Source of the DNA: Octopus bimaculoides
Lineage: Eukaryota
Reading direction: 5' to 3'
NCBI RefSeq assembly: GCF_001194135.2
Contig: NC_068984.1
Span: forward strand, 56,101,875 to 56,165,874
DNA length: 64,000 nucleotides
Part shown: positions 1 to 64,000 of the stretch, one piece after another
Layout: every line of letters starts with the position of its first letter
Numbering within the stretch: the stretch's first letter is position 1
Notes under the pieces: generated by a model
Told to the model about the DNA's origin: nothing
What the model saw: only the letters and a program-made list of their open reading frames with translations
Database searches by the model: none
Translations under genes and position numbers: made by a program

Positions 1-149
1 CAGAAAGTGGGATTTGAAATCAGACTACACAAAACCAGAGCAGATACCATAAGGCATCCTATCCAATGTTCTAATAATTCCACCAGTTTGCTACCTTGGA
101 GTGATATCAGATCATTAAGAATGAAATGTTCAATTTTGAACTGAAAGTT

Positions 150-600
150 TACTTTATCTCAATAAAAAGCAATGCAGTTAAAGTATGCACCTAAATTATC
201 AACACAATTTTGCCATTTTATCGGTGGCTTATTAATGCTGGCAACAAAGAATTCTGGAAAGCAAGAAGTAATGAAATCACGAAAGGCTGTTTTTGCATCT
301 TCTTTAGATTTGAAGTATTTTCCTTGCAAAAAGTTGTCTAATGCTTGGAAAACATGATAGTCAGTTGGTACAAGGTCTGGTGAATATGGTGGATGACAGA
401 GTACTTCCAATTAAATTCCTGTAACTTGAAGAGTGTTCTTTGTGCAACATGTGGTCAAGCATTGTCTTGCAAGAGAATTGGTCTGTCTCAATTGACCAAT
501 CTCAGTTGTTTAATTGCAAGTACACTTTTTGTGCTGAATATTCTGACAATTGGCTTAAGATTTTCTTTTTCTCGTTTAAAGGCAATTTTGATTAATTAAA
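150..600 (-). mobile_element. Mariner (DD34D) transposase remnant, C-terminal part, internally deleted pseudogene
   Basis: Minus strand reads PILLQDNA*PHVAQRTLFKLQEFN, then after a frameshift EVLCHPPYSPDLVPTDYHVFQALDNFLQGKYF...KWQNCVDNLGAYFN. HPPYSPDL motif present; 34 residues between the last two catalytic D once the frameshift is corrected. Confidence 0.9.
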
Positions 601-2145
601 ATATTGAAACATTTTTACTCTCTATATTAAATGTTAGCACTTACTTAACTTTTTCATTTACATTGCTTTTAATTAATCATGCTTTGAAATTTTGATGTGA
701 TTGTATAATTTTAGAATGACATTTAAGGGTAGGTATGATTAAAAGAAAGTAAAGTTACTTTCTCAAGTCAGGCCAACTCATGAGGGCCAGTTTCCCTGTC
801 TCCATGACATATAAATTCCCCCCTGAATGGAACGCAGGTCTGTTGTGGTGTTATTCATTTTTGCCAGCTGAGTGAACTGGAGTGACATGAAATGAAATGT
901 TTTGTTCAGGAACACATGTCACCCGGTCCAGGAATCAAAACTACAATCTTACAATCATGAGTCCAACACCCTAACTAAGCCTTGTGCCTCTACGTAGATG
1001 TGAGAGGCTGGATCTGGTGTCAAGTCTATTAATGCAACATGACTTGCAGAAAATACCAATTATATTTTTTAGTAGATGTTCAATATCATTACTGGAATAA
1101 CCATGAAGTTTTATCCTCCTGCATTCCTAGATCAGATTGTGTTGGTGCCAACTACTTTTCTTTACCTGTTTGAAGACAGCTCAGTAGCCAAGTAATACTG
1201 GTTATAAATTTTGGCACAAGGCCAGCAACTTCGGGAGAGAGGATAAGTCAATTACATTGACCTCCAGTGCTCAACTGGTACTTATTTTATCAGTCCTGAA
1301 AGGATGAAGGGCAAAGTCAACCTCGGAGGAATTTGAACTCAGAACATAAAGACGGATGAAATGCTGCTGAGCATTTTGCCTGGCAAGCTGACAATTCTGC
1401 CAACTTGCCAACCTTCAATAGCCAGTAATATGCAAGAGTAAGATTTGACTAGGTTTAACTTACTATTGCAGAAATTAGCCGAGTGCCAGGTCAAAATAAA
1501 TCACTTACAAAATAGATTAAATGAAAATATTTCCATAGCAAAAATACAAAGAGCTCCAACATATAAAGTGAATAAACCAACTATAGTCAGTTATTTTTAA
1601 CTATTTAAATAACCTCCATTTTAATTTGTAAAGCTTTCAAATCTGTTTGCTTTTGTTTTTATTCTTTCTTTTTATTTCTATACTCCCTGATTTTGAAATA
1701 ACTTTCAATTAATAATTTTAAAATTTTCTTTACAATTTTCTGTAATTTTTAAAAACAAAATGATTTAAAAAAAAATTTTATAAAGATTTCAATCTTAAGG
1801 AAATAAGATTTTTTTTTTTTTTCAATTTTTATATTTGTATTTATGATACGAAAAGCACTTACAAAAATATCAGTACTGTAACAAATAAAATCTATGCCAT
1901 GTTCGATTACAAGAAGTACTTCTTGTTCCAAACATCCCTGACTGTTTATGCTTGTAACACATGTACACAGTCTACTTTCATTTTTAGATCGTGTTTCAGG
2001 CAATATTTACCTTATTTATTTTTTATTTTGTAAACAGTTGCTTCTCTCTCTCTCTCAGTATTTCTTTACATATTTATCTACTCTAGGCACAGGCACCTGA
2101 CGGATACAATTTCCCCTACCTTTTATTTTTCTTTCTTTCTTTCTC

Positions 2146-2177
<32 letters not shown>

Positions 2178-2705
2178 TTTACCAGTATTGTTTTACAGTG
2201 AAAACTGCTTATTACAGTCACAGATAATGTCATCAAACGGCTATTGAAGATCAAAATCGATGGGTCCCAAACATACTGAGAATATTGTTTTCGTCCTGTT
2301 TAATGTTATCATCAGCCAGTGGGCGATATCTGAGACTCCATCCTAAGTAATTACAATAAACGGCTTCAACAGTGCAGTGCGTGTACATCTATGTATGTGT
2401 GTGTGCGCGCACGCGTGCGTGTGTGTGTGTATGTATATATGCATACATATATATCATACACACACTGGCAGACAAACAGAGACAGAGCTCTGAAAGTGTA
2501 TAACATAAGGGTTGTGCGCAGATGTGTATGTATATGTACATGTGTCTATTTTTATACACGCCAGTGTTCGGTCTCTTTTGTTTATAATTTACCTACTTCA
2601 TCTGTTTACTACCTATAAAGCGTTATTCCTTTCTCCCACTTTTTACTCTATCTATCTATCTATCTATATATCTATTTAATTATCTAGCTAGCCAGCTAGC
2701 CATTT

Positions 2706-2741
<36 letters not shown>

Positions 2742-3539
2742 ATTATCTATCTATCTATCAATCTATTTCTTGAAATCAGTGTTTAGCCCTCTGACTTCAT
2801 ATTCTTCCATCTCTCGACAATCGTTTCACCATTTTATACTGTTTCTGAAGATATATATATATATNNNNNNNNNNNNNNNNNNNNNNNNNNNNNNNNNNNN
2901 NNNNNNNNNNNNNNNNNNNNNNNNNNNNNNNNNNNNNNNNNNNNNNNNNNNNNNNNNNNNNNNNNNNNNNNNNNNNNNNNNNNNNNNNNNNNNNNNNNNN
3001 NNNNNNTATATATATACATACATACATGCATGCATGCATGCATGTATGTGTGTGTGTGTGTGTGACTTTGATGCTATCTGTCATTTCCTTTCTCCCTCTC
3101 ATTTTCTTTCCTATATTCATTAGTCTTTTCTAATCTCTTTTTTACTAATGACTAATACTACTTCTCAGTTTCTCTTTATATCTGTCTATCTATGCAAATC
3201 ACAATGAACGCATATAAATCTCTTCCCCATCTTCGTCTTTCTAACGGTAATATACCTCTCTTTCCTTCTCTGATCACATCTTCACACCTTCCCTTTTTTT
3301 TCTCCTATCGACTCCTACCTCTCTTTTTTTCTCTTTCTCTCTCTCCATCTCTTTCCCTGTCCCCCTCTATCTATCTATCTATCTATCTGTTTCGATTCTA
3401 AAATCTTGCTATCTACTTTCCATCTTTGCACCTGTTCTCTTCCTCTCGAAATTATTTTCTCTTCATCTTTATTGACAATCGACTTAACCTATCCTCACCT
3501 CTGATTAAAGTCGCCACTCAATTTAATATGTTTCGTATA

Positions 3540-3684
3540 CATCAGTATATCACGCGCGCGCGCACGCACGCACACACACAAAATAATACACACGCATAAC
3601 TACATTAATGTATATATTTGTGTGGAAGTCTTTGCAGCCTTGATTTATATAAGTTACTTTACCTAATTCTTATACAATACGTGA

Positions 3685-3721
<37 letters not shown>

Positions 3722-4371
3722 CTCTCTCTCTCAAACACACAAACACACACAAACACACACACACATATACACACACAATCTATCTATCTATATATATATA
3801 TCTGTGTGTGTCTTCTGTCTATCTCATTCAATCCATTTACGCTACAAACCTTCGCAACAACAAAAAGAGCATTAGAGTATTAACTGCAACAGTAACGAAA
3901 ACATAAGGGGGGAAAAGTGCTACTAGCAGCTATCGTATAAGTGAGTGAAGGTAAAATCACAGCAAACGAAAAAGTTACAAACCGAGCCGCCGTCGACATT
4001 AGAGATTGATACGACGTGGGCGAAGGTGGCGTGGGCTCCGTTCGAAACAGAGAGTGAAACAAGGAATACATCCATCCATACATACATACATACATAAATA
4101 CATCCATCCATACATACATACATACATAAATACATACATACATATTTGTGAAATATTTACATATATATATGTATGTGTCTGTGTGCATCTATACAGGTGG
4201 AAGAAAGGTCTGTTACACACCACTACCTTCACCACAGCCGCCGCAGCCACCGCCGCCACCCACATTTCCTACCAAACTCATGGAGAGAGGGGTTAAGGTG
4301 GAAGCCAAGACTCAGCCTGTAGAGTGTATTTAGATTTCTTCCCTTATTTTTACGTTTGAGTATTTTCCAAC
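3540..4371 (+). promoter_or_regulatory. CpG-retaining putative promoter / 5'UTR region of the DPP6/DPP10-like gene
   Basis: Locally GC- and CpG-rich unique sequence (gagccgccgtcgac, gacgtgggcgaaggtggcgtgg, cagccgccgcagccaccgccgcc) in an otherwise CpG-poor window, directly upstream of the candidate start exon. Confidence 0.45.
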
Positions 4372-4392
4372 ATGAGTTATGCGGAGAGTGAC
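4372..4392 (+). CDS. Candidate first coding exon (MSYAESD) of the DPP6/DPP10-like gene
   Basis: caacATG AGT TAT GCG GAG AGT GAC followed by GTGAGT at 4393. A at -3, consensus donor, phase 0 compatible with the 41138 exon ([19 protein letters not shown]...). Lies at the end of a CpG-rich non-repetitive patch. No transcript evidence. Confidence 0.6.
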
Positions 4393-4452
4393 GTGAGTAA
4401 TGTTCGTGTTATCAATTATTCACCCTCTGCATCTTTACATCAAAAATGCGCG

Positions 4453-4486
<34 letters not shown>

Positions 4487-4491
<5 letters not shown>

Positions 4492-4695
4492 TTATAAATA
4501 TACAGGGATTAGCAATTGAGTTGCTTCTCCAACATACTGAAAATTTAGAAATAGCAGTCAAAGAGCTACTGATTCCAAACTACAAATTTTTCTCTAAAGT
4601 AGTTTGGAATCAGTAGCTCTTTGACTGCTATTTCTAAATTTTCAGTATGTTGGAGAAGCAACTCAATTGCTAATCCCTGTATATTTATAATGATA
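4487..4695. repeat. Perfect 97-bp inverted repeat with 15-bp spacer
   Basis: 4487..4583 is the exact reverse complement of 4599..4695 (checked base by base); spacer AAATTTTTCTCTAAA. Confidence 0.95.
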
Positions 4696-5431
4696 AATAG
4701 TTTTACCGATAAAGGTTTTTTTCATACTGAACTACTTGGCAAAATTGTTAATTATTAATTCTATTATTAATTGACGATTCTCTGCCCTTATTCTTGTATA
4801 TATATATATATATTCGCACACATTTGTATACATATACACATACATATTTGTACGTATACACACAGACATATTTATGTATATACATGCGTGGTTACATGTC
4901 GATTATTTTTATGTCTATATTTTTATGTCGAACATTAATTCCAATATGCATACTTATATTCTTTTTCTTGCATGTGTGTAGATATATGTATGTATAGTTT
5001 TCTATATATATATATGCTTGTGTGCATTTGTGTATAAATATGTATGTATGTGCGAATGTATGTATTTATATAGGCATGAATGTATGTATATACGCATGAA
5101 TGTATGTATATGTGTGTATGTGTATCATTGTCGTCGTTGTTATTTTAACGTCTAATTTTCCATGCTTTTATGGGATGAGATAGAATTCGTTGAGGGAAAT
5201 TTTCTACAGCCTGATGCACTTCCTGTTGCCATTCTTCACCTGTTTCCAAGCAAGGTAGTATTTTCACATGGCTGGACGTGATCACATGGAAGATTGGAAG
5301 CGAGAAAAACCACTTGTATGACGGAGATACTCGTTTACAAATACATCAAGAAATTAATGTCAAGAAATTGAGACATGCACAAGCACAGACGTTCCGCATC
5401 CTCCCCGTAAATGTGTGTGTGTGTGAGTATG

Positions 5432-5470
<39 letters not shown>

Positions 5471-6671
5471 NNNNNNNNNNNNNNNNNNNNNNNNNNNNNN
5501 NNNNNNNNNNNNNNNNNNNNNNNNNNNNNNNNNNNNNNNNNNNNNNNNNTTTGCATAGAAGGAAAAGAAAACAGCATTCAATCCCAAAAATAAATGTATT
5601 TTAAAAAGATCAAAAAATATCAACTAGATTATGGCTGGAAGATAAGTGCTTCTTTCATTTTCATCATCATCATCATGGTCGTTTAACGTCCGCTTTCCAT
5701 GCTAGCATGAGTTGGGCGATTTGACTGAGGACTGGTGAAACCAGATGGCTACACCAGGCTCCCTGTTTACCAAATCTACTTACAATGCTTTGGTCTGCAC
5801 TTGCCCAGAGCGTCACACAGTGGGACCAAACATAGAACCACATGATTGAGAATCAAATTCTGTGTATGTATATATGTATTTATGTATGTATGTTTTATGA
5901 ATGTATAAAGGGCTGTATTTATGTAAGGGCATACATGGGTCATGGCCAAGGACCCTTTTAACTCAGAGGAGCCTAAAGCCTAGAGTAAAATTTTTTAAAA
6001 TATATGTACATCAAACAGATAAATAAATTATAATCTTCTTTTTTTCACTTAGTTGATTTTTTTTTAATTCTGTAGAGTTCTTTAAAAATTAATAAGCCTT
6101 CTTTTGATCTATTAGGCCCTTTTAGATTTTAAAAGGTCATTAAATTTAACTGAGTCTCTCTGAATCCACCAAGGCCCTTTTAAGTTTCAGACTGTTTGGG
6201 GCTCCTAGATTTAATGGAGCCCTCTTATCTTGCTGTTTTGAATTAGCTCTATTTTTAGTATTGTTTTTTTTTTAAATACTTAGTGCTTGTTTTCTTCTGA
6301 TATGAGAGCAGTCAACAGCAATGTATTATCCAAATAAATGAACAAGGTAACATGTCAGAAACTATCAAAGTGCTGGCAGCCATTAAAGTTATAGAATACC
6401 CATTAAAAATTTTGTTTGAAAAATACAAAATTGATATGAAATTATAGATATTCTTTGTGTTTAGATTATTAAGATTGGTTTTTTAGCCATACATATTCTT
6501 ATTGTTTATAGTCTTGACTGAGGAAGACAAATTTATTACTTTTGTCATGCACAATGATATGATTGACAGACATGTAAACAGTATAAAATTACATATGCAA
6601 AATTGTAGGGCTCTCCCTACAATTGGGTCCAGAGGCCCCACTATGTCTAAATCCAGCCCCATATATATATC

Positions 6672-6889
6672 CAAGGGGGTGCTCAAAAGTTCCTAGCTTT
6701 AAGAGTGTCATGAAAGGCTTGGTTGGAGGCCCAACCTTTCCAAGTTCTTTTACAGGACTTAGAAAAACTGAAGGACTACTGCAATAAATGTGTGAATCTG
6801 AGAGTGAAATATGTTGAATAAAATCATAATTAACTGATCCTCCTGTATTTTCTTTTATCCAAAACCAGGAACTTTTCAACACCCCCTCG
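6672..6889 (+). mobile_element. Mariner-derived MITE (218 bp)
   Basis: Ends CAAGGGGGTGCTCAAAAGTTCCTAGCTTT and AAAACCAGGAACTTTTCAACACCCCCTCG are inverted repeats, set in TA repeats. Interior retains a mariner-like C-terminus, NKCVNLRVKYVE*. Confidence 0.8.
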
Positions 6890-8523
6890 CATATATATAT
6901 GTACACACACACAGACACACACGCACACACATATAATATTGGTTTCAAATTTTGGCACAAAGCCACCAATTTTGGGATGTGGGAAAGAACTAGTTGATTA
7001 TATCAATCTCAGTCTTCAACTGGTAATTATTTTATTTTTAAAGTTTGAAAGACCAAGTCAACCTTGGCAGAATTGGAACCCAGAACATACAGATAGATGA
7101 AATGCTGCTAAGCATTTCGCCTGGCATGCTAACGATACAAATGTTATATTAACACACATTTATTTATAGTATGTAGATAGGGTTATAATGCAAGTTGTGT
7201 CCTCATGAAACACATCTGCATATTTCAGTTCTCCAAGGTATATTTGTAGAGGATATGAATTATATGAGAGTTAAAAATACTGGTAGATAGTTATTGCCGA
7301 ATAATTACATATTAAAACAAAAAAAACTGGGAAATTTTTTTTAATATTATTTATTCTGTATTACATACGTCTTTTTTTTTACCAGTAGGAGTTATATAGG
7401 GATACATGTGGAAAAACATCTAAGACATCTATTAGCCATTCATCAGATCAAGAATTGAAAATATATTTTTCCTAAATCACACACCTGCATATCATTTATA
7501 CATACATCATCATCATCATCATTTAACATGCTAGCATGGGTTGGACAGTTTGACAAAATCTGATGGGCTAAAGCCTGCATCATGATTTCTACAGCTTGAA
7601 GCCTTTACTAATGCTAACCACTTTAGAGCATGTACTGTGTGCTTTTCCTCATGGCACCAACACTAGTGAGGTTGCCATGCAGCTTACAGGACTACGAACC
7701 CACTGAGAGGCAGCTTTATGCTAGGATATGAAGAAATAAGCAGAACAGGTTTCTTGCTGTAGAGGGGCTACATGGCCAGTTACATTTTGGAAGAGAAGGT
7801 GGGGGTGATTGGGTAGAACAGTCAAGAAATATAATAGAGATAAAAATATGTCTGTGTAGATCCTCAGTGTACAAGGTGAGTAGAAGTAAATGGGCCCAGA
7901 ATTAATGTAAGTGTGGGTGAGTAGATGTTGCAAGTGTGCATAGGAGATGGTGAGGGGGTGAATATAATGAATGAAGTGTTGAATGAATGATATGAGGAAG
8001 GGAAGTTGGGAAAAGTAGGTGACAACTGTAGAGACTGGATATAATGAATGGTGGATAAAGATTAAGTCTGATCAATGAAGTGTGGAACTGAGAGTTGCAA
8101 AAATAGTAATGATGATACAGTAAACAGAGGAAGGATGAGAGAGAGAGATGAAACAGAGAGACAGATGACAAGTGGTTGGGTAGATTGCAAGAGTATGTGT
8201 GGGGAAAATGGTAGTTACTATGTATAGGGTATGGAGGGAGTGAGAGAGGTATACAGTATTAGAGAAGATAAAATGATGTGATAGCTCAGGAGAGGATGGT
8301 GTCAAGATAAACTGTGGGTGGAGAGGACACTCTGTTAAGGATGAGGGATGGATAATCAAGTCAAATGGTTCCCAGTTGTGAGAAAGATTACTGTCTCAAA
8401 GAAAAGCTGCAGTTAGAGAGATGAAAGAAGGTGGGGGTGTTTTGAAAGAGAAATTGGGCAAAGGGTCCAGTCATGCATGTGTATGTGTTTGTACATATAC
8501 ACTCACACATTCATACATATATA

Positions 8524-9803
8524 CAGGGTGTGGTGAATAAATTGTCATCTAAATTACGCAAAAATGAAAATAACACTGACATCTCATTTAACAGATATAT
8601 TTACCAAAATTACATAAAAATATCTTGAAATAGTAAAGAGTAAAATCGCCATTGGCTTCAACCACAGCCTCTAGATGACTCCAGAATCTCCTGCAACTCT
8701 TCTGGATGATCTCCTTGTTTAAGTTGGTTAATGCTGCCATAATCCTTGCCTTCAGTTCATCTTTGGTGTTACAAGGAATTTTGTTGGTCTCTCACTCAAT
8801 TGCAACGCACACATAATAATCAAGGGGGTAAGCAGTCTGGGGAGTTAGGTGGCCAGATGTTAGGGGTGATGTGGTTGCAGAAATTGTCTGACAGCCATGA
8901 CTGGGTTCTCCTGCTTGTGTGGTATGGTGCAGATTCCTGTTGCCAGACATAGGGTCTTCCAGCAGCCACCCTCTTGACCTAGGGCAGCACTACCTCCTCC
9001 AGGCACTTGATGTAGGCCTCCATGCTGTGTCTGAGGCCGTGTGTGAAGATGAATAGAAGTATAACATCACCATCACTAGTGATCACTCCAAACACCATGA
9101 TGTTGACTGGATGTTTGATTTTTATCACTCTTGGCACATATTTTGGGGACATGGCAAGCCAACAGTTGTTCTGTGTGTTCACCATCTGACCCTGGCAGAA
9201 ATTTTTCTCATCTGAGAAAAACCAAAGCATTTTCGGTTGGAGGGGATGCTTGAGTTTGTTCAAAAGCTTCATAGCACAGTTTTTCCTCTTGTCTTTGAAG
9301 GTTTGAGAGAAAAATTGGCCCTTTCTCATCTTGAATGAAGAATACCAAATGTTTTCATGCAATACCTGCCTGAGAAGAAACTCAGACACTCCCATGTCCC
9401 TGGTAATGGACCTGATTGACTTGGTGGGATTGTTATCAATCATAGATTCAATCTTACCCACAAATTCAGGAGTTCTTTTCTTATTAGAACGATTGGAGTA
9501 AGTTTTCCGAGCTGCTGTACCTTTGTAATCACCAACAGACTCATCCAGCTCTTTCCAAATCCTCAGCACTGTCTCTCAGATTGAGACTCAAACACTCTGA
9601 AATGTCCATACCGGAGATTCTGGCATGAATGCCAAGCAGCACAGCATGTCATTTCCAAATTTCTGGCAGAGTGAATTGTGTCATGGTGCTGTTTTTCCCA
9701 ACTGACCCTACTATACTGTGTAGTCAACAAAATCACAAACAAACAATGCACACGAGTGAAATTTAAAAATATAAAATGGTGACAATTTACCCATCGCACC
9801 ATG
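8524..9803 (-). mobile_element. Full-length decayed Tc1/mariner-superfamily element of the DD37D (maT) type, about 1.28 kb
   Basis: TIRs CAGGGTGTGGTGAATAAATTGTCATC (8524) and reverse complement of the right end CATGGTGCGATGGGTAAATTGTCACC (ends 9803), both flanked by TA. ORF 8979..9569 has LWFFSDEKNF and MVFGVI. It continues past a stop as YVWQQESAPYHTSRRTQSWLSDNFCNHITPNIWPPNSPDC, then frameshifts to DYYV: 37-residue spacing, with the second D mutated to E. Confidence 0.92.
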
Positions 9804-10138
9804 TATGTATGTATGTATATATACACACACAACACTTTCAAAAATTAGTTTTGCTGCTTTGAGCAGGTCTTCTCAAGAATCTCATGCCCTGGTCTTCCTA
9901 ATCCCTTATCATCATCTCTGAGGTTCAATGTCCTTATATTATCCTTCACCATATCTTCCTGGGTTTCCTTCTTCTACTAAACTCCATTCACATTTAGTGA
10001 TCAGCACTTCTTTACACAGTTATTCCCATCCATATGTATCACATGTCCATACAAGTGGTGGAAAACTTTATTGGGCTACTAAGGACTAATGATGCTGGTA
10101 AGAATGACATGTACTGGTACAGTTTATAGAAATCAAAA

Positions 10139-10184
<46 letters not shown>

Positions 10185-13100
10185 TCATCAACATCATCGT
10201 TTAACGTCTGCTTTCCATGCTAGCATGGGTTGGACGATTTGACTGAAGACTGGTGAACCAGATGGCTACACCAGGCTCCAATCTGATTTGGTAGACTTTC
10301 TCTAGCTGGATGCCCTTCCTAATGCCAACCACTCCGAGAGTGTAGTGGGTGCTTTTACGTGCCACCGGCACGAAGGCCAGTCAGGCGGTACTGGCAACAG
10401 CCACACTCAAAATGGTGTATTTTACGTGCCGCCTATATATATATCATCATCATCATCATCATCATCATCGTTTAACGTCCGCTTTCCATGCTAGCATGGG
10501 TTGGACGATTTGACTGAGGACTGGTGNNNNNNNNNNNNNNNNNNNNNNNNNNNNNNNNNNNNNNNNNNNNNNNNNNNNNNNNNNNNNNNNNNNNNNNNNN
10601 NNNNNNNNNNNNNNNNNNNNNNNNNNNNNNNNNNNNNNNNNNNNNNNNNNNNNNNNNNNNNNNNNNNNNNNNNNNNNNNNNNNNNNNNNNNNNNNNNNNN
10701 NNNNNNNNNNNNNNNNNNNNNNNNNNNNNNNNNNNNNNNNNNNNNNNNNNNNNNNNNNNNNNNNNNNNNNNNNNNNNNNNNNNNNNNNNNNNNNNNNNNN
10801 NNNNNNNNNNNNNNNNNNNNNNNNNNNNNNNNNNNNNNNNNNNNNNNNNNNNNNNNNNNNNNNNNNNNNNNNNNNNNNNNNNNNNNNNNNNNNNNNNNNN
10901 NNNNNNNNNNNNNNNNNNNNNNNNNNNNNNNNNNNNNNNNNNNNNNNNNNNNNNNNNNNNNNNNNNNNNNNNNNNNNNNNNNNNNNNNNNNNNNNNNNNN
11001 NNNNNNNNNNNNNNNNNNNNNNNNNNNNNNNNNNNNNNNNNNNNNNNNNNNNNNNNNNNNNNNNNNNNNNNNNNNNNNNNNNNNTATCTCACCTATGTAT
11101 GTAAATTATAAACAATTAGCAAGAGTATCATTTGTAAATATTGTAAAGTTTGTATTTTCATACATTCAATGAAAAATATCAAAACATCCTGATTTGTGTG
11201 TGCATATACATATACACACACACACACACACATGTACAACAGGGGTATTTAATTTTGCTGAATTGTATGAAGGGGGCATTGGAAAAAGAAAAAGGGTAAT
11301 AGTTAAAAAAAAAAAGATGACACAAAATTAAAAGAAAATACTGGTTTCATTTAATGTCACACAATAACATAACAGAAAGAGTTATACCAGATATTAACAG
11401 CTGGTGGTATATTTTTAATGTTTACAAACTACATATGATACGGTAGTATTGTAAATGCCCGGTTATTCATTGTTAATATTTATACAGTGGTTTTACCGTG
11501 ATTATGGATCTAATTTTCTCATTATTGCTTACTCCTAAAGAATGTCAATTACCTACAGATTAAACAAAAAACAAGTCTACCTTCAATAAGAATGTGTTTA
11601 TTTTAAATTTATGAATTTTTATTTATATTCAGTTTCCACTCCGATATGCAGACCTTAATTGATCATTAAAAAGTATAAGTCTGTGTTTAGACCATCAAGA
11701 GAAGTGGGGGCACTTGAGACTTTATTTTCCAGTATTGGAAAAACATTATGATTTGAGATTATTGCAATTTTAAAGTTCTAGGAGGCCATGATCTATTCAT
11801 TAAAGTAATTGTAGTTGTTTGTGTCTGATGCAACTGTGTGGTTTACCATATCACTCCACTGTATCATTAATTTTGTTCTTTTGATGATGAATGGCAAGGA
11901 ATCCATTTTTAGCCATATAAACATTCCAGCTTAAAAAATTCCCCAAGTTCAGTTTTCTAAATTGAGTATTACAGCTAATATGAACAGATTTCGAATCAGA
12001 ACAAAGTGAATAATGACAAGGTGTACTGAATAATGGCTTGAAGGGGTGCTTTTTATAAATCAAATGCAAAAGTGAAATGTGTAAACTGATAAAGCACTGT
12101 CACTATAAGAGCTATCTGATAAAGCAAGGATTCCTAAGATGGTAGAATCAGACATTCCACAGACAACAAAATCTTCAGTTACTAGGTACCAATAGTTTAT
12201 TTCAATGCTTACAATTGTTTTTTTCTCTCCATTATTTTAAGCATGCTTCCATCAAAAGAACTGGCCCTTGCAATAACATATGGAGTAGGATTTGATACCA
12301 TTTATTATTATTTTATTTTAACAAAATCTTCACAAACCAAAGAAAACTCATTCTCACTCATTCATGGTGCCAAATACAAACTTCCACTGAAGTGTTTGAT
12401 GGGGTGATATTGATGATATTCATTTCACATTTCAGGACTGGTCAACAGTGCCAGCTTAAGACATGGGCACACTGGGCCATTGTCCTGGAGCTTCATGAGC
12501 CTAGAAGCCCAATTGTGACCTATGTGTGCTGTTGCTTGCTGTCAATAAATAAAGACCTGAAATTTAGGCCCAACTGGTATTTATTTCATCGATCCCAAAA
12601 GAATGAATGACAAAGTTGACTTTAGCAGAATTCAAACTCAGAACAGTAAGATGGACTAAACACAGCAAAGCATTTTTGTCCAGCTTGCTAACAATTCTTC
12701 CAGCTTACCCCCTTCCTTCTACAGTTAATAATAAACACAATACTATAAGACAATCAAGTGTTCAATATTACAACTGCCGTGCCATTTTAGTGACCTAGTA
12801 TTATTCTTTTACTTGTTTCAGTCATTTAACTGCGGCCATGCTGGAGTACTGCCTTTAGTCAAACAAATCGACTCCAGGACTTCTACTTTGTAAGCCTAGT
12901 ACTTATTTTATCAGTTTCTTTTGCCGAACTGCTAAGTTACGGGGATGTAAACATACCAATATCCTCTGACAAGCGATGGAGGGAGGGGGAAGCACAGACA
13001 CACAAATATATACATATATATATATATACGACGGGCTTCTTTTAGTTTCTGTCTACCAAATCTACTCACAAGGCTTTGGTCAGACTGAGGCTATAGTAGA

Positions 13101-14430
13101 AGACAGTTGCGCAAGGTGCCATGCAGTGGGACTGAACCCGGAACCTTGTGGTTGGGAAGCAAGCTTCTAACCACACAGCCACATCTGCGGCTGGTGTTTA
13201 TTTATCTACCAGTTCTTCCATCCACAAATTTATTAAAAACAGTTTGCTGTTCTATTACATACCAGCAGCTTGCAGACACACAGGATTCTTGTGATCTCAC
13301 ATAAATGAATATCCAATGCTATGAATTTGTTTTTCGTTAATTCTATTTAACGTTAAATAACAATAATATATACAAATTATTTGCTTATAACTAAGGCATA
13401 CAGCATTTTTTTATGCATTAAAAGAAAGTTATAATTTACCATTTTCATCATGGTAAATCTAATACTGGAAAAAATTCTGTGCTTCCCCACCATTCTTTCT
13501 GTGCCATAAGTACATGCTGCTGGTTTTGTTTAACGATTAATCCAGCTCTCATCATAGGCTTGTTCGCCCGGACATGATCTGGGTTTAACAAACAACTATT
13601 TGTATTGGCATCTAGCCAATAAGCTGAAGACTGCATAAATTTTGTGGCGGTCAGTGTTTATCATTATGCCATATGGTTGATAAATACACCTTATAACATT
13701 TTAATTAATGCTGGCTAGTATAGCTAATTATTAATTTGCAAAATTAAAGATGCTGAATTATCCTTTATTTTTCAATTAGTTTCACTTTTCTGAATTTTCA
13801 CCTCTAAAATCTGCTTTGATGATATATATGATGATCGTAATTGTGGTCTCTGATCGATTTTGATGTACAAGAGATGTGTGTGTGTGCGCGCGCACGCGTG
13901 CGTTTACTATTCGGTAGATTCACAAGACCTAAGGTGTTGTAACCTTCGAACTATCATTTGTCTCTGTTTCGCCACTTGTGATATCGTATCGTGACGTATC
14001 GTATCACAAGATCTCGACTTCGGCGAAGAGATGTCGGTATTTCTTTTATAAATATTAACAGGATGACCAGAAAGATTGACAAAAATCGATTCTAGAAGAC
14101 TTGAACTCAGAACTCTGCACAAACCATAAGACAAACAAATGACGGAGCCTATCCACTGTACTCAACCTACAATAAATAACGACTGAATTGCTTAAGTCAC
14201 CATACAGTTTTAAGAATAAAGAGCGCATTGGACAGGGCATTCCTAGAACTTTGGGGTGCTTTTTCATTTTTCTTTTTTTTCACTTCCTGATACTCATGTA
14301 GCGGGTGCAAATGAGAAATTGCTAGCCTACTTCACTTAAAAATATAGAAAAACCATTGCTTACCTTTTCTTTAATCAAATCTGTGTATAGGCACAGGCAT
14401 GGCTGTGTGGTAAGAAGCTTGCTTCCCAAC

Positions 14431-14673
14431 CAGGGCCGGCGCTAGCAAGTGTAGGATCCAATTAGAGAATTGCCAGTGGAGCCCTCTACTCTACAAAAGC
14501 TGAAGATTGATGTTTTACGCTTTGTGTAATACGCTAATCCCAGCCAAAAAGCGTTGAGGGCTTGAGGCTGCACCATTAGCCGCAATGATAAAATTCGTCA
14601 TTACGTCCTCTACTCGAGTGTGTGTGGGACACAATTTGAACAAACCTGTCTAATTGACTTAAAACCAGCCCTG
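14431..14673. mobile_element. hAT MITE (243 bp) inserted into a SINE
   Basis: Termini CAGGGCCGG...CCAGCCCTG; 8-bp target duplication TTCCCAAC/TTCCTAAC. The interrupted SINE reads continuously across the insertion. Confidence 0.85.
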
Positions 14674-15072
14674 TTCCTAACCACATGGCTTCGGGTTCAG
14701 TCCCATGTAGCACCATGGGCAAGTGTCGTCTACTATAGTCTCAAGTCAGCCAAACCTTTGTCAGTGGATTTGTTAGACGGAAACTAGTAGACCGTCGTAT
14801 ATGTTTGATTCTGTGTTTGTCTCCATCCCCTTTTTGACAATTGTTGTTGATTTATTTACGTACCCGTAACCTAAAACTTCAGTAAAACCGACCGATGAAA
14901 TAAGTACTGGTGTCAATTTGTTCGATTAAACCCTTCAAAGCGCAGTTCCAGCATGGCCACAGTCCAATGTCTGAAACAAATAAAAGATAAAAGAAACGAT
15001 AACAAAATTATAAATTACACATTCTTTCAGCATTAGTATGAATTTTCTAAACTCTTAAAATGATATATTTAA

Positions 15073-15290
15073 CCTTTTAGCATTTAAACCGGCCAAATCT
15101 GGCACAAATATTCTACCAGTTTATGTTCAAACCAACCGTATCTAACCTCCAGTACCTACTCCACAATGCCGCTCTAAAACTAAACAAGCAATCATCAAAA
15201 TTTCAAAACTACGAGAATACACATGATTGATTCAAACCAATGTGAATAAACAAGCATTACATTTGACAGAGTAATCAGAATGCTGAAGGG
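15073..15290. mobile_element. piggyBac-type MITE (218 bp); partial second copy at about 23356..23530
   Basis: TTAA-CCTTTTAGCATT ... AATGCTGAAGGG-TTAA (TTAA target, short TIRs). The internal sequence recurs at 23356. Confidence 0.8.
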
Positions 15291-15919
15291 TTAAAAATCT
15301 GTGACATACTTGGATACCTTTTGCGATTCATCGTTTGAGAACTTTTATCCCAGCATCACAAAATTGCATGTATTTACGGTCGGAAAAACGTCTGCTTTGT
15401 CAGAAAGTGTTGTGTAGCTAAAGAATAAAATACCTAATAGAATATGCATTACCGTCACTCCATTGGCCTAGATATACGTAATAATACGAAAATATAGATG
15501 GTTTCATTATAACAAAAAGTGACATTCCAATTACATTAGCCTCCATCCAGATGAATCTGAACACTCACAGAAAGGATGTGATAACCTATTTACTATAGTT
15601 CATTGAAAATATTGTTCTACAGTGACTTCTTACATTTATATCATTGCTTAATCAAATAAAATGAGTTGCTATGCATATTACCCAGCCTGAAAGCATAGGT
15701 TTATAAATATATTTTATCGTTCAACGTGTACTGAAAGTAAATGACAAGCCGCGGCAATTTTTTTCCTTCCCTAAACCTTATCGCATTTGTTTCTAAAACA
15801 AATATTGTCAATAATGTGAACTAGATGAATTAAGAATGTTCATTCAACAAGTTCCCTTATATTTTCCTCCATCAATGCATAACAGAGCTTAATTACGCAA
15901 TTGTATGTGTGTGTGTGTG

Positions 15920-15957
<38 letters not shown>

Positions 15958-16021
15958 GAGAGATGCGTGTATGTAGATCTAGATGTATATGGAAACAATA
16001 ACATATGTATATATATATTTC

Positions 16022-16274
16022 GGTAATCTTCAAGTTTAGGGAGATAAAAAAAATAAATAAAAATATTCAAGGGAAATAACTGAACGACTTACCAGTATTA
16101 TCCGTTTTCTTCTAGCTGTTTATAAATAAATCACACCCTAACCCTAACGTCAATCAAATCACGTGTGTGATTTATTTATAAACAGAGATGTACGGAAAAT
16201 ACTGGTAAGACGTTCAGTTACGTCCCTTGAATATTTTTTTTTATTTTTTTTATCCCCTAAGCTTGAAGATTACC
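16022..16274. mobile_element. Fold-back MITE with about 115-bp TIRs and 9-bp TSD (Mutator- or Merlin-like)
   Basis: Arms 16022..16136 and 16165..16274 are imperfect inverted repeats with GGTAATCTTCAAG...CTTGAAGATTACC termini. Identical 9-bp flanks ATATATTTC at 16013..16021 and 16275..16283. Confidence 0.85.
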
Positions 16275-17352
16275 ATATATTTCTATACATTATGATTTAA
16301 TTCATAACTTACACACATACATGCCTTGTGACTGTATAATTTTATTATAAAATAAACGTTTCTAATTTAGGTACAATGCCAGCAATTTTGAGGAGATTCG
16401 TTAGTAAACACCATTAACTCCAGTATTTGACTGATGCTTGATTTGGTTAATGTTTACTTTAACACCTGGCCACCAAAAAAAAAAAATGTGTAATAGTGCC
16501 AAAAATTTTAGATTCATTTATTCTTCGTTTGAGTAATAGAAAGAGGTTTTAAAAAAGATCCCATATATCATGGTGAGAGAAACGAATTCATTAATACGGT
16601 GTTGAATATGGTTTCACTTTGGAAAAAAGTCGAGAGCGATTTAGCTGTTGTTTTTAGCACATCTCTACCGTTGGGATCTTTTTTAAAACCTTTTTCTATA
16701 ACTCAAACGAAAAATAAATGAATCTAATTTTTTTTTTTTTTTTTAAACTTTTTTCCATTACACTCAAGCAAAAAAAAATAATTTATGAATTTCTTTCTTT
16801 TCGAAAGTCCCCACCCTCGGAAAACATTTTCCCCACAAATTTCTTTATAATCGTAATCTATGCCGTTTGAAAGGTATTTATATAAAATTTCATTAATATG
16901 TACATTTTCGTAAAAGATATACATTTTCCTAAAAGTTATGTGGGAAAAAAATCAGATCTTGTGAATTTTCCGAAAGTCTTCTCCCCACTCCCTGGTTCGT
17001 TGGCGCAAATTTTTGTTTTCATATTTGTTTAATACACATTTTTTTTTACACCTATTACGCTTGCTTTCTGTTTTGTTTTAGTAGTCGGGTATTAAAGTAA
17101 ACATTAATTTTCTCGACTCCCTTCTCACCTGCAAAAAGGAAAAGCAAAACTGTCTTCGGTGGGATTTGAACTCAGAAGATAAAGAACCGTTAAACGTTTT
17201 CTCCCGAGGCTCTAACATTAATAATCTCTGGCGAATACTCAGTTATTCAACTGTGATTAGTAATATTCTACCAAAACATTTACATATACCGCTATCTATC
17301 TATCTATCTATTACTTTCCATATTCCCCCCTCTGATGCTATCTATTGACTTG

Positions 17353-17394
<42 letters not shown>

Positions 17395-17912
17395 TGCTTT
17401 GAAATCTTTCCAGTTCTCCTTCTTTTCACGTTCCCACTTCTTTATCTCTTTTTATTATATTTCCAAGAGAAAGCAGGAAATATAGAGAATAATTTATAGG
17501 ATAAAGCGCTTTGTTCATGTATTTTTAGAAATATAGTCTAAGTGCAGTTTAGTTCTAAAGTCATTGATGTCTTTCATACGGAATTTTATTTATTTAGTTA
17601 TTTTCTTTAGCTTTATCTTATTTCATATTATTTTATCTCGATTTCAATGCTCTAAGTTGAACTTTACCAGTTAGAATTAACTTCCAATCCTCTGCTTTAT
17701 ATCATCAAATACCTCATCCTTTCAAGTTCAGGCAGCATAGTAGTGGTAAGCCTTTTCCCAGTCAGTTTTGACTTGCTTTTGGTACATTAAACAAAATACA
17801 CGCACAGATGAGCTTTTCAATTGCAGCTCTCTGTTTTATTAACATTGATAAGTTTTTGCAGTCGTGTGTCTATGCTCTCATTGATAAGTAGGTTTAGATT
17901 TTTCCAGCCGTC

Positions 17913-19270
17913 TGTTATAACTGGTGTCGTAATTCACATTGTTTAAGCTGCACACCATCAAAACAGTTTCTTATATCGATTGTATTGACCACGTGAAAGC
18001 ATGCAGAACGTATGCAATAGCACAACAAGAATGTAACAATATCATACACTGAGTATACAGTGTGCAGATGTTGCAGATATGTTTATAATTTTGTAATAAC
18101 ACAAAGAACTAAACAAGAAAGTATATAACATTACTCTTCGAAAGATTAATTGTGTTGGGCATTATATCTCTGTGTTTTATGAATTCTCTTTGCAATTCTG
18201 CAGCTCCCATGTGGAGCTGTTCGTTAAATTATTATGAGGATTAGCATGATTTTAGAAGTGTTCGCAGTATGAAGGTGTTGGAGATAGAATATTAGCAGTT
18301 AGAGAAATTGATGATGTTAACCTATTAATAACCATTGTAGGAATCATTTGATCAGGTAGTGGTTCAGCAAGAGATGCTGGTAGTTGGTGATGTCAGCTTA
18401 TTGATTACATCAGTATTAGCAGATGTGCTTAGAGCAGGATATTTAGGAGCTATCTGTTCATTTGTGTGGGCTTTTCTCGTCACATTTAATCCAGGCTGTG
18501 TTTCCGCCAGCATGAATCAGTTAACATGCATCTGTGTGAAAATTTCAATAGATTCCTCTTGTAATGAGCCATTTTCCACTTTCATAAAGGAGGTTTAGTA
18601 TTACACTTAACTATCTTCCGAGTAATTTTTCAACTGGAGAAAAACTTGCATGCACAAGATTTGTTGTGATGCTTGAAAAGAACCTTCTGCAAATGCTTAT
18701 CAAACTTTGCAACTGATGGACTGTAACCTCTTAAATGCAAGATGTCACTGTTTGTACAGCTCTTTCAAATACACCATTTAGACAGTAAGAATGATTTAGA
18801 GTTTTCTTAAACCAAGTTGGCTTTAACTGAACCAGTCTGATCCTTGAATAAATTCAAGTCCATTGTCGGATACCCCATTCACTGAAACATCAAATTTAAA
18901 AGAATATGGAAATAGACATGTCCTTGTATTTTCCAAGCTTCTGCTGAACATAGAAAAAGGCTTCAGTACCAGCAGCGACTCGATCAACTAAGATCAACGC
19001 ATTCCCAACATCTTGTATACATCTCGAAACTATATGTAATCTTTCCCAAAGTCATAATATAGAACATTTACCATAAAGGGTTGATGGGATTAAGTCTGAT
19101 TTTAGCACACGTCAGAAAATCTACAGTATCTTCAGCAAGATTATACCACCAAACACAAACTGTTGCTATGAATTGCTGGAAGAAGTTTGGATCTTAAGAT
19201 CTTAGTGGTTTTCTTCGCTGTTTACAATTTTGTTCCAATTCTTTTCAAATTTGGTAAATGGATTAAGTTT
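17913..19270 (-). mobile_element. Decayed Ty3/Gypsy LTR retrotransposon 3' remnant: integrase plus candidate 3' LTR (17913..18130)
   Basis: Minus strand, across frameshifts, gives VCVWWYNLAEDTVDFLTC, WERLHI, ALILVD, VSDNGLEF, LNGVFERAVQT (integrase motifs). The 218-bp LTR candidate has TGTTATA...TATAACA termini and is preceded on the minus strand by a purine-rich GAAGAGTAA tract. Confidence 0.8.
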
Positions 19271-21958
19271 TGTATACCAATTATGAAAATGAAATTCATT
19301 TTTCCTAGAAATCTATAACTTAAAAGGTATTACCCTTTAAAATTTGCAAAATTTGGGTATTTTAGCCAATCAGAAGCGGGTATTTTATACATCACCATGG
19401 TGAAAAACTCTGTTTCTATAGTAACTAAAGATGCTGCGCATGTGCACAAGGAGGAGAAGGAGATACGAGAAAGATAATCTTCTACTATAATAATACTCTT
19501 GTGTTTTTCTCTGTCACAACATATGAATGAGAAAGGAAAGGATGATAGATGAATAAGGAAGAAGGGGTGATGGCAAACTGGTAGTGGGAGCGTTTCAACT
19601 TTGTATGAGTATATGTGTGTGTATGTAAAAGGGAGGTATGTGAATATTTGTGTGTGTGTGTATTGCAAACTTTCGTTCTTGAATTTTTTTTAACTAATAA
19701 TTGTTTGTTTTAAACAATGTTTTGGCTGTTATTTCTAGCAACTCCTGTTGGTTTGTTTGCTTGTAGCTTTTAAGTATTTAATTCGCTCACAAATGTTTTA
19801 ATGTTAACTTCATTCGTGTGTATATCTTAATGTTTTGATTGATTATCAATGTTTTGACATGCTGATACCCACCCCACCTTCGATGATGGAAGAGGCAGTG
19901 AATGCACTGTTTTCTGATTGGTTGAAAATTCTGAAAATTATAAAACTTTGAACACCTGTAACATTTTTGCAAAATTTTTCTGGAATAAATGAATAACAAA
20001 TTCAGATTCAGCATCAAAAATTACATCTGTATGATACATTAAAAAAAATTCTTTAAAGATAATTGTCAACAGTGATGAAAACCACAAAGATGTGGAAGCT
20101 TTGGATGATAAGGTTCAAGAAGTAATTGCTTGCTTTTATTAAAGATAAGATCATTCTTTACAATATTAAAGAAGTGGGTGTAACGTAACTGAAACCAACA
20201 AGTAAAACAAAGAGGGTATGAGATAGAAGAATTAACTGTGAACTAAGACAGAAATTTACAACATTGATTTTAAAATAGAAAAATAAATAGTTGTATAAGG
20301 ATGAAAAAAGAAAGAAAAAAATATATGTTGTGATTGATAAGAATAGTTGTTTAAAGAGGAATATTTAGATATTTTTTCATGATAAATGTAAAACATATAA
20401 TAATGGCTATTTGCAAGTTTAGATTTTACCTTAACAATGTTACTTAATGGTGATACAGATCTTAAAGCAGCTGCTACAAGTTTATTTTGGATTTAGAACC
20501 CTTAGTGTATTGAAAACCAATCAGGCTGCTCTCATTTTGTTTGTTGCAACTATTTTTGCTGTTTTGAATTGGGTAGCTCTGTATACTATACTAATCCCAA
20601 ATTTATCCAAAACAGCTGTCTCTTCTTTCCATCACATGTACAGTATCTCATCCTAACTTATACCCCCTCCTCTTCCTCGTCTTTCTTCTGCTTTCATCTT
20701 TCGTCTTTGGCTTCCTCTGTAATTACCCTTTCATCGGTATTTTACCCTCCAGTCACTAATTAAATTCAAACTGTAGTAAAATGTAAACGACAGAAGAATC
20801 ACCAAATTAGTTCTGAAGTTCTTGGAAGGACAAGGGAAAGGTTAAAACAGGTTAGAACACCCTAAGCACTACTTTTCTTCTGTTTTTCTGCAAGCAAACT
20901 AATCATGTTAACATTTGTACTAAATATTAAAACCACCACAACTTACATAGCTATCCTTTTTGTCCAGGTCTATCAATCTGAACTAATGATGGAAGCCTAC
21001 ATGTAGTTGCTTGGCCTGCTAAAAATAGCAGGCAAATCTCCATCAAATCACACCCTACCATCTTTGAAAAAGAATGCCATTTGATAATGTAGACAGAAAC
21101 ACATTCTGGAGGGAAAAAATGTGTGGATACCCAAGACTTGAATACTTTTTGATCATAGGTATAATCATTCAGATGTGTCCTTTGCAAAATATGAAGCACA
21201 ACACAATGCAATAGTTTGTGTATTAGTCAAGACAGTTTCATGTCATTCACTTCTGATGTCTTTTTATAGTCTTACTTAAGGAAGAGGACAGACACTGTTT
21301 TTTTTTTATTTTGGGCTGCCCACCACAACAGAATTGAGATTCTAAAACCAAGTTGCTGCATAAAAAAACATTGGTGTGGGTGCTGCTGCTATGTAAAAAG
21401 CACCCAATACACTCTGTGGAGTGGTTGGCATAAGGAAGGGCATCCAGCCATAGAAACCAAGCCAAAACAGACTATGGAACCTGGTGCAGACCCTGGCCTT
21501 ACTAGTTCTTGTCAAGCTGTCCAATCCATGCCAGCATGGAAAGCAGACATTAAATGTTGATGATGATGATGATTAAAGAAAATAGCTAATTTTAAAAAAT
21601 AGTCAGTAATTTAGGACTTAGTCAGATAACATAATGTAAGTAGGTATGTAGGCAGGTAGGCAGGCAGGTGAGTGGATAGGTAGGTAGGTTGGTAGGCTGG
21701 TGGGTGGAAGGATAGATACATAGGTGAGTGGGTGGGTAGAAGAATAAATACCCAGATTTGGATGGAAGGATAGATCTATTTAACATTTATCTTGCAATCC
21801 ATCCATCCATCGACTTCAGAATCTAAGAAGTTTTTAAGTTCACATTTATAAATTGATATGAGTAATATTGTTCCTATTTGAACTCAGAACATAAAGAGCT
21901 GGATGAATTGCCATTAAGCATTTTCTTTTTCAACATACTAACAATTTTGCCTTCTCAG

Positions 21959-22002
<44 letters not shown>

Positions 22003-22367
22003 TCTTTCTAATTTTACATAGGCATAAGGCCATGCATTTTGAGAGGGTTATAGTGATTTAAATCAACTCTAGAACTTGATTGCTATAAGAGTAGTCACTC
22101 TCAGAGAAATTAGCACTCAGAACACAACATGTCATCCACCAAATTACCAGTTCTGTTCTTAATCTTCTATCTTCTACTTGTTTCAGTCATTTGACTACAG
22201 CCAAGATGGAGCAATGCCTTGAAGGGTTTTAATTAAACAAATTGACCCCAGGACTTATTTTTATAAGCCTACTACTTATTCTATTTGTCTCTTTTGCCAA
22301 ACCACTAAGTTATGGGGATGTAAACACACCAACACCTGTTGTGAAGTGGTGGCAGGGGACAAACAAA

Positions 22368-22420
<53 letters not shown>

Positions 22421-22584
22421 GATCAGCTTCTTTCAGTTTCCATCTACCAAATCCACTCACAAGGTTTTGGTCGGCCCAAGGCTATAGTGGAAGACACTTG
22501 CCCAAGGTGCCACTGAATCTGGAACCATGTGGTTGGAAAGCAATCTTCTTACCTCAGAGCCATGCCTGTGCCTACAACCCTTTC

Positions 22585-22608
22585 TAGTAGTAGTAGTAGT
22601 AGTAGTAA

Positions 22609-22649
<41 letters not shown>

Positions 22650-22650
22650 A

Positions 22651-22693
<43 letters not shown>
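22585..22693. repeat. (AGT)n microsatellite; similar arrays at 39820..39905 and 53040..53127
   Basis: Direct reading. Numerous (TA)n, (CA)n, (GA)n, (TATC)n, (CATA)n, (AAT)n and (CAT)n arrays occur throughout the window. Confidence 0.95.
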
Positions 22694-25085
22694 TTCTTAG
22701 TGCATGCCTTATTTCTTTTCTGTAAAATCTACTTGGTATTTCTTACCACTTACTCTTCTCTTGTTTCAAATATCATAAGTTCTTATATACATCATGATCA
22801 TCATAAAATTGAAACCTTCTGTCAAGATGTATTGCAATTTATATACATACCTATATACACGCACGCACACACACACACACATGCACACACACACACACAC
22901 TCACTCACTCACACTCACACACATGTATATCATTTAAATTTTCAAATGTAATATTGAGTTATAATTTCTCTTGTTCAAAACTTTTGCATTTTATGTCTCA
23001 AGACTTTTCTTATCCATTGACTCTGGAGTTGGTTTTTGTCTATAATATCAAATATACATTTTGAACTATTAATCTAAAAATGGATTTTTGCTCTTAGCAG
23101 TGTATTTATTCTCTGAAGGAAAATAAAAGTAAAAGTAATGTCGAAGCTAACAAACCAAATAAAACAATGATATATTAGTGTTTGAATGGCAAACATAAAG
23201 CTATAAAACTCTCTTGTAACTACTATTTGCTTGGTTTACTTTGAAGCTTTTTAAATATAGGAATTGCTTTCACATTTTGAATTTCTCTAATTCTTGACAG
23301 ATTCAAGTATGAAAGAGAGATCGTTGGTTTACCAATCTTAAAGTCCTTTGTTTAACCTTCTAGCATTCAAACCGGCCACATCCGCCAAAATGTTCTATTT
23401 GTTTCATTAATTGTTTTATGTTCAAACTTACCCTACAATGTCACACTAAAAGTAAACAATCCCATAATGCATGATTAATTTAAAACAATGTGAATAAATA
23501 AGCATTACATTTGATAAACTGATTGGAAAACTATAATAAAGAGAGGGATAGGGTTGAAAACTGAGCTCTGGTGTATTCTTACCTGAGCAGTTAATTCATC
23601 ACTTAACTCATTGCTAACACTCCACCCTTTTGATGGCATCTTTATACATAGTTTATATACCTCTTATAAGGCATGCACTTACATGCATTTCTTACTGATC
23701 ACCAGACCACAGAGTGATATTCTGTCAAAGGCTTTCTTGAATCGTCATCATCATTTAACATCTGTTTTCCATGCTGGCATGGGTTGGATAATTTGACAGG
23801 AACTGGCAAGGTAGAAGACTACACCAAACTATTATGTCTGTTTTGGCATGGTTTTTACGGCTGGACGCCCTTCCTAACACCAACCACTGTGCGGAGTGGA
23901 CTGAGTGCTTTTTACGTGGCACCAGCACAGACGAGGTCGGTTTTGGTGTGGTTTTTACAGCTGGATGCCCTTCCAAATGCCAACCACTTCATAGCATGCA
24001 TGTATGGAAAACATACATTTATACACACCTATGAATACATCTGAAAGAGTTAGCTATTAACACAAATTGCTTTTATGAGTACGTCTGAAAGAGTTTATGC
24101 ATTAATGGACTAGTTCCTTCTATGAATATATGTTTGAATATGGTTAACCATTTACAAACTCTTTCTATACACTACTATATTGAAATTGTTGCAAATTGCT
24201 CGTTACAGCCTTGACAAAAATGGAAAGAGAAGTGTTTCAGTTATAGCTGTGTTTTTATAAAGCAAACTGAGATAATATTAGCTGGAGTTTATTATTAAGT
24301 TGGTTAGGTTGATTTGGTAGTACAAAGTGGTCTATTATTTTATTAGCATTTCATTTCATACATGTTCTAATTCTCTCATTAGTGTGATTGATAATTATAG
24401 ATGTCATTGATATTAAATCTGTAAGTGGGCACATAACTATTTATGTGCATTTGTGCATGCATGCATGCATTAATCAATATACATGAAATGCCATATCTGT
24501 CTGATTCTATGTTTATGTGCAACACATCTAGTACTGACCCTGCCTCAAGTATATGTCAAGTGGTGCATAACAGTATTGTCCATATCAATGGGATATAATT
24601 CGTTTGTTAGTTTTTCAAATATCTAATCCTTTGGTACCCATTCAGTTCCAAACATTAGGGTCAGCTGTCTGGATTAGGAATAACTTTCACACTTTCTCCC
24701 ATCGGTTTTGGAGGCCATCCAAATGATCATAGCTACTCTCTTTACTCTTCTAATTAAGCTATATTTTAAAAAATATGCATTTTATTTATGAATCTGACTA
24801 AACAGGACAAATAAATGATTAAAATAAATTAAAATCAAAATTCAAGCAGAAAAACATAACTTTCAGTATAAATGATAACATTTAATTTTTTTTTTCTTTT
24901 TATGTCACTGCAACAATCTAAGTTTCATACATTCATTCATAAATATATATGTATCTAATGTTACGAAGATTATCCATCCACATCACTGATAGGAGTGGAG
25001 TGTGGATTTGATTGACTATGCTAATACCTTTTAGTAATGCATTGTGCCTTTTGATACACTTTTTGAATTATATATCTCCCCCCCC

Positions 25086-25152
<67 letters not shown>

Positions 25153-25180
25153 CTATAAATGAGTAACAAAGATGTTCAGC

Positions 25181-25325
25181 TCTATATTTAAGAGACGAGG
25201 AATTATGGACATTATTTACATTTGACGGATATTTGTCCTCATCTTGTTTGTTGTTAACACAACGTTTCAGTTGATATACGTCAAATGTAAATAATGTACA
25301 TAATTCCTCATCTCTTAAATATAGA
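25181..25325. repeat. 47-bp inverted repeat (2 mismatches) enclosing the 3' half of the hammerhead-bearing module
   Basis: 25181..25227 pairs with 25279..25325. The interior on the minus strand reads gtatatcaactgaaacgttgtgttaacaacaaacaagatgaggacaaatatccgtc, matching 27082..27145. Confidence 0.85.
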
Positions 25326-26165
25326 ACTGTAAATCATCAGTAGTTAACAAACATATATTTTTGTTATGCAACTAAACTTTGAGTATTATTTTTTTCTTGC
25401 ATTGAAATGTTTTTTTTTTATCTTCTTTTTTCTGAAAGAAATATAATTTAGACTTAAATGACTGTCAGTATAACAACTATGCATTATTGAAGAGTGATAT
25501 CTATCAACTGGTGATCAATCTTATTGACATAAAAGTCAAGAAAATAGTGTGTAACTGTGTGAAAATAAAATGACCACAACTAGATATAGATCACAAGTTT
25601 CAGTCAGGGAGCTTATCAATAATTACTAGTTGTTGATTGGTTGCAGGTCATTCCTGATCATTCACACCTATGATCAAAGGCATTCTGGCCATGATTACCC
25701 TGTATTTTCCTCAGACACCATTCATCTAGTATTACATTCTCCATTTTTTGAAGGTGATAGGAATGACATAAGAAAGATTTTGCTACTGTTTCTATCAGGC
25801 AGAGCAAGCATGAAGAGGCTCTCTCTCATTGGCTTAAGACAAATCTAGTTTATTGTATCTGACTATCACAAATATTGTACAAATGCCTAGAGAAAATCAA
25901 TTACTTTTCCATAATTAAAATTTCATCAATGTATTTGGATGTAACCAAATAAGGAGCATATTATAAGTAGAGCTACACTGTACGACAGAACATATCTGGA
26001 GATTTTTAGCCTACAACTGTTATGCAGAGACAAATCTAAACAACTTTTTTTGGTCTCTACATATACAACTGGTTAAAAATCTATAGGCATATTCTGCAGT
26101 ACAGTAAAGCATTGTAACAAAACATTGTTAATGCACCAGTAATTTATAAGTAGGGCATCGTAACA

Positions 26166-26689
26166 AAAAAGAAAAAAATAATAATAAATCCACCAATCAG
26201 TATATAGTAATTAAATATATTCCACTTGGTAACATATTGTAAGAAAAGTAGAATACTGTGAGAAAATTTGCGCACTGCATCATATCAGGTAAGAAAGGTA
26301 TCAAAATACATTTGGATAAAAGCGACAAAAGATATATGATAATGAAATCTACTTTAAAGTAATTAGATATATACCACTGAGTAACATATTGTCAGAAAAT
26401 TAGAATATTGTGAGAAAAAATGNNNNNNNNNNAAAAAGAAAAAAATAATAATAAATCCACCAATCAGTATATAGTAATTAAATATATTCCACTTGGTAAC
26501 ATATTGTAAGAAAAGTAGAATACTGTGAGAAAATTTGCGCACTGCATCATATCAGGTAAGAAAGGTATCAAAATACATTTGGATAAAAGCGACAAAAGAT
26601 ATATGATAATGAAATCTACTTTAAAGTAATTAGATATATACCACTGAGTAACATATTGTCAGAAAATTAGAATATTGTGAGAAAAAATG
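26166..26689. repeat. About 257-bp direct duplication flanking a 10-N gap; probable assembly overlap artefact
   Basis: 26166..26422 and 26433..26689 read as identical and are separated only by N10. Confidence 0.85.
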
Positions 26690-26911
26690 TTGCATTAAGT
26701 TGTATGTAGTTAGAAATGGCATATGTAAATATTTTCACTGAAAAGCGTGTGAAAATATTGTTTATGGTAATGAAGTCTGTTCAAGTTGAGTAATTGAATG
26801 TATTCCCTAAGGTAAACTTTTGGAAGAAAAGTAAAATATTGTGAAAAACATATTGTATTAAGTTGTAGATGGTAAGAAAAGATGTTTCTTCAACTCATAA
26901 TATGCCCGTGG

Positions 26912-27165
26912 GCCCACAGGCACAAAGTGTAGTGGTTAGCGCGGGCTACAAACCACAAGATTCCGAGTTCAATTCCAGGCTATGACCTTAATAATAATAA
27001 TAATAATAACATTGAAAAAATACCTTAAGAATGAGAACCCAGTTTCGAAATTTCCCCAAAATACCTGATGGAGGCTGGAGGGTATATCAGCCGAAACATT
27101 GTGTTAACAACAAACAAGATGAGGACAAATATCCGTCAAATGTAAATGATGTAAAGATGTACAGG
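26912..27165 (+). mobile_element. tRNA-headed SINE-like element with (AAT)n linker and a 3' module containing a degenerate hammerhead ribozyme
   Basis: A-box-like TAGTGGTTAG (26930), B-box GAGTTCAATTCC (26965), (AAT)n, then CTGATGGA-GGCTGG..TCAGCC-GAAA-CATT-GTGTT at 27065..27105. Confidence 0.65.
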
Positions 27166-27490
27166 TGTCATTGTTACTCATATTTTATTCACCTCACCTG
27201 GAATCTGCACTTTGGAAATACTATGAAAGTACCTTTATAAAAAGTACAGGTCTGAATTAGCAAGAGCGGATATCTTCACTTAGCTGGGTTGCGCTGTCTG
27301 CACACACAGCAGGAATATCAGGTACAAACACCCCTGCACAGAGTGTTGATTTTCAATATTCAATTAATATTGTTTGGATGTGTGGATTATACCAACCTAG
27401 CAAGGTGCCTCAATTTGAATACCTAATTCAACAGAATCTTAATGATAGATACATGGATGAATGGATTGCAAATAAGTTTAGATGAGTAGG

Positions 27491-27668
27491 AGGCATAGGA
27501 GTGGCTGTGTGGTAAGTAGCTTGCTTACGAACCACATGGTTCCGGGTTCAGTCCCACTGCATGGCACCTTGGGCAAGTGTCTTCTACTATAGCCTCGGGC
27601 CGACCAAAGCCTTGTGAGTGGATTTGGTAGACGGAAACTGAAAGAAGCCCATCGTATATATGTATATA

Positions 27669-27727
<59 letters not shown>

Positions 27728-27938
27728 TTGTGTGTCTGTGTTTGTCCCCCAACATCGCTTGACAACCGATGCTGGTGTGTTTACGTCCCCGTAACTTAGC
27801 GGTTCGGCAAAAGAGACCGATAGAATAAGTACTAGGCTTCCAAAGAATAAGTCCTGGGGTCGATTCACTCGACTAAAGGCGGTGTTCCAGCATGGCCACA
27901 GTCAAAATGACTGAAACAAGTAAAAGAGAGAGTAAAGA
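27491..27938 (+). mobile_element. tRNA-derived SINE family A, well-preserved copy with internal (TA)n/(TG)n
   Basis: Head GTGGCTGTGTGGTAAG...GGGTTCAGTCCC (A/B boxes), body ccttgggcaagtgtcttctactatagc, tail gactgaaacaagtaaaagag. Other copies (approx.): + 14393..14990, 49585..49975; - 12802..13190, 22170..22573, 28780..28925, 29535..30070, 34105..34290, 34975..35130, 37990..38345, 40430..40565, 60180..60610, 60765..61075, 62860..63010. Confidence 0.88.
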
Positions 27939-28276
27939 GATTAAAAAGAGTGTATTTAATAAACACACATTTAATCTCGCTGTGGAAACAGCCCCCTCCC
28001 ACGCACTCATAATCAAATCACAGCCTCCACTCTTATCTAGTCTGCAGAGAGAGCTCTAAATGTAGTAACTTTAAATGCATGCTTATTAGATATACACATA
28101 AGTTTATTTACAACTTATCCTCAATACATTATCACAGTACTTCTGTTAATTTAATACGCATCAAAAATTAATGTGCTAATCCTACACTCTTTCTTTCTTC
28201 TGTTTCCTCTCTCCTTCTCTCTCTCCCCCACTCCCATCTCTCTCCTCTCTCTCCCCACTCCCATCTATCTCTTTCT

Positions 28277-28320
<44 letters not shown>

Positions 28321-29267
28321 GATGAAGTAAACACTTCTGCCAAAGCAAGGAAGCCTTATGAAGTTATTCTTTAGTTTGCAGAGATAGCTCTATGGTTTAA
28401 CTACTGCTTACACAGTGAGGTTAAATGTATGCCTATTGAACATACACCTCATCATCATCATCGTTTTAACGTCCACTTTTCCATGTTAGCATGAGTCAGA
28501 TGGAAGTTTGATAAGGCAGCAGATTTTCTATAGTCAAATGCCTTTTCCGTCACCAACCCTCACCTGTTTCCAAGTGTAAGGACATATTTCCCCATACCTA
28601 GACATAGTCTCACAGAAGAATGGAAACAAACAACACTGAATGCATGACAGAGATATTCATTTACAATGATTATGCAATGTCAAAGCAAGAAGACAGTAAC
28701 ACATACACACACATATGTGCATACAAACATCATATGCACACAGACACACACATGTGCTCATTATATCCAATGAACTCCTGTCAGTTTCCATCTACCAGAT
28801 CCACTTACAAGGCCGTGGTCAGTCTGGGGCTTTAGCAGAAGACACTTGCTCAAGTTACTATGCAGTGGGATCAAACTCAGGACCATGTGGTTGGGAAGTA
28901 AACTTCTTGCCACACACCCACGTGTGCACCTATGACTAAAAAAATAGCTCTATTACAATATATCCATTTACGTATTGCTTTAGTATTTCAGTTAATTGGT
29001 GTGTGTGTGTGTGATAAATGAAAGTGGTCCAAGAATCTAGGTGGTTACTTCAATTAAAACTCCTGGTAATACTGGCTAACGGAATGTATAGTGACGAAAT
29101 CAATATATAACCAATGTTACATAATCATTGCTCATATTCATGATTTATTACCCATATGTTGTTGAAACAGCTACAGCCTAGGAATAGTTGTGATACCGGT
29201 ACCTCCATTCTTCACCAGACCGACCAAAGCCTTGTGAGTGGATTCGGTAGACAGAAACTGAAAGAAG

Positions 29268-29495
29268 CGAGCTGGCAGAAACGTCAGCACACCGGGCGAA
29301 ATGCTTAGCGGTATTTCGTCTGCCGTTACGTTCTGAGTTCAAATTCCGCTGTGGTCAACTTTGCCTTTCATCCTTGCGGGGTTGATAAATTAAGTACCAG
29401 TTATGCACTGGGGTCGATGTAATCGACTTAGTCCCTTTGTCTGTCCTTGTTTGTCCCCTCTATGTTTAGCCCCTTGTGGGCAATAAAGAAATAAG
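29268..29495 (+). mobile_element. tRNA-derived SINE family B, nested in a family A fragment
   Basis: gagctggcagaaacgtcagc...gttctgagttcaaattcc...ctttgcctttcatcc...taagtaccagtt. Other copies (approx.): + 33820..34040, 36765..36945, 39626..39815, 51293..51460, 51655..51870; - 1208..1400, 6940..7130, 12550..12700, 14040..14130, 21880..21950. Confidence 0.85.
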
Positions 29496-32400
29496 AAACT
29501 GAAAGAAGCTTGTTGTGTGTGTGTATATATATATATTCTTTTATTCTTTTACTTGTTTCAGTCATTTGACTGCAGCCATGCTGGGGCACTGCCTTTTAGT
29601 CAATCAAATCAACCCTAGGACTTATTCTTTGTAAGCCTAGTACTTATTCTATCGTCTTCTTTTGCCAAAGCACTAAGTTACAAGGATGTAAACACACCAA
29701 CATCAGTTGTCAAGCGATGGTGGGGAGACAAACACAGACACACAAATAGAAATATATATGATGGCTTCTTTCAGTTTCCATCTACCAAATCCACTCAATA
29801 TATATCATCATCATCATTTAACATCCGTTAAGTTACAGAGACATAAACACACCAACACCAGTTATCAAGCAGTGATGGGGACAAATGCACACACACACAC
29901 ATATATATGCATAACATACTTCTTGCAGTCTCCATCTACCAAATCCACTCACAAGGATTTGATCAGCCTAAGCATTAGTAGAAGACACTTTCCCAAGGTG
30001 TCACACAGTGAGACTAAACCCAGAAATATGTGGTTGGGAACCAAGCTTCTCACCACACAACTACACCTGTATCTATACATATTAAATGTAAAAGAATTGA
30101 CTGGGTACAACATAAACATCACAACAGTGAAACTAAGTCATAAGTTCAGTCCAGCAAGAGCTTTCAATTCCAGATTTTTATTTGATTTAAATATTGACAA
30201 ACTAAACAATTTGCGAAATAAAGAAAAAATTTCAAGTTAACACATTAATCTGTTTATGTTCGTTAACATTATTTTGTTCCTCAAGTTGTCTTTTATCTAA
30301 AATACCGCAATATCTCGGATAAGTTGCATTCATTGTTTTTCCTGTCGTTATATTGAAGAAATTCATATGTATTTCAAATATCAATAGAAGATAAACACAA
30401 TTATGTGGAGCAAAGCCAAAATTTTAAAATTTTATTTTCTTGCTTGTTTGTTTTCTAACCTATAGACAAAAATAAGCCAACTTAGAAAGAAAGCTAAATA
30501 TGATTATGCTGGACTAAAGATGATAGGGTAATAATAGGTTGGACAACGAACATCAAATTCATTCTTTATAAACAAAGCAATAAATCTTAATGTTATTGTA
30601 AATTTCTGGTGAAGAGAAACCCTTAATTATAAGGTAAATAAACATACATATGTACATTCACGTATACATGTAAACATACTCACAATCACATGTACATGTA
30701 TATGTTTATACAATTGAATGTATATGTAGTATACTTATAAACATGTTTGTATACTATGTTTATGTTTCTATGTATATATGTATGTGTGAGTATAGATGTG
30801 TGTATGTGTGTGCGTATGTGTACATATATATATGTTGGTGTGTCTGTACACATGTTATATATCATCATCATCATCTTCATCATTACCATAGCCTTTTAAT
30901 GTCCATCTTCCTTGCTAGCATGGAGTGGATGAGTTGACAAGATCTGACAGGTTTGAGGACAACGTCATACTTTAGTGTCTGCTTTATCATAGTTCCTAAG
31001 GATGGAAAACCTTTGTAATACCAACTTTACAGTGTACTGTTTGCATGTGTGTGTGTGTGTATTTCTTTCCCTCTGCTTGTATAGGCTGAAGGGGCACTTA
31101 TTTGAGACAACATTTTTATGGCTGGATGCTCATCCTGTCACAGACCCTTTCCTTGACTAACAGATCAGATCACAGAGCTATGGAATGCATGACAAAAGTT
31201 TATCACTCAGACAATCTCATGTGAGAAGCAGTGATTTCAACATTCATGCACAAGCACACATACATGCCATCATCATTTCAACATCTACTTTTCTATGATC
31301 ATATGGATCAGATGATTTTGTCTATGTTCTTCCTGTTGCCAAACCTAATTTGTTTCAAAGTAAGGTCATATTTCCCCATGACTAAACATATTTTAACAGA
31401 ATTGAAATGATGGACACCACTTGTACGATGCTGATGTTTATTCACAGTTATCATGGCAGTGTCAAGACAAGGGGACACTAAAACACACCAACCTATGCAT
31501 ACAAAAATATACAAATACATGTACAAAAACATACATATACAAATATACATGCAAATACATACCTACACACATACAAATACATACATATATACGATGGGCT
31601 TCCTTCAGTTTCTGTCTACCAAATCTATTCACAAGGTTTTGGCTGGCCCAAGGGCAATAGTGGAAGATGCATATCCAAGGTACCACTACAGACACACACA
31701 TACATGCACGTGCATACATACAACTAGTTTCCATGTAGTTTCTACCGACCAACTTCACTCACAAAGCATTAGTTGTCCTGAATCAATAGAAGTTATTTTC
31801 TCAAGATTCCATACTCTGGAACAGGTCCTTAGGCCACATTGTTGTGGAATGAACTTCTTAAGCACACATCCATACCAGCACATAGGCATTTCCCCTGCAT
31901 CTGTCTTCAGCTGAGCGATCCTAATCTTGTGAGCTCATGGGTGTTGGTTTCATGTAAAAAGTACCCATGCCGGTGCCATATAAAAGTGCCCATGCCAGTA
32001 CACTCAGTAAAGTGGTTGGCATTAGGAAGGGAGCCCAGACAGCTCTTTAGCGGGCCTTCTCTTGTCAAACCATCCAACCCATTCCACCATGGAAAACAGA
32101 AGTTAAATTATGATTATGGTGGTGGTGGCGGTGGCAGCAGTGGTGGTAGTGGTGTGTGTGTGTGTGTGTGTATTCATTCCTTTAGACATGCAATGTTGAA
32201 AACATGACTTGACTTCTTTAATAGTAGATTTCCAATATTTACTCAAAATTTTGTCCAACTTTCAAGTATGCTTCTCTCTCATTTTGAAGACATGTCATCA
32301 AATTTACCATGCTATGAAGCACTCTTGAGATTGAGACGAAATCTATAAACTATTGAATATTATTTACAGTTCAATAAATAGCAAAATTTTAAAATTGACA

Positions 32401-34622
32401 AAATCTGACAAGAAAATACTGAATCTGTACTATACTTACATTTTTATGTCTACAAGTTTAGGAGCATGTGTGTGTTTGTCTGAGAAGGGGTGATATGTGT
32501 GTATGAGATACATGTAATTTGAACCTACATATAAACATTCACTCGAAGTGCATATTCTGCATGCTTATATTTTCCTGTGGCATACAAGCAAATATAATAT
32601 AGGTACATATGCATGGCATGTATGTATATTTTGAATATGCTGCAGTTTAGGCCAAATGAACCTGGACATTCATTGATCACTGCTCTTGGGCACCACTAAA
32701 TGGGATGATACCATCACAATAGGCACTATCAGAGGGATTGACAATGCCAAAATTGTTGTAATCTCCAGTCAACAGCTGATGAATTGGTTCTCCTGGAGAG
32801 CAAGTTGCATGTCATTATCATCATCATCCCCATTATAATTATCCTTTATATGCTTCCTTTTTTTTTCTATTGACATTGTTTCAATTAGTTTATAAATTAA
32901 TGAAAAATTTAGTGAAATAGATTTGTCATTATTAAATTGGTGTGTAGAACATAAATTAAAATGAAAGTTTGAAGGAAAATTTTGATTTAGACCACTTTAA
33001 AACAGGAATTCTATATCAAAGAACAAAGGGCAATCTGACGTGGGTTAGCCAGATACCCTTCCTGATGGCAGCCTTTATTTGTTTCTTGAAATGGTATTGA
33101 TGTGACTAGCCCATAAGACTTTCTTGATAAAGAGAATATCCATTTTCTATTCATGATGAAATTAATAGCTCATAGTTAACATTATCTTACACATAAAATT
33201 GTATGTTTGTCAAATTCAAGAAAGAAAACTATGAATAATTTTAATCAATAAGAAATTTCATTTCTTTTATTGAATTTCTATTTTAGTTTCAATTGCAATT
33301 TCTGTCCAACTCTCTCTAATCTTTTTTATGCATTATCTTAGGTTGTTTTTTTTTAGTTTAGTTGCTTATATATTTTTTAAAAAATAAAAATAAAATAAAA
33401 CTCATAAAAATATACTAGGAGGGTAAAGAAAAATGCTGTTTGAATTCATATGAAATTAAGGCTTGGAACTAAGAATTCTAAATGAAACTGTTAACTCCAA
33501 GCTGCCAATACTGTCTTAGTTAACAGAAGATGCAAGAGAGACCAAATGGCTTTGAAGTTTGTTTTATAATAAGATCCTTGATCAGTTCCACTGCTTACCA
33601 TCTTAGACAAGTGTCTTTTAGCATAGCCTCAAGTCAACCTAATCATTGTGAGTGAAATTGGGTACATACAAACTGTTTGAAAGATTTTTGAATTGATAGC
33701 ACCTATTCTTCCAGCTTTGTCATATGTTGTCTAACTGATTCTCCCAGTGAATTACTTAAGGATACATATATTTGTAGAATATTCAGCCAGCTATATGTTA
33801 TGTCAATAAGTAGGCCAGTTATGGTAGCGAGTTGGCAGAATTGTTAGCATGCAGGGCAAAACACTTAGTGGCATTTCATTCATCTTTACGTTCTGAGTTC
33901 AAATTCCACCAAGGTCAACTTTGCCTTTTGTCCTTTCAGAGTCGATAAATAAATACCAGTTGAGCTCTGGGGTCGATGTAATCGACTTAGCCACTTCCCT
34001 GAAGTTGCTAGCCTTGTGCCAAAATTTGAAACCAAAAAGTAGGCCAGCTATTCCATAGCTTGAATAATTGGAACACTCTTCATTGAAATTGACCGAGATC
34101 AATTGTCTTTTAGCTTTTACTTGTTTCAGTCACTGGACTATAAAGGATTTTAGTTGAACAAATCAACCCCAGAACGTTTTTAAGCTTAGTAATTATTCTG
34201 TTGGTCTCTTTTGCTAAACCACTATGTTATGAGGATACAAACAAACCAATACCAGTTGTGAAGCAGTGGTGGGACAAAAATACATACATGTATTTCTCTC
34301 TCTCTCTCTCAAATTGTGCTTGTCCTTGCATACAGGAACGTCCCCTGTATCCCTCTTCAGCTGAGCGTTCCTAATCTTGTGGGCTCATGGGTGCTGGTGC
34401 CATGTAAAAGTACCCATGCCAGTGCTGTGTAAAAGCACCCAGTACACTCTAGAAAGTGGTTGGCATTAGGAAGTGCATCTAGCCATAAAAACCATGCCAA
34501 AACAGACATGGAACCCAGACAGCTCTTCAGCTGGCCAGTTCCTAACAAACCATCCAATCCATGCCAGCATGAAAAATAGATGTTAAATGATAATGGTGAT
34601 GATGATCAAGATGATATGTATA

Positions 34623-34688
<66 letters not shown>

Positions 34689-34926
34689 ACTCAGCTGTAG
34701 AAACACTGCCAAATCAGATTGGAGCCTGGTATAGCCTTCAGGTTCCACCAGTCCTCAGTCAAATCGTCCAACCCATGCTAGCATGGAAAGCGGACGTTAA
34801 ACGATGATGATGATGATGATCACATGACTGACCAGGCTATCAGATGTTGTTACACATCGCTGGTCACAATGCGTTTTGCATTGTTTTAGCCTTCAAATGA
34901 ACCACCCCACTGGCTAGGCGAGCAGG

Positions 34927-34974
<48 letters not shown>

Positions 34975-36974
34975 TATGCCTCTTTCAGTTTCAGTCTACC
35001 AAATTCACTGACAAGGCTTTGGTTGGTCCAGGACTATTGTATAAGACACCTGCCAAAGGTGCACCACATAGTGAGACTGAACCTAGAATCATGTGGCTGG
35101 GACACAAACTTCCTACCACATAGCCATGTCTCCACCCACTTAATAGTTAACACCCACTTTACTCCCTATCACCAATACCCCAGAAACACACATATCCACA
35201 GACTCCAGTAATACCCACCCCAACTGATATCCCCTCCCCCACTCCTGATGACTGAATCCACAAGACATGAATAAGTGGATGAAAGGATGAATCACTGGTG
35301 TAATTAATCACCACAGCCATCAACTTAATCCGTATAATCACTGGTTATATCATCCCAGCCCGACCATTACCACCACCACCACCATCATTGTCATCATCAT
35401 CATCATCACCACCACAACCATTTTTGTAATCATCTTTATCATCAGTTGTAACTTTAGAAATAAAAAGTGTCAAAACAACAACTGCAACAACAAAACTAAT
35501 ACTTCCCACCACCAGTAGCACTACCACCACCTCCACTATCACCACCACCACTATCAACAACAACAGCAACAACATGAGCATACAAAATATGTCAGTGGTT
35601 GAGATTATTTGTAAATCAGCCAAACTGTTAATTTAACAGTGTAATCTCCTTTCAAATTCCCATCCTCAGCCCTTTTTTATTTATTTTTTTAAAATATTTT
35701 TTATTCTTATTTATTCATTTATTTATTTATTTATTTATTCATTTATTTTCACTATCTTAGGGGGCTGCCTGTTCCATATCTTGAAAATCAGTTCAAATCA
35801 AATAGGCTATCAATACCGGCTAATAAGAAAATCAGAATAAATAAATAGATAAATGAATAAATAGATAAATAAATAAATAAACCAGTGAAGTTCCAGTCAT
35901 AAGTTTCTAGTTATTAGGTTCAATTTGTAAAGGTCCATTCCATGGACAACATTCCTGATTTGTGAGTCACCACAGACAAGAAGCATTTCAATATAGGGTT
36001 CCACAAAACTGCTTGCAGTCAACAGTGATTCTGATCAACAATAACAATCTTTGCCATTATCGCCATCATATTCAGCAGCATCACAATACATTTCACCCTC
36101 ATTGTCGGTCGTCGTCATCATCACCTTCATTGTCATCAACATTATCATCGTCATTATTGTCTTCTTCAATGTCATCAATATCTTCTACAGATCTATCAAT
36201 AAATTCACTATCTCTTCTTTACATTGACCATTAATATTATGGGCCCTTCCAGCTAATAAAAAAATATTATTATTATCATTATCATTATTATTTGCTACCA
36301 TTATATTCTTCCTCATCATCTTTACTCTCATTACCCCTATTTATTGCCTAGGTAACATCATGTTTCCATCATTCCACAGAACATTATCCTTATCTGGTTG
36401 TGTAAAAAGTCTCCAAGATACATTACTTTACTTTGATGTAATTACACTGAATAACATTAATCACATTTAGTTGGAGATTAAATATTAGACTTTATTATTG
36501 CAATTTTTATTGTAACATTTCTTCTTTCCCCACTTCTGCTTTTATGTTTTTGTCCCGCTGTCCCCTATTCATTACTCTTGTGACAATGAAATACATTATT
36601 ACTGTAATTATCATGTTTCCAACAGTCCGATATGAGTTTCTACTGCACCACCCAGTGCGCTTTTTGTTGTGTGTGTGTGTGTGAGGTGTGTGCAGCATTG
36701 TACAATGTGGGCCAAAAGTCATGAACCAAAACATTTCACTAGGCAGCAAGCCGACAGGATTGTCAGCATACTAAATAAAATGCTTAGCAGCTTTCATCTC
36801 TCCCTATGTTCTAAGTTCAAATTCTGCCAAGGTCAACTTTACCTTTCATCCTTTCCGGGTCGATAAAATAAGTACCAGTTGAACACTAGGGTTGATGTTG
36901 GCTTCCCTTCTCACCAAATTGCTGGCCTTGTGCCAAAATTTGAAACCATTATTATTATTATTATTATTATTCAT

Positions 36975-37290
36975 TGTGAAGGCACGTGTATTGGTGGTTA
37001 GGGTTTTCGGCTTACAGTCATAAGGTCATGAGTTCAATTCCTGATGATGCATTGTGTCTTTGATCAAGACACTTTATTTCACATTGCTCTAGTCCACTCA
37101 CCTAGCAAAAATGAGTAGTACCTGTATTTCAAAGGGCCAGTCTTGTCACACTCTGTGTCATGCTAAATCTCCCTGAGAACTACGTTAAGGGTACATGTGT
37201 TTGTGGAGTGCTCAGCCACTTGCACTTTAATTTCATGAGCAGGCTTTTCCATTGATCAGATCATCTTAACCAATAGAGTGCCAGTTATTA
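36975..37290 (+). mobile_element. Further tRNA-derived SINE family (D); related heads at 46385..46680 (+) and 760..990 (-)
   Basis: tggtggttaggg...catgagttcaattcctg (A/B boxes), then caagacactttatttcaca shared with the 46385 copy, which also has accctgcaatggactagtc...caggggc, resembling the V-SINE central domain. Confidence 0.65.
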
Positions 37291-38520
37291 TTCATTTTGT
37301 TCATCATTTACAAGTACATGTGAATTCATCATTATTTTATTTATTTTATTCAATTATAGAAAAATGAATGCATGTCTTTGACAATTCCGGAGCATATTGA
37401 ACTTATTTTGTTTTGGCCCACCCTATATTTTGGAGAATGAAGACTGATGTTTCTATGCTACATCTGTTTTACTTAAATTGTTTCTGGTGTTACTTTAATG
37501 TTTCATCTGTTTGTTGCATAGGACAATGATGCACAAGTTGGGTCATATTGCTCAGAAGTGGTGAATTGGGTGGTGATTGTGTCTCATGTGTATTGTGCCA
37601 TATTGCTGTGTGGTAATTGCACAAAGTATGTGTTTTGTGGACTATGTTATATTGGCTGGTGATTATTTAGACCCTAAATTTTAGAGTATATTATTGGGTC
37701 GTTAATGTGAAGAGTGTATATTGAAAGGATTGTGTCATATCCTTGTGTGGTGATTGCACAGAGCTGTGGTCCCCTGCCCTTTTTTTTTTTTTTCTGTATC
37801 ACCGACTTAGTTTCATGCAAGACAATTTTTCCACAGGCCAGGTGATCTTGTACATAACAAAACACAATAAGGTGCATAATATATAATTAAATTATTATGT
37901 ATGCAATACATAATATTATGTATGCAATACATAATATTATGTATACGATACATATATAATGCAAAAATACCTTGCAGACAACCATCTTTTATCTAATCTC
38001 TTGTTTCAGTCATTAGACTGGGGCTATGCTGGGACACTGCCTTGAAGAATTTAATCAACCCCAGTACATATTTTTTAAAGCCTAGTACTTATTTCATTAA
38101 TCTCTTTTGCCAACCGACTAAGTTATGAGGGCATAAACACATCAACACCAGTTGTCAAATGGTAGTGGGGGACAGACACATACACAAGACAGACTTCTTT
38201 CAGTTCCCATCTATCAAATCTACTCATGAGGCTTTGGCTGGCATGAGGCTATAGGAGGAGACACTTGCCCAAGATGCCATGCTGTGAGACTGATGCTGGA
38301 ACTATGTAGTTGGGAGGCAAACTCCTTACCACACAGCCATGCTTTTGCCTTTAGTCAATAAAATAGAAATAAAATTTTAAAATCTAATCTTTCTATGCAG
38401 CTCCATGCCAAATGATCCAAGACCCAATACACTGGTCCACAACCCAGTTGTTGGAGATCCATGGGGTGGAGCATGTGTTGTGTGGATTATGTTATATTAT
38501 TGGATGGTGATTGTCTAGAG

Positions 38521-38773
38521 CAGTGGTAACTATCTTTTTTGCTTACGGACTCCTTTGATTCCTATTTTACATGGGTAGACCCTCCTAGCCATTCAATGTT
38601 TAAAAAATCCTATTATTATATTTTTATAATTAAATATTATCAGGAACTGTATAAAAAAAAAATGAAAATATTCTGTATATTATAAAGGTATAACCAGCTT
38701 ATTGCACATAAATTTTAACAAAATCTTATATTGCCCCTTAAGGGTCATGTGGACTCCAATTGAGAACCCACTG
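38521..38773. mobile_element. hAT (Charlie-type) MITE, 253 bp
   Basis: CAGTGG...CCACTG termini; flanks GTCTAGAG/ATCTAGTG resemble the NTCTAGAN 8-bp target of Charlie elements. Confidence 0.7.
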
Positions 38774-39851
38774 ATCTAGTGTATAAGCTGTGAAGATTGT
38801 GTTATATTTTTAGACGGTGATTGTGTAGTGTATGTTATGTATGTTTGTTTTATCATGTGATGATTAAGCAGAGTATATGTTCAGCAAGTTGTGCAGAAAG
38901 TCTACTGTGTGAATTGTGCTACTGAATAGAAAATGTCTTGCATAGGATGTGAACTGTGGCAAACAGGGCCTTTTTCTTTCTTTTTTTTTTTTAATACAGT
39001 ATGTAGAGTAGTGAGCCTTGATATAATTTTTATGTTTTTCTTCAAATTCTTCTTCACCGTGCCTAGAGTTCCAATTATTATTGGTACTGTGTTCTCACTT
39101 TCATACCCCCACTCCATATCCTGCTTATTTCCATTTCAAGATCCTTGTAGTTTGATAGTTCTTCAACTTCCTTCCTCATAATGTTTTAATCTGAAAATTC
39201 TTTTTTCTTTGTTTTCATTAAAACATTTACAACAGTTTATGCATAATTATTTGCTACTTCTGCTTCTGTTGATTCCACACCTAATAATACAATGTAATTT
39301 ATTTTATATGCCTTTTAAAAAAAAAATGCTTTTGGGTGTATATTTGATATTCTTGAGAACATAAAACTCCAGTTTTGTGCCATGTCACATTTAGTGCAAT
39401 ATCATTTTCCAATATTCTTGTGACTAATAAAGAAATTTTATTATTACTATTACTACTAATGATTATTAATTACTATTTGTCTTGCTGTTGTTAATACTAC
39501 AATTACCATTTTTGTTATAACATTACAAATTCCACCTTCTACTGTTATACTATTGCAAATTCCACCTACTACTGATACTACTGCTGTGGCTGCTGCTGCT
39601 GCTGCTACTACTACTACTACTACTAAGGCCACAAGCTGGCAGAATCGTTAGCATTCTGGACAAAATGCTTAGCGGCATTTCATCTGCCTTGATGTTTTGA
39701 GTTCAAATTCTGTTGAGGTTGACTTTGCCTTTCATCCTTTCAGAGTTGATGAAATAAGCACCAGTTGTATTCTGGGGTCAATGAAATCAACTTACCCCCT
39801 CCCCACAAAATTTCAGCAGCAGTAGTAGTAGTAGTAGCAGTAGTAGTAATA

Positions 39852-39906
<55 letters not shown>

Positions 39907-40013
39907 CGTTAATGGATCTCCAGTGGTTTTGACAGACTACCTATTCATAAAATTAATATGAAAATGGCCGAGTATTCTACTGATGCGTGTACCTTTTAAC
40001 ATAATACTCAAGC

Positions 40014-40366
40014 GCTAATACTACCACTACAACTATTACAACTGCCCCTATTATTGCTACTATGATCATTATTACTGCTTCAAGGGAAGGGATAGTTCTA
40101 CAGAATTTATACAAGCAGAAAGGATAGTTGTTGATGAGACAAAACAAGGTTGAAACAGTCCTGCAATCATTTATGGCATATGTCTTTTTACATAGAGCTT
40201 TATTGTCCAGATTATTTTACTTGGTGAAGAAGAAAAACATAAAAATTATATCAAGGCTCACTACTCTACATACTGTATTAAAAAAAGAAAGAAAAAGGCC
40301 CTGTTTGCCACAGTTCACATCCTATGCAAGACATTTTCTATTCAGTAGCACAATTCACACAGTAGA
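40014..40366. repeat. Mosaic of duplicated local segments
   Basis: 40014..40081 matches 40565..40632; 40082..40097 matches 40663..40678; 40098..40221 matches 41435..41561; 40223..40366 is the inverse of 38901..39058. Confidence 0.9.
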
Positions 40367-41137
40367 TATTGTGTGGACCTTTGAATTACATGTACAACCA
40401 ATCTTGTGGGCTTCTGCATAGCTTCAAAATTCTCGATTTCACTCACAAGTCTTGGACAGACCTAAAGCTATAATAAAAAAAAGACACTGGCCCAAAATGT
40501 CACACAGTGAGATTGAACCCAGGAACTTGTGATTGCAAAGCTAAATACTTAACCATTTAGCTGTGCTAATACTACCACTACAACTATTACAACTGCCCCT
40601 ATTATTGCTACTATGATCACTATTACTGCTTCTGCTTATTCTGGTTGATACTATAAGTTAATAAGGGAAGGGAAAGTTTTGCACATACACAATGCTTCAA
40701 AAAAACCTTTGTGACAAAGGTAAGGTTAAACCTTAAGACTAAAACAGTATTTACTATATAAACTTCATGCATATGAAGTTGTTAATATAAAGATTGGTTA
40801 TTTTTTCTCAACATAAATGTACTCTTACAGGTTCTTACAGATTTGCGTTTCCCCTCTGTTCAATAGAATCAATTGATCTGCTAGTAATAGCAGCAAAATA
40901 TATCTCAAGTTACACTCCACTGTTTAAGTATGGAACAGTATATTGAACAATGTAATCCATGGTAAAACATAAAGTCAGGATGGTCAATAGCCAGGATACC
41001 TGTGATCATAGGTATTACTAAACATACTAAACATGTCTTCTGTAACCACCATGTATCTTCTATTATTGTTAATATTGCTTCTGTTATTATTATTGTTTGC
41101 CACAGTTTCTATAACTACTATTTTCTGTTATCCCCAG

Positions 41138-41252
41138 GAACTGGTTGGAGATGCCCAGAATCAGCGGAACTGGCGTGGAATTGGGATTGCACTTCTTGTT
41201 ATCCTCGTTGTATGTGCTCTTATTGTGACTGCTATGATTCTTGCGACTCCGT
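41138..41252 (+). CDS. DPP6/DPP10: Internal coding exon of a DPP6/DPP10-like (dipeptidyl aminopeptidase-like, Kv4 auxiliary subunit) type II membrane protein; cytoplasmic juxtamembrane plus transmembrane segment
   Basis: Translates [38 protein letters not shown], closely matching the recalled vertebrate DPP6 segment [38 protein letters not shown]. Acceptor ttttctgttatccccAG ends at 41137; donor GTAAGT starts at 41253. 115 nt, phase 0 in and phase 1 out. Confidence 0.93.
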
Positions 41253-44200
41253 GTAAGTTTACATATCTTTTTTAAAAAATTTTTTTTTTTCAAAAACAGT
41301 AACATTTATAGAGCACTATAGGAGCTTAAACTCTGAAATGTGTGACTTTGGAGCTTTGAAAATACATTTAAAAATTTTTTTTTTTTTTTACTGTAAAGAT
41401 GACCTTACATCTGTATTGTTAAGAAATTGGTGACCTACAGAATTTATACAAGCAGAAAGGATAGTTGTTGATGAGACAAAACAAGGTTGAAACACAGTCC
41501 TGCAATCATTTATGGCATATGTTTTTTTTACACAGAGCTTTATTGTCCAGATTATTTTACTGCATCAAAGATATATTTTAAAATTAATTTTAGGCTTCTG
41601 CTTGTCCAAAATATTTTCATAAGTTTGTCCTTAACATCCATGCTTGTTTTCAGACTTTTAGCAAGCCTTTGTTCTGAGTAACATAAAGCTTTCCTGGGAA
41701 TGCATTATCATATATAACGCATGGATCAAAGTTCTGTGTATTACATGTGATACACAGGACAAGCAAGGAGTTTAGATAATGTAACCGAAAATTAGTCTTC
41801 ATCAAATGTTAAGTTCAACTTTTGAATTCAGATTATTATAAAACTATATATATCTGATGCGATTGACAATAAAAGCAAATAATTCAAATTCATTGAATTA
41901 CAGGGTTTTGGTGCTGATATTTTGTATACGCTAGAGAGACAGAATTCCACTAAGAATGTTTATATTTAAGAATAGATATTTGATCCATCAGGTTATGAAA
42001 ATGTCCAGACTATTATAATATGGAACAACAGATATATAACTAATGAACAATTAGTGGCATTTTCAATCAATAAAATATTATTAAATTAATAAATAAAGTT
42101 ATAGCCTTGATTTTAGATATGAGCAATCTAGCTTGGTATATACATGAAAATGCTACAAATGTAAAGAAACATCATGAGTCATATACAGCAATGAAACAAA
42201 GTCTCAGTAAAGTAAATAGTAATTTCTTTACTAAATTCAAAGACAAAAGAGAAATAGATTCCCTAATAGTTTGTAGACTTCTTGGGTAGTAAATCCACTA
42301 TGTTACACAGTTTAGCAGGACTCCAGTCAGAGGATTAGCAATTAGTAGAGTTTTCTGTTTTGTTTTTCTTCCTCGTTCTCCTTCTACCAATCTTGGAATC
42401 CTGAAATGGTCATGAATGCTGCCTTGCAACCTCTAAGTTATAAAGAGATCATTTTCCATCCATTTCTGTTGTGAAATGGTTAAATTCTTGTTGAAAACCA
42501 CATTGCATTTTTGTTTAGGAATTGATTGCATCATTAACAAATGTGTACCAGTTGAAATAACACATAAATAACCTTTCAATGTTATTTGCTCCAATAGTGG
42601 TGGGGCACGTTCACTAAATGATCTGAGTTCTTATCTGATAGCTCAAAGTTGAGAGGTCTTCGGACTATTTTCCTTAGTTTTCCCATCGCATGCTATAACA
42701 AACAAGTTGGCAACAGGCCAAGCCAATCATAAAATGATGTCTCCACTGAGAGAGCTTATTTATATGTCACCTAATCTTCTAATACAATTGCCAAATCTTA
42801 TACAAATCCCTATCAGTAAATTGCATATTTATATTCTCATCCATAGGATGCATGCATAATACATGAGTAGAAACACTAAGCCAGTTTTGGAAGAGAATAA
42901 AATATAATCAGTTGAATAAAAAAAAATCAGTAAGCTTAGTAGTTTATTTACTGGTTCTCTCCTATCTCAGCTATCTCTAACTTGACAATACAATATACAA
43001 CAACATGTTATTTAAAAGATGAGAAAAGGGATCATGAGTATTGTACGAGTCTAGAATGATTAATAAGCTAGTTGTTAGTTTGTAATTATGATTTTTAGAT
43101 CCTGACATATTTAATGTAATCTTATATATCTATGGAATATTTATATTCTAGAGTGTTATCTAGCATATGACAGATAACTTTGGAACAATACCTTTGCCAC
43201 CATGGGTAATATCAGGAAATATGGCATTCACACAACAATTGTGATATATCTTTTATCAAATACCTTTGTGATTATACAAAATGTTGTATATTCATTTTTA
43301 AAAAATATTACTTTAAAATAAACATAAATAAAACTAATTTCTCATTTGTATAACTCCCTTCACTACTCTGTCGTTTACTCCCTCTTCTTTTCCTTCTCTG
43401 TCTTTATGATTCTTTCTCTCTGACTGTGTGTTTATGTAGTATACCTGCCACCTAGCCTAGTGTATGCATTTGTCTTACACATCTTATGTTAACTCTCTCT
43501 ATATTTCTCTTTTTCCTTTCTTTCCACATCTCTCTATACAATGTAAAGCATGAGTGAAAAAAAAATCAACCAACCAACCAGCCAGCATTTAAATAGGAAA
43601 TTATTAAACATATATATATATATCGTTGCCAGTGCCACTGGACTGGCTCCTGTGCAGGTGGCATGTAAAATACACCATTTTGAGCATGGCCGTTGCCAGT
43701 ATCGCCTGACTGGCTTTCGTGCCGGTGGCACGTAAAAGCATCCACTACACTCTCGGAGTGGTTGGCGTTCGGAAGGGCACCCAGCAGTAGAAACTCTGCC
43801 AAATCCGATTGAAGCCTGGTGTAGCCATCTGGTTCACCAGTCCTCAGTCAAATCGTCCAACCCATGCTAACATGGAAAGCAGACGTTAAACGATGATGGT
43901 GATGATGATGACTGTTTATCAGTGTGTAATGAAAATATTCAGAGAACTCAATATCATTGTACAGCAGGTACATGTGTATTAAACAGTACACTTCCATTAT
44001 TGCATAGCTTCACCATTGTGAAATAGTATGCATTGAACTATCTAAATATGTACAGCAGACGTTTTCTCAAAATGGTTGTATCTTGTGTCATGTGCACAAA
44101 AGTCCATTTTTATGAAAGGCAACGTTCACATATAAACAATCCAATGCCTGCCATTTGAAAAATCTCCAATACAGAAATTGTGCAGAATGGTAATGTAACT

Positions 44201-46163
44201 AGCCTGCCTGTTATATTGTTTAACACACACTTCACCCCAATTCCCCATACACAAACTCACACACATGCAGACACTTATGGCAGTACATGACCAATTGTGA
44301 ATGTCACAGAGTAGAAGTTAATTTTCTTGAAAAATGTTTTGTAACCACGTTTCCATACATAGTTGTGGTGATTTCATTTTTCTTAGACTTAATAATACTC
44401 TTGGAAAAGGTATAACTATCGCTAAATGCCACATATATTTCCTTATAAAATGTCTTGTGAGAAGTTAGGTAAGTAGTGAAAGGTGATTGCTATATAATTA
44501 ACAATATGAATGGTAAATGTTGGTTAGCTGAGTACATGACCCAGTTTCAATAACCTAATTCACTTCACCAATATCATTAAATGTCTTTGTGAAAGTCAGG
44601 AATATTTCAACTGCCATTTCTTTTTACCTCTCCAAGTCAATAATGGTAACACCCACCATCCATTGACATATACATGCAATTATAAAAAGCCAGACCATTA
44701 AACTCTATTTATAACTCTAGTATGAGATAAATATGTAACTGCTTTGATTATAATTGTTAGAAAAAAAAATTAGACTGTTTTAGATTCTGTAAGTTTGGGA
44801 GTCAACCACAAGTGTTGGGGTGGCTAAGAACATTTCAAAGTAATTCTGAGCAGAAAGTAGTAGCAGTAGTAGTAATAGTAGTAGTGTGACAGACATCTAA
44901 GTTTGAAAAAGTGCCAGACTATATGACAAAGGAGCCAATGGTACTGCTAAGACCAAAACCTTTTAAATGTCAAAGCACCAGTGGTGAATTATAAGAATTT
45001 GTGGTGGAAGTATGTGCATTGATAAGAAAAATTAGGAATTTTTCATTTCACAAATTCATAGATATGCAACTTATGTTAATTTACTTGTTTGGTCTTCAAG
45101 ATTGTGACAGGTGTAGTTTAGAGATTTCTTCAATATACATTTTAACATTTGAAACCAAACAAAATTGCATTCAAGGCTGAGATGTTTTCTCTCCCACTAG
45201 CCCAGTTCTACATTGTTGTTTGATTTATGAGAAATGATAACCAAATTTTTATCAAAATTCATACCCTACCATTTTAAAAAGATACATTGAACTGTTTAGT
45301 CAACGATATATTATATTTGAAAGGAAAAAATGAGGTGATCAAGACTGGGATACATTTGTTCATAGGTCTGCTCAGTCAGAGCTGACCTGGTGCTAAACAG
45401 CAGTACTCTTAACAACAGTTCCTTATGGACTATCCCAAACATAAAATCAACTTGAATCTGCTGGTTTCATTTCAACAAATAGAAGAAATCAGATGAACAT
45501 GTCACACACTCTTGGTAGCAGAAAAATATTTATGTCACATTTGTGACAGCTTTTTTTAAAGCTGTGATGGATGAACACCAAATATCAGAATATAGAATCA
45601 TGAACTTATTGTATACATTGCTCAGATGCACAACTTATTTGAAAAGAGTAAACGAATGGAAAGAAGTAACAATAAACCAAGTAAAGAAAAAGATAGCAAT
45701 GATTGCTGAAAGTATCAGGCTGTCAGATAAATTCATTCATTTTTTTTTTTCTTTTTGTTTTCTTACTTGGCACTTCATCATCGTATATGAAAAGAGATAG
45801 AATTTATTCAAACTTCAGAGAAGATGTAGAGGTAAAATAGAGCTACGAAAAACCTTGAAACTACAATAAAAATATTTTTCATATTAATTCAAATAAAATT
45901 GGACAGGATTAAAATATTTCGGAAAAAATCCCCCAGAAAACACAACTGAATTTATCTGACAAGCCAATATATGCATAACACACTGGACAAAACACAAGAA
46001 AATAGAAGAGTAAACATTAAAAGAGCTATACAGGGGAAAAGATGCGGACACTCAGGAGTAGTGTTGGTGAATTTTAGGAAGTGTAGAATTTTTGAAGGAT
46101 GCAGAGTTCTCAGATTTAACAACTGATGCAGGTAGTTTTATTCCATGCTTCAACAACCCTGAG

Positions 46164-46346
46164 TAAGGCAGCACTAGGAAGTGCAAAGTTGAAGATTGAT
46201 GTTTTATGCTTTGTAGTACACCAACCCCAGTCATAACGATGTACTAAAAATTCATCATAGCATCCTCTGAGTGTGTGCACAAGGCCCTCTCTTGGCATGG
46301 AACCCAATTTGAACAATTCTGTATAATTGACTTAAAACTGGCCTTG
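46164..46346. mobile_element. Second, more decayed copy of the same hAT MITE family
   Basis: Shares gaagattgatgtttta(c/t)gctttgt and caatttgaacaa...taattgacttaaaac with 14431..14673; flanks ccctgagt/ccctgagc. Confidence 0.7.
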
Positions 46347-47483
46347 CCCTGAGCATGTATTTATTTAGTTTATATTGCAATTTTTAAGGTGCATGGTCTA
46401 GTAGTTAGGGTGTTACACTCATGATCACTAATCATGGGTTCGATTCCTGGACCAAGTGGTACATTGTGTTCTTAAGTAAAACACTTTATTTCACACTGCT
46501 TAGGTCTAAGCTGAAAATGGGTAACCCTGCAATGGACTAGTCTTCCAGTCAGGGGCAATGTTGGCCTGATCGCCTAGCCAGTAGGGTAGCATCATCCAAA
46601 AGCTAAAACAATGCAAAGTGCATTGTGATCAGCAATGGGATTGACCATCCAATAATCTAGTCAATCACATGATCATATGATATTGCAATTAGTGAACAAT
46701 AGTATCACTATTTACAGGTTTCAATGAGCCAATCACTGGCTCATTGAAACTATGATGATGAGACTGACTAAGGCAAATGTATACCTTGGTACAGAACTAA
46801 TATCAATGAATACCTTCGTTCAAAAACAACCTTTCTATCTTTACTTAATTATTTGGATTTTCTAGTTGATGTTTACATCCTTGGTGCATCAGCATAGCCG
46901 CAGCTCTAAGCTGAAACTATAAACAAATAAACAATATNNNNNNNNNNNNNNNNNNNNNNNNNNNNNNNNNNNNNNNNNNNNNNNNNNNNNNNNNNNNNNN
47001 NNNNNNNNNNNNNNNNNNNNNNNNNNNNNNNNNNNNNNNNNNNNNNNNNNNNNNNNNNNNNNNNNNATATATATATATATATATATATATATACAAATAT
47101 ATATATATTTATATATATTATGTATGTATAGATAGGCAGGTATGCAGGCAGGCAGGCAAGCATGTACCAGAATACAGACAAAGGCATTTGGTTTTGTCTT
47201 TATTCTGGTATTATGCAACTCCTCTTCATAACAATCTAGCCTGTCCTTACTTCAGTAATGGGTTAAAACAAAGATATAGGAGTGTTGTATTAACCATATT
47301 ATCAAAGGAAGGACAAGTTTAGATTGTTATCGCAAAGAGAAAGAGTGTGTGTGTCTGTTGGAAACCCAACTTACTGGTCTAGATTGGGAAATTTAATTCG
47401 CATATATCTTTTGCTGCAAATTTCTCATCCAGAATTGTTGAATGTGGTACAGAGATGAGACACCAGTAGCCAATATTGGAGTG

Positions 47484-47524
<41 letters not shown>

Positions 47525-47727
47525 GTATATGTGTGTGTGCGCACACAACACACACACACATATATATACATATACTATTCTTTAACAAAAGCATTGATAG
47601 TGACTTTGAAGTTTTGGCTAGCTACAACATCAGACTGTCCCAGGATGGATTATCTGTCTGAAACTGCGAAGTCACTATCAGTACTATTTTGTTAAAGAAT
47701 AATATATTTGTACTCTGACAAATGTAC

Positions 47728-48560
47728 AAGAGGGTACCCAAAAGTAACCAGAAGTGTTCTCTATGCGACAAACTCATAATAGTTCAGGCTTCTGCCACTA
47801 GTAGCCACTTGATGCAACCCTCAGGCATCAGTGTGCTGACTGGTGTCATCAATTGAAGTCATACAACCACATGGTACGTCTTTGTTTTGCAGTGCTCCTC
47901 TCCTGTTCATCAATTTTTGCAATGGTTGAAATGAAGGAACAGCACACGTCCGTGAAATTCTACTTTCTGCTAGGGAAAATGGCAGCCAAAACAGTTGTCA
48001 TGCTTCAAACAGCTTACAAGGATGCTACCATGAGCAAAATACAAGTTTACGAGTGGCCTTCATGCTTTAGGAATGGTCACTCGTTGCTTGAAGACCAACC
48101 TCATTCAGGGTGATCTTCTACCTCCCAAGTAAATGAAAACATCATGAAAATTCATGAAATGATTTTAAAGAACCTTCACCAAACTTGTTGATATGACTGG
48201 TGTGTGTCCTGGAGCTCCTGCCAACGAATTTTTAATGAGGAATTGTGAATACAAAGAGCTGCAGCAGAATTGTCCACACAGAATTTGTTCGTCCTGGTCA
48301 AACTGTTAACCAGACATTTTACATGACAATTTTGAAGCGTTTGCAAGAAGTGATGAGACAAAAATGCCCTGACCTGTGGCAAAGGGGTTAGTGGTGGTTT
48401 CATCACAACAATGCTCCTGTGCACTGCCTTGAGTGTGAGAAGTTGTTGGCCAAAAATAGCATGACCTCACTTACTCACCCTCCCTATTTACCTGATTTAA
48501 CTCTCTGTGACTTTTTATGGTTCCACCAATGGAAGTGAGATAGTGAAAATTCAACAGTGG
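47728..48560 (+). mobile_element. Mariner transposase remnant, internally deleted and frameshifted
   Basis: MKEQHTSVKFYFLLGKMAAKTVVMLQTAYKDATMSKIQVYEW...LEDQPHSG* (mariner HTH), later FHHNNAPVH and HPPYLPDLTLCDFLWF. Matching TIRs not confidently found. Confidence 0.85.
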
Positions 48561-49975
48561 AAAAAAAATCAAAGTACTTACATATATATAAACAGATACA
48601 CTTAAAAAGGAAGAGGGCTGTGATAAAGTGTAGAAAACCGCATTCATTACAGACTGTGCTACTCATACATATAAATGTATATATATGCACGCGCACACAC
48701 ACACACACACACACACACATAGAGTTGAAGCACTGTTTGATTTTTTTTTCGCCATTTTGTACCCTTTTTATATATAAAATTCTACAATTAGCAGTCATCT
48801 TTGATGGCATGGGGCCAGCTAGTCCTTGTAATAAATACCATGGAATGTGGAAGTGTGTTCCCAGAAAACTGAGACTCCATCTAGCATAGTTTTGAATTGA
48901 CACTGCTGTAGAAAATATAGAGTCAACCAAAAGACTATATAGCAGAATAAATGATAAAATAGTTTCATTTTAATGCAATAAAATTAAAATGGGAAAATAT
49001 GTTCTCTACTTACTGATAAAGTAATTTGTCTGTGACAAGCATGATCGACAAGATAAAGTTATTATTATATGTAAAATGGCTTCAGTTTTGATTTCAAGAA
49101 TAAGTGGAAAACTGTGAAGTATTACTGAATGCTGAAATGAAGACAGAATTCTATAAAGAATATTAATACTATCATCATCATCATTTAATGTTTGCTTCCC
49201 ATGCTGACATAGGTTGGGCACTTTGACAGGATATGTTGAGTCACTGGGCTGCATCATGCTCCATGTCAGCTTTGGCATGGTTTCTGTGGCTAGATACCCT
49301 TCGTAAATTCAACCACTTTACAGTGAATACTAGATGCTTTTTTTATGCCACCGACAATTGGTGAGTTGTCTAGTAAATTGTAAGAAAGGAAAGAACCAGA
49401 AAAGGTAAAATGGGAGATGGAGGGAGGGATGACCTTCTCAACCAAGGTGCAGTGCTGGTGTTGATGGAGTATTTAAGATAGAGGAGAGGTGATTTTTATG
49501 CCAAGGAAAAGTAGAGAGAGAAAGAACATGACTACCTCACATTTATATAAGGGTGGCAGCAGTATCTGGGAAAAAGTAATATATCAAAGGCATGTCTGTG
49601 TGGTAAGAAGTTTTGCTTCTCAACCACATAGTTCCAGGTTCAGCTCTACTGTGTGGCACCTTGGGCAAGTGTGTTTTCTATTATAACCTCAGGCTAACTA
49701 AAGTTTTGTGAGTGGATTTGGTAGACAGAAACTGAAAGGAGCCTGTCGCATGTGTGTGTGTCTTTGTGTTTGGGTTTGTCTCCCACCAATGCTTGACAAC
49801 CAGTTTTGGTGTGTTTACATACCTGTAACCTAGCAGTTCAGCAAAAGAGACTAATAGAATAAGAACTAGGCTTTAAAAATAAAGTACTGTAGTTGATTCA
49901 TTTTATTAAAAATTTTTCAAGGCAGTGCCCCAGCATGGCTGCATTCTAATGACTGAAACAAGTAAAAGACAGAAG

Positions 49976-50018
<43 letters not shown>

Positions 50019-53000
50019 TCAAAGTATACTGTATTATATATCCATTACTACCAATCTTACCAATTGGTTTCACACTGGGTGTTCAACTGGGTGTTAGGTA
50101 ACAGTCCCATTATGTAACCCTGCACTCATCAGTGGTAGCTGTTATGGAATTATATATATATTATTGACAGCCATTCATAATTGAACAGGACTTTGTAATA
50201 GAAAAGTTTTGTTTGTTTTTTTCCTTGAAATTTCATTGTCAATGATTTGCTCTTTCTTGTGATTATAGATTGAAGGTTCTAGTACATCTGTGACTGCAGA
50301 TATTGTTGAATATTGTCAGCAGTGACAGTGTAGTGGATCTTGCTCTAGCTTTGTCTCTTTCTTTTATTTTTTTTCAACTAATTCTGCAACATTTTCTCCT
50401 TTCTTTATCACCTTCTACCATTTATTCTAGTTAGTCACTGTCTTCTCTTGCACAGTCATTATTAGACTAGCTGCTTCATTGGCATAATTGTTTGATGACA
50501 TCCTTATAATGGAGTTTTAGGAACCCTCTTTGCATTTCACCTTGCTATAGAGCACAGCCTTGGAGATTTTTGCTATTCTCGATACACATCCTACCCAATG
50601 TAATTACAACTCCAGCATGATAGATGCAACATTAGAGATATTTTCAAGTGTATGACCATTTAGTTAGAGTTGTGATATCACCAAGATTTGCTCATGAGAT
50701 ATTGTGTCTGGCACAACTGGTATTTCATCATCTGTTTCGTATATTGTTGATACAATTTGTAGTTTTATGCAGAATACAACAGAGAGGATAGTTACTACTC
50801 GATATACTTTGCATTTTGTTGCCAGTTTTATACCTTGTTTTCACAATTGATCATTGAGATTTCTGAAAAATGACTGCAGCTGATTGTATATATAGACTCA
50901 CCTCGACATCTAGTTTTTTTGCTATTAGAAATCATACTGCTGAAATATATGAACATTTTCTTGAAATCTTGTGCTTGCTGGGACACTAGTCTCAAACTGG
51001 ATGAGAAGATACAAGATTATGCACCACTCGGTGGGGTGGGGGGATCAGTAAACATTGATCAGACATCAGTAAACATTGACTTCACCATACTTGCTGAAAT
51101 AGTGATGAGAAATTCATTGAGTAAATATATGAAAGATAGGCACAGAAAACTGGAATCATTAAGAGAATAATCCATGTGTAAGAATAACTGAGTTAATGCA
51201 TGGAGTATCAAAAAGGTAAGTGGAAATATTGATGCTGTAAGGAATGAAAAATATAGTATTAGTCATTGACTAATTAATATCATTTTGAGTCTAAGGCGGC
51301 AAGCTGGCAGAAACATTAGCATGCCGGGCGTTCTTAGTTCAAATTCCTTTCATCCTTTCAGGGTCGATACATTAAATACCAGTTGCATACTGGGATTGAT
51401 CTGATCGACTAGCCCCCTCCCCCAAAATTTTGGGCCTTGTGCCTAGAGTAGAAAAGAATATTATTTTGAGTCTGAAGGGAGATAACTGTGGACATGTTTT
51501 GATCTTATTTTGACTATATTCAGCAAAACATAGACTACACTGAATAGCTGAGGATGATCATAATAATATTGAAACATTGCAGGAGTTATCTCTCATATTT
51601 ACCAAAAGAATCAAAACAATATTAATCATTGATTTGTATTTCCCCTCACCAGGGTGTTGAGCTGGCAGGTTCTTTAGTACACTGGGCATAATGCTTAGTG
51701 GCATTTTGTTTGTATTTACATTCTGAGTTCAAATACTGTTGAGAGTTACTTTGCCTTTCATCTTTTGGGGTTGATAAAATAAGTACCAGTTGAGCTCTGA
51801 GGTTGATGTAATCAACTTCACTCCTTTCTCAAAATTGCTACTAAAATTTCTACTAAAATTTGAAACCAATATTTTCCCTTGCCTCATAATTATTTTCCGG
51901 TTTGTTTTTTAATGCTTCTTGCATTAAATATGTTAACACTAACTTTACTATTACTTTCTCTGTCACATTAACATAAGATATAAAGTAGTAACACTTTCTA
52001 TGAAACTTCCTCATTCTTTCACTGCATGGCTCCATAACATATCTGAAATATAACATCACCTGTTTCATCTAAATGACTTGCAGGTTTATCATTCCTATTC
52101 CTTTCACTGCATCTCACATAATCACCCCATGATGGGGATGTTTGCCATTCATATTTCTTATACCACATACAAATAGGCAGACAGTTTTATATCATGTCTT
52201 ACATTGCTTAGCTCCCTTTACCTGGATAAAAAAAAAAAACTACATGCATGTACATGCGCGTGCACACACACACACACACACATACACACACACTCACACA
52301 GATATAGCTGTGCACTCGTCAAATCTGTTTTCTTAACTTACTTCTTTTGACACCGTTCTCTACTCATGTTTCTCCTTCAAATAGAAGATGACACAACCAG
52401 TTATTTCATAGAAGTGTGCTAACTATAAATATAGAAACCATTTCCCACATTACATGGAACTGGCTTTCTGCCATGCCAGTTAACTGATCTACTGAATGTT
52501 ATTGAGTTGAAGTTCTCCCTCTCTCTCCCTCCCTCCCTCTCTCTCTCTCTCTCTCTCTCCCCTTATCACACACCACTTATTTATAGCTACACTTTTTTAT
52601 GAACACATTTAATTTTTAAACACCCTCCATATTTTGCTATTGTTCAGTAATCTGGTACTACTGGTTTCATTTTCTTTTATTGATGACTTTAATTATTCTA
52701 GTATTCTGTATTCAGTTTCCTTTGGCTTTTTTTTTTTTAGTATTTTTTGTTTATTTTTCACTTATTGTCTTTTTTTTTTTATTCCATTTTTCTATAACAT
52801 TTCATTTTTATATTCTGTTAGTCTTCATTTAATTTTCTGCTGCTCTGATTTTTCAAAACAGATCTGCAACTAAAGATAAGACTGCTGCTGCTGCTGCTGC
52901 TGTTGCAGCTACTTCTGCTGGTGCTATTACTGTTACTACTACCACTACTACTGCTGCTGCTGCTTCTACCTTTAACAATAAAATTAACACAGATCTCTAT

Positions 53001-53079
53001 TAATCTCCTCAGATTCTGTCAATGATCTTTTGCAGGTGGTGGTGGTTGTAGTAGTAGTAGTAGTAGCAGCAGCAGTAGC

Positions 53080-53126
<47 letters not shown>

Positions 53127-54179
53127 CGATACTAATTCCATGAGTTTCTAGTAGCTACAAATTCAAAAGCTGTTACCTGAATTGACACCAAAACTTTTCG
53201 ATGATTATCAAAAAATCTTCGCAATATCATGCCCTTATCATTGTCATCATTGTCCTCATCATCATCATCGTCATCACTGTCATCATAATCACCATCATCG
53301 TATGGTAGGGAGTTGCTATTCTGGATTCCTTGAGCTGTGGCAGTTAATGAGGAGACTAGGGCCAGGGGTTTAATGAATGTAGTGGGAAGGTGCGTGAAGG
53401 ATGAAGGAAGGTTAAAGGGGGAGAAAGAGAGTGAGTGAGTGAGTGATAGAAAGAGAGAAAATGTTGAAACTTTCATGAAGGTGTTCAACTTTTAGCTGAT
53501 TTATATTAATGTGAAAGGAACATTTGAATCTTCCAGTGAAATCAAGTGATTATTCAATGCCAGGGTATGTTGGACTATAAGAATGGATAACCAGTAATCT
53601 TTTGAATATAACTGAGTTTGCGGTCGAACATTTACAGAAAGGAAGATTTCAGTGTTATATAGTGGCGGAATTGACAACAGCCACTGCAGTGCTCTCTTTC
53701 CCAAAAACACTCATGAGCATGAAAGAAATGTAGAAGGAAATGAAATATCAGAAGACAGTAAAAAAGAGAAAAGAATGAGAATTCAAACACTTAATATGAA
53801 AAGTGCAGAAGAAAGTAAAAACCATCGGAAAGTTAGGTTGTAAAAAGTGAGGGAATATGAGAGGAGGACAAGAGAGCAAGAGGGTGATAAAGATAGGGAA
53901 ATAAGATAGTAGAGAAAGAAGAAAAATTATAGAAATAAAATGTACAAGAAAATAAAAAAAAGACAAAGAAATACGATGGCAAAAAAGGAAAGAAAAAAAG
54001 TAGAATAGTTAGAAAACAGAGAGTGAAAGTGACCAAGAAATACAAATAAAAAGGAGAAAGCTTTCCAGAGAAAATCAGTAGAAAATGTGTAGATGATTTC
54101 AATGGCCAAGTGTTGCATTTAATTATGATCCTAATCGTAATTATGCATCTGAAAAAATTGTCTCCCTGGGCTCTCTGTG

Positions 54180-55097
54180 TGCAAAACATTTGAAAAGTGT
54201 GGTGCTAGGAAGTGGAACAAGGAATCATTAATTAAGTATGTGTTGTTCTAAAGGTAAAGTCCATTTACCAATAATTGAGCTCCCAAAACTTATAAAACAT
54301 CTTTCTTAAAAATATTCGAGTATACAATTGTGCTTTTCAAATGACATCATTTGGGGCAAAAATTATTAGGGAAACTGGGTTTATGCCAACTTTTAAAGTG
54401 CAAGGACAAATTTATCACAGAATTGGCTCTCTTTAGCTTTTACAGACTAAAGATCCACAGTTTTTACAGATATATTTTATAGGTGATGTTCAAAAAGAGA
54501 CACAGTTTTGCAACAAGAATTGTTCAGATACAAGATTAGAACTTATTTTTAAGCTGCAAGAAATGTTTCACGAAAAGAATTCTTATGTGAGAAGCTTTCA
54601 GTATGCTTTAGAATATACTTCAACTGCAGACTTTCAAGTTATCATCAATGCCAACAAAAGACCAGCTGGTGAACATGTCCTTCAATTCAATGTTCCTGAG
54701 TGTAATGAAGTGGCATTTATTATGGTTGGAGAACAACATGGCAAATATCCCTTTATATATTATGTTCATCAATTGATGAGTCAAAGTAATTCGTTTAACC
54801 ATCTTCACTTTTGCCAAGATCATTTTCACCAGTATGTTGTTAATATGTATACCAAAATAGAGTCGGAGAAGTTGTGCTACATAAAAATGCACCAAAAAGC
54901 ACTACGTTCAGAATGATACGTGCAGTTACGAGATGGCATTAACAATAATATTGCTGGAACAAGGCTTGGACAACTTGGTATTCTCCCATCCAGTTTTACA
55001 GGAAGTCCAAGATATATGCACGAGAGGACACAGGATGCCATGACTTACGTGCATAATTATGGACATCCAGATCTTTTCATCACTTTTACTTGCAATT
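54180..55097 (+). mobile_element. Helitron Rep/helicase N-terminal fragment (pseudogene)
   Basis: MCCSKGKVHLP; FLKNIRVYNCAFQMTSFGA; PTFKVQGQIYHRIGSL; FHQYVVNMYTKIESE; LGILPSSFTGSPRYMHERTQDAMTYVHNYGHPDLFITFTCN. These are typical Helitron Rep N-terminal motifs, interrupted by stops and a deletion. Confidence 0.92.
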
Positions 55098-55104
55098 GTA
55101 AAAG

Positions 55105-55435
55105 GTTTTAACTGCCATTGCACAGGATCACCCTGTTCTGGACACAGTGTTGTCCTGTTGCAAGTTTGCCTATCTTCCACTTACGTCTGCTGAAGACACA
55201 ATCCTTTGTGACACAGCTACTGGTTCTCCCAGGCCATTTGTATCTGCGAAACACCAGCATTCTGTTTTTGATGCTTTGCATTCACTGTCACATCCTAGCA
55301 TCACTGCCTCAGTGAAGCTTATTACGGCTTGGTTTTTCTGGCCTAATATGCACCGGATGATCACTGCTTGGGCATGCTCTTGTGTGAAATGCCAGCATTC
55401 TAAAATCCACAAGCTCATTCATGCTCCAATATGGT
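55105..55435 (+). mobile_element. Ty3/Gypsy integrase zinc-binding (HHCC) fragment
   Basis: ILCDTATGSPRPFVSAKHQHSVFDALHSLSHPSITASVKLITAWFFWPNMHRMITAWACSCVKCQHSKI: H-x3-H...WP...C-x2-C pattern of Gypsy integrases. Confidence 0.88.
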
Positions 55436-57274
55436 ATTGCTTATTTTATTCTTCCCTCTCTACCATCAAGCACCATTTCATAACGTTATTTAGTCAGGTC
55501 GTCTCATTCACTTTAATCACTCATATACGTATATTCTCCAAAAGCAGTAATCTTTCTTATCTGTAGAACTCAACACATCTAATACCCAACTATTCTTTTC
55601 CTACTCACCATCATTCAGAAACATTTTACACATTCTGTATTGATGCTTACAAATTGGCAGCACTGCACTGCACTGACCTTTAGTCTAACAGTTTCCAAGT
55701 GTAAATTGACAGGTGTAGAACACTTGAATCCCCCGCCAGTCATGTCATGGTTCTTGATTAGACTAGCAACCATGTCTAAACAGTTATATACCATTCTCAA
55801 ACAGTAGAACTTGTAAAATTACTGTAATAACTACGTATAGATGTCCTTGACTTATGTAGCTTCTGATGTATTCAACAGCCACAAACAGTCCTTGAAGTTA
55901 TCTTCATGTATTTAGACATTTCTTGTCTTCCTTTTCACTGATGCCATTAAATATTTCTTCCTGAGATCAATAAATGGATCTCACTATGTAGAGGTGTGGA
56001 GGGGTATTTGGTTTTCTTTTGCTACTGATTATTCAAAAGATGTATAGATATTTTATGTATTGAGTTCAGCTAACATACAATCCAGCTTCTCAGGTAATGC
56101 TTTCTCTTTTTCCTGCTGTAAATGGATTATCTGTTTTAGCTCATTCTGTGAGTCTGCTATTAGAAAAAGAAACTAACGGAATAAAGAAAATGAATATTTA
56201 TTTCAAAAAAATTTATTTTAACAATATGGAAAAGGAATTTTTTTTTATAAATGCTATGTCATTGCTATTTTTCTGATTGCTGCTGGCTTATTAAAAAGTA
56301 AAATAAGAAATGAACATCATGTTTTGAGTTTAAATTAATTAACATAATAATGTTAGCTTATGAGAAAATAATCAAAGAGGAGAGAAATGCAAGTAGTAAA
56401 AGTAGACATTCCTAATAAGAGACAAATATAAAGATTTATTAATTAAATCTAAGAACAGGCTGATTCAGTAAATATTTGAAAACTCCAAGTAGGTGTTTCA
56501 TAAAATAGGTTTTATGACGTATATATTCTTCTTAGGTTGAATTTGATTTTATAAAACAGATATAAATTACATATACTTGTATTATTTACCCATTGTCATG
56601 TTAGCATTTCAATAATTTATTGTCAAATTAGGAAGGACATCCAGCTATAGAAACTGTACCGAAACCGAAACTAGAGCAAGATGTAGTTTTTCAACTCTTC
56701 AACCTGTTAACCTGTTGAACTGTTCAATTCATGCCAGTATGAAAAGTAGATGTAATGATGATGACAACGACAATAAAATTACAAATGAAATTCAATTTTG
56801 TTTCCAAGTTAAATGAAATAGTATATTTGTTAATTCAAAAAGATGATTTTTTTTTTATATATAAATGTACATCTTTTCACTATATTGTACTGTTTCTGGC
56901 CAATATCCATGACTGTTGATAAGGTCCAATTTATTAAATTGCTTTTGATAATAAGAGCATTGTATAATGGATATTTGTTAAGTTAGTTTGCAATTTCTTA
57001 AGCTACAATCCTCCTGAAGGGCAACATGGGGAAAACAGATGCCTAACTCTGTGAGAAAACTGTATTTCAACTGTATTCTTTGTGACTTAGGATTTAGGAT
57101 GAACTCTAATACATATTATTGGACACCTTATACTGATTGTCATTTAAAAGAGAAAGATGTCAGCTGGTGATAAAAAAAAGACAGCAGTCTTTCTATTGTT
57201 AATCTATAAAATGACATCGCCAATATAAGATCAGTACATGTCACAGTCACATATGTTTTACAGTTATGTATATA

Positions 57275-58545
57275 CTATAAAAACCCATGTAGTTTATGCA
57301 CTTTTTTTGCAAAAATAGAAATAAACTTTAGTGGGTGTGTAAATTACATAAGTAGATTGTTTCCAGAATTTTGGGGGAAATTTTTTTGTTAATAAAAGAC
57401 ATACAAAACGTAAACATTTGAACCAGAAATTGACTCATTTAATGTCTGAATAAGCTTTTGCAGAAAAAATAATGGCTTAAATATAATGAAGTTGATGTTT
57501 ATTTATGCTGGATGGTATAATGCTTACTTTCTCTGTATAAATTTACTAAAACCATTAAATGGTTAACTACTTTTTGAAGTCTGATGTTCATGCTGGTAAA
57601 CACGGTCTGAACCATTGCTTGGAGTTTCTACCTATTGCAATGGAGCACCATTGACATACATAGTGATATGGATATTCCTGACTGAAAAAAATGTAATGAT
57701 ATGGATAATCTTGATTGTATGTTTTTGTTTTTGTCTGTTTATTACTGGGCACAGTTTTAAGTTTGTCATACTGCTTACTCCAATTTCGAACATTGGCTTC
57801 ATTAACATTAAAATACCTCCCGGCAGCTCTATTGCCACATTCAAATGCATAATCAACATATTTAATTTCTCCTTCACAGTAAACAATTCATAAGTTCTGC
57901 CCATACTGACAATAACAGTAATGACAAATTTTTAAGTTTGCTTGACATTTTATAAGTGTGAAAGGGATTAAAATTTCTATACTCCATATCAAAGGTTCCA
58001 ACAAGAATAGGCGGAAAAGAATTTTGTTTACATAATCAACTTGGATGATACTTTACTCAACCTCTGTCGGTTGAGTAAAGTATCATCCAAGCTGATGTTT
58101 ATTGGTAATTAAACTTAATTTGCAACACCTGTCATATTCATCAGCTTTGTTTTTGTTGGTAATTCTTAACTTTTCTTGTGATCGTGATTTGAGAAGACAT
58201 ATAGCAGTATGCTAAAGATCGGATATAATCTCTTGTGGGCAAGAAATGTAAAATAAACTTTATTATAAACAACACAAACACTTTGTAATTTAATAGCTTT
58301 CAATGTGATACCTGTTAAACAGAAATTATTTTTATTTAATGACAATTTAATAAAATCTTGTCATAAGTAAGTGAAATTATGCTAAATACAACTGAATTGA
58401 AAACCTTTTTCCCCTGGCTATATCAGCAATTCTGAAAACTTTGGGGTGTGAATTTTACATGAGTAGGAGCCTTTTTTAACAAATTTTATCCTGAAAATCA
58501 CCTGCGTAAATTGCACAGGTGTGCAAATTACATGGGTTTTTATGG
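57275..58545 (-). mobile_element. pogo-like DNA transposon deletion derivative (1.27 kb) retaining only the N-terminal DNA-binding region
   Basis: TA-CTATAAAAACCCATGTAG at the left and reverse complement TA-CCATAAAAACCCATGTAA at the right. Minus strand about 57904..57700 reads MGRTYELFTVKEKLN, then after a frameshift VDYAFECGNRAAGRYFNVNEANVRNWSKQ, a Brinker/pogo-type HTH. Confidence 0.82.
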
Positions 58546-59349
58546 TACATTGAGGAGATACTTAAATTACTTTTCGATGAAACATGATAAGGTGGTACAG
58601 TTGCTTACACCAAGTAAATATCTTTTATGACTTACATCCAAGAGGAAATGATATGAGCACTGGGAGCTCTTATCTTTTTATAATATCTCCAAGAAAGAGG
58701 GGAAGAAACTTCAGCCTAGGGGTTATTGCAGCAAGAAGCAGTGCATTTGTTCCAGTTCTTTGCATTTTGAGTTCTTGCTTGGTATACTTATTCCACTTTA
58801 ACACCAACACCTGGTTCTTGAGTGACTTTAGCAAAGCTCATTTTGTTTTAAGCATTTAAGTCATGTCCCCAGTCTGATGATAACTTCTTCTCTTTCACCC
58901 TTAAATATCAGAGAATCTGAAAAAATGAGTGCTGCCTTATTTTTCTGAATAAACATTTTTTAAAAAAAGGTACATAAGAAGAAGAAAAAATAATGATTAA
59001 TATTACATAAATAAATAAATAAAGATACAAAATGAAGAAATTATACAAACTGACCCAGTTAGAATGTTTGGTTTTAAGTGAGAAATAAATTCTGTTGTTA
59101 GTGGAATTGGTCAACATAACTAATGGAATTAGCACAAACACAGAAAAAAACCAAAGTAGCATCATTAGCAACAAAAGTATTTTTCCTTTGCCTATTCCTT
59201 TCTATTCAACCATTTTCAAACCACTACTGCATGAAGTCATGATATGCTCTGACCAGCTTATCTGTGTTGTTTGTGGGCTTTACCTGTCAAATGCTGGCCC
59301 ATTGCAGGTTGGATGGACGTCCCGTGGTGTGATGCAAACCAATAAAAAG

Positions 59350-59404
<55 letters not shown>

Positions 59405-60382
59405 ATCTGTCAGTCTCTCTGTCTTTCTTTTTATCTCTTTCTCACTCTCCCTATCTGTCTCTCTGTCTTTCTTTCTGTCTGTCTGTCTCTCTGTCTCTCT
59501 CTCTCCCTCACACACACACACACACATACACACATTCATATTTTTGTATGCTTGTATGAACATTGTTTACATGTACTCCCATTAACACCACTTGAGCTAA
59601 AGTTTATTATTTTCAATATATGAGGGGTAGTGGAATAAAAATACCTTACTTGGAAAATGGTTAAGAGTTGACAACATGAAGAGCACATATCCAAAGAAAA
59701 TCTACTTCAACAAATTTCATCTAATCCATACCAGCATGACAAATGGATATAAAAACAATGATGTTGTTGATGTTGATGATAATAATTTTTTAATAGTCAC
59801 TATGCACAAAAGAATTTCATGTTATGCATTTCTTTTTCCTTTTCCTTTTTTTTTTTGTTTTTTTTTATTTTGACTCGTGACAAAAGTTGGTGTGCACTGA
59901 ATGCTTATGCAAATGAGGACTTGAAATAAATTAATTATTCATTGCTATATTATTTTAGGTAACTACTAATTAATGTGCTCATTAATTTCTTCTGTTTGCT
60001 CATTGCAAAATATGAGTGTACATGAATATGTGCACAGTTTAGAGGAGAACAGTGGAATGAAGATGCAAGTTAGAAGTCTGATACAAAGCAGTATGGGTTG
60101 ATATTGCCTTTAGTATTGGATAATATGATATAAAATAGTGCACATGGCACAACATGGAACTATTGTATAGTTTTAGTATCTTTTATCTTTTACATATTTC
60201 AGTCATTAGACTGCGGCCATGCTGGGGCAATGCCTTGAATTTTTAGTCGAATGAATCAACCTCAGTACTTATTGTTTAAGCCTGGTACTTATTCTATCAG
60301 TCTCTTTTGCCAAATCGCTAAGTTACGGAGACATAAACACACCAATGTCGGTTGTCAAGTGGTGATTGGGGGACAAACACAG

Positions 60383-60451
<69 letters not shown>

Positions 60452-60682
60452 ACGGGCTTCTTCCAATTTCTATCCACCAAATCCACTCACAAGGCTTTGA
60501 TCGGTTTGAGGATGTAGTAGAAGATACTTGCCCGAGGTGCCACACAGTGGGATTGGACCCAGAACCATGTGGTTTGGAAGCAAGCTTCTTACCACACAAC
60601 CACTCCTGTACCTATAACATGAAGTATACTTAAGAAGCTTTAATTTAACTGCAACACACTATTTCACCATGGTATAGTGATA

Positions 60683-60748
<66 letters not shown>

Positions 60749-63666
60749 TTCTTTTTTACTTGTTTAAAAATCCTTCAAGGTGGTGCCCCAGCAATGCCAC
60801 ATTCATGCTGAAGCACCACCTTGAAGGGTTTTTAATCAAACAAATCACCCCAGGACTTATTTCTTAAGCTTAGTACTTATTCTATCACTACCCTTTGCCA
60901 GACTGGTGAGTTACGGGGGCTTTAACACACCAACACCAGTTATCAAGTTATCAAGTGGTGATGGGGGGACAAACACAGACGCAAAGACACACACACATAG
61001 ATATGTACATATCTATGTGTGTGTGACAGGGTTCTTTCAGTTTCCCTCTACCAAATCCACTCATATGGCTTTATATACACACAAACATACAGACACAGGG
61101 CGCTCTATAATGCAGAATAGTATGGTATAGAAATAATACAATCATTGTATGACACAGTATGAACTTGTGTTATAGTTTGGGATAACATGATATAGAATTG
61201 CAATATGATACATGCTGCAGTACAGTAATATTAATATATTTTAATCTAGTATGGAGTATGCATAATAATCACTACGCATATGTAAAATAGTAACGATTAT
61301 GCATTCCACATGAGTCTAACACACTTGATATATTGAGTCAAATAAAAAACATGCTTACCTAATTAAAATAGCAAAAAGAACAATCATTAGCTTCAATGAT
61401 TAAATACTCTTCATGAAAGGCATAGACGACCACTCCAATATCTAAATTAATTAAAAATTGTAAGAGGTGGGGCATGTAGTAGGGAGTGATTCTACCAATG
61501 ATTTGGCAATGTTACATATTTTAATATTCTAATATGGTTTTGCCCCAATTTATTGGTAACATCTATTATTAACAACTTGTTTATTGCACATTCAAGTAAT
61601 TCTTTTTAAATTATTGTATAATTTCTTGTTATATTTTGGGATAGTCATTTTTCCTTGATTTTCTGTTTTTGCCAAATAAACACACGCACTATATATTTGT
61701 TCTTCACTCGATTATTACTGTTCTTATTTCATTTTATGTCTATTGTCTCGAAATATCTTGTCACACACCTGTGACCTCTTCAGTGACCCTTTCCATCCAT
61801 GTGTATCTCATTTGCAAGGTTTTCTTCATATACTGACAGAAAATCTTGGATTTTAACCTTCAAGATATTTAATGGAAATCCCAAAGGCAATTCTTTTACA
61901 AGTTTCAGTCAAGAACCATGAGGTTACAATTTATTAATTGAGCATCTGCATGTATAATGTTTATTTTTGTTTGGACACACCATGTCCTAAATAGATGGAC
62001 TCTTATGACTGCGTTGGAGTATCTATCTTCTTTGACTTGCAAAGCAAGATGGTAACCACAAGTCTACACTCGTTTATGCACTTACATATGCACATACACA
62101 AATACAAACATATAGGAACTAGGGGTTCCATCACTTCTGGTGATGTTAAAGAGCACTCAATTACCATCTCAAATATTTCTATGACCTCATACAAAACTTT
62201 TAGCCAGCTCCCTAAATTTAGCACCGCCCTAAAATTGTTTGTTCACATACAACATTTAACTTGTCTTTCTGAAGGATAATGTATGTGGAAAGAGAAACTG
62301 AGGATGCACTCCAACAGTAAATAGAGAGAACAGATCCTAAAATAATCTAAATGTCAATTATGGGCAATGATATGCCAAGACAGCAATCAGAGATAAATAG
62401 AGAAAATGCATTCATAACATTTCATATTCTACTGCAAGCAAAGATAATGATTAAAGAAAAAATGTTTCAGTGACTGGACTATGTTGGGGTAAGAATTTTA
62501 GTTGATCATGTTAACTCCAATATTTACTTATATTATCAATATCTATTTGCTGAGCTGCCAGGTTATAGCACACAACACAAACACATAAATATACACGTGT
62601 AAAAACACATACAAACATACATACATACATACATACATACACATATAGATACATAAGCGTATTTATACACACACAACACACTAACACATCATGCATATGT
62701 ATTAAAATCTTCATCTACTTTACCATGCATGCCTGGGTCAAACATAATTCATTGAGGCTGATTTTTCTTAGCTTTTCTTGTTGACAACTCTCACTTCCTT
62801 CCAAGCAAAGTAATATTTTTCTCTAGTCTGAACAAGTTTTCATAGGAGATCGCAAATAGGTCTCCTTTCAGTTTCACTCACCAAATTCACTCACAAGGCC
62901 CTGGTTAGCTTGGGACCAGAGCAGAAGACACCTGCTCAAGTTGCCATGCAGGGTAACTGAACCCAAAACTATGTGGATGTAAAGTAAGCTTCTCCAACCA
63001 CACTACCAGGTCTGTGTTTGATATATGATTTTGACGTGTGTGTGTGTGTGTGTGTACATATAATGGGCTTCTGCACAGGCACCATCCACTTAAGAGGCAT
63101 TTGTCAATTCAAGGCTAACACATTGTAGAATTGAGCCTGTAACATTGTTGTTGTGAAGCAAAACAATTAATGACATAGCTATACCTGATGCTGATCTAGA
63201 ATTATATTAAGGTGTTCTATGTGAAACGCAATCATCTACTCTTGGAGCAAATATATACTCCTGAATATATACACCAGACTTTGAACATAAAAGTGTTGCA
63301 ACACAGTAGTTAATGATTCAACAAGTAATGAATAAAAGCAAACTGTCATCTGTCTTCCTGACATTTATTGTTTTTACAATGAAATAGGAATTTGTAAAGT
63401 TTATAGGTATTGTAATTGGTAAATTAAAACCGGAACAGAAACTTGATTCACCTCTACTGTATTTCCCTTCTCATGTTTCTTTGATAAAGATTTTTTACCT
63501 TTTTAGCAGATTGTACTTTGTAAATAAGGCAAAGATAATCACTTAGATGTTTTGATCAGGTATTTATACTTTGCTAATTAGCTGAAGACAGTCACTTAAA
63601 TATTTTGACAAAGATTATGTACTCTATAAAAAGGTGAAGATAGTCACTTATCTACTGTGATTCAGT

Positions 63667-63669
<3 letters not shown>

Positions 63670-63698
<29 letters not shown>

Positions 63699-63988
63699 GT
63701 CGTTTAACGTCCGCTTTCCATGCTAGCATGGGTTGGACGATTTGACTGAGGACTGGTGAAACCGGATGGCAACACCAGGCTCCAATCCAATTTGGCAGAG
63801 TTTCTACAGCTGGATGCTCTTCCTAACGCCAACCACTCAGAGAGTGTAGTGGGTGCTTTTACGTGTCACCCGCACGAAAACGGCCACGCTCGAAATGGTG
63901 TCTTTTGTGTGCCACCCGCACAAGAGCCAGTCCAGGGGCACTGGCAACGATCTCGCTCGAAAACCCTACAAAGGCCAGTCAGGCGGTA
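63670..63988 (-). mobile_element. (GAT)n-tailed short retroposon family C
   Basis: On + it reads (CAT)n-cgtttaacgtccgctttccatgctagcatgggttggacg...gctggatgcccttcctaacgccaacc. Other copies (approx.): same orientation 5660..5765, 7505..7700, 10182..10435, 10443..10526, 23745..23995, 28450..28620, 30860..31030, 49170..49360; opposite orientation 21340..21575, 31900..32110, 34330..34610, 34690..34820, 43615..43910, 56635..56770. Confidence 0.85.
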
Positions 63989-64000
63989 TATATATATATA

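Follow-up and report, generated by a model that had tools for sequence, protein, structure and literature searches.

The window, the whole 64,000-nucleotide stretch of Octopus bimaculoides DNA analysed here, contains on its forward strand an exon at 41138..41252 that encodes a juxtamembrane segment followed by a transmembrane helix. The exon starts after ...CCCCAG, stops before GTAAGT and ends in phase 1, and it is the acceptor for three different upstream exons, designated 1A, 1B and 1C. Type II topology and the pattern (E/D)L(V/G)...QRNW(K/R)GI.IALLVIL form a signature that sets DPP6 and DPP10 apart from DPP4, and the juxtamembrane and transmembrane residues predicted from the shared exon conform to it. 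The only PDB entries matched were DPP6 chains, namely the human chains 7w6t_I (E = 3.8e-12) and 7ukg_I, and the alignment extended from ELVG through the helix to LLTP, which bears out the DPP6/DPP10-like character assigned to this exon in the original prediction. A protein library search with the shared exon returned 222 matches at E <= 0.001, the nearest named relatives being molluscs and a nemertean.

The exon that follows the shared one (CTTCAATAGAGG...) was absent from the read sequence of the window, and an RNA contig of run X4 extends a further 3.5 kb beyond the shared exon. The ectodomain and the catalytic serine of this gene are encoded beyond the window. Relatives that are available in full length and share this transmembrane exon have, as judged by eye, an extracellular DPPIV_N beta-propeller and a Peptidase_S9 alpha/beta-hydrolase domain. 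Vertebrate DPP6 and DPP10 are termed 'inactive' due to the loss of their catalytic serine. GWSYGG is kept in most of the invertebrate relatives fetched (P0009, P0083, P0095, P0120 and P0131), and the fly DPP10 has been reported to keep GWSYGG and peptidase activity (PMC4873792). DPP10-orthologue-like is therefore preferable to 'inactive' as a name for the gene. In mammals and fly, binding to Kv4 occurs via the transmembrane region, and a modulatory effect on Kv4.3 has been described for the fly orthologue (PMC4873792). From the conservation of this region, and from it only, we infer that the octopus subunit may associate with Kv4/Shal channels.

Two A>G differences between RNA and genome were observed on the forward strand inside the transmembrane helix (41222..41234). 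At 41222, ATT (Ile) is changed to GTT (Val), with G throughout in an X42 contig, in 3/7 reads of X22 and in 2/2 reads of X23, while at 41234 ATG (Met) is changed to GTG (Val) in 5/7 reads of X22. Each of the 11 DNA runs of organism A contains the reference words of 41192-41264 in full (100%). A-to-I recoding is the probable origin of both differences.

Exon 1A lies far upstream on the same strand. Its coding part (4372..4401, phase 0 at the 3' end) comprises ten codons, from ATG through GTG AGT AAT (ATGAGTTATGCGGAGAGTGACGTGAGTAAT), for the peptide MSYAESDVSN. In the genomic sequence, the ATG (4372-4374) is followed by AGTTATGCGGAGAGTGAC (4375-4392) and then by GTGAGT (4393-4398), and the letters originally quoted for this start codon and for the exon at 41138-41252 were found as given. 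The ATG has an A at -3 and is preceded by a TGA at 4357 in the same frame, so 4372 is the sole start in that frame. The 5' untranslated leader (3736, or earlier, to 4371) is covered by RNA contigs over 3736-4094 (X14, X4) and from 4115/4116 to 4402 (X4, X14, X36). It is interrupted by microsatellites at approximately 3686-3800 and 4064-4140 and contains three upstream ATGs (4169, 4173 and 4280), whose reading frames are out of frame with the peptide and have all ended by 4334. Exon 1A is located on a 2.46-kb assembly piece (3007-5470) bounded by gaps at 2865-3006 and 5471-5549. Over 4118-4475, DNA unitigs from four runs match the reference exactly, with 0 mismatches.

RNA contigs connect this exon to the shared transmembrane exon. 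The X4 contig (3891 nt) covers 4116-4402 and then 41138-41252 before running on, over 3.9 kb, into later exons, and the letters just before 41138 are those of 4372-4401. Contig positions 1-287 correspond to 4116-4402 and positions 287-401 to 41138-41252, with the common G setting a GT..AG intron at 4402..41137 (GTTCGT ... TTATCCCCAG, forward strand, nominally 36,736 nt). The same junction was present in X14, X36, X37 and X40 as a 316-317-nt unitig ending 30 nt past the acceptor, the distance expected for a merge point with k=31. Overall, the join of 1A to 41138 was found in five runs from four studies, and the mini-exon is, as had been proposed, a transcribed first exon spliced in frame over a long intron. 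RNA contigs leave the genome at 4402, whereas DNA unitigs of four runs go straight past the donor; the RNA signal is thus not DNA carry-over. It is this RNA that carries the case, since the sequence pattern itself has no weight: upstream of 41138 on the same strand, there are six phase-0 candidates of the form ATG...GTRAGT, and 860 if any GT is allowed.

The donor in use is the weak AAT/GTTCGT at 4401/4402, which results in the spliced junction GTGAGTAAT/GAACTGG and the N-terminus MSYAESDVSN/ELVGDAQ..., with the frame kept. The original prediction had placed the end of the exon at 4392, joining a seven-residue MSYAESD to ELVG (junction GAGAGTGAC/GAACTGG). The GTGAGT at 4393 is indeed a perfect consensus donor, a join from there would be in frame too, and, as contigs drop rare variants, a minor isoform shorter by 9 nt could escape detection. 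However, every 1A junction contig in the five runs keeps GTGAGTAAT and joins 4401 to 41138; none uses GAC/GTGAGT at 4392/4393, and the unitigs are unbranched through 4392. The seven-residue version is accordingly very improbable. The search of RNA for the predicted junction thus upheld the short in-frame N-terminus and its join to 41138, but moved the donor by 9 nt and lengthened the peptide by 3 residues, to ten. The unused GTGAGT (4393..4398, forward strand) is retained in the mRNA as the codons GTG AGT (V S), the 1A contigs reading through it to 4401/4402. It is unusual for a perfect GTGAGT to be skipped in favor of a poor donor nine bases downstream, and the lesson for annotation is that the true donor here is the weak GTTCGT and not the textbook motif. 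Three RNA runs available as raw reads (X21-X23) contained no informative loose ends before 41138, with about 6% of each run read and a gene depth of <=7.

The 1A piece is short, and neither of the gaps beside the exon (2865-3006 and 5471-5549) is bridged by the short-read DNA unitigs, which break at the flanking microsatellites. These features would fit an artefact, in the form of a chimeric contig or of a 2.46-kb scaffold piece misplaced from another gene. However, the identical junction occurs in independent runs of four studies, the unitigs require exact overlaps of 30 nt and break exactly at the GT..AG pair, and one contig of 3.9 kb spans the later exons as well. Even a misplaced piece would alter the length of the intron and leave the splice unaffected. 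Recurrence of the junction between studies, at a GT..AG pair, led to the rejection of a chimeric assembly, and an artefact of either kind is barely credible. The spliced RNA places 4401 and 41138 on the same strand and in the same transcription unit. Three assembly gaps (5471-5549, 10527-11084 and 26423-26432) fall within the intron; as all of them are intronic, the reading frame does not depend on them, and only the intron length of 36.7 kb is nominal.

Exon 1A is one of three upstream sequences that join the acceptor at 41138 in RNA contigs. Exon 1B ends in ...GCTAACGCACAACAGATTCCACCAGAACAA/ (peptide end ...ANAQQIPPEQ/) and exon 1C in ...CACCAGTTGATCTTGAG/ (peptide end ...SQTQSPVDLE/). A search of the window located neither of them in its read sequence, which places both in gaps or beyond the window. 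A distant relative has a conserved form of exon 1B (P0001/L001, MERKIPPANAQQMPPEE/ELVG), with its start codon visible in P0001; for 1C, no start codon was seen. The gene has at least three alternative first exons on one shared acceptor, in agreement with the alternative-first-exon arrangement proposed originally. In the runs containing both forms, the contig depths of 1A and 1B were 43 versus 150 (X14), 15.6 versus 38.4 (X36), 9.6 versus 27.9 (X37) and 8.5 versus 23.6 (X40), so that 1A made up approximately 22 to 29% of the 1A+1B junction depth. In X4, 1A was the sole form seen. Many further RNA-like runs had exon-only word shares of 0.75 to 0.78 for 1A.

We consider it likely (probability of roughly 0.8) that the sequence from 3736, or earlier, to 4401 serves a gene for a DPP10/DPP6-type type II membrane protein as an alternative first exon, presumably under a promoter of its own, and that it supplies a ten-residue 'plain' N-terminus. 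Translation from the ATG at 4372 is predicted to yield an isoform-specific cytoplasmic N-terminus that is acidic and contains Ser and Tyr. This peptide would be followed by the conserved ELVG...QRNWRG-transmembrane core, the part that binds Kv4 in fly and mammals. The chief effect of 1A could lie in promoter choice, which would set the place and time of subunit production, combined with a minimal N-terminus. Translation of 1A is probably reduced by the three leader ATGs that precede its start codon.

DPP6a and DPP10a are defined by the MNQTA motif, which is encoded by exon 1a (PMC3366920). This motif is absent from 1A (MSYAESDVSN), and MNQT was found in 0 of the best 150 library representatives. 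On sequence grounds, a likeness of 1A to the exon 1a of fast inactivation was therefore discarded, and the hinted link of the octopus N-terminus to fast inactivation is thus unsupported. As 1A lacks a hydrophobic/basic ball of the MNQTA type, a subunit carrying it would be expected to act like the 'plain' short variants, unlike the pore-blocking DPP6a and DPP10a.

The 1A peptide may also be of recent origin and serve no specific role. In this case, 1A would be a young, lineage-specific promoter and leader, with a functionless ten-residue peptide, an ATG in frame by luck and upstream reading frames that damp translation, so that at most the additional transcription of the gene body matters. In the related organism B, the leader part at 3791-4090 has an orthologue with approximately 85% identity, and nothing with >=80% identity aligns to 4264-4454, which includes the coding part and the donor. 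Organisms F, H and I, all close relatives, have 100% of the words of the transmembrane exon stretch and are not among the holders of >=75% of the 1A stretch. Likewise, the distant relative conserves 1B and not 1A. The upstream ATGs, the weak donor and the microsatellites in which the exon is embedded also agree with a young leader. However, the lack of conservation in organism B depends on short unitigs and on the 80% identity threshold, and expression of 1A is reproducible in several studies, where it accounts for about one quarter of the junction depth of 1A+1B, and 1A is the sole form in X4. Furthermore, short acidic N-termini with Tyr or Ser recur in invertebrate models, including MTDPYPIYDDE (tick), MKVIEEQE (bivalve), MTEADNYDD (Anopheles mosquito) and MASEDGDYEE (a transcriptome). 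A functionless young leader is therefore a possibility to be taken seriously, although one with less than even odds.

Alternative N-termini at this position are not confined to the octopus. Isoform models of a nemertean, a tick, bivalves, a sea urchin and a mosquito, representing five phyla or classes, split exactly before ELV. They include models named 'inactive dipeptidyl peptidase 10(-like)' from Tubulanus polymorphus (X1-X4), Ixodes scapularis (X1-X7), Dreissena polymorpha (X1-X3) and Strongylocentrotus purpuratus (X1-X4). These automated models have two to four N-termini per gene, which diverge at the same point as 1A, 1B and 1C. The isoforms of the other invertebrates are predictions, whereas the joins of 1A, 1B and 1C were seen directly in RNA contigs. 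As the models of all five groups diverge before ELV, the alternative-N-terminus architecture is very probably older than the vertebrates, which is in line with the original prediction, and it is probably bilaterian. It is already visible in the public annotation of other invertebrates. The short acidic N-termini resemble 1A in character, but 1A is too short for a claim of sequence homology with them. Together with 1A, they could represent a functional class of DPP10-type variants that is ancient in protostomes and separate from the pore-blocking 'a' variants of vertebrates, for instance a tag under the control of phosphorylation by which Kv4 trafficking or gating is tuned. In the octopus, the subunit would be further diversified by A-to-I recoding of the channel-contacting helix. 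We regard this idea as unlikely.

Previous work on Kv4 auxiliary subunits has treated the N-terminal 'tool kit' of DPP6 and DPP10 as a vertebrate feature (PMC3973911, PMC3366920), and our literature search found no paper covering both DPP10 and octopus. The locus described here provides transcript-level evidence that, in an invertebrate orthologue too, at least three alternative first exons converge on one phase-0 intron just before ELVG, and the octopus isoforms are directly testable with Kv4/Shal in heterologous expression.

The N-terminal variants of vertebrate DPP6 and DPP10 (DPP6a/K/L/S and DPP10a-d) arise when different first exons are joined to a common core (PMC3973911, PMC3366920), and the vertebrate variants compared here (DPP6S, K and L-like; DPP10-like) also diverge exactly before ELV. 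The octopus gene shares with them the use of several first exons, a phase 0 join at an identical position and short cytoplasmic variable parts. In both, the shared exon begins with ELVG/ELGS and encodes QRNW(K/R)GI-IALLVIL and the transmembrane helix. In contrast, the sequences of 1A, 1B and 1C are not similar to any vertebrate exon 1 variant examined, lack MNQTA and are unlike the DPP6K-, S- and L-type N-termini, and the ten-residue 1A peptide is shorter than every named mammalian variant compared. In the Drosophila DPP10 orthologue, the transmembrane segment and its flanks are highly similar to those of mammalian DPP10 and DPP6 and are sufficient for Kv4 binding (PMC4873792), and the exon in the window has the same conserved region. 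N-terminal variants do not feature in that report on the fly (PMC4873792), whereas the octopus locus combines this conserved core with alternative first exons.

In a gene of the DPP10/DPP6 type, exon 1A serves as one of the alternative first exons. The letters underlying the original prediction are present in the window: the ATG of caacATG lies at 4372 and is the only start in its frame, given an in-frame TGA at 4357, and is followed by AGTTATGCGGAGAGTGAC to 4392 and by GTGAGT from 4393. The shared juxtamembrane and transmembrane exon is preceded by a pyrimidine tract and CCCCAG, starts at 41138, and ends at 41252 before GTAAGT. On its own, this pattern is weak evidence, as six candidates consisting of an ATG, an open frame, and a phase 0 GTRAGT occur upstream of 41138 on the same strand, and 860 when any GT is accepted.

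Public RNA runs of the same organism contain exon 1A, with word shares around the exon (0.75 to 0.78) as for exon-only content. In one 3,891-nt contig of run X4, positions 1 to 287 correspond to 4116-4402 and positions 287 to 401 to 41138-41252; the overlap of one shared G implies an intron with canonical GT..AG ends spanning 4402..41137. The 30 letters preceding 41138 in this contig, ATGAGTTATGCGGAGAGTGACGTGAGTAAT, are those of 4372-4401. The identical junction was recovered as a 316- to 317-nt unitig in X14, X36, X37, and X40 (in total, five runs from four studies), and the junction unitigs stop 30 nt inside the shared exon, as expected from path merging in a k=31 graph. In four runs of three studies, DNA unitigs cover 4118-4475 without mismatch and continue across the donor. 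Therefore, the RNA contigs derive from spliced transcripts, and the genomic sequence is reliable here.

Exon 1A has its 3' end at 4401, where AAT|GTTCGT acts as the donor. The predicted in-frame splice to 41138 was thus recovered in RNA, but its donor had been placed 9 nt too far upstream: the contigs join 41138 from 4401 and none from 4392. The GTGAGT at 4393 is retained in the mRNA as Val-Ser codons, and the product begins with 10 isoform-specific residues, MSYAESDVSN, rather than the seven proposed (MSYAESD), with the frame kept into the shared exon. In all contigs seen, the weak GTTCGT was preferred over a perfect GTGAGT nine bases upstream, which is an unusual donor choice. Because both donors are in frame, a minor isoform shorter by three residues is conceivable; no branch at 4392 was detected in the unitigs or contigs of any of the five junction runs. 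Overall, the original observation was partly confirmed and its interpretation partly supported.

The intron between exon 1A and the shared exon is nominally 36,736 nt long, although its true length may differ as it holds assembly gaps at 5471-5549, 10527-11084, and 26423-26432. All three are intronic, so the reading frame does not depend on them, and the spliced RNA shows 4401 and 41138 to be parts of a single same-strand transcription unit. The scaffold piece that contains exon 1A (3007-5470) is 2.46 kb long and flanked by gaps at 2865-3006 and 5471-5549. This piece carries (CT)n (3686-3733), (CA)n, (ACAT)n (4064-4140), and (TA)n (4455-4490) microsatellites, and neither flanking gap was bridged by short-read DNA unitigs, which end at the flanking microsatellites. 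The flanking introns of the window also contain transposon relics at 55147-55566 (+), 54563-54916 (+), and 8979-9569 (−). One of the relic open reading frames (ORFs) encodes a zinc-binding domain of the Integrase_H2C2 type (E = 3.4e-12), another matches Helitron_like_N below threshold (26.8 bits versus a cut-off of 28.9), and a third, of 196 amino acids, resembles a transposase but has no Pfam match.

Two further first exons, 1B and 1C, also join acceptor 41138, in agreement with the proposed use of alternative first exons on a shared exon. Both are known only as loose ends of RNA contigs, and their letters are absent from the window's read sequence. Exon 1B (...GCTAACGCACAACAGATTCCACCAGAACAA-GAACTGG, encoding ...ANAQQIPPEQ-ELVG) was found in contigs of X3, X14, X36, X37, X40, X41, and X42, and exon 1C (...AAAGTCAAACACAATCACCAGTTGATCTTGAG-GAACTGG, encoding ...SQTQSPVDLE-ELVG) in contigs of X1 and X41. 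Where 1A and 1B occurred together, their contig depths were 43 versus 150, 15.6 versus 38.4, 9.6 versus 27.9, and 8.5 versus 23.6, corresponding to a 1A share of approximately 22 to 29% by this rough measure; in X4, 1A was the only form seen. Exon 1B is kept in a distant relative, in which a transcript contig (L001, positions 631 to 681) encodes MERKIPPANAQQMPPEE followed by an ELVG-type shared segment, the shared exon having approximately 78% nucleotide identity by eye to that of the window.

The predicted family identity of the shared exon was upheld. Among solved structures, its translation matched only DPP6 chains (7w6t_I, E = 3.8e-12; 7ukg_I, 4.5e-11). When 1.84 billion representatives were searched exhaustively, 222 proteins matched at E ≤ 0.001; the annotated ones are named inactive dipeptidyl peptidase 10(-like), DPP6, or DPP4-like and originate from molluscs, a nemertean, ticks, a mite, a mosquito, and a sea urchin. 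Kv4 binding is mediated by the transmembrane region and not the ectodomain; in the fly, the orthologue retains peptidase activity and also modulates Kv4.3 (PMC4873792). The GWSYGG serine motif is kept in most invertebrate relatives fetched; the ectodomain of the window's own gene lies beyond the window.

A-to-I recoding is common in neural transcripts of coleoid cephalopods. Within the transmembrane helix, RNA differed from the genome by A>G at 41222 (ATT Ile29 to GTT Val; all G in the X42 contig, 3/7 reads in X22, 2/2 in X23) and at 41234 (ATG Met33 to GTG Val; 5/7 reads in X22), both sites having T as 5' neighbor. In DNA, every sampled reference word across 41192-41264 was present in 11/11 runs of the organism (eight samples). 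A-to-I recoding of the putatively Kv4-contacting helix is the probable explanation, and polymorphism a less likely one.

As proposed, the 1A N-terminus is short and acidic, and it has two or three potential phospho-acceptors. However, MSYAESDVSN lacks any likeness to MNQTA, the defining motif of the pore-blocking DPP6a/DPP10a variants (PMC3366920), and the hinted kinship to these fast-inactivating N-termini found no support in the sequence. Judged from its residues, such a peptide would be a "plain" short variant, whose chief significance would be promoter choice. The 1A leader contains out-of-frame upstream ATGs at 4169, 4173, and 4280, with ORFs of 54, 49, and 17 codons; as all have ended by 4334, before the main ATG, they may damp translation. 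These three ATGs, the weak donor, and the lack of detected conservation of the coding part would fit a ten-residue peptide without specific function. In a relative, organism B, the leader part 3791-4090 has an orthologue (29 mismatches and 17 gap letters in 300 nt), and no alignment of at least 80% identity was found across 4264-4454 (ATG, coding part, and donor), a result limited by unitig length and threshold. In three other relatives (organisms F, H, and I), word coverage of the transmembrane exon stretch is 100%, and none of the three is listed among the organisms that cover 75% or more of the 1A stretch. In contrast, 1A expression is reproducible across studies, and short acidic Tyr/Ser-containing N-termini recur in invertebrate models (MTDPYPIYDDE, MADAYPMYDDE, MTEADNYDD, MASEDGDYEE, and MKVIEEQE), although ten residues are too few for a homology claim.

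In vertebrates, a common core of 25 exons is combined with alternative first exons, which make the cytoplasmic N-terminus variable (PMC3973911, PMC3366920). Among library representatives, the point of divergence lies exactly in front of ELVG/ELGS in DPP6S-like (MTTAKEPSASGKSVQQQEQ, then ELVG), DPP6L-like (MASLYQRF...DDEDELVG), and DPP6K-matching N-termini (MKEKAMIKTAKMQGNVM, then ELVG; 17th residue Met, in line with PMC3366920), as well as in several of DPP10 type. Invertebrate gene models with several isoforms likewise split exactly before ELV, with four distinct N-termini in Tubulanus (nemertean), three in Ixodes (tick), two to three in Dreissena (bivalve), and two each in Sinanodonta (bivalve), Strongylocentrotus (sea urchin), and Anopheles (mosquito). 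More than half of library proteins P0004 to P0151 are short ORFs called on genomic DNA through the CAG acceptor and not real N-termini. Q directly precedes the motif in 79/138 representatives, often after a hydrophobic, pyrimidine-tract-like translation, which points to a conserved phase 0 intron at the same spot. It is thus well supported that this architecture of N-terminal variants predates vertebrates, as the original prediction had suggested, and the pattern is already visible in public annotation; our literature search found no paper discussing the topic in cephalopods. That DPP10/DPP6-type N-terminal variants go beyond vertebrates is of modest evolutionary interest. The join point of 1A, 1B, and 1C, just before ELVG/ELGS, is identical to that of the vertebrate DPP6 and DPP10 variants.
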